A stretch of DNA of 60,000 nucleotides from Callorhinchus milii (GCF_018977255.1 NW_024704742.1:28956001-29016000); one strand, 5' to 3'. Shown: positions 1-60,000, counted from the stretch's first letter. A program made the numbers and translations. The notes: generated by a model not told the origin, from the letters alone.

Positions 1-157
1 ATTTCCAGACTCTCCTCTTCAACTGTGCCTTGGGTCACTCTCCTCCCTCCCTGCCCTCCACCCTCCCCGATCCTGACCCCCAGCTCGGGTCCAAAACATT
101 GATTGTCCAGCACCTCCTGACATGAAAGGCACTATACAAACATAATTTGTTGTTGAT
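1..157 (+). mobile_element. L2-clade LINE 3' end
   Basis: C-rich 3' region followed by gtccagcacc...tgaaaggcactatacaaa...ttgttgttg, the tail shared with other L2 copies in the window. Confidence 0.75.
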
Positions 158-184
158 TCTTAAGTTTAGATTGTACGTTGAATC

Positions 185-480
185 AGAAGCTCACAAAAGT
201 TGTTCAGTTGGAAAAGGCCCTTTGTCCCAATTGATATCCTTTCAGAACATAGCTACCATTTTTCCATCGCAGTTTCAAGTTTTTCTTAAATGAGTCCTCA
301 TGATGTGACTTCTACCACCCTCCCTAGTAAACCATTCCAGCTGTTGTTTACTCTATGTGAAGAAATACCTGCTCGTTTTGTCCTGAGCTTGATCTTCACA
401 ACCTTGAATCTGTGTCCTCTTATCCTGTTACTTTAGCATACTTGGAAATATTATTTGGGTTAGCTTTCTCTATCTGATTA
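185..480 (-). mobile_element. Decayed CR1 LINE 3' fragment
   Basis: Contains tctaccaccctccctagtaaaccattccag and gtgaagaaatac, the reverse complement of CR1 3'-end motifs seen in other copies here. Confidence 0.6.
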
Positions 481-499
481 TTTATTACTATCTTCTGGG

Positions 500-1075
500 G
501 GGGAGGGGAGATAAGTGAGTCTCCTTGCTTGGATTGAACCGGCTCCAAGGTGGCATGCTCGGCAATGGAATGTGGAAGTCAAGTCAACTCTCTGTGTTTG
601 TCTCAGTGGTCCGGTTCCTGAGCCAGGCACTGCCGATGGGAGACCAGCCAACCAGGCTAATCTGTAGGAATTAGAGGAGCAGACCAGTCATTGGGGATAG
701 AGATTCTTCCTATCTCAGCTTCCGTTCACCATGCGAGCCAAAACCCTAGCAGATAGGGTCCTAATTCGTTGGACCACCAAGCAGCAGGAAGCTTGTTAGA
801 CAGTGCTTTCAATGGTAACTTGTGTTCTTTTAGCTGATTAAATTCCAGCACCTCTCAAATGCATACTCTGGGGTCCCAAAGCCTTGGCTCTTGGCCCTTG
901 ATACTCTCCGGAATTAGGAAAGCAAGATACGTCCCTCCAGGGAGAGAGTGCATAATCCATTCCAATACACAGGAATTTCCATGTATAGGTGAGATGCATG
1001 GAACTTTCAGTTTGGTTTCAATATTCTTAAGCATGGTGATGGGTTTCTGCATGTGTCAGATGCTCAGCTGACCAC
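500..1075. repeat. Unclassified interspersed repeat 'X', near-complete copy
   Basis: Shares long blocks (ggctccaaggtg, ttcctgagccagg, ttccatg..catggaa, cttaagcatggtgatgggtttc) with 13400-13890, 26815-27175 and 35500-36125. Confidence 0.8.
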
Positions 1076-1184
1076 ATTTTTTTTATTAAGCATCTTAAAA
1101 GCCTCTATAAGGTCTTAGGATTTTTCTTAACACTAAGGCTTAGGCCTTAAGGGCTTTCCTTGATTTGTTTACTAGATAAATTCA

Positions 1185-1415
1185 GTGTGGCACTGAATCA
1201 TAGAGACCATGGAGGTCCCAGATTTAATCCTTAACTTGTGCTGAATCAATCATTCTTAGCTGGGATGGCAGTTGATGTGCTGCAATTGGCTAGAGAGGAA
1301 AAATTCAGCCCAAGTTCTCACTGTTGATTGCTATCTGATGGTCCCTGCTGGGCTGTGAGCATTTGTGGTCTTCAGGGAGGACAGGATCAGATTTTGCTGT
1401 GAGGTCAAGGATTGA
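1185..1415 (+). mobile_element. LF-SINE-like ancient SINE
   Basis: gaggtcccag..tgtgctga..agctggg..aattggc..gaaaaattcagcc..gattgctatc..ccctgctgg..gaggacaggatc..gctgtga is collinear with the LF-SINE consensus as I recall it. Confidence 0.7.
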
Positions 1416-2911
1416 AAAAGTGCTACTCGAAACATGAAACAAGAATTTTTATTTAGACTGTGAGTGTCAACATTTACTGAAACAGGAGATCACAAACAGC
1501 AACTCTTGTCAGTGACTGGATATGTGTTATGCCAATCTGCAGCAGCTCCACAGGGACACATTGGAATTTTCTCAGGTCGGAATGACATACATCTGGTTGC
1601 TTTATGGGACTTCCCATTATAGATATTCAATGTACCCAGCTTTAGAGAAAGGGAAACAAAAGAAAAAAATTGCTTTGTTTTGAGTTTCCTTCTCAATGCA
1701 CAGACTGACAAAATTGATGTAGAGGCTGAAGGTGATTGGCAACAAGAGGCAGGTATTAAAAATAATGTTTATAATGGTAAATTATTGGACAATGTGTATA
1801 GAATATTAGCTAGATAGGAGATGCCTCAATAGTAATCCAAGGTGTGTGTGCATGGGTGTGAGGCTTCAGATGACATCAAGAGTCACATGTTCCATCTTCA
1901 GTAGTTTTTATTCCAAGTAAAACCAAAGATCTTTAGTGCCTTTGTTCTCTATTTGAGTGGCTGAACTTAGATGAAAGATTACGTATGAGCTTCAATGGAC
2001 TGAATGACCTTTTTGGTCTCTCAACAGAAGCAATCATATACTTCCTATCCATAAAAATAATAATAGTGAAATAATACACCTTGCATTAAATATAGTACAG
2101 AAAAATATATGTCATGTTGGGGGAACATCTCAAATCGCTTCACAGAAAAGTATAGTCACTGTGTATTTTGTAGGCAAACCAAACAGCAGACTGTTTGAAA
2201 ACAGTTGTCAACATCTACCCCAGCTCAGGTACTGTGTACTGAAAGAATTTCCAGAACAGGATAGCTGTGCTCGACAAAATCTGACCAACTGATCACCTAA
2301 CCTAGTTATGTTGGTAATAATTTAGCAGGGTTGCCTTCAGCAAAGCACCTGCAGAATAACCGGTTCCTGAACATTTAACAGTCTGTGTGGATGGTGGGTT
2401 CTGCCATTGACAAGGGCAGCAATGTCGATGCTGTCTGTCCACTCACTGCCAATGTGAAATTTCTCACTGTCACTGAAGGTAACTGAGCGAAACTTCTGAA
2501 TATCCGACTAACCTTGCACGGGGTCCATTAGTCAGCCCTGGGGAGATATTTTCTACTGGTGACCTTTCCATTTCCCAGAAACACAAAAAAATTCAATAAT
2601 AATTTTGATTATCGCTATCCACATGCCTTGCACCCTTCAATCACGCTCTGGAGTCCCTTGCTGGGAATGAGTTCTACAAATGTAATGATGCTGGGCTGAA
2701 GACTTCTAAATTGCATAATTACCTTCTGCAATTCTGTGCTGAAAACACACTGAGAAGTATTTGAGGGCGTGTTATTGGGCTGCAACACACTGCAACACAA
2801 AACTGTCCGATATTTGTTCCACAGCACAAAATCTCAGAAGCAAGTGCAAACTCGGAGCACTGTGATGGAAGCAAATGCACAGTGTTGAGCATGTGACTGG
2901 TAAAAGAGGGT

Positions 2912-3275
2912 GGAGTCCTCTAGCTTTGTAGGGAGAGCACTCGCCTCAAGTGAGAGGATCTGGGTTTGATTTCCAGGCAGAGCGAAATGTTGGACAAATT
3001 TCCTAACTACACACGCCTCTGTTTACCTGGCAGTAAGTAGGAACCCGATTGTTAATCAATTTGCGGGTTGCTTTTCCAGGGTAATAATCCCTTCAAAAAA
3101 AAATATGGTCTATCAATCCACGACTGTTTGTGGAACACTGCTGTGCACAATTGGCTGCTTCATTTCGCCACAAAATATTCAGTCAATTCACTTTGCAGTA
3201 TATTCTATGAAGCCCTTTGAGACGACTCAAAGACGTGAAAAGGTGCTTCATCAAATGCAAGGATTATTATTATCA
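2912..3275 (+). mobile_element. tRNA-derived SINE, long (CORE-like) subfamily
   Basis: ggagtcc..tagct head with A/B boxes, ttgg(g)caa..cctctgtttacct..cagtaagtagg block, and an L2-like tail ending aaatgcaaggattattatt. Confidence 0.9.
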
Positions 3276-3945
3276 TTACACTCACTTTTTGAAGAGAATA
3301 ATTCACCAGTGCCTCCAGAAGTATTGAATTGTCATTTTCAATGCAATCTTTGCACTATTTTATTCTGAAAGATATGCACTTATACTGAAAGGTTTAAATC
3401 TTTGTCCGTGCTTGATTAATTGATGTGAACCGAGGCTGTGGGAGCAATATACAGGCATCCCCTTTATAGTTCAGTCATCTGAGTCTAACTCTCAATGGTA
3501 TGTAAAAACAGAGTTTAAAAAATATACTTAGCATAGGAAACATGACTGACAATATTTCTAATGTGGGAAACTGGCTGCTCACGACAGAAGCTGTAAGTAT
3601 TCCACAAGAACCCACTGTTGGAAACAAACAAACCTGAGCTCTAATAACCCTTAATAACAGGTTTGCTCCCATAATTGGCATAAGCCAATAATTGTCATGA
3701 GCTAGATTAGAGAGGGGACATAATAATTCTTGCATCTGATATAGTGCTTAGAACGTCAAAAGGTATTAAAGCGCTTCAAAAGCAGAAGATCACAAAGAGA
3801 AGGAGGAGCCAGGGTAACCTTAAAATTGATCCATTGGATTTATGTGTTTTATGTGTTTACTTCAGGGAAAGAGAATTGGGCCAAACATGATCCACTCCCA
3901 CCCCTCACCCCCCACCATATAGACTACTGACACTCATAGTCAAGT

Positions 3946-4318
3946 GGAGTCCTGTAGCTTAGTAGTTAGAGCGCTCGCCTCGCAAACGAGAGGCCCTTAG
4001 TTTGATTCCCAGCAGGTTGAATGGTGGGCAAGTTTCCTTACTCCACTCGCCTGTTTACCTAGCAGTAAGTAGGAACCCAGTTGTTAGTCAATCGGTGGAT
4101 CACTTTTCCGGGAGTAATAATTTATTCAAAATAAATAAAAATAATTTGGTCACACAATCCACGACTGTTTGTGGGACACTGCTCTTCGCAATTGGCTGCC
4201 ACGTTTTGCCCACAAAATATAAAGTCAATTCACTTTACATTATATTCTGTGAAGCACTTTGAGACGTCTCGAAGATATGATAAGGCGCTGTAGCAAACGC
4301 AAGGATTATTTATTATTA
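3946..4318 (+). mobile_element. tRNA-derived SINE, long subfamily
   Basis: Same architecture as 2912-3275; ends about 195 bp upstream of exon 2. Confidence 0.9.
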
Positions 4319-4512
4319 TGATAGTCTCAAACATCAGGAACTGCTGCTTGGTTAAGGTACTTGAAGATGGCCAGTACCTGTTGAGTCAGCAAGTTTATAA
4401 AATGGGAGTTGTGGGAATAGGGTGGAGGAACCATTAAAAAGGTCAAGGGATTGTAAGAATCTTCGAAGTGTAACTTGTTTATTTTTTTTTCTTTGTTCCT
4501 TTCTTTTGACAG

Positions 4513-4639
4513 GAGCACTATCGTACGCTGAACTAGGGACGAGTATAAAAAAATCCGGGGGTCATTATATCTACATACTAGAAGCCTTTGGGCCACTCAC
4601 TGCTTTTGTCATGCTCTGGGTGGAATTGATCGTCATACG
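4513..4639 (+). CDS. slc7a11: Cystine/glutamate transporter xCT, internal exon (exon 2 equivalent, 127 bp)
   Basis: ttttgacAG|GA GCA CTA TCG TAC...ATA CG|GTgagt. Encodes (G)[42 protein letters not shown], matching vertebrate xCT (human [43 protein letters not shown]). Confidence 0.96.
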
Positions 4640-4674
4640 GTGAGTAGATTTCCAGACCCTCAGTGCTTACATTC

Positions 4675-5740
4675 CAAACAACAATTTACATTTTTATAGC
4701 GCCCTTCACTGTCCTTCACAAGGACAGTGTCATTGCCGAGCAAGGGAGGTGGGGGAAGGCAAGGTGACCGTAGGCACAGTCAATGAGGTAGAAAAAGAGG
4801 GAGGACGAGGCAGAGAGGTAGAGGGGGATGAGTTCCAAAATGTGCAATCATCGATGATGGGACAGAGGACACGCAGCAGGCCCAAGTTTGCCAAACAGAA
4901 GAGATGAACAGAAGAATGGAGTAGAAGAAGATCACAGAGATAGGGAGGAGGTAGACTGTCCTTGAAATTGGTCCATTGGGAACCAGGGGACCAGTGGAGT
5001 CTGGTGAGAACTGGGTTAATTGGCAAGAAGTGTTTAGTTCAGGTGAGGATGAGGGCAGTTGGAATAACAACAACAACTTATATAGCGCCCACCACACAGG
5101 GTAGCATCTCAGAGCTCTTAACAGTAGCAGAGCCTGACTCTGAGCCGGTGGGGAGATGACCGTAAACACAGTCAAAAAGGAAGGTTTTCAGGTGGGATTT
5201 GAAAAAGGGGCGAGAGGGGGCAAGGCGGAGGGATTGAAGGTTTCGGAGCGTAGTGGCTGAATGCTTGACTTCCAATGGAGGAGCGGATGGTGCGATGTAT
5301 AAGCAGGAGGCCGGTGCCAGTCGAGCGGAGGTGCCAGGTGGTGAATTGGGGAGGGCGGAGGTCGGAAAGGTAGGGAGGATCAAGGGAGTGAAGGGATTTG
5401 AACAAGAGTATGAGGATCTTGAAGTCAATCTATTTGCTGATGAGGAGCCAGTGGAGCCTGGCCAGAAGTGATGAGATGGGAGTACGGAGTTTGGTCTGGG
5501 TCAGTATGCAGGCAAACATGAAAAACATGAATGAAGTCTTCAGCAGCATTTTATATGAGATAGGAACCCGAAGCAGGCAATGTGGCAAAGAAAAGCAGTC
5601 TTGTCAAGGACCGAATGTGAGGAAGGAAAGCTGTGGATCGAATTTAATGCTAAGGTTGAGTACTGGTTCATTGACTTTGGGAGAGAGCCCGGGGAGGTTG
5701 CGATCAGAGCTAGAAATGAGGAACAGGGACAAATGCATTT
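4675..5740 (-). mobile_element. Two adjacent L2 LINE 3' fragments
   Basis: Two (caa)n tails at ~4677 and ~5065. Minus-strand translations include PINPVLTRLHW and [10 protein letters not shown], typical of the L2 ORF2 C-terminus. Confidence 0.85.
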
Positions 5741-6274
5741 TTTTTCCTGCCTAGTATAAAACTTCAAACAATGTTCCGGTCTGCAAACTGCATTTATGTT
5801 AATATTCAAATTCATATGAATCATACACAATTGAAAATCTCTTATATATGCTCATTATCAAGGGGTTGAGTTCTGACTTATATCAGGGGTTTGCACCTTT
5901 AGTGGGATATTTTGCTCTTCTGGATTCTTTGAATGTGGAATTAATTAAAACAAAGGTTTTAAAACAGAGATGGCAATTGCACACATGTGAACAAATAGTT
6001 GAATGGACTCCTTCTGTGCTGAAAAAATCTATGTTGCAATCCAAATAGCCTGAAAATCTCCTTATTATGGCTCCTGGCTTGTGACTCAGTTTGATTAAAC
6101 AAAATACAGTAGGGTTAAAAAAAAAGTTGTTAGAGCTGATATACTAAATAACACCAATGGTACTGATAAATGGATCACTGATAAAAGCACCCAGTCAATG
6201 TATTAAATTACTGACTGGCCCACGGTGGTGCTGGAAATGGAGCACCTCTCCCTTCCCTGGACCTGCCATTATTG

Positions 6275-6680
6275 TGTGTCAGCCTAGTACAGTAGGTAGC
6301 ACTCTCACCTCTGAATCAGAAGATTGTGGGTTCAAGTCCCATGCCGGGATTTAAAATCACATAGTCTTGGCTGACACTCCAATGCAGTGCTGGGGGTGTG
6401 TTGCATTGTCGGAGTTGCAGTTCTTTAGATGAGACGTTAAACCAAAGTCCCTTCTGCCTGTTCAGGTGAATGCTGAAGATCCCTTGGCACTATTGGAAAA
6501 GAGAAGGGAGTTTCTCCCAGTGTCCTGGCTAACAATCCTCCAAATGGTCAGTTATTCCATGGCTGTTTGTGGGACATTGCTATGAGCAATTGACTGCCGC
6601 ATTTCGCCCACAAAATCCAAAATCAATCCGTTTTACAATATATCCTGTGATCCATTTTGGGACATCGCAATAATGTGATA
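6275..6680 (+). mobile_element. DeuSINE (SacSINE1-like)
   Basis: tRNA head ggtagcactctcacctctgaatcagaagattgtgggttcaagtccc, then the Deu domain gatgagacgttaaacc..gatccc.tggcactatt..gtgtcctggc and an L2-type tail. Confidence 0.85.
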
Positions 6681-7002
6681 ATAATAATAATAATAATAAT
6701 AATCCTTGCATTTGATATAGCGCTTTTCACGTCGGGAGGACGTCCCAAAGCGCTTCACAGAACACACTGTAAAGTGAATTGACTGTATATTTGTGGGCGA
6801 ACGCGGCAGCCAATTGCGCACAGCAATGTCCCACAAACAGTCGTGGATTGAAAATGACCAATTTATTATTGTTTTTGGTTTTGGAGGATTATTATTAGGC
6901 GTGTGGAGTAAGGAAACTTGCCCAAGGTTTCGCCCTGCCTGGAATTGAACTCAGGTCTCTAGCTTGCAAAGCGAGTGCTCAACCACTGAGCTACAGGACT
7001 CC
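6681..7002 (-). mobile_element. tRNA-Ala-derived SINE, short subfamily, full length and young
   Basis: Reverse complement reads ggagtcctgtagctcagtggttgagcactcgctttgcaagc...ttcaattccagg...aaatgcaaggattattatt, with an anticodon-like TGC. Confidence 0.92.
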
Positions 7003-7020
7003 GAATGAGGCACTACATCA

Positions 7021-7228
7021 AATAATAATCCCTCTCCAAAACAAAAGCAATAATAAATAGGTCATTTTCAGTCCACGACTGTTTGTGGGACATTGCTGTG
7101 CGCAATTGGCTGTCACGTTTCACCCACAAGTATACAGTCAATTCACTTAACGGCATATTCTGTGAAGTGCTTTGCGACGTCTAGAAGACATGAAAAGAGC
7201 TATATCAAATGCAACGATTATTATTATC
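7021..7228 (+). mobile_element. 5'-truncated tRNA SINE nested in a DeuSINE tail
   Basis: SINE 3' half flanked by atcaaat on both sides, a candidate target-site duplication. Confidence 0.85.
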
Positions 7229-8419
7229 AAATGCAAGAATTATTGTTATTTTTATTATGATTGTTGATTCAGAAGCAAGCCTTTTGTGATGGTCAGCCTT
7301 TTACTCTTTCAAGGTCAGTAAAATGACTACCATGTCTATAGCTGTCCCCTAGAAGGAAACCATTCAGCCCATCAAACCTATACTGGTGTAAGCTGCCCCA
7401 TTTTAGCTATCTAATAGGTACAATCTAATAGCTATCTCCCTGCTCTTTTCGGTGCCCTTTTACATTGTTCCTTATGTTCATCTTCGGAATATTTTTATAG
7501 CTTTTCCTCACCACTTTTGAGTTGGAGTGCAATTGTTTCAGCTGTCAGTTTCAAAGATATCATTAAAGAGGCCAGGGCAAGTTATTATTCCTGGTGTGCT
7601 ACTGCTGAATAGTGTCAACGCTGGCATTGTTGAAACAAATTAATGTGTTTAATCCCTCCCTTTTCTCCCTCCCCCCCCCCATTAACAGCAGCACAGGATT
7701 CTCTCATGCCTATGCAGAGACCACAGACAGACAAATCTTAATTAACGTGGGCAGAGTGGCAAAGAAAGCTTGGCAACAGTGAACATCTCGGAGATGACAT
7801 AGCCAAATTGCATCACACCACTGAAGTTCTTTATACCACCTCAATATCTTTATTAGGACTCCAGTCCATAATTGGCTGGGATCATTGGTGACCTTTTATA
7901 AAGAGGGAGAATGCCGTTAAGTAAAGTCATTGGCATTGTTTAGTCATTGATTCCCCTTCCTCTCAAATACAGGTCTAGTCACACACAAATGTATTAGAAG
8001 GCTACTTAAATTTAAAGGTAATGCAACAGAGGAAATATTCTCAATATAAAGTATTAAATGCTACTGAAATATGTAAATCAAACTTTTCTCCAAAGGCATG
8101 CTATTTCAATGGATGTTAAAACTAGTATCATTGTTGAGAAATATAAACTCGAGCAGAAAACTGGGAAAAATTGTACAAAATAGTCGTAAATGTAAGCTTT
8201 AATTTGCAGTTCATTGTATTGATTAAACTTTTAAGCACATAAGTAATTAGTAATTGATGTGCGGAAGTCTCTTAATTGACTGCTAATTTGCACAAATCTT
8301 CTGTTATTGAGTAAGAATGTTTGCTTGATGTTGTTTAATGAGCGGCTCACTTTAGCTTTCATGACTCAAACAACAGTTTCAAATACTACAGATTCCCATC
8401 ATACTGAAGTCATACTGAA

Positions 8420-8790
8420 GCAATAATAGTGTTCTGCTCAGGACACACCCAGAGTATTGCATATAGTTCTGATTACTACGACAGAAAAGGGTTATCCATG
8501 CTCTAGACGCAGGCTAGAGGAGAGCAAGAGGACAATTCACAATATTAGAGGAATGAGCTATAAATAATTAGGTATGAGGGTATATGTTTGGCTTTGCAAA
8601 GAGAAGTATTTCTTTACCCAGAGGATAATTAATGGTTGAAGTAGGTTACCAGGAAGGGTGATTGAGGCCAGGGCACTGGAATCATTTAAAAAATAATTTG
8701 ATGCTGTGATAGGAGAATGGTACGGTTGGTAAACTGGAAGGATGAGATCAAATGGGCCAAAAGACCAAACCAATCTTGTGATTGTGTGAT
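8420..8790 (+). mobile_element. CR1 LINE 3' fragment
   Basis: gagtattgcatatagttctg, ttctttacccagagg and gtgattgaggc motifs of CR1 3' ends. Confidence 0.65.
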
Positions 8791-9474
8791 AGCTGCGGTG
8801 GCAATTGCCTTAAAGAATTTCAGTTCAATGCTTCAGGTGGAGCTTCATTCAAGATACTTCAGACATCCTTTTGCAATGACCCAAAGTTTAACCCACTGTT
8901 GTTTCTCGCAATAATTTAATTTGTTGTCATCAGTTGCTTCATGTTTCTTTTTTGCAAATCCTTGAGCAAATAGAACAGGGAATGCACACTCCAAAGGATC
9001 CAGTGGAAGGTTATACCCAAAGAAATATCTTAATGTAGAACATGCAATGAAAGATATTTCTGAGTTTTAATATTACCGGTGACACCACCTATTGACCGCA
9101 AAATAATATTGCTCAAGATAGGAAGATAATCAGCTCTTCCTATTGATGTCCATATAACAGTGACTGTTAAAGTAGAACATTGGGATCATTCTATTGGTCT
9201 GTTGGGTATATATATGAAGCAATTCCATGCAAGAAAAAAACAATTTTTATTGGAGGTCAATAATGATATCTAGCAGATCCATTCTTCCAGCATGGGTTTG
9301 TTTTTCATGTGTCGACCATCAGCACATTAAAAGAGATTAGCATTACAACCATGTGCCCGGTACATTGGACTGAAATATTATAGCACTAAAGACCACATGG
9401 AGAAAGTTCACAGCCCAGGTGAGTTGCAAAGGATTTTAGTATTTGCGCACTCAGTGTGACCTACCATTATTGCA

Positions 9475-9640
9475 TTTGATTCAAGACTGAGGTGGATAGA
9501 TTTCTGTTAGCTAAGGATATCAAGGGATATGGCGCAAGGATGGGCAATTGGAATTGAGGTACAGATCAGCCATGATCTATAGAACAGTGGAACAGGCTCA
9601 AGGGACTGATTGCCTACTCCTGTTCCTATGTTCCTATGAT
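9475..9640 (+). mobile_element. CR1 LINE 3' terminus
   Basis: gatagatttctg..atcaagggatatgg..agatcagccatgatct..cctactcctgttcctatgttcctatg, ending in the terminal 8-mer repeat. Confidence 0.8.
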
Positions 9641-10229
9641 TGTCCCTGTTCCTGCTCCCCATATTATGTCGGGAATTCTACCTTAGTCATTTATATTAAA
9701 ATCAGACAGTCTTTGAGGGGGGAGAGCAAATTGATAGATAGGTTGTGGAAGAGAAGGGATGTTTTGCAACAGCAATTTTTTAAAAAGCAATTTCACTGGG
9801 GGAATTGCCAGCACTGATACAACAAGTCTCCGACATCCAAGTCCTTGTTTTCTTAAATTCACGGCAGCCCAGAAAATAAAAGATGGGAGCATTGACTGAT
9901 TAGAAAGCTGCAATGCCACTTTGGTCTCTTTTGGGGTGAGGGGTTCACTCTTAAAGTATTAATATTTTCAACTGGATCATTAGTGATTCGGGCTGTAGCA
10001 ATTCATTACGTTGACATCCCAACATTCTTCTGATTATTGAAGTGATTAATTACGGATTGCATCCTAAATAGATCTAGCTTCCTGCTTAATGCCCTAGTTA
10101 CATTACAGGAGTGATGTGACATCGCTTGCAGTATGAAAGCGATTTGTAACGGAACACCAAAATTGCATTAGTCACTGCAAGTTTCGCTTGCCTGTGGCTA
10201 AGTTCACAGAACATTCTGGGTGTTTGTAA

Positions 10230-10665
10230 CTAATAATAATAATCCTTGCATTTGATATAGCACCTTATCAAGTCATTGAGATGTCTCAAAGCTCTTCACA
10301 GGATATACTGCAAAGTAGTTTTGACTGTATTTTTGGAGTGAAACCAGACAGCCAGTTTTCGCACACAAACAGCCATAAAGCAAATGACCAATTTTAGTTT
10401 TGGGGATTGTGGTCCAGGACACTGGGAGAAACTCCCTTCTGTTTTCAAATAGTGCCATGGGATCTTTAACACCCACCTGAAAAGGTAGACAGGACATTGG
10501 TTAAACATTGGTTAACATCTCATCTGTACTTGCGTCAATGTGGTGCACCCCCAGCTCTGCAATGGAGTGTCAGCTTGGATGATGTGATTATAAGTCACAA
10601 TGTGGGTCTTCAACCCCAAAATCTTCTGACTCAGAGGCAAAGGTGCTACCACTGAGCCAGGCTGC
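10230..10665 (-). mobile_element. DeuSINE, full length
   Basis: Reverse complement of 6275-6680: atagtgccatgggatctttaac, ttctgactcagagg and accactgagcc. Confidence 0.85.
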
Positions 10666-10874
10666 TACAACTAATAATAAAAAATAATAATCCTTGCATT
10701 TGATATAGCGCCTTATCATGTTGTTGAGACTATTGTTTCACAGGATATACTGTAAAGTGTAGTGACTGTGTGGTTTGTGAGTGAAACACTGCAGCCAATT
10801 GCACAGAGCAGTGACCCACAAACAGTCATGAATTCAGTGACTAAATTATTATTATCATCTAAGACACTTTCTGG

Positions 10875-10978
10875 CACTCACTCTCACACACTCTTTCTCA
10901 CAATCTATCTCGCTATCTCACATTCTCTCTCGCACACTCTCTCTTACACTCTCTCACACTCTCTCTCTCACTCTCTAT
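10875..10978. repeat. (CT/CA) microsatellite
   Basis: Runs such as ctctcacacactctttctcac. Confidence 0.85.
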
Positions 10979-11177
10979 TTCTAATTAAATGCACGTGCAG
11001 AGTTCAAGTTCCCAGCACTGAACATTGTGCTTTTTAGTTTACTTATTAGAAATAGGAGTGCAGCCAGCATGCCAAACAGTAATAAAAATATTTTGAAGTG
11101 TGGTCAGAAACTTTTGAACCCTTTTTGAGGGTGTATAAGTTTTGTTACATCACTTGTGGTAACAACAGTTCCTACAT

Positions 11178-11488
11178 AATAATAATAATAAACCTTGGAC
11201 TTGATATGGTGCTTTTTGACGTCTTCTAGACGTCTCAAAGCGCTTCACAGAATAGACTGCAAAGTGAATTGACCGTATATTTGTGGGCGAAACGCGGCAA
11301 CCAATTGCACCCAGCAGTGTCCCACAAACAGTCGTGGATTGAAAATGACCAATTTATTATTGTTTTGTTTTGGAGGGATTATTATCAGGCGTGTGGAGTA
11401 AGGAAACTTGTCCAAGGTTTCCTCCTGCCTGCCTGCAAGTGTCTCGCTTGCAAGGCGAGTGCTCTAACCACAGAGCTACAGGTCTCCA
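11178..11488 (-). mobile_element. tRNA SINE, short subfamily
   Basis: Near identical to 6681-7002. Confidence 0.9.
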
Positions 11489-13093
11489 CTTGCACATCTG
11501 TTTGCACTGGTTGGTTCAATCCTGGAGCAGAGCTCAACTCAAAATCAAAGGCAGTTAACCTCAAGTCAAACCAGTGTTGTACTAAAATATTAGCAATGAT
11601 TGAATGTGGGAATTGCCTGGAATCAATGTGAAAAGTGCATTACTCTTTAATTGAGGCACTCAATTGTGTTGTTCAGAGATTCATTATACTTGTATAGTGA
11701 TGTGTCATTATCACATTGAGTGAAAACTGTTCCACTCTGCATGTTTATCTTATACTATTGACGTCTTTCATGACGTCCAAGCCTGATTGCACTGCTCATT
11801 GGTCTCTCCAACTCTTCCCTGCACAGTTTGCACACTTTCCAGCTTGTGTCCTATCTTGCACCAGGCTCCACAAGCCTATCATCCTTATCCTTATTCAGCT
11901 TGAATGGCTCCTTATCCCACAATATCCAGTTGAAAAACAATGTAGGCAATTGTCTCAAATTTGCGTGGGATCTGGTATTGTACCTGAATTGGCTAGCTTT
12001 AGGTTTGAAGAACTTTAGGGTAGAAGCAGGTGCTTGTAATAGAAAGTACCAGTAAAGGAATATTCCTAGTAATAATAAGCATTATTAATAGAAAGTACTG
12101 CATTATTATTGGTAAGTTGGCAAGTTCAAAGTACTATTATTGTAGTATTATTGTGATATTTTTAATAGAAAGCCTCTATTAGTGATAAATGGTGTCACGT
12201 AAGAACTACTAATGAAAAGTAATATTGACGGCAGGTGCTAGAAATTGGAACTACAAATAATAGTACAGTAACTGTACCACAAATGAAAAATGCTAGAACT
12301 TAGAAGTGATTAGCCTGGATGATTCTCAAATCCATACCAACATGAATTAGTTAAAAAAACTGCAGTCACCTCTGAAAAACATCTTCATATCCTTCAGCAC
12401 TCCTCTACATCCATTCCACTGAAGTGAGTGCACAATGAGCTTTGTAAATGTAAATCAATTACTTCATTTTCAAAATAGAATTATCAGCTGGTTTTGTCAC
12501 TATTCACACAATGCTTGTTTCCGGCAAAATAAAGCTGGCAAAATATGGAATAAAATCAGTGGCTCCCTCTTTATGCACTGTACAGAGCAGCAGAGAATGA
12601 AGTCTTGCAGAGCTAAAAGATGCAGGGGGTTTGGCTTGATGATAGATTTATTTCATGTTTTATGGTATTATCTGACCCTCACTTCCATATGTTACAAATA
12701 TATGTGATGCTCCTGAGCAGTTCAGTCTAATGAAATTCTAAGCAAGACATTTAGCATGCTAAACTCCACAATACCAAACAAACATCCCTGCGTAAATTGC
12801 CTGCTCTGTTCGCCCACAACAAAACGTAGCCATTACACTTCACACCATATCTTGAGAAGCGCTTTGAGATGTCCTCCTGACATGAAAGACACTTTACGAT
12901 AATATAATAATTATCATTATTATTTCATTTCCTTCACTTCTGAATTAAGACTGAATTAAAAAAAAATGCAACATTCTTGAGTTTTAAGACAATGGTCTCA
13001 ATACTAAGATTACGTGAAATCTTGGGTCGCTGGCTCTTTAATGATCTTCTCAAAGGTGAGCAGAATTTAATTTATTGTGCTTTTTTCCGACAG

Positions 13094-13209
13094 TCCTGCA
13101 AGTATTGCTGTGATATCGCTAGCCTTTGGGCAATATATACTGGAACCAATATTCATGCCGTGTGCAGTTCCAGACATCGCCATCAAGATTGTCTCCACCG
13201 TTGGAATCA
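13094..13209 (+). CDS. slc7a11: xCT exon 3 equivalent (116 bp)
   Basis: ttttttccgacAG|T CCT GCA...GGA ATC A|GTaagt. Encodes [38 protein letters not shown] and is phase-compatible with both neighbours. Contains the Cys (TGT, 13161-13163) equivalent to the heavy-chain disulfide Cys. Confidence 0.96.
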
Positions 13210-13399
13210 GTAAGTTCAGACGTGCATCCACATAAATGTTTCCCTTCCTCACGTACAGGATTTTAATCTTTGTGAAATAAATCCATGCTTGACATTTCAA
13301 ATTATTGGCGTTAGATCTCATAATCTACTATGTCTATCTTCCTGAGTGGAATAGATAACTGGGGATCTCCTTTGAACTGAACTGACTCAAAGATACATG

Positions 13400-13890
13400 T
13401 TTGACAATGGGATTCCGCAATCGAGTCAACCCTTGGTGACAATCTCGATTGTCTAATTCCTGAGCCAGGTGGGTTCTCAGTTTTCCAGGACGTTGATGAT
13501 GATAGACTAGTCAACATGGCTCAATGGCTGGACTTGGAAGGGTAGACTAGTTACTAGGCGCAACTAAGGCTAGTTTCTAGTAACCAATCTACTAGGTAGG
13601 ATGATTACTTAGCAACATGCTACTGCTAATCCTGCAGCCAAAGTTCTAATGGGTAAGATAGTCCAACCTGGACAAGCAGCAGGAAGTTTGCCATCAGTGT
13701 TTTCAATGCAATGCTGAAATTCAGGTAATAAGTAGGGTGCATTGCTCCAGGAAGACAGTACTCATTCCATTCCAGAGACAGAAATATTGATATATCAGTG
13801 GCATGCATATGTGAAACTAAACACCTAAACACCTAAAGTCTATTTTGGATACTCTTAAGCATAGTGATGAGTTTCCAGACATTTGAGTGA
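13400..13890. repeat. Unclassified repeat X, diverged copy
   Basis: tgtttgacaatggga, ttcctgagccagg, gacttggaaggg and ggatactcttaagcatagtgatgagtttc are shared with the other copies. Confidence 0.75.
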
Positions 13891-15109
13891 TATCGTCCTC
13901 GGAGGGGAGTCACTTTGTATTGAGCCAAACAAACATGCACATGTAATACCAGCTTACCATTGGTCAGGGGATTGGGCTACAGTGGTCTGCAATACCCTTT
14001 ATTGGCTCAGGAGGTGGGAGCAGGGATGATGTTAAACACGTGGAAATTACTCAGAAATGTAGTCAAAGCCAAATAAACATTCATCACCAGATATCCCTCT
14101 GTTCCATATTTAAATGCTGCATAATATGGCATGACACTAAACCACAAATCATTTTAATTTATGTTTCATCTCATTCAAATACTTGGATAGGGTAAATAAA
14201 TTTGGCTCACGTTCTTCGTCCCTTAGTTGTAAGAGGCGAGGGAGTGAGAGCCCAGATTAATGTGGGTGAGGAATTTGGCAAAACTCCGAAATGCATGCTG
14301 AAACTCTTTGATCTTTTATTGTTCATTGCACTGAAAAATGCCTAGCAGGACAGTTTACTTGTGCGAAACCTAATCGGATTACATGCTTTTATTCTTCCTC
14401 TTAAAGAGCTTGTTTCGCCATCAGGGGCACTTTTCTGGAGCAAACTGTTACTAAGGAATGTGATTAATTTTAACAGTTTTTATTCTTATCTCTCGGCTTC
14501 TTTTTGCTAAATAAATTAGATCAGTCTTTGCATTAGAAGTGCTGAGCATCAGCAGGAGAACTTGTCGAGAGATTTAAATCAATGGCGGCTGCCATCTTCA
14601 TTAATCCTACCCGAGCACTTCAGTCGTTGTGTCACTTCAGCGTCAGACTTACAAATTCAGACCTTCCCTCACACTGCCGAGCTCGGTAACCTGACTCAGC
14701 CAATGTCACTCACACCTACAGTCCTAATCCTTTAAACAAACACACAAAAAAACAACAGAAGTAATAACAATAATAATGATAATAATAATAATCCATGCAT
14801 TTGACAAGAGGTTTGAGACATCCTCCCATCAGGAGGATGTCTCAAACCTCTTCGCAAGATTTTATTGTAACATATATTTTGTAGGTGAACTCCTAGTAGA
14901 GAAAAAAAAGTAGAAAAGGATGTTTGAGATTGAGAACTTTTTGTGACTGATTGCAATGTAAAGCTGCCGCAAATCTGAGACATTGGTGTTTAATGAGTCT
15001 GAACATGGACTCACCTAGACTGGTGCGAATGTTCAGGGAACCGCTTCTTGACCGTCCTGTGGGCCATAGCCAGCCTGCGGGCCATGGATTTTGCCATCAA
15101 TGGTCTAGT

Positions 15110-15800
15110 TGACAGGAGGAGTAGAGGATCAAAGAGATCTGGAGATTCACATCCACAAATCTCTAAAAGAAGCTACACAGGTAGATAAAGCTATAAAAAG
15201 GCAAATTGTATCTTGGGCTTTATATCCAGAGAGATAGAATATAAAAGTGAGGAGAGCATGTTGAATTCATACAAAACCTTTGTTAGACCACATTTCTGGT
15301 TTCCAATCATAAGAACAATATAGCACTGATGGAAAGAATACAGCGTAGGCTTATGAGGATAATACCAGGGCTGGCAGATTATTGCTATTAGGATAGACTG
15401 GATAGGTTAGGAATTTTTTTCGCTAGACAAGAGACTCTTAAGTGGGGACCTAATAGACATAGTTTAAATTGTAAACAGATTAACATAAATTGACTGTTTC
15501 AACTGGTTTGGGATTCCGTAACCAGGGACACAAGTTTAAGATAGTGACTTGGGGGATCTAAACGTGAATTTAGGAGGAACTACTTCATACAGAGGGTATT
15601 GATATCATGGAACTCCCTGTCCAAAGTGGTGGTTGAATTAGATGTTATAGATGGATAGAAGAGGAACCTGGACCTTCACATGAGGGACAGTGGAATGGAA
15701 GGGTATGGGAGGAAGTAAGGAATGGGTGAAAATTTGTGTGCAGTATAAACACCGGTATGAACTGGTTGGGTCGATTGGCCTGTTTCTGTGCTGTATATTC
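15110..15800 (+). mobile_element. Decayed CR1 LINE 3' region
   Basis: Collinear with the CR1 at 30583-31400 (agagatctgg, gtagataaagct, tacaaaacc.tgttag, tggcctgtttctgtgctgta). Confidence 0.85.
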
Positions 15801-17494
15801 TTTGGAAATTTCTTTGTAAATCACTTGACCAATCTTTCCTTGCAATGTGGAGTGCAATATAAACCTAAGACATAAGTAAAAACTGCTCAGGCATTTATTC
15901 CCCATCCGATATTCTGTGTGACGTACTGAGCAAACTGCAGCCATCTGTGAGAGAGGATAAATATTTAAAGAAGGATGTTAAGATTTGTTGGCGTACCACT
16001 GTGCCATTGATGTACCTTAGTGCTTTCCTCTAATTATTCGAAAAACAACAATCTCCAGGTTCACCAAAGGGCATTCATCAGTGAAAATACTTAGAAAGAT
16101 TTTAGAATAGGAAAAGACAATATAGCCTCCCCTTTTCATAAACCTAAACCACACTATCTATTTTCTCATCATATCCCGCAATACCTTCTCTTTCCAATAA
16201 CACATTTATTAGTGTTATTCAGTGTTATTCAGTACCACTGCAAGTTCCTGTAATTTGACACACTATGATGAATTTGCAAACTAATTGCTATAAAATTACC
16301 AAACTTTGGAGAATCATCAATCTATGTTTTACCTTGTAATCCCAATTTTTGAAATCTTCAATGTACCAAACAAATCTCCAGCATGCACCTTGTCAATCCC
16401 CTTCTACCAAATTATATCACAATAATAATAATCCTTGCATTTGATATGGTGCCTTATCATGTCATTGAGACGCTTCAAAGCGTTTCACAGAATATATTGT
16501 AAAGTGGATTGACTGTATATTTTTTCACCTTTTCCAAAGCAAACAAAGATAGTCAGGAACTCAGGGTAGCATGCAGAAAAATCAACTTTTGGGCATTTAG
16601 GAAACTCTTCCAAAACCAAACTGAGAATTCCAGGCTGCATGCCACCTGGTCATGGAAATTTCCAAGCTGCATGGAACTCCTATTTTTGTATGGGAAGAAA
16701 TGAGGCTTAGTATTCTGGGAAGGTGAGATCAAATGGGTGAAAAACCTTCTTCATCCACACCTCTCTTGCAATCTCCTTTTTCTTTTCCTTTGTTGGTCAC
16801 ATTCTTCTTTTCACTTAACCTCTGAATTAACTCATTTGAACTTCTGTCGTCCGAGAAAGATAGTGATTGGTAGAATTACCCATCAGGCAAGGAATTTTGT
16901 GAGTAACAATTAGGACAAACACCACTGCCATTGGGTTTCTTTTTGTATAGGCAGTCTTCCTGTATAGATTCTGGTAATGTTTAACACAGAGAAGTTCAAA
17001 CACTGCGGTCACAATTGCAGTGATTTGTTATGGGAGTCATTCATAACAACTTCCACATCACAATTATCAAATTCTTCCAGTAACAGAGAGCCCTGACCTG
17101 TGAATCCTGCTGGGACCATGCAGGAATGCAAGTCCTCATGATGTGCATCCAGTTACTGGAAGGAGTCACTACTTTGGCTCTGAGTAATTACCTGGCCCGA
17201 TAGAAAAGTGCAGACATATTTGCAAAAAATTGCGGAATGTTTTACAACTCTTGCGGAGGGGTTTGCTAGATTTTGCAAGGAGATTGCAGGGTTTGATTGG
17301 TGCTATTGAGGTACATTTTACTGCTACATGTTTTCACTTTATTGATAAAAACTAAACATAAGGAAATAACAAATATTAGATTGTTGCAAAAAATTATTAA
17401 TTGCTTCTTTAAAAACTGGGTGGCTTTTTTTTTGGGTGGGAGACACCAGCAAGGCTACAGGAGCTCACCACCTCCTGCCTCTCAGGGCCAGTAC

Positions 17495-17858
17495 CGCACA
17501 CAGACACAGGGACCGGAGAGACACACTCACTCTGAGACATAGAGAGACACACTCACTCTGAGACATAGAGAGACACACACACGTACTCAGAGACACACGC
17601 TCACAGACACAGTGAGAGGCATACACACTCACAAACACAGAGAGAAACACAAACACACTCACAGATACAGAGAGAGACCAACAGACACAGATAGAGACAC
17701 ACACACTCACAGACACAGAGAGAGAGATACACACTCACAGACACAGAGAGACAAATACATGCTCAGAGACACAGAGAGAGATACATACACTCACAGACAC
17801 AGAGACACACATACTGTCAGACACAGAGACACACACACTCACAGAGACACACATACTC
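17495..17858. repeat. Compound (CA)/(GA) micro/minisatellite
   Basis: Repeated cacactcacagacacagagagaga-like units. Explains the low-complexity ORFs 17465-17734 and 17612-17926. Confidence 0.9.
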
Positions 17859-18560
17859 AACAACAACAACAACAAATTACATTTATAGAGCGCCTTTCAC
17901 ATCGGGAGGACGTCCCAAAGTGCTGAACAGTCAGGTGTCTCGACCTGAGCATGGGGGAGGGGTGGTGTAGGGGTGAGGGAAGGCAGAGAGGTGGGAGGGC
18001 GACCAACGGCACGATCGAACAGAGGAGGCAAGGGAGGAAGCGAGGCGAAGGGACTGTGGGATGGAGTTCCAGAGTGTGGGGGAGAGAGGCTTCGTTTGCT
18101 GTGACGAAGTGGAGGCGGTGTGAAAGGTAGGACCTGAACCAGTCAAGGACAGAAACTTGAGGGTTGAGGTGGGAGGAGAGGAGGTGGAGGAGGAATGAGT
18201 GGTCCATGATGTCAAAGGCGGCGGAGAGGTCGAGGAGGACGAGGAGGCAGAAGGAGCCCTGGTCGCACTTGGTCAGGTTGTCGTTTGTGACCTTGACCAG
18301 AGCAGTTTCTGTGCTGAGGGAGCACGGAAACCCAATTTGAGGGGTTCATGGAGGGAGTGGGAGGAGAGGAAAGAGCGAAGCTGGGAGGCAATGGCTCTCT
18401 CAAGGACCTATAGGAAAGGGAGGTTTGAGATGGGCCAGTAGCTAGATAGCTGTGATGGGTCAAGGGAAGGTTTCTTCAGGGTGGGGGTGATAATGGTTAT
18501 TTTGAAGGGGGAAGGAACAGTGCCAGATGACAGGGAGAGGTTAATGATGTCGTTCATAGA
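17859..18560 (-). mobile_element. L2 LINE with large internal deletions
   Basis: (caa)n tail. Minus-strand peptides DIINLSLSSGTVPSPFK..PTLKKPSLDP..PISNLPFL and DHSFLL..LDWFRSYLS are RT N-terminal motifs fused to the 3' end. Confidence 0.88.
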
Positions 18561-18599
18561 CACAGAGAGACACACACACTCATAGAAATTGGAACCCAT

Positions 18600-18915
18600 A
18601 TAGTCAATGCTTTAATGCAGTGTTGTGGGTGCACTGCATGGTTGGCAGTGCTGTTTAGTGGATGAAACTTTCAACCAAAATCCCGTCTGTCTATCCAGGT
18701 GGATGTCAAAGATCCCATAGCACTGTTCAAAAAGAGAAGGGAGTTTCTCCTAGTGCCCCGGCCAACAATCCCCCAAATAAAATTGACCACTCCATGGTTG
18801 TTTGTGGGACATTGCTGAACACAAATCAGCTGCCACATTCACCCACAAAATATACAAAGTCACAGCACTTTACAGTTGATGCTGTGAAATGCTTTAAGAC
18901 GCCTTGATGACGATG
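18600..18915 (+). mobile_element. DeuSINE fragment
   Basis: caggtggatgtcaaagatcccatagcactgttc..gtgccccggccaacaatcc. Confidence 0.8.
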
Positions 18916-19354
18916 TGATAACAACAAGATTACATTTGTATGGCGCCTTTCATGTCGAGAGGACGTCCCAAGGCAGCATATCGATACAAGGATTATTATT
19001 ATTTCTTTTCAAATATAAAGTTCTGTGCAGATTATTGTTGCACCTTCTTCCTTTAAAGAAAATCAATGTAATTTGCCATATCCATATTTGGGAAGTGTTA
19101 AATAACATATTTAATAGCAGCTCCCTTAAGCAGTGTGCACCATTAATCTTGTGGTCTTGTTGCCTTGAGTAATGTTCCATCAATCCAAATGACAAATGTG
19201 TTCAGGGAGCTGTCTCTCATGTCGGCCCCAGGCTCAATCTTTTATTAAAATGAAAAAGCAGAGACGTTTATGTTTGGGGGCCCATTTAGTGTGTATAAAA
19301 CGGGTGGTAATAATAAATAGACAACCTACATACAAGCAATTTTTTTATTTTTTT

Positions 19355-19672
19355 TAATAATAACAATAACAATCTTTGCATTTGATATAGCACTTTTCAC
19401 GTCTTCTCAATGTCTCAAAGAGCTTCACAGAATAGACTGTAAAGTGAATTGACCGTATATTTGTGGGCGAAACGCGGCAGCCAATTGCACACAGCAATGT
19501 CCCACAAACAGTCGTAGATTGAAAATGACCAATTTATTACTGTTTTGTTTTGGAGGGATTATTATAGGCACGTGGAGTAAGGAAATTTGCCCAAGGTTTT
19601 GCCCTGCCTGGAATTGAACCCAGGTGTCTCGCTTGCAAGGCGAGCGCTCTAACCACTGAGCTTCAGGACTCC
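19355..19672 (-). mobile_element. tRNA SINE, short subfamily
   Basis: Near identical to 6681-7002 and 11178-11488. Confidence 0.9.
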
Positions 19673-20274
19673 ACCTTCTTTTAAAAAGAAGTCCAGTGCC
19701 CCAATCAAACACCTGGACGATCTATGGTTGAGCTCTTGCTGAGAGCAAGGTTTGGTGCAATTATAATTGTGAGAGACCACAGTCGTTGGAGCACAGTCAT
19801 GTCTTTTTTTCAATAGAAACTTTAGAGAAAGAAATATTAAGGATCTGAAAAGTGTGCAGTAGAATGGGACTAGGTTAGGGGTATCACATGGAGTAAAAAC
19901 ACCACCTTGCACCTGATGGGCTCATTGGCCCGTTTCTTTGCTGTAGCATTCTTTGATTCTGTAACACTTTGACATTTCGTCTAAATGTCAACAGCTTCTA
20001 AGCTCTCACCCTTTTCCATTCCCCCCTGCTCGATAAAACAAAATCAGATGAAGAAAACAATTCCTCACATGTTTGTTTGTGGTGACAACATCCTTCTGTT
20101 CCTGAGTAGTTGGATCAGTAGAAATAAACTTTCTGAATGTGTTCTGTCTGATACCCAACCAACTCCCGAACACGCTTGCAATAGCTTCAGGAGGCTCTCC
20201 TGATTGGCTCCGCACATCAGGCACTGGCAGCATCAGCATCCATGGATGCATACTCCACCTTACCAAATGAATCA

Positions 20275-21045
20275 GAAACCCAGGCTTCTTGTTCGACCCT
20301 CAACTGTCCTTTCTCACCCACATACGTGCAATGACCCACTCTGCCTTCCCCCACCTCCGCAACGCTGCCTCGCCACTCAGGCCACCGAAATCCTCATACA
20401 TGGCTTCATTACGACCAGCCCCGACTATGCCAACATCCTCCTTGTCAGCCTTCCCAACTCTTCCCTCCACAAGCTGCAGATCATCCAAGACATGAAAAGC
20501 GCATATCAAATTCAAGAATTATTATTATATTATTAACTGTGTAGCTTGTGCCCTCTCCCACACCAGGCTCCGTGATTCCATCACACCCAACCTCGCCCAC
20601 CTCCACTGGCTCCCCATCCCTCAGAGCATCGAGTTATAAATTCTCGTCCTCACCTTCAAGCCCCTCCTTGGCCCTGCCCACTCCTACCACCCCAACCTGC
20701 TAATCCCTTAGCAACCTGTCTCTCCCTCCGCTCAGTACTCTGGCCTGCTCCATGTCCCCCGCCCATCCCACCCCACCATTGGTGGTTGGGCTTTCAGCCT
20801 CTCTGCCTCCACCCTTTGGAACTCCATCCTGCATTCCCTTCACCTCGCTCCCTCCCTAGACTCCTTGAAGGCAGGCCTCAAACCCTCCTCTTCGACCGTG
20901 CCTTCGACCACTTTCCTACGTGCACTCTCCCCGCCCTCCACCCTCCGTAATCCCAACATCCCCCCAGCTCGGGTCCTAATCCCTGTTCAGCACCTTGGGA
21001 CGTCTTCCCGACATGAAAGATGCTTTACAAATGTAATTTTGTATT
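20275..21045 (+). mobile_element. L2 LINE 3' fragment interrupted by a SINE tail (~20487-20535)
   Basis: Peptides FDPQLSFLTHI and ATEILIHGFITT..DYANILL..LHKLQIIQ, followed by an L2 tail. Confidence 0.85.
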
Positions 21046-23551
21046 ATAGTAGTTACTACTTATTCTCAATTGGAAGGTGCTCTTCCAAAAATACTTGGTG
21101 CTTTAAAAGTGCAAGTTGTTTTCCAATATAAAAAATGTTTAATCTTTATCTGTTTCAAGCTTCTTTTCAACAATAACTTGCACAGATAAAGCACCTTTTA
21201 CATTTAAAAACATCTTAATATGCTTCACAGAGATTAAGTGGGAGTCCAAGTTAGTTGAGAGATGGAGGGGAATCGAGGGAAGTGAGCAAAAGTTCAGTAA
21301 AGGAGGTAGATTTTTACAAGGGTTTCAAAAGTGGAGAGGGATGGAGGGAGCTAGGCAGAGGAAGAATTTTCGGAAGAAAATTTCACAGAGCAAAGTGGCT
21401 GACAGCTCACCTACCGATGATGGGGCAGAGGGGTCAAGGATGGGGCAAGAACGTTTACAGTTCCCATGTAAACTGTCTTGTCATAATCTTTAAGACACAG
21501 TAAATGCAGTGTAGGGTTTATATGGAGTTCTGAAACATCCCATGGGATTTATTCCAACATCTAATTTTTAATACAATATTTTGACATCCTTTAGGCTCTC
21601 AGCTGTAAGATACTGAACCAGGGTTTAATCACAGTACTTGGAGTATAGGCTATTCACTGTTGTATACTAATCTTCCGCTAGCCAACTAAATACTAACATT
21701 ACTGTCTTACTTGGCCACACAGGTCTCCCCGTCCAATAAATACCGTTGCCATCCTCTCCTGTGTGTCACCTGTGTCAATGTCAGACACAACCTTCTCACA
21801 TTCAAAGGCTGTGCAATAAATCACTCGCGCAATCCTTTCAGTGCACCAGCTAAAGGGGGACTGCTTTTTTTTTGCCTGCAGCTGTTGTTCAATAAATTAT
21901 CCTTGAATTCCCAACATACCAGCTGTATCCATTGTACCCAAGAACACCAGATGTAAGTAGTGTACAGTAAGGAGTGTCCTTCAGTCACTGGGATCCGGGT
22001 GTTTAAGTGGCCCAGAATGTTACCACCACAACGCCAGCTCCACGGTTCCAATTCAACCCAAACAGATGGGATGAATCACTTTCCCTTTCCCTTTCATCTA
22101 TCCGTGCAGCACACAACCGCCCATAATTCACAATTGATTGTCACTAAATTGCAGACTCACTCAGAGAGGCCATAAGGATGGCTGATGCTGAAAATAATGC
22201 TTGGAAATACGCAGTTGCTGAACTTTACAGTCAAATTCTGTGTAAACACTTTGAGACGTTGCGATGATGTGATAAGTTGCTGTTCCAAATGCAACGATTA
22301 TTAAAGTAATGACACATGGGAGCAAGTGCATCAGAGGAGTGTGGAAGAAACTTTACTTTGCACACTGTATCCCTGATGTTTTGCCATCTCCATGTTATTT
22401 CTCAACAGCCTTGTCAACAAATTTTCAGTTCTGCAGCATAAACTGATTACATAAGTACAAAAGATCACCCTCAGACTAACGCAGGGCAACAATAAAACAC
22501 CAGGAAATCGCTTGTCAAGTCTCCACAAAAGAAAAACAGATATCCGTCTATGATCTCACCAGTTCCTTTTCCGATTTAAAATGATATTTTGAATTCCGAA
22601 TGCTAAAAGAATATGATAAATGTATGCATATACTTACACATATAGATACACACCTAGGTTTTAAATGTGGTAAGTAAAATAATTAATACAATAGAAAAAT
22701 TGAACATTTTACCAACAAACTGTTTGGTTTGCAAAAAACAGTACTTTTTCTTCACAGTCCAGGAGACAATCAGTTCTCTCCTCTCTCGCACTCTCTCTCT
22801 CTCTCTCTCAGTTTTGCTCTTAATTTGCTTTTGTCTCTGACCCAGGGACTCATCGGACACACTATTTCGGAGGTCTACTCACTGCTGACCAAAATCCTTT
22901 GATCTATATGAATTATTGATTGAGTTTCAGGTTGAGCAGGGCATTAGAATATTTGAGGTTAAAGTTAGATTCTAACTCTCTAACACTCCATTAGAGTTAC
23001 ATTAGTGAGTTTGTGCTTCCAAAAGATCCACAACCCTGCCAATTCCCATGATAGGTAGCGGTGCTCCATGAAGTCAGCCCTGTCAATGGCAATGCAACTA
23101 CTGCCTCTCAATGGGGTTCACACGATCTTTACAGAGGTTTAATGCACTGGGAGTCTTCAGATGCTGCGACTGAATTTCAATTTCTATAAGATAAGAGAGA
23201 ACAAAACATTTGCTACTTTATAACATCTTATCACATCAAAATCTTAGCAATAATTATTGTTAGTCCCTCCAGAGTGTGCCTCAAACATGTAACTCATGAT
23301 TTCACCTTCAAATACCCATGATTTCCATGTGCAATGAGGTCAGTCATGTTAGAAGGTATTCTTCTGTCGTTTTACACTTAAAGTAATTGTGGCACTTGCC
23401 TCCCTCAGGCCCTGGTCTCCGAACAGCAATGATTTGTGTCAAATAATTTGTACGATTGTTACTTCTGTTTCACTCTTATTTATTGTTCAAGCGTGGACTG
23501 AGTGCATCCAGCTTGATGATGGCATACTCCCCTGTGCCACAGCTATTGACT

Positions 23552-23562
23552 ATGAGTCAGCA
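23552..23562. promoter_or_regulatory. Candidate NRF2/sMAF antioxidant response element
   Basis: ATGAGTCAGCA (reverse complement TGCTGACTCAT) fits TGCTGASTCAY. Motif match only. Confidence 0.35.
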
Positions 23563-24764
23563 GCACGATAGGCAAAGCAGAAGAGACATTTCTCTTCTAC
23601 AGATATAAAAAGGATAAAATCGCAGCTGTGTCCTTTCCGACTTGCTTTTGATTTATAGCATTGCAAACATCCAGGTAATCCTCAACAGTAGTAATATAGA
23701 GCATTTCAGTTCCCATTCAGTGTTACACTGAGTAGGAGAATAGCTAGAAACATTGAATGCAATGATATCTGCAAGAGCCAGATCTTCAATAACTACAGCT
23801 GAGCATGTATCCAAAGTAATGCTCTGCAGTACACTCTGTGTAAATAATGAGAGCAGTAAACAATTGGCCCAAGAATCATAGAGTTGACCAGTGTTTATGA
23901 GATGGTACATGCCAACCAGTTGTAATATCACAGGGTCACATTGTTAATATCAAACTACATGCTAGGAACAAGGAGCACTTGCAGCACACCTTAGGGTCAT
24001 GGAGCGATGATTCAGCATAGCCTTGGGAACAGTTTCATGTCAACATGCCAGACTAATATAAAACATGTTCAGGTAAAGGAGAAGGCTGGCCAGAATCTGT
24101 TAACTGTATGCGAGTGGCACCAAACTGCATCGGACATTCCGATGCGATCTATCATGATTCATGCGTTGTTAGGATTTAATTGGATTGTGCTGTCCCGATA
24201 AGATAAGATCAGCACTGTGGCTGCCTGGTGCCAGTCAGTGAATTAGACAGGTGTGCATTTTCGTGCAGTACAACAGTTTAAAATGTAGTGGTCCAATTGC
24301 CCGCTGATATGCCTTCAGCATTGCAATTAGTCCATGACTGTTCCTCACTGCTCAATGGCTTCCAAATTCTTTAAAGGGGCAACGCATTGTTTTAATTAAA
24401 AATTAGTTTGGAAACATGATGCCAACGTGTGCATGTATGCTGTACGTAATTCGCAACAGAAATGCTCGATGACTTTCAGGCTGCTCCCTCTTTCTTGGGG
24501 AAAAAAATAACTAGGTTTGTAAAATAAATTTGTGATGATTTGTACGCTTCTTCTTTAAACGTTCCTGGTTCCAAATGGATGCAGACAAGAGGGAGAAGGG
24601 AATAGAGAGAATTTGGAGGGGTGGACGATCATGTGGAGTATAAATACTGCCACAAACTAGTGGGGCTGAATGGCCTGATTTTGTGGTATAACAGTCTGTG
24701 TAATTCTATATGTTCTTTCAAGGGAAAAGGAGGAGGCCATTCAACTTGTTAGGCCATTGCTGCT

Positions 24765-25118
24765 AGATGTGTCAGCCTGGCTGACACTCAAGATTAGGTC
24801 TGGGGAGCATTGTTTTGTTGGAAGTGTCGTTATCAGATAGGATGTTAATTCTGATGTCCCATCTGCCTGTTCAGTTGGGTATTAAAGATCCCATGGCACT
24901 ATTTGAAAAGAGAAGGACGTTCTCCTAGTCTACTGGCCACACGCCCCCAAATAAAATAGGTCATTCACTTCATGGCTATTTGTGGGATATTGCTGTATTG
25001 CTTAATTGAATGCTGCGTTTCACCTACAAAATGTGTTTCACCTAATTCACGTGAAACACTTTGAGACATCCTCCTGACATGAAACGCGCCACATCAACTA
25101 TAAAGATTGTTATTATTA
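24765..25118 (+). mobile_element. DeuSINE
   Basis: ggctgacactc, ttaaagatcccatggcactatttgaa and an L2-type tail. Confidence 0.8.
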
Positions 25119-25749
25119 GATCCATTTGATCCATTGAGCCTGCTCAGCTTTTTTTTGATTGTGGCTGATCTATAACTCAGTACCATTTGTCTGCCTTTTT
25201 ATCCTTACTACCTGATACTCTGACTAGCCAAGTATTTATCTATATTCCTCTGAAACATTCCCACCGACTGCATGAACAGTTCTTTCTGAAAGTGAATTCC
25301 ACAATCATGGCAAACCTTTTCATCCCATATCCTCGTTTTCCAGAGGTATCTACGGTATCTCCCTTTTAAATATCCAATCAATTCTCCATCTGAGACATGA
25401 AATGAAGATAGTGCCTCTTTAAGGTGATATCAACATTCCGTAGTTTGCTCTCCACTGGCAGCACCTCACTTGATGTTGAAGGGAAGAGGCTGCATTAAAT
25501 TCAAGATGAGTGTCAGTGACACTTCTATTTCCTTGCCACCACAATAGCTTTAAAGTTATTCAGTTTCTGACACCACGTGGCACAGCTGCTGATTTTTATC
25601 CACATGCCTGTGGAAATGTCAAATGGCTGCCAGTGAAAACTCTATTCACAAGAGCCCACATGATTAGTTCAGAAGAAGGAAGCCTTTCGACTCATTTGAT
25701 TTTATACCTCTACAACACCTTCTCCCCATCACAGCATCAAACCACTTTT

Positions 25750-26190
25750 TGAATGCGTCCAGTGTCCTGGCCTCAATTACCCTTCCTGGCAACCTGTTCC
25801 AGTAGTTAATTATCCTCGGGGAAAAAGAAAAAACTTCTTGGTATCTATCCTGAAATTGCCCTTTGTAATCTTAAACCTGTGTCCTTTTCTGCTGTCTTGG
25901 AGCATGTAAAAGCATTGATCTGGATTTACTTTTTCCCATTTAAAATGTTATACATCCTTATGAGATCCCCGCTGAGTCATCTTCCATTGAGACTGAACCC
26001 TAGTTTGTCTAATCATTGCTTATAACTCATTCCCCTAACACTGAGGATCATCCTCGTTGCTGTCCTCTGCACTACCTCTAGGGCAGAGGCAACCCCTTTA
26101 TGTTGCGACAATCAAAACTGTTTGCAACATACATACAATGTGTAGCCTGACCTGAGTATTATATACTTACAGATCATTATGAGGTTTCTG
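25750..26190 (-). mobile_element. Decayed CR1 fragment
   Basis: Reverse complement resembles 8620-8690 (gcctcaattacccttcctggcaacctgttcca). Confidence 0.65.
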
Positions 26191-26814
26191 TGACTATCTG
26201 TTTAATTCATTTTAAATTTCTCCATTTTACTGTTAGATTCTTGGGGGGAGTGAAGTTTATTTGTCCGAAGGTGAAGAATGTTAGTGCAGGGATTTGGAAC
26301 ACTTTACCATTTCAGGCACCACATGTCAATATTAAGTGCTTCAGGGTCAAGTACATCATGGTTATAGATGGTCAGTAAAGTCCTTTCTCCTCTGTTCTAG
26401 AAATCTCAATAATAATAAATAATAATATTCTTTACATTTGCGCTTTTCACATCAGAAGGATATCTTAAAGCATCATGAGATATACTGTAACGTGCATTTT
26501 GTAGGCGAAACGAGGAAGCCAATTTAAGCACAGCATTAACCACAAACAGCCACAATCAGTAGCACCCACTACTGTATCAACATTGATGTTTATCCACTTC
26601 CCACACCAATCAGTATTCCCTTTGAATAATCCTGGCAAATTAGTCCTGAATTGAGAACAGTTTGTGCTGGATTTAAAGCTATTTCACGGTCAGTGCAAAA
26701 CATTGCACCTCCCTGTGCACCTAATTTGTTTCCAAATATTTAATAACGTTGCTTGTGTCCGCTCTAATTAACTACCCCACATGAAGGGCAAGTTGTTGTT
26801 TGCTGTGTCCTCGG

Positions 26815-27175
26815 TAAGCAGGGTCTCCTAGGAGCTGAACTGACTCCAAGGTGATTGAGCCAGCCCTTTCTGGTGGTCTTGATAGTCCAGTTCCTGAACC
26901 AGGTGGGTCCACAGTACTCCAGGCCACTGCTGATGACAGCACATACAGCCTGGCTCATCGGCAGGATCTGGAAAGGCAGACCAGCCAGTGGGGGCAGGGA
27001 GCCATCCCACTCAGCTCCTCTTAAGCCTGCAAGTCAAAGCCTGGGTGGGTAGGGTGGTCCTTCAATCCATTGCTGGAATTTCCATGCGTAGGTGGGATGC
27101 ATGGAATTCTTAGTTTGATTTGGATACTCTTAAGCATAGTGATGGGTTTCCGCATGTGTCAGACACCCAGCTACC
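26815..27175. repeat. Unclassified repeat X, internally deleted copy
   Basis: actccaaggtga, gttcctgaaccagg, ttccatgcgtaggtgggatgcatggaa and gatactcttaagcatagtgatgggtttcc. Confidence 0.8.
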
Positions 27176-28669
27176 AAAAACAATTGTGTCTTAAGAAAGG
27201 TTAAGAGGTTAGAAAACAAATCCTTCAGTCCAAAAATACACATTTTTCATTTTTTTTAATTTAATTTATTTTTTTATAAGTGTAAGCATTTAAAAGTTCT
27301 CACAATTTCCATTTAATCCTGCATTACAAAGTTTTTGGGGGGAGTGGAAGCAAAATGCAGTATTGGTCTGACAACTACCACACTACAGCTCTCATGTTAA
27401 CTTCTTTAGTCTTCATTTTTAACAATCTTTTACTCATGAAAATGTCGATGCACACAGAGGAAACCCTATTAATTTTGTTAGGACAAATTTATTGAGTCAA
27501 TATTTCTGGAAGCATTATTGATGAATGGGTTCTCAAGCAATGGAGAAATTATGATCAAGATTATTGTACACACAAAGTCTGTGCCCTTAAGAAAAGCATA
27601 TCATGTTTTTCCTGGCTGTTTTACATAGAATGACGGGAGGATAATTCAATGCAGGGCATCAAATATGGGTGTTCTTTTACAAGTCCGAAAGACTCATAAT
27701 TCACAAGGAATGAGTTATTTTGCCCTTTAACATGAGTGAAAGAAACCACATTTGACACTCGATTTTGACTATTCTTTACTCTGGTTATTTGTAATTGTTT
27801 GGGAAACAAAAATAACCTTTGTGTGCAATCTGTTTTTAAAATCTTTATTCCTATAACTTTTCAAACTTTTCGGTGAATCTGGCTGCTCAGCAGCATAAGC
27901 TTTGGTTAGTGCTATCATTATAATAGTAACAGTAAGCATCAAGCACTCCCAGGAAATAGTCAATAATGTGCCTACTCACTGAGATAGGGGGTAGACATGC
28001 TTCCATACTGGAGGATCTCTTGGCTGCCGCTAGCTGTGTCGTAGCTTGTAAGAAATTGTAGATAGCAGTTTTCCTCAGAAATACCCCATATCGGGAATAG
28101 TTTTTAAGACAATCTATTCTAGGATGGAAGGAATGAATGAACAACAATGAACTGTTTTGTAATAAATTGAAGATGAGTATAGAAACCTCTCCTGGGCACT
28201 AGAGTTAACACTGCACTTTTTACCTTTTCCATTTTCTTTTTTGGGATGAGACTGCTGGCCGCTAAATATTTAGTTGTTGAACACTTTCTCAAACAGCTTC
28301 CTGATTTCTACTGGATTCCCATCTTTAACCTTAACGGATTTGGGTTACTTAAAATTCCTTCCATTCTAGGAGAGCTTTTCTTCAAAATACTGCCATTTCT
28401 GACACGTGAAGAGGACAGTATTCCAATATACAATTTATTATAAGGCATAAAGGCAGATACGAGCTCTCTCTGCTCTAACAAAATGCCTTAGCCCTTGTAG
28501 GCCCCCTGTCTATTACTTTGGTGCACATGTTTTTTTCTCTCTATTTCCCTATACCCTTGGCCTCGCTGAGTAAGGTGAGCAAATTGCAGTGAGTTGTGAA
28601 CTGTGCTGCTCAGTCAGTCCAGTGATGAGATCTCTCATTCACAGAATTCCCAATGTTGCCTGGACTTGC

Positions 28670-29110
28670 ATTTGGCTTGGCAAGTTTATACAGTCAGCAG
28701 TGAGCATACAGAGCAGAAAGATTGTAGGTTTTGAACCCTGGTCCTGGCTGAGTTTGATAATATCAGTGGGGATGCTAAGATGATCTCAGTTAAGCAGGGA
28801 ATAATTAGCTAGGTTTCATGCACATCACTGTCCAGCTGGAAAGTGTGCATGTGTGTGTTGGATAAGGATGGAATCAGGCTTAGTTTTAATAATAAATAAT
28901 TCTTGCATTTGATATAGCGCCTTATCACATTGTTGAGGTGTCTCAAAGCACTTTGTAGAATATATTGTAAAGCGGATTGACTGTGTATTTTGTGGGCAAA
29001 GTATACCAATGTCTTTAATGTCCTACCCCCATCCATCATGGTGGAATAGTGTGCTAAAGTTCCCTATCAAAGCTCATACATGAACAGTGGCCACTGGGAT
29101 GTACCACCAA
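28670..29110 (+). mobile_element. LF-SINE-like element interrupted by an inverted SINE tail (~28888-29000)
   Basis: gctggaaagtgtgcatgtgtg..ggatggaatcaggct, then ggtggaatag..gctcatacatgaa..tggccact. Confidence 0.6.
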
Positions 29111-30039
29111 AGTGTCTGCAAAACATTGCCTATAAGGAAGCTAAAAAGAAGTTAAAACAATTTCAGCCTTGTGGGGTAACAGTCATAAATAAAGGAAAGT
29201 CTTTGAATGAAAATCTGGTGACTTGAAGCAGATCCATGCACATTCTAATGTATATAGTGTCACTTGTTAATATTAAAAAAACAAGCACTCTTATCAGAAT
29301 TTATCTTTCGTCTCTTCATTTGAACAAGAGCGCTCAGGAGAATCCTGGGTAATATTGGAATGGCCCAAGGATTAGACTTGCATCAATGTCCACCATGAGC
29401 AATTACCCCAGACACATTTCTAAAAGAAAATGAGTAAATAACTCTTAACTTCAGTGGCTGATATTGTCTATTACAGTGCTCTAGAAAACAATGAGACACA
29501 GAATTGGATTCTATTTATAGCCTTTTCATTCTTAAAGCTTGTAGTTGCTCTCCTGAGGATGAAAGTGCCATCTCCTCATGGTATCACAAGTCTGTAAGAA
29601 TTAAGGCCTTTAATGGTTAACTTAACTGTAGTCCAGTTAAGTTAAAGTCCCTAGATTCTGCCTATTATTAGGAACATAGGAACAAGAATAGATCATTCGG
29701 CAGATAAAGCCTCTCATGCCATTTTATTAAATCATGTCAGATCTTTCAATCCCATTTCCCTGACATTTCTGGATCGCTCTACACCAATGTGGTGAGTCAT
29801 CCCCTCTCTGGTCAGTTAATTCTGCTTGTTAACCTCCTTATCTCAAGGGAATATAACCCAGATTTACCGTCTCATAGTAAATCCCTTTATTCCAGGCATT
29901 AATTTGGTGAGTCATCACTGGCTTAATTGTTACCCTAATATTTGCCTTTATCCTCAGTTAATAAATGGTTCCTATTTTGCAGTCACCAAGTTGAAGAACA
30001 TTGTTTCTTGCAAAAAATCCAATGCAGCAAAGTTCAACA

Positions 30040-30375
30040 GATGGCTTAGCAAGCTTACTCGGTTAGTAGCTGAGCCATACAGAGAGACTGCACAATCCCA
30101 GTCTGTGCTGAGCTAGTAGATCTCAGCTAAGGTAGCAGTTGCGGCTCTATAATAAGCCTTAACGTCCTGTGGTAGGAAAGAGAAAATCAGCAGAGTTCTC
30201 AACTCCTGATCATTATCTACCAATTGCTGTTGGAAGATGCATATGCGTTGACATCAGATGAGAACAGGTGAGGATTTGGCTGTGATGCCTCCACAATAAA
30301 ATAGCCATCTGATATCGCCTGGCAAGGTTCACAGATGGACAATGTGGGCAAGATATTGGAGGGCACCCAGAACTT
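30040..30375 (+). mobile_element. LF-SINE-like ancient SINE
   Basis: gctgagccatacag..gtctgtgctgagctag.agatctcagct..gaaaatcagc..ctcctgatc..tggctgtgatgcc..aatagcc. Confidence 0.75.
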
Positions 30376-30582
30376 GTTCCTCAGTGAAAGAAAAAAAAGG
30401 TAAATGCTTCATGAAAGGATTACTTGGGGGCAAAATCAATAAAAGAAAGCAAGAAAATGCTCCCCGCCCTGTCCGCTCAACCATCGGCGGTCAAGCCTTC
30501 AGCCTTTTGTGCCTACCCTCTGGAACTCCATACCAAAGCCCCTCCGCCTCGTCCCCTCCCTTGCTTCCTTCAAGCACTGTCT

Positions 30583-31400
30583 TAAGACAGATGAATTTCA
30601 ATGTGGAGAAATGCGAGGTAATGCATTTTCGTAGAAAGAATGAGGGGGGGCAATACAGGCTGGTAATACAATCTTAAGGGGGTTGAAAGAACAGAGAGAT
30701 CTGGGGGTTCAGGTAAATGAATCCTTGAAGGTGGCAGGATGGGTAGATAAAGCTGTAAAAAGGGCATATGGGATACTAGACTTTATAAATAGAGGCATAG
30801 AGTACGAGAGTCAGGAGGTTATGATTAACCTATATAAAACACTGGTTAGGCATCAGTTAGAATACTGCACCCAGTTCTGGGCACCACACTATAGGAAGGA
30901 TGTTAAGGCATTGGAAAGGGTGCAGAGGAGATTTACGAGGATGGTACCAGGAATGAGGGACCTTGACTATGAGGAAAGGCTAGAGAGGCCGGGATTATTC
31001 TCTTTGGAGCAGAGAAGGTTACGAGGAGACCTAATAGAGGTCTTCAAAATCATGAGGGATTTGATAGGTTAGAAAGGGAAAAACTGTTTCCACTGGTGGG
31101 TGTGCCAGTGACTCCAGGTCACATATTTAAAATAGTCTCTAAAAGAAGCAGAGGGTTGGTGAGAAGAAATTTTTTCACGCAGCGAGTTGTTCGAATCTGA
31201 AACACATTGCCTGAAAGGGTGGTCGAGGCTGATTCAATAACAACTTTTAAAAACGCAGTGAATGGATATTTGAGGAGGATGGGTCTGCAGGGTTATGGGG
31301 AAAGGGCTAGGGAGTGGGATTGACGTTACATTGCTCTTTTCAAAGAGCCGGCACAGACTCGATGGGCCGAATGGCCTCTTTTTGTGCTATACGATTCTAT
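30583..31400 (+). mobile_element. CR1 LINE 3' ~0.8 kb, inserted into an L2 tail (30460-30580 and 31405-31582)
   Basis: QMNFNVEKCEVMHF and LYKTLVRHQLEYCTQFWAPHYRKDVKALERVQRRFTRMVPGM..LFSLEQRRLRGDLIEVFKIM, the classic CR1 ORF2 C-terminus, frameshifted. Confidence 0.93.
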
Positions 31401-32373
31401 GCAGACCTTCCTCTTTGACCATGCCTTTAGTCATCATCCAAACTTCCACCCCCAACCCCTTGCCATCCACCCCTCTTGACTCCAGCCCCCAGCTTGGATA
31501 CAAACGTTCATTGTCCAGCACCTTGGGACGTCCTCCCAATGTCAAAGGTGCTATATAAATGTAATTTGTTATTGTTGTTATTATACAGAATCTGTGCTGA
31601 AATTCTAATGAGAAATCCAATTAGCAGCAGGCTTGCACAAAGCGATTTTATTTAAATATGATTTATGGGTCGTTGAGTAGGTTCCTAGACATGACCAACA
31701 CCCTTGTTCAGGTAAAATTAATAGCAATAATAATAGCAACCCTTCCATTTGATTCAGTGCTTTCTCACATTGTCAAGACATGCCAAAGCATTTTGCACAA
31801 TTTTACTGTGAAGTGTGGTGGCTTTGTATTTTGTGGGCAATCATTATTGATGTACTAAATAACTTGGCTCAGGAACCAATGCGCCCAGATTAAATAATAT
31901 ATATTCATGCATTTGATATAGCGCACATCATCGAAAGGTCTGAAAGTGCTTCACATTGTTAAGTGCAGCAAACAAGTATGATCAATTATCCAGAGAATTT
32001 TTGGCCAGGACATTCTTTTCTCTTTTCAAATAGTGCCATGGGATTTAACAACGCATTCCAAAGAATGGCCCTCCAAAAATGCAACAGAATATACTGTAAA
32101 GTGAATTACCTGGTACGTTGCATTGGTGTGTCAGCCGAGACAATGAGAACAAATTCCAGACATGGAGGTTGAATCCACAATCTTCTGACTTGGAGGCAAG
32201 AGTGTTACCAGCTGAGCCAGGCTGGCAATATGACTGACACCATCACTGTTTGCCAGGAGTCTCTGGTCAAAGCACAGACGAGCCTCTTCAACAGTGTGTC
32301 AATATATGGACATGTGAAGGGTTAAATTGCAAAAGATTTAATTCAGAAAATGATAATTAAGCAAAACTAAAAG

Positions 32374-33387
32374 ATAATAATAATCCTTGCATTTGATATA
32401 GCGGCTTGCCAGGTCCATGAGATGTCTCAAAACGCTTCACAGAATATACAGAATATACTGTAAAGTGAATTGACTATATATTTTGTGGGCGAAACGCAGC
32501 TGCCAATTGTGCACAGGAATGTCCCACAAACAGTCGTGGATTGAGTGATCAAAGTATTTATTTATTTTTTATTATTTATTTATTTTTTATTATTTATTGT
32601 TTATTCATTTGTTTTATTATTTACTTACTTTTGAAGGAATTATCACCCCCAGAAAAGCAATCCACCAATCAACTAACAACCGGGCTCCTTCATTTTTGTT
32701 TTGTTTCCTCCATTCAGCATTCAGCATTTGGCGTCTTGGGACGTCCTCCTGATGTGAAATGTGCAATACAAATGTAATTTGCTGTTGTTATTGTATATTT
32801 CCTGCACATTCTCTGTATTTCCTGCATTTATTATTATTATTTATTATTATTATTATTTAATAAAATTGAGCCAGGGAGTCTTATTGTTTAGCATAGCTTA
32901 GTGGTTACAGCACTTGCTTCGCAAGCAAGAGGACCTTGGTTCGATTCCTGGGCAGGACGAAACATTGGGCAAGTTTTCTTACTCCACACGCCTCTGTTTA
33001 CCTAGCAGTCAGAGCAACCCTGTTGTTAGTCAATTGGCGGATTGCTTTTCCGGGGTTAACAATTCCTTCAAAATTACAAAAAATAATAATAATTTGGTCA
33101 CTCAATCCACAATGATTTGTGGGACACTGCTGTGCACAATTGGCTGCCGTGTTTCCCGCACAAAATATACAGTCAATTCACTTTACAATATATTTTGTGA
33201 AGCACTTTGAGACTTCTCAAAGACATGATGAGGCACTATACCAAATGCAAGGATTATTATTACTGCTAGATAAACAGAAGCGTGTGGAGTAGGGAAACTT
33301 GCCTAATATTTTGCCCTGCCTGGGAATCAAATCCAGGTCCTCTCACTTGCGAGGCGAGTGATCTAATCAATATGCTACAGAACTCCA
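32374..33387 (-). mobile_element. Long-subfamily SINE split by nested insertions
   Basis: The 3' part (32374-32690) and the head (33261-33387) are contiguous in the consensus. They are separated by an L2-like tail and a + strand SINE. Confidence 0.8.
32875..33260 (+). mobile_element. tRNA SINE, long subfamily
   Basis: Same architecture as 3946-4318. Confidence 0.88.
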
Positions 33388-34644
33388 CGATATAACCCTC
33401 TTCTTTATTAACACTGATAACTACAGATTCACTGCATTAGGGGTGCTATCAATGTTAATAAAGAAGAAGGTTGTGCTGTGTTGTGTTAGTGTCTGCTCCC
33501 AAATATATATGAACGTTAAGTAAAGAACACCCCGTACAACACAGTGTGAACTTTTCCATTTCCCACATTAGCGAGACGTCTCTGACTGAGAAATGTGAGT
33601 TTGATCAGATCAATACTGGGCAATGGGTCCACAACCAATAGAAACTTTTTTTGAAAGACGGTCTGGACTTGTTCTGCATCTGTACATCTGTCAGCGAGCA
33701 AGGAAGACTTCAATCCTATTAAAGTTACATGGTTTTAAATCCAGGCCTGCAGAGGTCAAGAAGCAATGTGCTAAACCAGCCACAGCACTGCCCAATCTCA
33801 AAGTACAGCAAGTAGGTTTGCTGTACATTTTCACCTGATCCTTCATCTGATGTGTTGTAGATTAAATAGAAGAGCCACGCGGAACGCTCTGTACTGTTAC
33901 CTTTTCCATTAGGAGCTTTTCCATTTAGTGCAAGTTCTGTCAGTGCTGTGGAAGCAAAAGCTACTGAGCGAAACTCATTTATGAGCTGTCCGCCCAAACC
34001 TAATTATTACAAACCTGTGGCAACTAGCAATGTGGATCTTCTTGTCAAGGGTCAGCCTCTCTGAGGTCTGAGCTCTACTGCTTTCTTTAATAGAGTTTCA
34101 GGCAAACTCCAGTTCTAATGAGAGATTAGAAGCAACAGAGGTCCTTCTGTAATAAAGTGCTCTGTCTCCATTTGGACAGCCATGACTGCGATATTCAGAG
34201 GTAATTACTCCCTTACAGGGAACACGGAGTATTATTGGCATAACCTGGATTTAACAAGGCAAAATTCATAGCATGGCAACTTTGAAAAAAAAACACTTAT
34301 TTAAATTTGAATCAAACTCTTCACAGCGAGCAAACCGATCATCTTTGCTATAAAACCGTTAACCCATCGTGGGCAAAGGCTTTGTTTCAGCACTGAGGTG
34401 AAATAAATTGAGATTTTGTTTCTCACAATATTTATTCCCAAGACATTGCTCCCCAAGAAAGGTTCTGCAGCACTGTAATAACCATAATAATCCTGCTGTT
34501 ATTCCTGTTCACCCTTTCAGCTCTGCGAGTTCATCTTATTGCACGGAACAGGCAGCCAACGCCCAAAGTTCCATTCAACAGTAATAGTGACTGAAGATTG
34601 CATTGAATTGTGAAAAATTCTAATGCCCAGTCTTAATTTGGAGC

Positions 34645-34900
34645 TTTCAGACTCTCTCCCCACCTTTGGAAACTCCATCCCACAGTCCCTTCACCTCGCT
34701 CCCTCCCTTGCCTCCTTCAAGAACTGTCTCAAGACCCTCCTCTTCGACCATGCCTTTGGTTACCTTCCTACCCCTACCCTCCGTGCCCTCCACCCTCCTA
34801 ATCCCAACCCCCAGCTTGGGTCCAAATCCCTAACTGTCCAGCACCTTGGAACTTCCTCCCAGCATGAAAGGTACTATACAAATGCAATTTGTTGTTGTTT
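34645..34900 (+). mobile_element. L2 LINE 3' end
   Basis: NSIPQSLHLAPSLASFKNCLKTLLF, followed by a tail ending ttgttgttg. Confidence 0.85.
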
Positions 34901-35499
34901 CAAAACAAGGTCTATCGGCTGGCCTTAATAGTGAGTTTCTGTTGTATTTCTAAGTAACCACCAAATCTTTCTCTCTCTGATGATGCACTCTCTTCAAAGT
35001 CATTTTCTTTCCTTTCTCATCTAGATCTCTGTCTGTAGCTTGTGTTATCCTCAGCAGACAAAGCTAGTGAGATCCCTGATATGCCCCAGTCACCACTTTA
35101 AATTGGTCAAGGCAGCCTGGCATCATTTGTCCTGCAATTTTCTCACAATTCATTCCGCCCACCCCCAGTCCTCTCTCTCTCTTGGGAAATCCACAGCCTC
35201 CTTTCTCTCAATGCATCTCTGAGCAGGTTGCTTGGCTGCAAGATCAGGAACACAACATTTGGAGATGGATCCTCAGCAAGGCAGTAGGTCTGAAATTGCA
35301 ACACAGTTGGAACAAAAGAACTAAAACTGAAATCTCTCTAATGAGTCCTTTAAGGTGTTGTGTGCACAAGTAAGCACAGCAGCACATCCAGGGAATAAAT
35401 CAGTGCCTGAATCAACTCATTTTTTAAATTGTTCTATGTTCAGTGTTTAAGACATGCAAGGATGCTGATCCGTGGCAGTCCATTGAGAGCCTCACAGTG

Positions 35500-36125
35500 A
35501 CAGACCTGTTGTGGAGTTCAGCTGAGCACCTCTCCTCCTTGGGACAGGGTGTCCTTGGAGCTGAGCTGGCTCCAAGGTGACATGTTTGGCAATGGAATGT
35601 CGGAATCTCATTAACCCTCTGTGGCAGTCTCGGTAATCCATTTCCTGAGCCAGGCAGGTTTGCAGTACTCCAGGGCTTTGCTGATGACAAACCAGCCAGG
35701 TGGCTCGTCGGTAGGACTTGGAAGGGCATATCAGTCACTGGCAGCAAAGTTGTTCCCACTCAGCTCTTATTAATTCTGCAAGCTAAAGCCCTAAGGGATA
35801 GGGTGGTCCTAGCTGAATAAGCAGCGGGAAAGCTTGCCAGGCAGTGCTCTCAATCTTAGGCTTTGCAATTTTAGCTGGTTAAACTCCAGAAGTACCCCAA
35901 AACACACTCTGGGGTCCCCAAAACTTAGCTCTCACCAACCTACATGTAATGTTCTCTGGAATTAGGTAAGCAAGGTGTGTCCCTTTGGGGAGTGAGGGTC
36001 CACTCCATTCTGGGCATAGGGAAATCTCCATGTCTCGGTGTCATACATATGTAGAACTCTGATTTGGATACTCTTAAACATGGTGATGGGTTTCTAGAAG
36101 TGTCAATCACACCGCAGGACCAAAA
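35500..36125. repeat. Unclassified repeat X, near-complete copy
   Basis: Collinear with 500-1075 over about 600 bp. Confidence 0.8.
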
Positions 36126-36871
36126 TATACTCATCCATCCTTGAAGCTCAAACATGCCAAGTGTCAAGGGGGCTGCAGACTTTGGAAGGAAATTAGAAAT
36201 TTCCCTCCTCACAGATGCAAGAAAACTTACCACAAGTGTTTTCACAAATGATGTAAGTGAAGTGAGTTACATTGAGAGCTCTTCCCCTGCAAGAGCAGTG
36301 AGATTACGTTAAGAGCTCTTCCCCTGCAGGAGCACTCGGCCTTTAACACTGTGAGCAGCACACTCAGCCTCTGCCACCAATTTCAAAGAGTGCCCTTGAT
36401 GTCGGCCATTAACTTGAAAACACTGAATATTTTCAGTCAGATAATGTCGGCAGCAGACAGATTCTGTGCATTTCAAATGCAGGATATTCTGAGATCTGAA
36501 TGGAAGAAATAGCTGGAAAATATTCCACATGTAGGAAATTCTATGAATAATTATAGAATATCAATGGCAATTACAAGAAGTAATCCAAGGGATTTCTGAT
36601 AAATTTATGAACATTGAGAGCTAAGAATGATTGGTTCATTAGTGTCGGTAGAAACCTGAAGATTAACACACTGCCTTGATTTTGCTGCTGGTTGTTTAGA
36701 TTTCATTTCCTTTCTCTCCCATTTTATCCCAAGGTTTCCTCTCTTGTTGACAGTCAATCACCCACACTCGGTATGCTACCATTCAGTCCTGCAGTCTTTG
36801 CCCAGAGAAAGATTTTTTTCATATGAATCTAGGCAGAGACTGTAAGCGAGGTGTTCACATGGAACAGAATA

Positions 36872-37197
36872 AAGAATAATTCTTACACTTGATATGGCAC
36901 CTTTCATATCGGGAGGACATTTCAAAGTGTTTCACAGGATACTGTAAACAAAGTATACTGATACTGTAAAGTGTAGTGACTGTATATGTTGCCAGAGCAA
37001 TTTGCACACAGCAATGTCCCACAATTAAATGATTGCCTAATTTTATTTCGGAGGATTGTTGGCCAGGGCATTGGAGGAAAGTCCCTTCTCCTTTTGAATA
37101 GCGCAAGTCCACCTTTTTAACGTTCATCTGAACAGGCATGTGGGTACTCATTGTGATGTCTCATCCGACATGAGGCTTGAATCCACAATCTTCTGAC
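36872..37197 (-). mobile_element. DeuSINE with an internal deletion
   Basis: SINE tail, gttcatctgaacaggc, and head tgaatccacaatcttctgac. Confidence 0.75.
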
Positions 37198-37586
37198 CTC
37201 CTCGGTGCTCTCCATAAGATGTATTTCAGACAATAGTGGGTGGGGAAAGGGAGACTTTTTTTTCATAAATTCCTCCTTTTAACTTGACTTTGAAGAGTTG
37301 GTTTTGTGTCTCAATTGGACAGTGACATGAGGGTAAGTACGACTTGGAGCTACCTTTATGGGCGACATGGGGGAAGGGGACCTAAAATGCGCTATTAGCA
37401 AACAAATCTGCAAATTCCAACTATCTCCAGAAATGTGGTGGTCTGAGCACTTTGTAACCCCTTTCGCATTTGGAGGACTTCTCAGAGTACTTCACAGAAG
37501 GTACTGTAAAGTAGAGTTGACTGTATGTTAGTGGACAAACGCCCACTTAATAAAAGGCAGTACTTATATTGTCTTTATTTTCCTAG

Positions 37587-37712
37587 CCTTGGTGATGTTC
37601 ATTAACAGTATGAGTGTCAGCTGGACTGCAAGGCTACAGATCTTTCTCACCTTCTGCAAACTTGCTGCCATTTTAATAATGGTCATACCTGGAATGATAC
37701 AATTATTTAAAG
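37587..37712 (+). CDS. slc7a11: xCT exon 4 equivalent (126 bp)
   Basis: tttattttcctAG|CC TTG GTG...TTT AAA G|GTgagc. Encodes [42 protein letters not shown]. Absent from the supplied ORF track. Confidence 0.96.
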
Positions 37713-37896
37713 GTGAGCAATACTAAACTAAACATAAATTGTGCTACAATACCAAAATATAAATTATATCCCTGTACTTTATTTACATATAGTTACATTT
37801 CCTGCATCGTATAAAAATAGTACAATGTGTTTTTCTTTCTTTGAGATTGTTTGTTATGTAAAAATAATTTCAGTCTCTGTGTTTAGAATTTAAGAG

Positions 37897-38087
37897 CTAA
37901 TAATCCCTTCAAAAAAGAAAAATGAAAAAAATTGAGTCACTCAATCCACGACTGTTTGTGGGACACTGCTGTGTGCAATTGGCTGCCAAGTCTCACCCAC
38001 AAAATATAGTCCATCCTCTTCACAGTATATTCTGTGAAGTGCTATGATGTGATAAGACGCTAAATCAAATAAGGATTATTATTATTT
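37897..38087 (+). mobile_element. 5'-truncated tRNA SINE in intron 4
   Basis: aatccacgactgtttgtgggacactgctgtg..aaggattattattatt. Confidence 0.85.
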
Positions 38088-38702
38088 AGCTTTGTTCTCA
38101 TATAATGAAAATATCATGACTTTCTCTCTGCCCACTCCCATTAATTTTATCCTTACTCTGGTATTTGTTGGAATACCACAAACTCTGCATGGCCTCTGCC
38201 TTCCCAAGAGGCCATTCTTTATGTGTGAGCCAGACAGTGAGGGTCAGCAACTATTTGACAGATAGGGGAAACATCAAAGCTGACCTTGATCCTGTCCTTA
38301 CGTGGAACCCGAAATTTCCTGTCATTTTAGCCTGTAAGAACATTTCATTTTAGCAAATGGCAGAATTCTGGAAAATAATTAAATTCAGTCTTAATCTGGA
38401 AGTCAGTTTTGCATTTTCAGTTCTTAAAAAGAACTATCTTTGAAGCTAAGGCAGAATTTAAGAATTTTTCACAGTTCTGCACAAACCTTTAGCTTAAAAC
38501 ATTGATTAATTAATCTAAAATTTTAAATTTTAAAATAAAATAACCTGACAGTTTAAGACTAGGTGGATTTTGGGGCTTCTGACATCCATACATGTGCGTT
38601 TGCCATCAGATGTCACTGAGAAAGTCATGATATTTTCATTATATGAGAACAAAGCTAAATAATAATAATCCTGATTTGATTTAGCGTCTTATCACATCAT
38701 AG
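38042..38702. repeat. Inverted repeat with 85-bp arms (38042-38126 / 38618-38702)
   Basis: The arms are reverse complements with 1 mismatch, read directly from the sequence. Confidence 0.95.
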
Positions 38703-38979
38703 GAGAGGAATACTGGCTGATATTTTACTCCATTTACTGATTGATCATTATTGACAATTAGGGCAGACTTCAAAGTCTTTGCCTTCCAAATTAGGACATG
38801 ACTGTTAAGAACCATCATGGCTTTACTTAATTTCAATAAGTTACTTCCAAAGACACAGGCTTTAAACATTGCAAATATTCTCCTTCTTGTCATCCAGATC
38901 ATTTCTTTGTGTCTGCTTCTGTAATAACAGTATTGACATTGCCGGCGATGCTTATTTCGCTTTTCCTTATGTGCCACAG

Positions 38980-39079
38980 GAGAGACGCAAAACTTTAAGG
39001 AATCATTTAGTGTGACAGATGTTAGCATTACAGGATTGCCCCTGGCTTTCTATTCTGGGTTGTATGCTTATGCAGGATG
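38980..39079 (+). CDS. slc7a11: xCT exon 5 equivalent (100 bp)
   Basis: gtgccacAG|GA GAG ACG...GGA TG|GTaagt. Encodes [34 protein letters not shown]. Confidence 0.96.
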
Positions 39080-39594
39080 GTAAGTGCCCTCCCTCCTTCA
39101 CCGACTACCCCATGAAAAAATGAATGCACAGAAATCGAAAGGTAATGTAGCTAACCTGTTTATCTGAGTTTTGATTTCAACTTTGGGTTAGCAGCTTTTT
39201 AATCAAACTGTCCACCTGCACCCTATCCATGATCCAAAATCCAAAATCACAGGCCGTTGCCATTGAGAATAGCATTGGGGTGGGCCTACCTTCTGCACAT
39301 CACAGTGCATTTGACGTAGCAAATATCAAATGTACCTTAGAATACACCACAGCTGCTGCCACAAGATTGGTTTAAATGAAGAAGGCCCTTCGGCCCATCC
39401 AATCTCATCCCTCCAGAACTCCACCACTGATTTAAGCTGCTCTTTAATGTCCTGGTCTCTACCATCTTTCCTGCCACTCATTAATTACCCTCTGGTTAAA
39501 GAAACACATCCTGGTATCTCTCTTGAAATCGCCCTTTACAACTGTAAGCCCTTGTTGTTTTATTCTGTTGACTCTATATTTTTTGGGCTAAACA

Positions 39595-39910
39595 TGGCAG
39601 CCAGTTGCAAACAACAATGTCCTACAAACAGCCATGGAGTGAGTGACCAATTTTATTTGGGGCTTGTTGGCCCAAACACTGGGAGAAACTCCCTTCTCTT
39701 TTCAAGTAGTCCCAAAGGATTTTTAATGTCTACCTGAACAAGCAGACAGGGCCTCATCTCATCTGGAGGACAGCACCTCTAACAAAATAACACACCCCCA
39801 GCACTGCATTCGAGTGTCAATTTAGACTGTGTGATTCGATGTCCTGACGTGGGGCTTAAACCCATAATCTTCTGACTCAGATTGAGTGTGCTACCAATGG
39901 ACCACACTGA
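39595..39910 (-). mobile_element. DeuSINE
   Basis: Similar to 10330-10665. Confidence 0.78.
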
Positions 39911-40984
39911 CATTTGGTTGCATTGTTATCGGAAACCTAGTGGGAAGAATTCTGTTCCCCCAATGACTTGCCTACCACTCCAACTTTGATCAGTAAGGTA
40001 GGCAGGCTTGTCAGTTATCAGCAGTGCCCTGGAGTACTACATACGTGCTTGGCTCCAGTATCGGATCACCTCCCACATAAAAAGTAACAAATTAGTCAGT
40101 AGACAGCAGATTTTACAACTTGTAGTTCTTGCTAATTGGTTATATCAAAGCATTAACAGGTATCACAGCAAGAAGGAAAACAAGACAACCTGCATATTCA
40201 GGACACCTCGGACACCTAGCAGAACTGTTGCTGAACTCTGGAAGTCTATTGTATGACCTCTCCAGCCTTAGGGTTGTCAGAAATGAGATTCAAGTCCGAG
40301 CAGAGTACTGGTCAGTGTGAGACATGTTTGATGGTCTGCACTAACAGTAGGATTGCAGGCAGCTTAGTTTCACTCTTATGCATTTCTATGGATCAAGCAA
40401 AAAACAACTGAGGGTGATCTTTCTCTCAGCTACTTCTGTGCCACTTTGAAGAGGACTATGAGAGCAACTCAGGTTGGCTGTCTGTCCGCTTTGCCTCTTT
40501 TCCTGTTTCCTTAGTTCCCTTCTCCGACAGCCCAGCAATCAAACTAAATGGAGAAACAAGGAGCATCATTGACACCTAGTGATTATTTATCCAGCTGAAG
40601 GCATACTCCTTTGTGAAAAGCTTTTGCTTCTTGACAAAATAAATGAAAGCCATTTCAAAAGCCAAATCACATGGCCTTTCCCACACATTACATAACAGGA
40701 GAAATGGGTTAAGGAAGTGAAAGCATCAGTGCTTTAATTGGACTGGTAGATATTAAATTGTAACTGTAAAAAGAGAGAACAATATGTGTTAAAATAATAT
40801 TATGTACAGCACAGGAATGATGTGAAACATAGACCTGAGCTTGCATTCACAATATGAATGAATGAATTTTGTTATGCATAATTAAAGGTTAGTTTGGCTC
40901 TACTGAAGATGGCCTTTGATAAAGTAGTCCTTTGCTGTTTAGCTTGGTCTTAAGCTAATACTCTGCCTTCCTTATCTTATGCAG

Positions 40985-41029
40985 GTTTTACTTGAATTTT
41001 GTCACCGAGGAGGTAGAAAAGCCAGAGAA
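40985..41029 (+). CDS. slc7a11: xCT exon 6 equivalent (45 bp)
   Basis: cttatcttatgcAG|G TTT TAC TTG...GAG AA|GTgagt. Encodes FYLNFVTEEVEKPE(K) (human FYLNFVTEEVENPEK). Confidence 0.95.
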
Positions 41030-41417
41030 GTGAGTTATAAAAATTAATTCTCTTGCAATTTTTTTTTGTTGCCGGCAAAGAAATGTCTGACAAGCGTTTG
41101 ATGTGTTCAGAAAAATGTTTGTTTTGACCTTTCTTAAAACCAAATATCCCCGTGGTATCCCTGGTCCATACAAGCTGAAATAACATTGCCCTCATGGAAT
41201 ACGGCGCGGTGTGTGCTTCTTCACCCTGGAGTCTAACTTGTGGTCTAAATTTAGAAATTCCTTAAGTATCAAAAATGAATTTCCCATCCCGTATGTTCCA
41301 GAGGCAGACTTTTCTCCACACCCTCTCCTCCAACCCACACGTACTGTTCTCAGTCCTGTCACCCATGAAGCTGGGTTGTTGTTAGTGCTCCATCTGTGCT
41401 CCATCACAGCTATTGAC

Positions 41418-41428
41418 TGCTGACTCAC
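41418..41428. promoter_or_regulatory. Candidate NRF2/sMAF antioxidant response element
   Basis: TGCTGACTCAC, about 390 bp downstream of exon 6. Motif match only. Confidence 0.35.
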
Positions 41429-42364
41429 AGGCAGCTCTACTCTACTCAGAAGTTTTAATGCTCTGATGAAAAAAATGCCACCTGTTCTCGTGGCCATGAG
41501 CATTCATAGCAGTGTTGACTAGCCTGTCTTCCACATATTCTGATAATTGATATTCGATACATTAGAACTTTCTAAAATTTAGTCAGCAAGTGTACAAACA
41601 TTACCTTAAGTTTTTGTTGCTGATAAATGTGTGTTTTGTGGGCACAGGGGTGTGCACCATTGCTGTTTATACTAATTTGCATCTCCTGAGGCAGGAGAGC
41701 ATGTACAGGACTAACTCAGTAAATCTGTTTCATGTTACAGGGGAATGTCAGAGCCTAGAGTGTATTATACATCATTGTCCCTGTATTTTTCTTTCTTTTT
41801 TTCTTTCTTATTTTATTTATATAGTGAAACAAAAAATAATCAATGGCATTCTGAAAGTTCGCCTTGTAATTATTTTTCCTCATTGTAATTTTATTCAGTC
41901 CTTCTAATCAGCAACAATCATTTGTGCACTGATCTTATTCCACAATACGTTCTTTAATATTTTGGACCTAATAAGAGAATTCCCTGTTGAATCCAGGTGG
42001 TGTGATCAATGAGAAAGCATGACAATAAGATCAGAAAATGCCCTCTATGATTTTTCTAAGAACCAATGTGAGAAATTTATTTCTCTCTGTTATAACTGGG
42101 CAATAACTTAAACATACGTGTATTTGATCTAAAAAAAGAGATCTGTCTCACTCCCTGTTAATGTCGGTTGAGGTTTTAGAGAAACATATCAGTGTTTAAT
42201 ATCCCATTTATACAAAGGGAAATGTGCAGATTATCCTCCTCATTGTGCTATATTACTTGTGAAGTATTAGGAGAGAGGCGAGGAATATTATTGTCGAAAG
42301 TGTGTCTCCATATGGAAGATCCACAGAGTATCTTCACTTTCCATGTATATATGGTTATATATAT

Positions 42365-42670
42365 CAGTGGTTAGAGCACTCATTTTGCAAGCAAGAGACC
42401 TGAGTTCAATACCAGACAGGGCGAAACCTTGGGCGAGTTTCCTTACTCCACACGCCTAATAATAATCCCTCCAAAAAAACAAAAACAATAATAAATTGGT
42501 CATTTTCAATCTACGACTGTTTGTGGGACACTGCTGTGCGCAATTGGCTGCCGCATTCACTCACAAATATATAGTCAATTCACTTTACAGTATATTCTGT
42601 GAAGCGCTTTGGGACGTCTAGAAGACGTGAAAAGCTCTATATCCAATGCAAGGATTATTATTATTATTAT
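42365..42670 (+). mobile_element. tRNA SINE, short subfamily
   Basis: cagtggttagagcactcattttgcaagc..gagttcaatacc..gcaaggattattatt. Confidence 0.9.
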
Positions 42671-43154
42671 ATATATATATATGTTATGTGGCCCTTTTTT
42701 CCCGAGCCAGTAATCACTTACAGCAATCTTGCTGGCTGCTTTATTCATCTATTCTGGGATAGATCAGGCATTCTGCCTCTTAATAGGTCAAAGAGAGCCA
42801 AATAAAGTGAAGACCTACAGAGTCAAGATGCACACCAATAACAGAAATGAAAGTTGAATGAAGTTGCCGCACTTTGATTCTTTCTTTCTAAAAGACCATT
42901 TTGTTAACTCTGGCACTCTCTGTAATATCAGAGTTCATCCTGTTAGAGGTAATCCATTTAGAAGTTGGCACCATTGACCTTCATTATATACTCATTCTCT
43001 AATAGGGTACGTTGCTACAGAACAACAGCAACTGCATTGATTCATCATTAAATATCTCAGATAATTACAGCAATCCTTGCATTTGACAAAGCACCTATAC
43101 ATGAAAATGTCTGAAAGTGCTTTGTAGGTAATTAAAGTCTAAGTGTAGTGACCT

Positions 43155-43756
43155 CACAACAGACGCAGCTGAAACCCTCATCCACTCCTTTGTCACTTCC
43201 CAGCTGGACTATTCCAATGCCCACCTCACTGGTCCCGCCATCTCCACCATACACAAAATCCAATTAATCCAAAACTCCGCCACCCGGATACTCACCTGCA
43301 TAAAACTCCGTACTCCCATCACACCAGTCTTTGCCAAGCTGCACTGGCTTCCAATTACTGCACGGATCGATATCAAGATCCTCACACTCGTTTTTAAATC
43401 CCTTCATGCCCTTGCACCTCCCTACCTATCGATTTGCTTATCCCCCACTGCCCCACCATCTGCCTCAGCTTGTCTGGTTCCAGCCTCCTGTTTGTCCTGC
43501 ATCCCTCTGCTCCACCATCGGCGGTCGTGCTTCAGCTACTGCGACCCCAAATTCTGGAACTCTCTCCCTCAGTCCCTCTGCCTTACCCCGTCCCTCCCCA
43601 CCTTCAAATCCCACCTAAAGACCTTCATCTTTGAGCGTGCTTACGGGCATCTCCCCCCCTCCTCTCCCCCTGGCTCATTGTCAGACTTCACCAATGTGAA
43701 GCGCTCCGGGACACTACTCCGCGTAAAGGATGCTACATAAATGCAAGTTGTTGTTG
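43155..43756 (+). mobile_element. L2 LINE 3' fragment (distinct tail subtype)
   Basis: [22 protein letters not shown] ORF2 C-terminus, with tail gtgaagcgctccgggacactactccgcgtaaaggatgctacataaatgcaagttgttgttg. Confidence 0.88.
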
Positions 43757-44053
43757 ACTACATTCTGCAGACTACATTCTGCCAGTTTGCGAACAGCAAG
43801 GTCCCACCAAAGAATTATAGAATATTGCGGCACAGAAGGAGGCCATTCGGCTCATCGTGCCTGTGACAGCTCTGTGAAAGAGCTATCCAACTAGCCCCAC
43901 TCTTATCCCATAGCGCCACAAATTTTTCCTTTTCAAATCATAGAATTATACAGCACAAAAAGAGGACATTCGGCCCATCATGTCTGTGATGGGTATTATT
44001 TTCAAGTAGCTATCCAATTCCTTTTTGAAAGCAACAATCAAATCTCATTAATT

Positions 44054-44655
44054 TTCATAATTTGTGTGTAAAGCTTGCCTACTGTGATATTATCATCACT
44101 TAAATAATCAAACTGTTGCTATGGGCACAGCAAACAGCTTAGAAAGTAAATATGAATCTTTGGTTGCAGAGGTTACCCACAAATATACACAAATATCCCA
44201 CAAATGTATCCACAAGTTTACCCACAAATATACAGTCAATTCATTTTACAGCATATTCTGTGAAGGGCTTTGAGACGTCTAGAAGACATGAAAAGCGCTA
44301 TATCAAATGCAAGGATTATTATTATTATAAAATACATGACACTAACCAACAGCTATACCCCAGCAGTGCAGTCATTTCTTTTATTCATTGCTCACTCTTC
44401 TCTCCATTTACTGTAATTACTGTGCAAGTTTCTCAGCAGTTTGCACATCTCCTTTTATCAGACCATTCTGTTGCATACACATTTTGAACAGCTGGGTTGC
44501 CATGACATATTTCTTCCTGCTGCGATCTATGGGTAAACTCGGCAACCAAGGATTCATATTTACTTTCTAAGCTGTTTGCTGTGCCCATAGCAACAGTTTG
44601 ATTATTTAAGTGATGATGATATCACAGTAGGCAAGCTTTACACACAAATTATGAA
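44054..44655. repeat. Inverted repeat with 126-bp arms (44054-44179 / 44530-44655)
   Basis: The arms are reverse complements with about 4 mismatches. Confidence 0.95.
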
Positions 44656-45384
44656 TCCACAGCAACATAATTTATCAATTTGATTCTGAGCAGGGGTATG
44701 GTGGGGGGGGGGGAAGACATCATGTTAGCCCTTGTAACCTAAATAGGAGGGTCAAAGAGGACGAATGTAAAGAGAGTAGTAAAAAAAAAAGGCACATGCA
44801 TTAAATGGAAAGAGGTGTGGGTGACGTATTGAAAGGAATAATATCATTGTTGTGACTTAGCTCCACTTTGAGGTCTGCTTATAAATTACAAAATAAACCC
44901 AGCAGTATGAAATCTATTCTTTACTTAAAAAAGACTATAATTCACTTTTTCCCCATCGCTGAAATGCTTCTATATGTGGATCATTTGTTTGTTTGCCTCC
45001 ATTCATCTGTGTTCGATTTTGATGGTCAAGCATTGTACAGATCCCTCCATGCTTTCCATAAGCCCATCTGAGAGGAAACTATGGGACTGAAGAGACAACT
45101 GGTTGGCACTGGGTAGCCAAGTATCACAGGGACATGACAACAGCGGAAGAGAAAATTCCATTGATTGGGTAGTGTAGACTAGAGAAATATTTACTCACCT
45201 TGTAACCCACAAACCGTATAGACTGGAATTGATCCCAATCATCCGAAATTGCTACATTTAATATGATTGGTAGATACATTCATTTCATGGGTTACTTGCT
45301 GATTAATTAAGATGATCCTAGCTACAGACCTCTCCGCACCAGTAGCAAAATGTATCAAGCAGCAGGTGAGAACTGTTGTCTACC

Positions 45385-46242
45385 TTATAAGAACATAACA
45401 TAAGAATTTGTTGCCGAAAGAAGACCAAGGTCCATCTAATTCACCTTCCACCACCCTGGCAGTCGTACTGTATCCCGAGATATTATTTTCTAACAGAAAT
45501 CTATCTAAGTTGTTCTTGAAACAAACAATATTTTCTGCTTTCACTCTCTCCCTAGGGAGCCTGTTCATAAGTTACTATTCGCTTACTGAAGTAGTGTTTC
45601 CACAGATTTGTTCTAAATTTCCCCCCCTTAAATTACAAGCCATGTTCTCTGGTTCTACTGTTCAGTACAAGATAAAACAGCTTATCATGATCTACATTAT
45701 CTATTCCCTTCAGAATCTTAAAGGCCGTAATCATATCGCCCCTCGACCTCTTCTCCAGTGTGAAATGCCCAGTTTATTCGCTTCTCATAGTCCAGTCCCT
45801 CCATCATTTAAATTATTTTGGTTGTCCTCTGTATCCTCTCAATCGCTGCAATATCCTTTTTATATTGTGGTGACCAGAACTGTACACAGTATTCCAAGTG
45901 TGGTCACACTAGTGATTTATAAAGTGGCAGGATTACCTCAGTATTTTGGCTCAATATTGCTCTTTTAATATAAGCCAGCATTGGTTTGCCTTACTCACTG
46001 CTGCCGAGCACTGTTACATTTGCTTCAATTTATTATCAATCGGGATCCCCAGGTCCTTTTCATTATCCTAACAGATTATTTTATTACCATTTAAATAATA
46101 GTCCCTTCCTAGATTTTTTGTCACCATATTGTCACTTTGCATTTCTCTACATTAGATTTCACCCGCCATCGGTCTGCCCAATTCCCAAGAATGTTCAAGT
46201 CCTCCTGTAACCTATCCTGATCATCTTTGCAGTCTACCACCT
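45385..46242 (-). mobile_element. CR1 LINE 3' region
   Basis: taagaacataacataagaa terminal repeat. Minus-strand peptide NRLPRERVKAENIVCFKNNLDRFL, plus gaccagaactgtacacagtattccaagtgtgg. Confidence 0.88.
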
Positions 46243-46431
46243 TCAAACAATAATTAAATTGGTCATTTTCAATCTACGACTGTTTGTGGGACATTGCTGT
46301 GCGCAATTGGCTGCCGCGTTCGCCCACAAATATACAGTCAATTCACTTTACAGTGTGTTCTGTGAAGCGCTTTGGGACGTCCCCCCGACGTGAAAAGCGC
46401 TATATCAAATGCAAGGATTATTATTATTATT
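46243..46431 (+). mobile_element. Young 5'-truncated tRNA SINE
   Basis: Almost identical to the reverse complement of 6681-6870. Confidence 0.9.
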
Positions 46432-48258
46432 AGCTTTGTGTACTTGTGACTCGTAGCTCCAGTTTGCTAAGAAAGGAAACACTTTAGCACATTCCACCTA
46501 CTGGCTAGGCCAAGAACTGTTTGAACACATCCGTTTGAGAAAAGTGAGTTCAAGGGTCTCACAACTGCAACTCAAACATGTGATCCTCTGATCACAACAG
46601 ACATCCTCAGCTTCTTGAATTACATGGTGCTAGCGCCCTGACGCTTCTTAAGCAAAGGTGTCTTAAAAATATGAACTGTGCTTATAAGATACACAAAGCC
46701 TGAAATTCTACCTGGTCTTTCTTAAATTTCAAGATCATGCATAATTGTGGAATATTCTTAAAGTCTGTTAATTTGAAAGTTGTTTCTTTTTATGAACTAT
46801 GGTAAACTGGGGGTGGGGGGGGGGTGGTGGGGGGGGAAGGGGGCACGATTGGGGCTGACATTTTTGCAGTCAATATAATTCCAGAAGGTTTTTGTGCAGC
46901 CAATTTTCTGTTTGCCTTTTAACATGCAATAAGCAGGAGGCTTGTTGTTTGTGGCTGCGAATCGGGATATCACACGTCAGCGAAGCAGCTGCCCAGCAAG
47001 CTGGAGATCAGAAAGGCAAGCCAAGCAGAATTGACTTTCTTTTAAGGAAATAACACTGCTCAGTGAGCACTTTTATCTACAATAAGGAGTTACGAGTGAC
47101 TGTCACTTTAATACCCTGGATTACCAGATGGTCCATTGCATTCACTGGCAGCAGTCTACAGCTGGAACAGGCACCAAAAGGGAATCTCTTGTCCACTGAC
47201 CTTAGCTCACAGGATGGAAGTGGAGTGTGTGCTCGAGTAGGTTAAAGGTTAACTGTGCAACACATTGTGTAAGCATGTAGCTTCTGTGAGGTCAACCCAG
47301 ATGGGGACCTCTCAGCTTTTATTTGAATTTTCTCAGGAACTTGAAGCAAGGTGTAAGATTAGGGGGGAAATTCAAAGACCCAGCCAAAAAAGAAATGCGG
47401 TAGGAAAACCATGCCTTTTAGTGATATTTGTAATAAGAGCAGAGGATTAACATTCCCGCATTATACTACAGCATTACTGCTTCCAGTAACCCCAATGTCA
47501 GCAGCAGTATTTCAGTGTTAAAGGGGCATCACTAACCAGGAGCCACCAAGACATGGTTCTAAGAAAGGAAACACTTTGGACTTTGGACTTGAACTCATGT
47601 ACTCTACGCTGACACTCCAGTGCAGTGCTGGAAGTGTGCTGCGCTGTCAGAGGTGCCGTCCTTCGGACAAGACATTAAAACCGAGGTCTTGCCTGTCTGT
47701 TCAGATGATCGTTAAGGTACCCGTGGGACTAATCGAAAAGAATGGGAGTTTCTCCTGGTGTCCTGGCCAACAGCAAAGTCATTACTAGTAGCTTAACATA
47801 AAAGTAGGAACATGTGGGTCAGTAAATTACCATAATGGTCTATTTGTCTTGTGCCAAAGTAAATAAATCATTTTTTTCAAAAGAATAAATAATGCTACAT
47901 TACACTCTCACTCATAGCCCTCAACTGAATTTATAGAAGCTTTTAAACTGCGCTGGTGCTGCTGTTTTCATTGTTGCCGCTGGTGGTGTGGAAGCTGCCC
48001 TGGACTGCAAAGAGGGCAAATTCAAAAACCTCAGGGGCTCCAGTGTGTGATAGAAGCACTTCTTATTCGCAAAGTTTCTGCAAAAGAAAAGGATTGTTTA
48101 TGATTCCATTAAACCTTCAGAGAGTGCTTTACTTCTGCATTCATTTTCCTGTACAAACCCTGTGGCATCAAGCTTTCTGTGTTTTCGAGTTGAGTCAGAG
48201 ACTGGGTAGAAGCATTTGGAGATACTGCATTCTGTTTTGAAACCATTCCCACTTGTGT

Positions 48259-51200
48259 CAACAACAACAACTTGCACTTATACAGTGCCCTCCACACAGG
48301 GCAGCGTCTCAGAGCGCTTAACAGTGGCAGACCTGACTTCAAGTCGGGGTGGGAGGAGGTGACCATAAGCACGGTCAAAAAGGAAAGTTTTCAGGTGGGA
48401 CTTGAAAGAGGACAATGCGGAGAGATTTAAGTTACAGAGCTTTGGGGCACAGTGGCTGAAAACGTGACCTCAGTGGAGTGGAGGGTGCGATGGACAAACA
48501 GGAGGCCAGTGCCAGTTGAGCGGGGGCACCGGGTGGTGGATTAGGGAGTGAGGAGGTCGGAGCGGTAGGGAGGTGCCAGGGAGCGAAGGGATATGAACAT
48601 GAGTGTGAGGAACTTGAATTTGATCTGTTCAGTGATGGGGAGCCAGTGGAGCCTGGCCAGGACTGGTGAAATGGGGATACGGAGTTTGGTCAGGGTCAGT
48701 ATGCAGGCAGCAGAGTTCTGAATGAGCTGGATCTTTTGAATGGTGGAGCTGGGGAAACCAGCGAGGAGTGCATTGGAGTAAATCAAGCGAGAGGGAGGTG
48801 ACAAACACATGCACGCGGGTTTCGGCTGCATTTGGGCTAAGGTATGGTCGGAAACGGGCAATGCGGTGGAGGTGGAAGACGGTCCTGGTCAGGGACCGGA
48901 TATGGGGGAGGAAGGACACCTGGGGGTCAAATCGAACGCCTAGGTTGCGCACTGGTTCAGTGAGTCTGAGGGAGAGCCCAGGGAGTTTGAAGAGTTCAGA
49001 TCCTCAGGAATGAAGACGTTGACTTTGGTCTTGTATATAATAATAATAATAATCCTTGCATTTGATATAGCGCTTTTCACATCTTCTAGACGTCCCAAAG
49101 CGCTTCACAGAATATACTGTAAAGTGAATTGACTGTATATTTGTGGGCGAACGCAGCAGCCAATTGCGCACAGCAGTGTCCCACAAGCAGTCGTAGATTG
49201 AAAATGACCAATTTATTATTGGGTTTTTTTTGGAGGGATTATTATATTCAGCTGCAGGAAGTTTATACTCATCCAGGCCCTGATGTCTGCCAGCCAAGCA
49301 GATAGAACATCGGTGGGCCTGGAGTTGGTACTAGAGGAGGCAAAGTAGATTTGTGTGTCGTCCGCATACATGGGGAAGTTTACCCCGTGTCTGCGGATGA
49401 CATCGCCCAGAGGGAGCATATAGATGAGGAAAAGAAGAGGGCCAAGGATGGAGCCAGGGGTAACCTGCAGGTGACTGCGCAAGAGTGGGAGGAGAAACCA
49501 TTTTCTGAGATCGAGGATGGGTTTTTTAAGGAGGGTGTGATGACAGCGGTTTTTAGGAGGAGTGGAATAGAGCCTGAGGAGAGAGACTGATTGACCATGT
49601 CGGCCAGCAGGGGCGAGTGAAGGGGCAGTTGAGTGACCAGCAGTTGGGTGGGGAGGGAGTCGAGGCAGCAGGCAATGAACTTCATGTGGGTGATTATGGT
49701 TGAGGGAGGAGGGAGAAATGGGGGCAAAGGAGTATAAGGAGGGTTGAGTGGCAGGAGCTGTGACGGAGGGAGAAGGCAGTGTGGATGGTCTGGGTGAGAT
49801 GGAAAGGGACATAGGTGGGGAGGACGATGCAGCCAGGTGGATGTTTTCAATCTTTGAGGCGAAGTGGTCTAGGACCTCTTCACACTTGGGCATTTCATGT
49901 AAGAAGCTAGAGGAGATGCATGGAGGAGGTGATGGATGGTGGAAAACAGTGTAATTGGGTTGTTTTTGGCCTCCACAATAACTTTGGAGTAAAAGTCAGT
50001 TTTGGACTGTGAAAGGGAGAGGCGGTAGGTGTGGAGGTGCTGCCATCTCCTGGATTTCCGCCACCTGCGCTCGAGTATCGGGGTTTGGGTTTTAAGTGAG
50101 CGGTAATGGCTGTTGTACTAGGGGGAGTGGGTGGATTTGGAAACTGCACCTGGAGGGCCAGAGGGAGCAGAGGTCCGAGGAGGAGAGGGCATTTGTGAGG
50201 GACTCAGGGGGGGAGCTTTTTCCAAGGGTGGAAAAAAATGGTAGAGGACTTGGAAGAAGGGAGGGGGATGTGGGAGGGAGATAAAGAAGTGGTCCAAGAT
50301 GGCCTTGTCCGTGATGAACAGGTCAGAAATGCCAAGGCCATGTGTGATGACGAGGTCGAGGGGGTGGCTACGGCTGTGGGTCAGTGAGTTGAGTGGTGCT
50401 CAGTGCAGAGTGACAGGGATGAGAGGGGAGGAAGAGATACCAGTGAGGAAGGAGCCAGGAGGTTTCAGGGGTAGGTAGAAGAGGAGAATTGTGAGAGAGA
50501 GAGAGAGCGAGGAGGGATGGTAGAGGATGAGGTGCTCAAAGGAGGAGAAACAGCCAGAGGATAGGGGATAGACCAAGGGAAGCTTGGGAAATGAGGGCCA
50601 CCCCGCCACCCCATTGGTTGGGACGGGTGGGGGGGTGGTGAAAAGTGTAGCCAGGAGGAGAGGCTTCAATGAGGGGGTCAGGGTCACCAGGGGAGTAAGC
50701 CCAAGAATGTCAATGTGCTCATCCAGGATGAGGTTATGGATCGTAAGGGCTTTATTGCAGAGGGAGTGGACATTTTGGAGGGAGATGCGGAGAGGTTTGC
50801 TGGTGGGGGGATGGAGGAGACAGTGGTATAGAGAGGATTTGGGGTCATGGGGGAGAAATGGCCATGGAGTTTGCGGAGCAGGGATAGTTGGGGAGGGTAC
50901 AGCTGAGGGAAGGGAAGGGGTATTTGCATTTTGGAAGTGGTTGGTGCGGAGAGAGTGAGCGATGGGATAGTTGGGGTGGCTGCTCTGGGACAACCAATGC
51001 CGGGAGCCACGATGGGCCTGGTGGAGGATACCCAGGCAGGAGCAGAGGGAGGTAATGGTGGGTTCCAGGAGAGAGAAGGTGAGGAGGCCGGTGGGAAAGA
51101 AGGACAGAGTGGGAGTAGCAGGGTGTGGGGTTAGGAGCAGGAACATTTTCAGAGGGAGTGGCTCAGGTACGGGCGGCAGCAAAAACACGCACGCAGAGAC

Positions 51201-51360
51201 TGGGAGCAAGCGATCAATGGGGCAGCGTCAGGCCATGGGCTACGGGAGACAGTGCAGGGGAAAGAGGGGTTGGTGATCCTGGTTTAGGCGCCAGAGACAG
51301 GGAGGGAAAGGAGGGAGGACAAGGTAGCAGAAGGGAATCACAGGGAAGTTTCACACACAG
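48259..51360 (-). mobile_element. Long decayed L2 LINE with APE endonuclease and RT remnants
   Basis: LQNVHSLCNKALTIHNLILDEHIDILGLT (APE N-terminus), [37 protein letters not shown] (RT YADD), and RNLGVRFDPQVSF..LARLHWLPITEQIKFK. Has a (caa)n tail, frameshifts and deletions. Confidence 0.93.
49037..49246 (-). mobile_element. tRNA SINE 3' half inserted into the L2 RT region
   Basis: SINE consensus tail interrupts L2 ORF2 after ..NFLQLN. Confidence 0.9.
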
Positions 51361-51431
51361 CAGGGCTGTCGAAGTGAAAGTATCATGTCTCCTGGGCTCC
51401 CTCAGTAAATTTTTCTCCTAATAATACGTAA

Positions 51432-52229
51432 TCTATACTAATAAAATGACAATGTCTGTCGGTCTGCATGCACTTCAAGAAGGATCTCCATAACTGATTG
51501 ACATAGAGATATGATTTTACCTCATTGGAAAGGTCTTGTACCTGGGAGTGACATGTGCTTATTTCTTTTGGGGTATCTCCTATCGTTCATGAATTATGAT
51601 CTAAAATGTATTTCAGTTTTGCGTCTTTCACTGCAGTTACGCCTGGTGGCCATTAAAATGGCGTGGTGGCATTGTGGGTCATGGAGTATGTACGTGTGTA
51701 CGCACTGCAATTTCACCCGGTGGCCACCTGGCTGACCGTGGCATTGTGCCATCCTGCGTCACAGAGCACGCACGTAGTTAAGCGGCGGCGGGAACAAAAT
51801 AAAGAACACAAACAATGCTAAGCCACGGCAACAAACAACAAAACTACATTTTTAAAGTGCCTTTCACATCGGGAGGACGTCCCAGTGGTTATAAATTACA
51901 CATTTATATTTCTCATTAGAAAGATGGCTAAGTAAAAATCAAACGTTTCAAGGAGAAGTAAAAATGCTAGACAAAAGAGAGAAGGCCCATTAAATGAAAC
52001 TGAAGAAAAAGAACAGCGCGGCTGCACTTCAGTGCTGAAAGGAATGCAACAGCGCGCCAAAATGAGTTGCCACTCCAAGAACAGCACGGCCAAAATGAAT
52101 CCTCCCACAGGCGTTCTCCCAAATGAGTATAGATAAAGATGAAATGTCTATCTGTGTGTCTGTCTGTGTGTCAATCTACATTCCATATTGGATCCTTGGA
52201 GAAAGCCTAGCTGCAATGGGCATAGCTAG
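51432..52229 (+). mobile_element. Probable non-autonomous Helitron
   Basis: 5' A|TCTATACTAATAAAA and 3' gcctagctgcaatgggcatagCTAG|T. Inserted between A and T with no target-site duplication. The interior is CpG-rich. Confidence 0.7.
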
Positions 52230-53869
52230 TGTATATAAAGAGAGCGGAAAAACACTTGCATGTTGCAAATGCAGCACAGTGTGCGGAGATTTTTAAACCA
52301 ATTTTTATGTGGTGAGAGAACAAGTGTGAGAGAAAGCGCTGGCTCTGAATGTGGAGGTTTGGAGGCAGACAATTTAGAGAATCCTTTGAAAATGTATGGA
52401 TTTCATAAATTTATAATGGTTGTAATCAGTAAAACAGAAACCAAATCTACTGGGAAGAGGCTGTTCAACCAACTCAGCTGTCATTTGGGATTAGACTGTG
52501 TTTACCAGGTTAGGGAAAGCTCAATTACATAGGCTGTACAGGACAGAAGCAGACCACGCTGGTGTTTATACTCCACATGAGTCTCCACCTACCGCTTACT
52601 CCCTCCCATACCCTTCTATTCCCCTCTCCCTCATGTGTATAATCATACCATCTGTGCACTAATTGGATGTTGCGTTTGCCAACAAATACACCGTTACTAT
52701 ACTTCGCAGTAAAATCCCGTGAAGCACTTTAAGATGCCTCAGTGATATGATAAGGCACTATACTGAACTTAATGATTATTAACTATTATTATTATTGTCT
52801 AGTATCCATTTGATGAGTATGCTGGAGTAACTAGACTGCAGTTTATTATATGGAATCTATAATCCTTGCCTAGCACCTTATCACATCATCAAAACAACTC
52901 AAACCGCTTCAGAGAAATGACTTTAAAGTATAGTGACTGTGTATTTGCAGGTAAATATTTGTATGTTAACATCTCATCCAAAGGACAATGCCTCTGGTCA
53001 TCTTAGACTAATAATAATAATCTATGAGTTCAAAATCCAGACTTGGGGCTTGAACGCATAGCCTGCTGACTCGGAGGGGAGAGTGCTACCAACTGAACCC
53101 ACCTAGCACAGCCAAACAGATTTACCGGTACTTGGCATAGTATTGCATTTTGCAGACTCCCAAATATGTGCTCTTCGGACTCACAAAGAAAAGGTATGAC
53201 ATATTTCAAAGGAATAAGACGATTACAGTCAGCAGTGAGTCTACTGAGAAATAATGATGCTCTTGCTTTGACCATTTTTGAGCCTGAAACACATCCAGTC
53301 TATTAGAAATTGAAGAAGCTCAGATGAACTATACCTGATGCAATACTGAGGAATGTTCCTGATCAACACTCAGCAGACTACCAGGAAATGAGCACAGATG
53401 GATGCACAGCGACCTGACATTGGGGAGATTAGATGCATCAGAACAACCAGAGCTTCGGAGACCACAGATGTGTCCATCCCGTATGGACACTTCTAACAAA
53501 TGGCGGTTCTTTTATGCGAGCATCAAACTCAAGAGTCTCACGAATCCAAGGGGTCCTAGGGACATGCTTGCTCACAGTTCCTCAGATGTTTCACATAAAA
53601 CGGTGAGTCTTGATTGCTATGATGAAAACAAAATCAATCCTGAATTACCATTGATTCAGCAGGCTGAATAAGCAAAGCACAGCTCTGTCTGACCTGTTTA
53701 ACAGGTCGCCTCCATGCTGAGGTGTGAGTTATTTGCCTGCATTCCCCCACCCAACTCCCACTCCTTCCACCAACCATAGAGAAGTAACGACAGCTAACCA
53801 ATTCATATCCTGACAGAACTAGTCATTGAAGTAGATATAGATTAAGCCTTAACCTACCCTTGTTCACTC

Positions 53870-54640
53870 ACTCCAGTTTGATTCAGTTGGCAGAACTCTC
53901 ACCTGTGAGTAAGGCAGTTGTGAATTCAAGCTTCATGTTGCAATTTTGAGGTTATCGTCTTGGTTAACATTTCAATGTAGTGCAGGGGAATGCTGCATTA
54001 TATGCAACAACAACAACAAAATTACAGTGATAGAGCACCTTTCACGTTGGGAGGACATCCCAAAGCATTGGACAGTCAAGGTTCGGGATCCGAGCATGGG
54101 GGAGAGATGGAATAGGAGTGAGGGAAGGCAGAGAGGTGGAAGGGTGACTGAAGGCACGATCGAAGAGAAGGGTCTTGAGACCGGCCTTGAAGGAGGCAAG
54201 AGAGGAAGCGAGACAAAGGGACTGTGAGATGGAGTTCCAGAGTGTGGGGGCAGAGAGGCTGAAAGCCCGGCCACTGATGATAGGGCGGGTTGGACAGAAC
54301 TGGACCCTGCTGAACGGAGGGAGTGGGCAGGTTGGTAGGGAAGTGCCGCTGTGCCGACCTTCAGATAAGACAATAAATTGAGATCCTATCTGTCTGTTCA
54401 TGTGGATGTTAAAGATCCCAAGTTCTATTCAAAAAGAGAATGCAGTTTTCCAGGTGTCTTGACCAACAATCCGCCAGATAAAATTGGTCATTTACTTCAG
54501 GTTGTTTGTGGGACACTACTGTGCACAAATTTGGCTACCATGTTTGCCTAATAATAACAATCACAATAATTCACTGAAATGTTGTAAAGCACTTTAAGAC
54601 ATACTAAATATTATAGGTACTATATCAAAGGCTTATTGTT
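53870..54640 (+). mobile_element. DeuSINE split by an inverted L2 3' end (54005-54340)
   Basis: Head at 53880-54000 and Deu domain at 54340-54470 flank a minus-strand L2 tail. Confidence 0.78.
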
Positions 54641-55514
54641 TAATCAGTTATGAGGAAGAATTGAGATTAACCATTATATACAGGCATGGCAAGTGTCCAT
54701 GTGGAAGCGAGTGACAGCTGACACTTGCATAATTACTGGGGGATGCAAGCAAACATATAACTGTGGACAAGTATTAACTCTCACAAGTGCCCATATTCAC
54801 AACACCTATAACTAAATAAAATACTCTGGTTTGTTTTTGGAAGGTGGGGTTGCAGTGTTGCCTGCATCCGAACAGTCTCCCAATTATCTTGGACACTCTG
54901 GGCAAGAGTCAACTGGTTATCCTCTGAAAATCTATTCTTCCTTTTGGAAGGACCTCCTTTAATCTTAGCTCCACCCCAGCCATGGTTGTGGTTCATTTCC
55001 TGTTTAAATCATTATACATAAACATCAGACATGTTCCGCTCACAGTTATCACCTTGTTGTAACTTCTTAACCCAGAAGCATAAACTTGTTCTGAAAATGG
55101 CAACGGTCAGGCCGACTGATTTTGAGCTTGGCACAGACTGACACTCACAAAGGGGAACACCGCATCGTTAACGCTTTTTTAGTAGGCAACATAAATGGAA
55201 AATTTTATGTTTCAATCAGAGGAAGCATCGGTACCAAAGCCCATGAACAAAGTTGACACACATATCTATATGTGTGTCAACATATAGATCACATAATATC
55301 AATCAGCTGATTCTACTTTCAGTTTAGTACAAAATACCTAAGCCAGCGCTTCTTTGGCGTTGCCCAACAGCTTTACTTTTAGGGGAGGCACGTATTTAAC
55401 TGGGAGAAGCAGATGAGAAGGATGCATTACATTAAATCTGATACAGCTGTTCTGTGAGTAGGGGAGAGATTAGCTGGTGACGGCAACGTGTTATCACATT
55501 CTTATAGATAAAAG

Positions 55515-55651
55515 ATACTCCTGAGTGAGGATATTTTTCTCCCAGTATTGCTCAGTCTGCGTGCTTTATGTATCTATGTATGTATCTTATAGATACATAA
55601 AGCATACAAACTGAGCAATACTGGGAGAAAAATGTCCTCACTCAGGAGTAT
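55515..55651. repeat. Long hairpin with 63-bp arms and an 11-nt loop
   Basis: 55515-55577 versus 55589-55651, with 4 transition differences. Confidence 0.95.
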
Positions 55652-55699
55652 TGTGATTTATGGCATTGTAAAAGGGATAAACATTGTAATTGTTTTGTA

Positions 55700-56140
55700 A
55701 GAAGAGGCCGTTTATCTTATTCTGCCAATTTATTGCATCGCAATACATCTATTAATCCCATTTCCCCTACCTTTTCTCCATATTCTCTTTAGTCTTATTT
55801 CCCAAGTATCTATTTGCCTCCCTTTCAATCCCAATTGTCTCTGTGTCTGCTGTGCCTACTGCATTCCAGATTCTCACAGCTGTCTTCATGAAGATATGTT
55901 TTCTGATCTCACTTCATTCTGTTTGAGCTCTAATTTTAAAACTGTCTCCTCTTCTTTTGGATCTCTCTAACCCAACGAGGGATCCAAACCTTGCACTGTC
56001 TAGTTTGTCAATTCCTTTCATTATCTTGAACACCTCAATTAGATCATCCCTTAACCTCCTCAATTCTATCTTTACTTAACCTTCATCATTTCTAAACTTC
56101 TTCGCTCCAGGTATTACTCTGCTGAATCATTCTTGAATAC
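55700..56140 (-). mobile_element. Decayed CR1 fragment
   Basis: gcattccagattctcac and ttgaacacctcaattagatcatcccttaacctcct motifs. Confidence 0.65.
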
Positions 56141-57859
56141 ACTTGGATAAAATAAAGTTGCGTAGAATTCGCCTATGTCGATTTCTGTAATAAAGGATTA
56201 TTACTATATTATTATAAGATTAGGTTAGGGCCAATCCATAATAATGCACCCCATATGGGTCCACTTACAACATAGTACTCTGTGATCTATGACGGAAGGT
56301 CAGTACAATTCCGGCTTCTGTGGCTGACTGGACAGCGTATTGCGCATAATGATCCTGACATTTGGTATAGTGTCTTTCACATCGAGAGGACATGCCAAAG
56401 TGCTTCATCGGATGTAGTGTAAAGTGCAGTGAGAGTGCGTTTTGTGGATAATAATAATAATAATGAATGTGGCATAGTGCATTTTGCACAGGAATTGCAC
56501 TTCACAGGATTTACTCTAAAGTGTAGTGACTATGTATTTTCTCGGAATGTGAGGAAGTAGTTTTCCAGTTGTACTGAGATTTGTAGAATGGCTTTTGACT
56601 CGGCTATTGCAAAACATAAACCCTTATTAATTGAGGATAGAGTGGAACCATTGGGTTAAGAAATGGAGGGCATCCAGTGATGACTCTTCAGATAAATACC
56701 TCAAATAAATAGTTTTAGGTAGGACAAGAGGCAGAGGAGCTTATAGGATGATCTGATTGGATATGCCATTGATTTATCAATCCTCCCAGCATGTCAGGAA
56801 CTGAACATGGCGGGAAGGCTAAGGGGGATGGGAGAGAGCAAATTTCAGATTGTTGTCCCCAGTGCTTTCACACCACTCCTGACGTACATTGCACATCACC
56901 ATAGTAAGAGACCCAGGACTAGGTCTCTCTCCAATCTCTCACCTGCACAAGAGGAGACCCATTTCTGGGAGGAGAAATGAAAATTAATCAGCAGATGTAT
57001 AATGGTGAAGACTGAAGACAGATGGGACTATGAATAGGCTGATGGTGTATATTGGGGTGGGGAGGGAGCAAATAAGATCATTGGAGGAGACTAACCATCA
57101 GCCCTCAGACTGGTACAGCGAGTTAGAGGTGAAATGGAGGAGACCTGGTTGCAATTTGATAGATAGGTCCCCAAGAAAGAAGATTGAGTGAAAAGCTGAG
57201 AGAGAAATGAAGACAGCAACTGACAGGTGACTGAGCGAGTGAGTGAAAGTAGAGTGCAAAGGAGAGGCAGGTACGAGAGACAGACAGCAGGGAAACTGAG
57301 CTGCATCATTAATTCTCAAAACAGCAGCTAAGAGCCCCAGTGAAACAGGTTGGTGCAATCTCAATCCTGGTATCAGCAATGGTACGTTCACAGCACACAA
57401 CCAAACCCAACCCAAGGAGCACAATGTGGAAACTAATTGTTACGATTGACTCTTCTGAGATTCAGGAATGTAGACGGATTCCTGAACTACACAGACCTTG
57501 CTTGGAGAAGGTCAAACACTGTTACAATATGCAAAAAGTCAGAGCTAGTCTTTCCCCCAGTACTGTCATACCTCCTTCTTCCCTCGAGCAAAGGAATCAT
57601 TTTACTCTAGCACAAAGGTGGAAAGTGAAGATTTTGAATTAGTACTTAATTAATCTCTGTAGAGATGGGCTCTCTTTCTGAGCAGATTTCTCTCCGTTTG
57701 AAATTCCATGAAGTAAAATAAAGTCGCGTAGAATTCACCTCTGTCAATTTCTGTAATAAAGGACCACTGAAAGCAAAATAAGTCCAATCTAATCTACACA
57801 GTAATAACCTTAGATGACCGACAGGATACTAAGACATCATCTCGGATACACTGTTTTTC

Positions 57860-58170
57860 AGCCTGGATCAGAAAGTTATGGGTTCAAGCCCATGTTGGGA
57901 TTTAGATCTCATATAATCCAGGTGATATTAAAGGTCACATAACACTATTCGAAAAGTGAAGGAAGTTCCTCCATTGTCCTGTCTAAAAATCCCCCAAAAT
58001 AAAATCGGTTATTCAGTTTGTGGCTGTTTGTGGGACATTGTTATGTGCAAATCGGCTGCTGCATTCACCTACAAAATACAGTACATACAGTATACCTTGT
58101 GAAACACTTTGAGATGTTGTCTTGATATGAAAGGAATTATATCAAATGTAAGGATGATTACTATTATGAT
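57860..58170 (+). mobile_element. DeuSINE with an internal deletion
   Basis: tcagaaagttatgggttcaagccc head, cactattcgaaaag and a SINE tail. Confidence 0.72.
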
Positions 58171-58589
58171 AATCAAAGGCATTGTCACCATTTCTGCAAC
58201 AGTGAAAAATGCTATTAAAAACAGTTGCATTATTGTATAAGCTACATCCACAGGTTTTAACATAGTTCAGAGTAGTATATAATTTGCACCCAAGGCCAGA
58301 AGGAAGTGAAAACGTGCACAAAGGTGTGTCTTTATGTCCAAGATTTTAATGCTTATTTTTTTGCCAAGTCATGCCTTTGTAAATTGCAAGGTAACATGAA
58401 GCCCCAAACCCACACGTAATCTGATTTGATCGTGATTTATTTTTGGACCGAAGGAAGTCGCTCATTGTATTAACTTCCAGAATATACAGTCAATTCACTT
58501 GACGGTATATTCTGTGAAGCGCTTTGAGATGTCTCGAAGACGTGATAAGGCGCTATATCAACTGCAAGGATTATTATTATGATGATTAT

Positions 58590-58992
58590 AATATAATAAT
58601 AATCTTTGCATTTTATATATTGACATCTAAAAATACTTAACAGGATTTACTGTAAAATGTAGTGACTTTTTTTAGCTGAAAACAGTAGCCAATTTGCACG
58701 TACCATTGCCTTACAGACAGCCACCAAGTGAATGACCAATTTTATTTGGGGAATTGTTAGCCAGGACAAACATACTTCTCTTTTCTAATAGTGCCATGGA
58801 ATCTTTAACATCACTTCACCAGGCAGATGGGAGATTGGTTTAGTATCTCATCTGAAGAATGACACCTCCAACAATACAGAGGTCAACCCCAGCACTGCAC
58901 TGGAGTATCATACCACCGTGGCAGTTCAAAAGCCCAATGGAGGTTTTGAACCCACAACCTTCTGGCTCACAGGCAACTAAGCCAAGTTGACA
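58590..58992 (-). mobile_element. DeuSINE, tail-to-tail with a + strand SINE tail (58480-58590)
   Basis: atagtgccatggaatctttaac and tgaacccacaaccttctggctca. Confidence 0.78.
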
Positions 58993-59866
58993 CCATTGTG
59001 AACCAAAAGTAAGAGAAGCAGAAAACTAGGAAAAGAGAAAGAGAAGAAATAAGTACTGTGAATTGAAGGTAAAAGGAGCTAGAGTGCATTGCGGGATGGA
59101 ATGTAGACTATGATTTTATTCCTTTTCTTGCTTTTAATCAACTCCTTGTTTTGTTTTCACTCTTAACTCTACTGAAATGAGCTTCAGGGCCATTTGAAGA
59201 TTGAAGGTCCTTTTTCAGAGTATGCCATTGTTTAATTCAATTGAGATCAGCTCTGAAAATTCAGCGCGAAGTGAGTAGTATTTTAACAGGAAATAGAATA
59301 TACCAGTGTGTATGTTATTACACTTCCCTCCATCTTCATTCATGGCTTGATTGTAAACTAGCTCCAAGCTCTTTGACAAACTGCAGACCGTGCTCACAGC
59401 CCATTACCTGGAGACTCATTCGTGTTGAAATACTCTTTAGCAGATTAACACACAAATGCTAGACAAATATCAAGCATGACAGGAAGGAGAACACTAAATA
59501 AGATCCACAAATATGTGCAGCTCTCTAAAGGTTGTGGCCTGGTGAAGATTAACTTTCGAAACTTTTGCTACGGTTCTCTCTTCCCCTGTTTCCGTTGGGA
59601 GTTTGCTGGAGACATTTCACTATAAGAATCATTCCTTTTGGGCTGCATCATGCACCATGCAGAGTGGTGACATTTCAATGTAAAATTGCCTTTTTTATTA
59701 TCGCTGTGTTAACATTTATCTCTGATAATTAAGCAGCAGAGAATATTTCCACTTCGAATCAAATGCCGGGTGGTAATTTGACTGCATTTGTACTTGATAA
59801 TTGTATTACAGCTCCTAATATGATACGATTATGCCGGATACATTTACGGTGAAATTTGAAAGGCCT

Positions 59867-59882
59867 GGTTGCCAGGGCAACC
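59867..59882. promoter_or_regulatory. Candidate RFX X-box
   Basis: GGTTGCCAGGGCAACC, a near-palindrome in sequence with no repeat I recognise. Confidence 0.4.
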
Positions 59883-60000
59883 CTAGATACAATTACCTGT
59901 ACATGCCACAGAATGCTTCATGCAGTCTGAATGTTTTTCGCACCTTAATTGTTCACATATAGATAATGACAAATTAATTTAAAGCCTGCAACTGCAGTTA

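Follow-up and report, generated by a model that had tools for sequence, protein, structure and literature searches.

Six pairs of closely similar sequences lie in introns 3, 4 and 6 of slc7a11 in Callorhinchus milii, and we regard them as probably independent, fixed and old germline scars of microhomology-primed template switching that arose by more than one route. The window, by which we mean the whole 60,000-nucleotide stretch that was analysed, carries exons of this elephant-shark amino-acid transporter gene; for exon 2, the best PDB match is a cystine/glutamate transporter. The exon numbers are deduced from the place of each exon in the protein.

4513..4639, plus strand: slc7a11 (xCT) coding exon 2; tblastn, 43/43 residues identical to C. 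milii UniRef P0002; AG/GT edges
13094..13209, plus strand: exon 3; tblastn, splice edges
37587..37712, plus strand: exon 4; tblastn, splice edges
38980..39079, plus strand: exon 5; 34/34 residues identical, splice edges
40985..41029, plus strand: exon 6; 15/15 residues identical

An exon after exon 6 was not found by tblastn within the window, and intron 6 extends to the window end.

Local copies in the introns

All six pairs of the original prediction (cases A to F) were recovered, and no two cases share sequence, in agreement with its claim that the arms do not resemble each other. They are listed here with two extra cases, G and H; the parts of case C are given further below.

33394..33472, no strand: case A, imperfect hairpin in intron 3; arms 33394-33419 / 33447-33472, 24/26, loop 27
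38042..38126, plus strand: case B source arm (ancestral); SINE end (37898-38086), about 45 nt, and 40 nt of unique intron 4
38618..38702, minus strand: case B new arm; inverted 85-nt copy; GAGA begins the arm and also follows it
55252..55281, no strand: case D, perfect 14-bp hairpin; arms 55252-55265 / 55268-55281, 14/14
55500..55651, no strand: case E, 63-bp hairpin; arms 55515-55577 / 55589-55651, 59/63, loop 11
55694..56147, minus strand: old CR1-like 3′ fragment between E and F; reverse-transcriptase homology to 56138; edges partly hand-drawn
56148..56197, plus strand: case F left copy, putatively the new one; runs into an 11-letter SINE-tail motif at 56193; within X14 record 16
57714..57763, plus strand: case F right copy, putative source; single-copy depth, within X14 and X16 contigs covering 57576-57800
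46467..46485, plus strand: extra case G, copy 1; exact 19-nt repeat in direct orientation; a young SINE tail lies 35 nt ahead of it
47559..47577, plus strand: extra case G, copy 2; followed after 8 nt by a 5′-truncated old SINE (47585-47772)
14806..14852, no strand: extra case H, within part of an old SINE tail; perfect 21-bp hairpin whose left arm stands in place of family sequence

Case A pairs well only in its outer 26 bp (76.5% over the entire 79 nt) and lies 6 nt from a minus-strand SINE head (33260-33388), on its 5′ side. The arms of case B (38042-38126 / 38618-38702) are inverted, match at 84/85 positions and are separated by a gap of 491. The copy starts inside a SINE, part of which belongs to the copied sequence, and no element lies beside the new arm; the description of the copied DNA as mostly unique does not fit this case, in which about 45 of the 85 nt are SINE tail. 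Case D is partly (CA)/(TA)/(TG) simple sequence, with the nearest element 413 nt away. Case E has an 11-nt direct repeat (55500-55510 and 55585-55595), an 11-mer found nowhere else in the window, and its centre is slipped; the left arm is probably the new one. An X14 contig (55532-56526) covers case E from 55532 onward, with 5 differences and no gap. Case F is a direct pair (46/50). The motif at 56193 into which its left copy runs has 15 occurrences in the window; of the others on the plus strand, the 8 shown are SINE tails or tail-like. Few relatives at 80% or more were found in the bin that holds the 3′ part of the neighbouring CR1-like fragment. For case G, a target-site duplication of a 1.07-kb insertion was rejected, as another organism (organism C) aligns to 46733-47338 inside it.

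At any distance, 12 non-family pairs in the window have an ungapped score of at least 16. The seven that score at least 18 are all less than 1.6 kb apart, with none farther, and all lie within 33394-57763, while the five distant pairs score only 16-17. An order-4 Markov null (40 runs) gives 0.025 local pairs of score at least 18 per window against the 7 observed, so that the pairs clearly exceed a control of the shuffled type. At positions 1-33,393, no non-family pair scoring at least 18 was found, and only the hairpin of case H is present. Clustering within 24.4 kb has P = 0.027 for seven of seven and P = 0.11 for seven of eight. The original prediction thus describes the densest portion of the window. 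Across the pairs, the arms diverge by about 1-8%.

Several other candidates were not accepted as local copies. The pair 32894-33009/33262-33377 consists of nested SINEs (81%, a family-level pair), 6693-6896/7021-7227 is a family-level SINE pair (87%), 32084/32448 belongs to a SINE family, with 24 nt also identical in two distant copies, and 58554-58619 represents tail-to-tail SINE fragments (24/27). The SINEs of the window have tRNA-Ala-like heads and a common 3′ tail.

Case C, the outgroup and transposon junctions

Case C is an inverted pair (44054-44179 / 44530-44655; 122/126, gap 350) with the following parts.

43817..44046, minus strand: old 3′ pieces of CR1-like sequence, to the left of case C; 72-83% to the other copies in the window; right edge hand-drawn
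44054..44179, minus strand: putative new arm; inverted 126-nt copy of 44530-44655
44180..44220, plus strand: stutter of about 12-nt units between the arm and the SINE; TRF 44174-44233, period 12, 5.2 copies
44221..44328, plus strand: 5′-truncated CmiSINE-like 3′ fragment; 92% to 42562-42667
44530..44655, plus strand: source arm (ancestral); X4 record 25 covers 44334-44685, 20/352 differences, gapless

In the stutter, SINE-like and template-like units alternate on the cDNA strand. The left junction carries a small repeat, and no repeat is present at the outer ends. The SINE is absent from the related species, in which X4 record 25 fits from 44334 only and continues for 184 letters further left. 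The copied arm probably arrived together with the CmiSINE insertion. The SINE differs from the window consensus at 7/109 positions, somewhat above the arm-based prediction for a joint arrival.

The outgroup data cover cases B and C. In both, one arm is ancestral: the source arm is present in a related species, and the arms are closer to each other than the orthologues are. For case B, the related species (organism B) aligns to 38074-38440 in place, that is, to the left arm, and depth at 38106 in this source arm is single-copy. The arms of B differ at 1/85 positions versus at least 19/238 between orthologues (P = 0.03), and those of C at 4/126 versus 20/352 (P = 0.35); for both cases pooled, the greater similarity of the arms has P = 0.02. 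The aligned pieces listed, short ones excluded, suggest that the new arms of B and C are missing in the related species; the end of the piece near B is ambiguous (38616 or 38548).

Four of the six cases had been described as abutting SINE or CR1 ends. The distance to a block end is at most 10 nt in 3/6 cases (A, 6 nt; C, 8 nt; F, 1 nt), where the CR1 edges at C and F were drawn by hand after the arms had been seen, and B has no such end. A test of block-end distances (P = 0.005-0.03 for the six cases) was discarded as circular because of these two hand-drawn edges, and for this reason we relied on an unbiased flank test. The proposed enrichment at transposon junctions did not emerge from it: 3/37 SINE 5′ flanks carry a local copy versus 3.7% of 300 random flanks (P = 0.15), in a test of low power whose random-flank control includes the cases themselves. 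With C masked out, the count is 2/36 testable 5′ flanks (P = 0.38), and 3/35 for 3′ flanks. In B, D and E, the copy does not lie beside the 5′ end of a co-arriving element. For C and F, a twin-priming scheme in which CR1 and SINE would start at opposite ends of one break was set aside because the CR1 pieces are only 63-83% similar to window copies, with few relatives at 80% or more, while the arms differ by 3-8%. The CR1 pieces thus predate the arms by far, and a role for CR1 is likewise not supported.

Mechanism and competing explanations

Both mechanisms named in the original prediction fit, each to a different case. The sequence of case C looks like the product of a template switch at the 5′ end of a SINE mobilised by L2, and that of case E like repeated snap-back synthesis of the polymerase-theta or synthesis-dependent MMEJ (SD-MMEJ) type. 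Junction microhomology or repeated priming is seen in C (the last unit of the stutter has 10 letters in common with the inner end of the template), in E (the 11-nt repeat and the slipped centre) and in B (4 nt); none is evident in A or D. The combination of junction microhomology and stutter points to microhomology-primed template switching.

We propose that a free 3′ DNA end would pair over a few bases with nearby sequence, copy 14-126 nt, release, often re-prime several times, and rejoin. In C, and probably in A and F, an inserting CmiSINE mobilised by L2 would have supplied the free end: either the truncated end of its cDNA or the opposite end of the target would have copied the flank before the 5′ junction closed. 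In B, D, E and H, the free end may instead have been exposed at a break or a replication fork, with no element involved. The order of the priming steps and the direction of copying in A, E and F are those that we infer, as is any choice of enzyme; polymerase theta, a replicative polymerase and the L2 reverse transcriptase are not separable from sequence. The copies are most likely neutral. Very slow substitution in this lineage would explain why the scars can still be recognised; the elephant shark has the slowest neutral rate among the vertebrates tested (PMC3964593). Ages are relative only, since the two rates given in PMC5499810 differ six-fold. A process that is still active in the lineage, as had been claimed, is not supported: the arms differ by 1.2-8%, those seen are present in other samples, and no empty allele occurs among the pieces listed.

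Assembly errors are an extremely improbable source of the copies. The arms of A and D and the left arm of C are absent among the independent-run pieces listed, which would permit such an error, but the right arm of B, case E and both copies of F are contained in contigs of other samples, 1-4 differences separate the arms, unlike those of a chimeric read, and four 2025 samples contain 0.77-0.82 of the words of 37500-45500. An X16 contig (38618-39089, 0 differences) joins the new arm of B to exon 5. Contigs of two other samples carry the arms of B, E and F near single-copy depth, and these arms are therefore neither assembly errors nor high-copy MITE ends. It is very unlikely, too, that some fold-backs (E, perhaps A) are low-copy non-autonomous elements, either a MITE inserted at TA or a Penelope-type fold-back. 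A TA lies just inside each arm end of E, the D/E bin permits up to about 17 further copies, and case A is outside the read-depth data. However, 11 letters of the flank to the left of E recur in its centre, which is unexpected for an incoming element; Rfam identified no hammerhead family, with only 5 tRNA matches in the window, and the hammerhead core motif is absent from A-E. Nor is any sequence common to two cases. Depth limits the number of further copies to about 4 for the right arm of C, whose bin has roughly double the single-copy depth, to 3-4 for F and to about 17 for the D/E bin, with B single-copy. The layout also departs from that of a MITE, as B starts inside a SINE, C has no outer repeat and one arm of each is already in place in the related species. 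The claim of templated local copies that are neither one MITE family nor artefacts is thus supported; its further statement that a target-site-duplication signature is missing is not strictly correct for B, which has a 4-nt end repeat, or for E with its 11-nt direct repeat.

Selection might alternatively have maintained the hairpins for their RNA structure, whether as editing substrates, as splicing modulators or as new microRNA precursors, which we consider slightly less probable still than the element explanation. E folds as a 137-nt hairpin (-103 kcal/mol), the B and C duplexes reach -128 and -214 kcal/mol, and template switches can create RNA stems (PMC8794818; PMC10710096). Conversely, no exon lies in any loop, the scattered arm mismatches fit neutral decay, no match of the hairpins to Rfam was found, and none of the 18 runs that contain the stretch searched is an RNA run. 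Nearby inverted SINE pairs in the same pre-mRNA form longer and more stable duplexes (-289 to -311 versus -17 to -214 kcal/mol), and the emphasis that had been placed on dsRNA from the copies appears misplaced.

Known systems and the rate in holocephalans

Microhomology-primed template switching at these sites agrees with mutation types described elsewhere. In zebrafish, about half of ZfL2-2 copies have extra 5′ nucleotides, many from the flanks (PMC4245944; PMC2666801). Case C, and probably A and F, resemble this L2/SINE class in that a 5′-truncated element is joined through flank-copied sequence with microhomology; unlike it, they concern a SINE in a holocephalan germline, and in C 126 nt were copied from 200-330 nt downstream rather than "several" nucleotides. 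Human L1 insertions can likewise carry sequence templated near the site (PMC11702581), the retroelement being fused to an inverted or direct local copy of less than 250 bp, but these are somatic or from cell culture, rare (22 templated cases among 3,598 insertions; 10.1101/2024.08.27.596794) and typically templated within 15 bp. SD-MMEJ and polymerase-theta insertions (PMC5728401; PMC7165422; PMC2943611) are like E and the stutter of C, with snap-back giving inverted copies, loop-out giving direct copies, and several rounds; priming in those assays occurs within tens of bases of the break, whereas B, C and F reach 350-1,500 nt. Short-range template-switch mutations of the four-point model (PMC7954356; PMC5453318) and the germline MMB-TIs of people (PMC8421209) are similar to A, D, E and H, which are inverted 14-63 nt copies beside their template in perfect or near-perfect hairpins. 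In apes, 4,017 template switches are described, with a median length of 12 nt and none longer than 128 nt (PMC7954356); the per-substitution count seems higher here, although the two are not comparable. With templates of at most 15 bp in tumour L1 cases and, by design, at most 100 bp for MMB-TIs, the 350-1,500 nt that separate B, C, F and G from their templates are beyond the usual published distance. The window SINEs are similar, by description only, to the L2-2_CM-mobilised CmiSINEs (SINE2-1_CM, SINE2B-1_CM) and SacSINE1-CM (PMC5499810). The cases add intronic examples to mutation types already known, and nothing points to a function. In case C, a cartilaginous fish provides a clean example, anchored by an outgroup, of a SINE that captured DNA from its flank on insertion. 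Among the papers listed in full-text literature searches, which lay largely outside subscription journals, we found no report of such flank capture by a SINE in this group.

The high density that had been claimed holds as an excess over the null, but the window was chosen for this feature and its first 33 kb hold one case; among the papers listed in a literature search, no usable baseline of inverted-repeat densities across vertebrates was found. We consider it rather unlikely that holocephalans make long templated insertions far more often per substitution than mammals, as a lineage-specific rate of the same mechanism class; the insertions would come from a host repair route that deals with ordinary breaks as well as with the abundant L2/SINE insertions. 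It is similarly doubtful that, per substitution, their germlines produce templated insertions of 20-130 nt with a reach of up to 1.5 kb at tens of times the frequency seen in apes, partly as a by-product of L2/CmiSINE 5′ junction sealing. Seven events of at least 19 nt, with arms at least 92% alike, occur in 60 kb, or roughly one per 350 substitutions versus about one per 20,000 in apes, a rough 25-50-fold excess that uses the ape count of PMC7954356 and a background figure for the total of ape substitutions. A rate above that of apes is possible, and there may be more events than slow decay by itself accounts for. In fish, the L2 junction route depends on the host (PMC4245944), and more than 300,000 CmiSINE copies are reported (PMC5499810). 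Against a higher rate stand the reliance on a single window, the short-range ape method with a threshold that its authors call conservative, so that the comparison is not like for like, and the at least 34 of 37 testable SINE 5′ flanks with no long local copy.

If such a rate were confirmed, the elephant-shark genome would preserve the traces of one repair pathway in great number and with slow decay, and many thousands of events would then be available from which to read template distance, orientation and priming steps. The arrangement that C and F have in common (an old minus-strand CR1 end, copied filler and a plus-strand SINE tail) would then indicate a preferred target or a deletion-coupled route. 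A real excess in a genome-wide comparison scaled to rate would provide a large natural data set for the mechanics of templated insertion and would show how the use of repair pathways differs among vertebrate germlines.

Local copy pairs and their presence in other samples

The original prediction placed six local copy pairs in the window (cases A–F, all inverted except F). All six were found at their places, with identities from 14/14 (D) to 122/126 (C). The follow-up added G and H, together with several short doublets.

Local copies in the window, with intron placement
33394–33472, A, inverted, 24/26 identical, intron 3
38042–38126/38618–38702, B, inverted, 84/85, intron 4
44054–44179/44530–44655, C, inverted, 122/126, intron 6
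55252–55281, D, inverted, 14/14, intron 6
55515–55577/55589–55651, E, inverted, 59/63, intron 6
56148–56197/57714–57763, F, direct, 46/50, intron 6
46467–46485/47559–47577, G, 19-nt exact direct repeat, 1.07 kb apart
14806–14852, H, perfect 21-bp hairpin within a SINE tail
36261–36334, tandem doublet of 37-nt units
43756–43782, tandem doublet, 14-nt, at an element tail
7203–7249, tandem doublet, 22-nt, at an element tail
29617–29645, 12-bp perfect hairpin

After removal of pairs with an arm consisting mostly of family repeat or simple repeat, 12 pairs score at least 16 at any distance. Seven score at least 18 (A, B, C, E, F, G and the tandem doublet at 36275–36334), all less than 1.6 kb apart, and the five distant pairs score just 16–17. 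In forty order-4 Markov sequences, local pairs of score at least 18 averaged 0.025 per run. The pairs are explained by nearness, not dispersal. The pairs lie far above this null but are unevenly spread: positions 1–33,393 contain only H, and clustering within 24.4 kb gives P = 0.027 for seven of seven pairs and P = 0.11 for seven of eight. The window itself was picked for the feature, and the density figures are those of a chosen stretch.

Five of the 24 listed sequencing runs contain 0.77–0.82 of the words of 37500–45500. Contigs of two of these (X14 and X16) and of two runs from other organisms (X4 and X10) were aligned on 37850–57800, a stretch that excludes A; the figures rest on the pieces listed, which are part of the total. 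An X16 contig covers 38618–39089 with 0 differences, running from the right arm of B, present in full, across the outer junction and through exon 5. The contig breaks off at the arm's inner edge, the point at which an assembly graph forks if both arms exist. An X14 contig spans 55532–56526 with five differences and no gap and takes in the left F copy along with most of E, and contigs of both runs span 57576–57800, hence the right copy of F. The right arm of B, most of E and both copies of F are therefore not assembly artefacts; D and the left arm of C are absent from the listed pieces. Single-copy depth is ~12 and ~8 in the two runs. Bin depths set upper bounds on extra copies of ~4 for the right arm of C, 3–4 for F and 17 for the D/E bin, which also contains CR1 sequence, and position 38106 in the B arm is at single-copy depth. 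These bounds indicate low-copy sequence, not the ends of a high-copy family.

The host gene and predicted RNA pairing

The window sits within slc7a11, the cystine/glutamate transporter gene, on the plus strand.

Exons of slc7a11 in the window, compared with C. milii protein P0002
4513–4639, +, exon 2, letter-for-letter match; best match to human xCT structures
13094–13209, +, exon 3, match except edge residues
37587–37712, +, exon 4, match except edge residues
38980–39079, +, exon 5, letter-for-letter match
40985–41029, +, exon 6, letter-for-letter match

For exon 2, C. milii is the best match among 261 homologues. The UniRef model P0044 takes intron 2 sequence at 4640–4730 as coding, which is probably a prediction error. 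No exon lies inside any A–F loop.

Of the proposed dsRNA-forming structures, those of B, C and E are predicted to form, with pre-mRNA pairing energies of -128, -214 and -103 kcal/mol, respectively; A and D are weak. However, inverted SINE pairs of the same transcript reach -289 to -311 kcal/mol, and family repeats make up 18 of the 20 inverted pairs listed within 7 kb. Rfam returned tRNA-like SINE heads only, and no RNA run among the listed runs contained the searched stretch. As far as the sequence goes, an RNA function of the hairpins does not appear to be indicated.

Transposons and the anatomy of the junctions

Roughly a third of the window consists of SINE, L2 and CR1 sequences. The heads of the SINEs are tRNA-Ala-like, and the elements fit, by description, the CmiSINE and SacSINE1-CM of PMC5499810, which are mobilised by L2-2_CM. 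The youngest subfamily is represented by 6687–6874 and 46245–46432, which are 98.4% alike; the depth of this pair relative to single copy (depth, not copy number) is ~3x higher in organism A than in the related organism B. A long decayed minus-strand L2 fragment at 48259–51400 carries a young SINE at 49034–49245. At 32362–33388, a minus-strand SINE is split by a full-length plus-strand copy, and the 81% inverted pair there is a mimic arising from the nested SINEs, not a local duplication. Between two old SINE bodies 7 kb apart, a 27-nt exact inverted match (24888–24914/32018–32044) could represent either a conserved core or a conversion tract.

The copies were said to lie often at transposon junctions, four of them abutting SINE or CR1 ends. 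Three of the six are within 10 nt of a block end (0.56 expected, P = 0.012), two of these edges being drawn by hand. In an unbiased test of 56 SINE blocks (exact local match of at least 14 nt), 2 of 36 testable 5' flanks matched, or 3 of 37 including C, which was masked out, versus 3.7% of 300 random flanks (P = 0.38 and 0.15); 3' flanks matched in 3 of 35. The junction link appears good for C alone and plausible for A and F, with no general rule.

Along the cDNA strand of C, a SINE fragment end is followed by six letters of template from 200 nt downstream, several SINE-like units and the 126-nt copy. AGTTTACCCA is common to the last stutter unit and the end of the template, and at the left junction the first letters of the arm recur in a short repeat. 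We propose that a truncated cDNA end would re-prime several times before joining, with both the SINE and the exposed downstream-flank strand serving as templates. In F, the left copy and the end of CR1 coding homology are 10 nt apart; the copy continues into the SINE-tail motif AAGGATTATTA and may represent a minimal SINE insertion in which synthesis jumped to a template 1.5 kb away. C (43817–44328) and F (55694–56215) have similar layouts: an old minus-strand CR1 end, templated filler and a plus-strand SINE 3' piece. At both, the CR1 appears far older than the filler, which would mean either that CR1 ends of this kind are where SINEs land or that the remainder of the CR1 was deleted by the event. 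CR1 pieces, whose age far exceeds that of the arms, are an unlikely cause of the copies. A minus-strand SINE has its head 6 nt from A.

The remaining cases differ. B has no element within 500 nt besides the copied tail; its new arm opens with GAGA, which also directly follows the arm, a pattern that four-base priming or a staggered break would produce. D has no element nearby. In E, TCTTATAGATA has just two occurrences, at 55500 and 55585, and a slipped repeat forms the centre; one strand would have folded back on itself, re-primed, copied ~60 nt and returned to its start. H overwrites the part of an old SINE tail that holds the stem-loop. It is read as a template switch, and because it replaces family sequence its direction is known. 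Of the G copies, one lies behind a young SINE tail; the other precedes an old, truncated SINE that has a 7-nt stutter. Target-site duplication was rejected for G.

Direction, age and rate

Organism B is inferred to be another holocephalan. Its gapless alignment to 44334–44685 (20 differences in 352) shows that the right arm of C is ancestral. The organism B record extends 184 letters further left without continuing into the SINE at 44221–44328, which therefore arrived later. Organism B also aligns to 38074–38440; the first 238 nt differ at 19 or more positions, and at two of these, within the B arm, the two elephant-shark arms are identical. The source of the copy is the left arm of B, which begins within an older SINE. 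Orthologous alignment thus identified the ancestral arms of B and C, but not the absence of the second arms: none of the listed organism B pieces covers the left arm of C, and all exceed 200 nt, so absence there is unproven; the end of another piece, 34 letters from 38582, falls ambiguously at 38616 (beside the new arm of B) or 38548. Arms are closer to each other than orthologues are (B, P = 0.03; C, P = 0.35; pooled, P = 0.02), so both copies are younger than the split from organism B. A, E and F, with 6–8% arm difference, are about as old as that split, with wide intervals.

At the rates of 1.0–1.1 × 10^-3 and 1.6 × 10^-4 per site per million years given in PMC5499810, arm differences of 1.2–8% correspond to ~6–40 or 37–250 million years. 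The published divergence within Callorhinchus is 15.5 million years (PMC11521621) and that from Chimaera ~187 million years (PMC12952989), and the C. milii neutral rate is described as the lowest among vertebrates tested (PMC3964593). The process had been called lineage-active; these are old events, with no sign of present activity.

Seven events of at least 19 nt (A, B, C, E, F, G and H), with arms at least 92% alike, over a span of at most ~2,400 substitutions in 60 kb, give ~1 event per 350 substitutions. The ape substitution total is some 70–80 million. With 4,017 short template switches reported in apes (PMC7954356), this gives 1 per 20,000. A rate of templated insertion specific to holocephalans is unlikely. 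The methods differ, the ape threshold is conservative according to its authors (PMC7954356), and the window is a chosen outlier, so the gap is a lead, not a result. Full-text literature searches found, among the papers listed, no reports of such copies in cartilaginous fish.

Templated local copying is supported. All layouts found have precedents in the accounts consulted: L2 5' junctions with extra nucleotides taken from the flank (PMC4245944, PMC2666801), L1 sites with templated insertions (PMC11702581; 10.1101/2024.08.27.596794), SD-MMEJ of the snap-back and loop-out kinds (PMC5728401), the ape switches and germline MMB-TIs (PMC8421209). Compared with these, the window cases reach 350–1,500 nt and are perhaps more numerous. 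The local duplications are real, old, low-copy and of mixed origin, and they are new examples of known mutation types, every layout being covered by these published precedents taken together.
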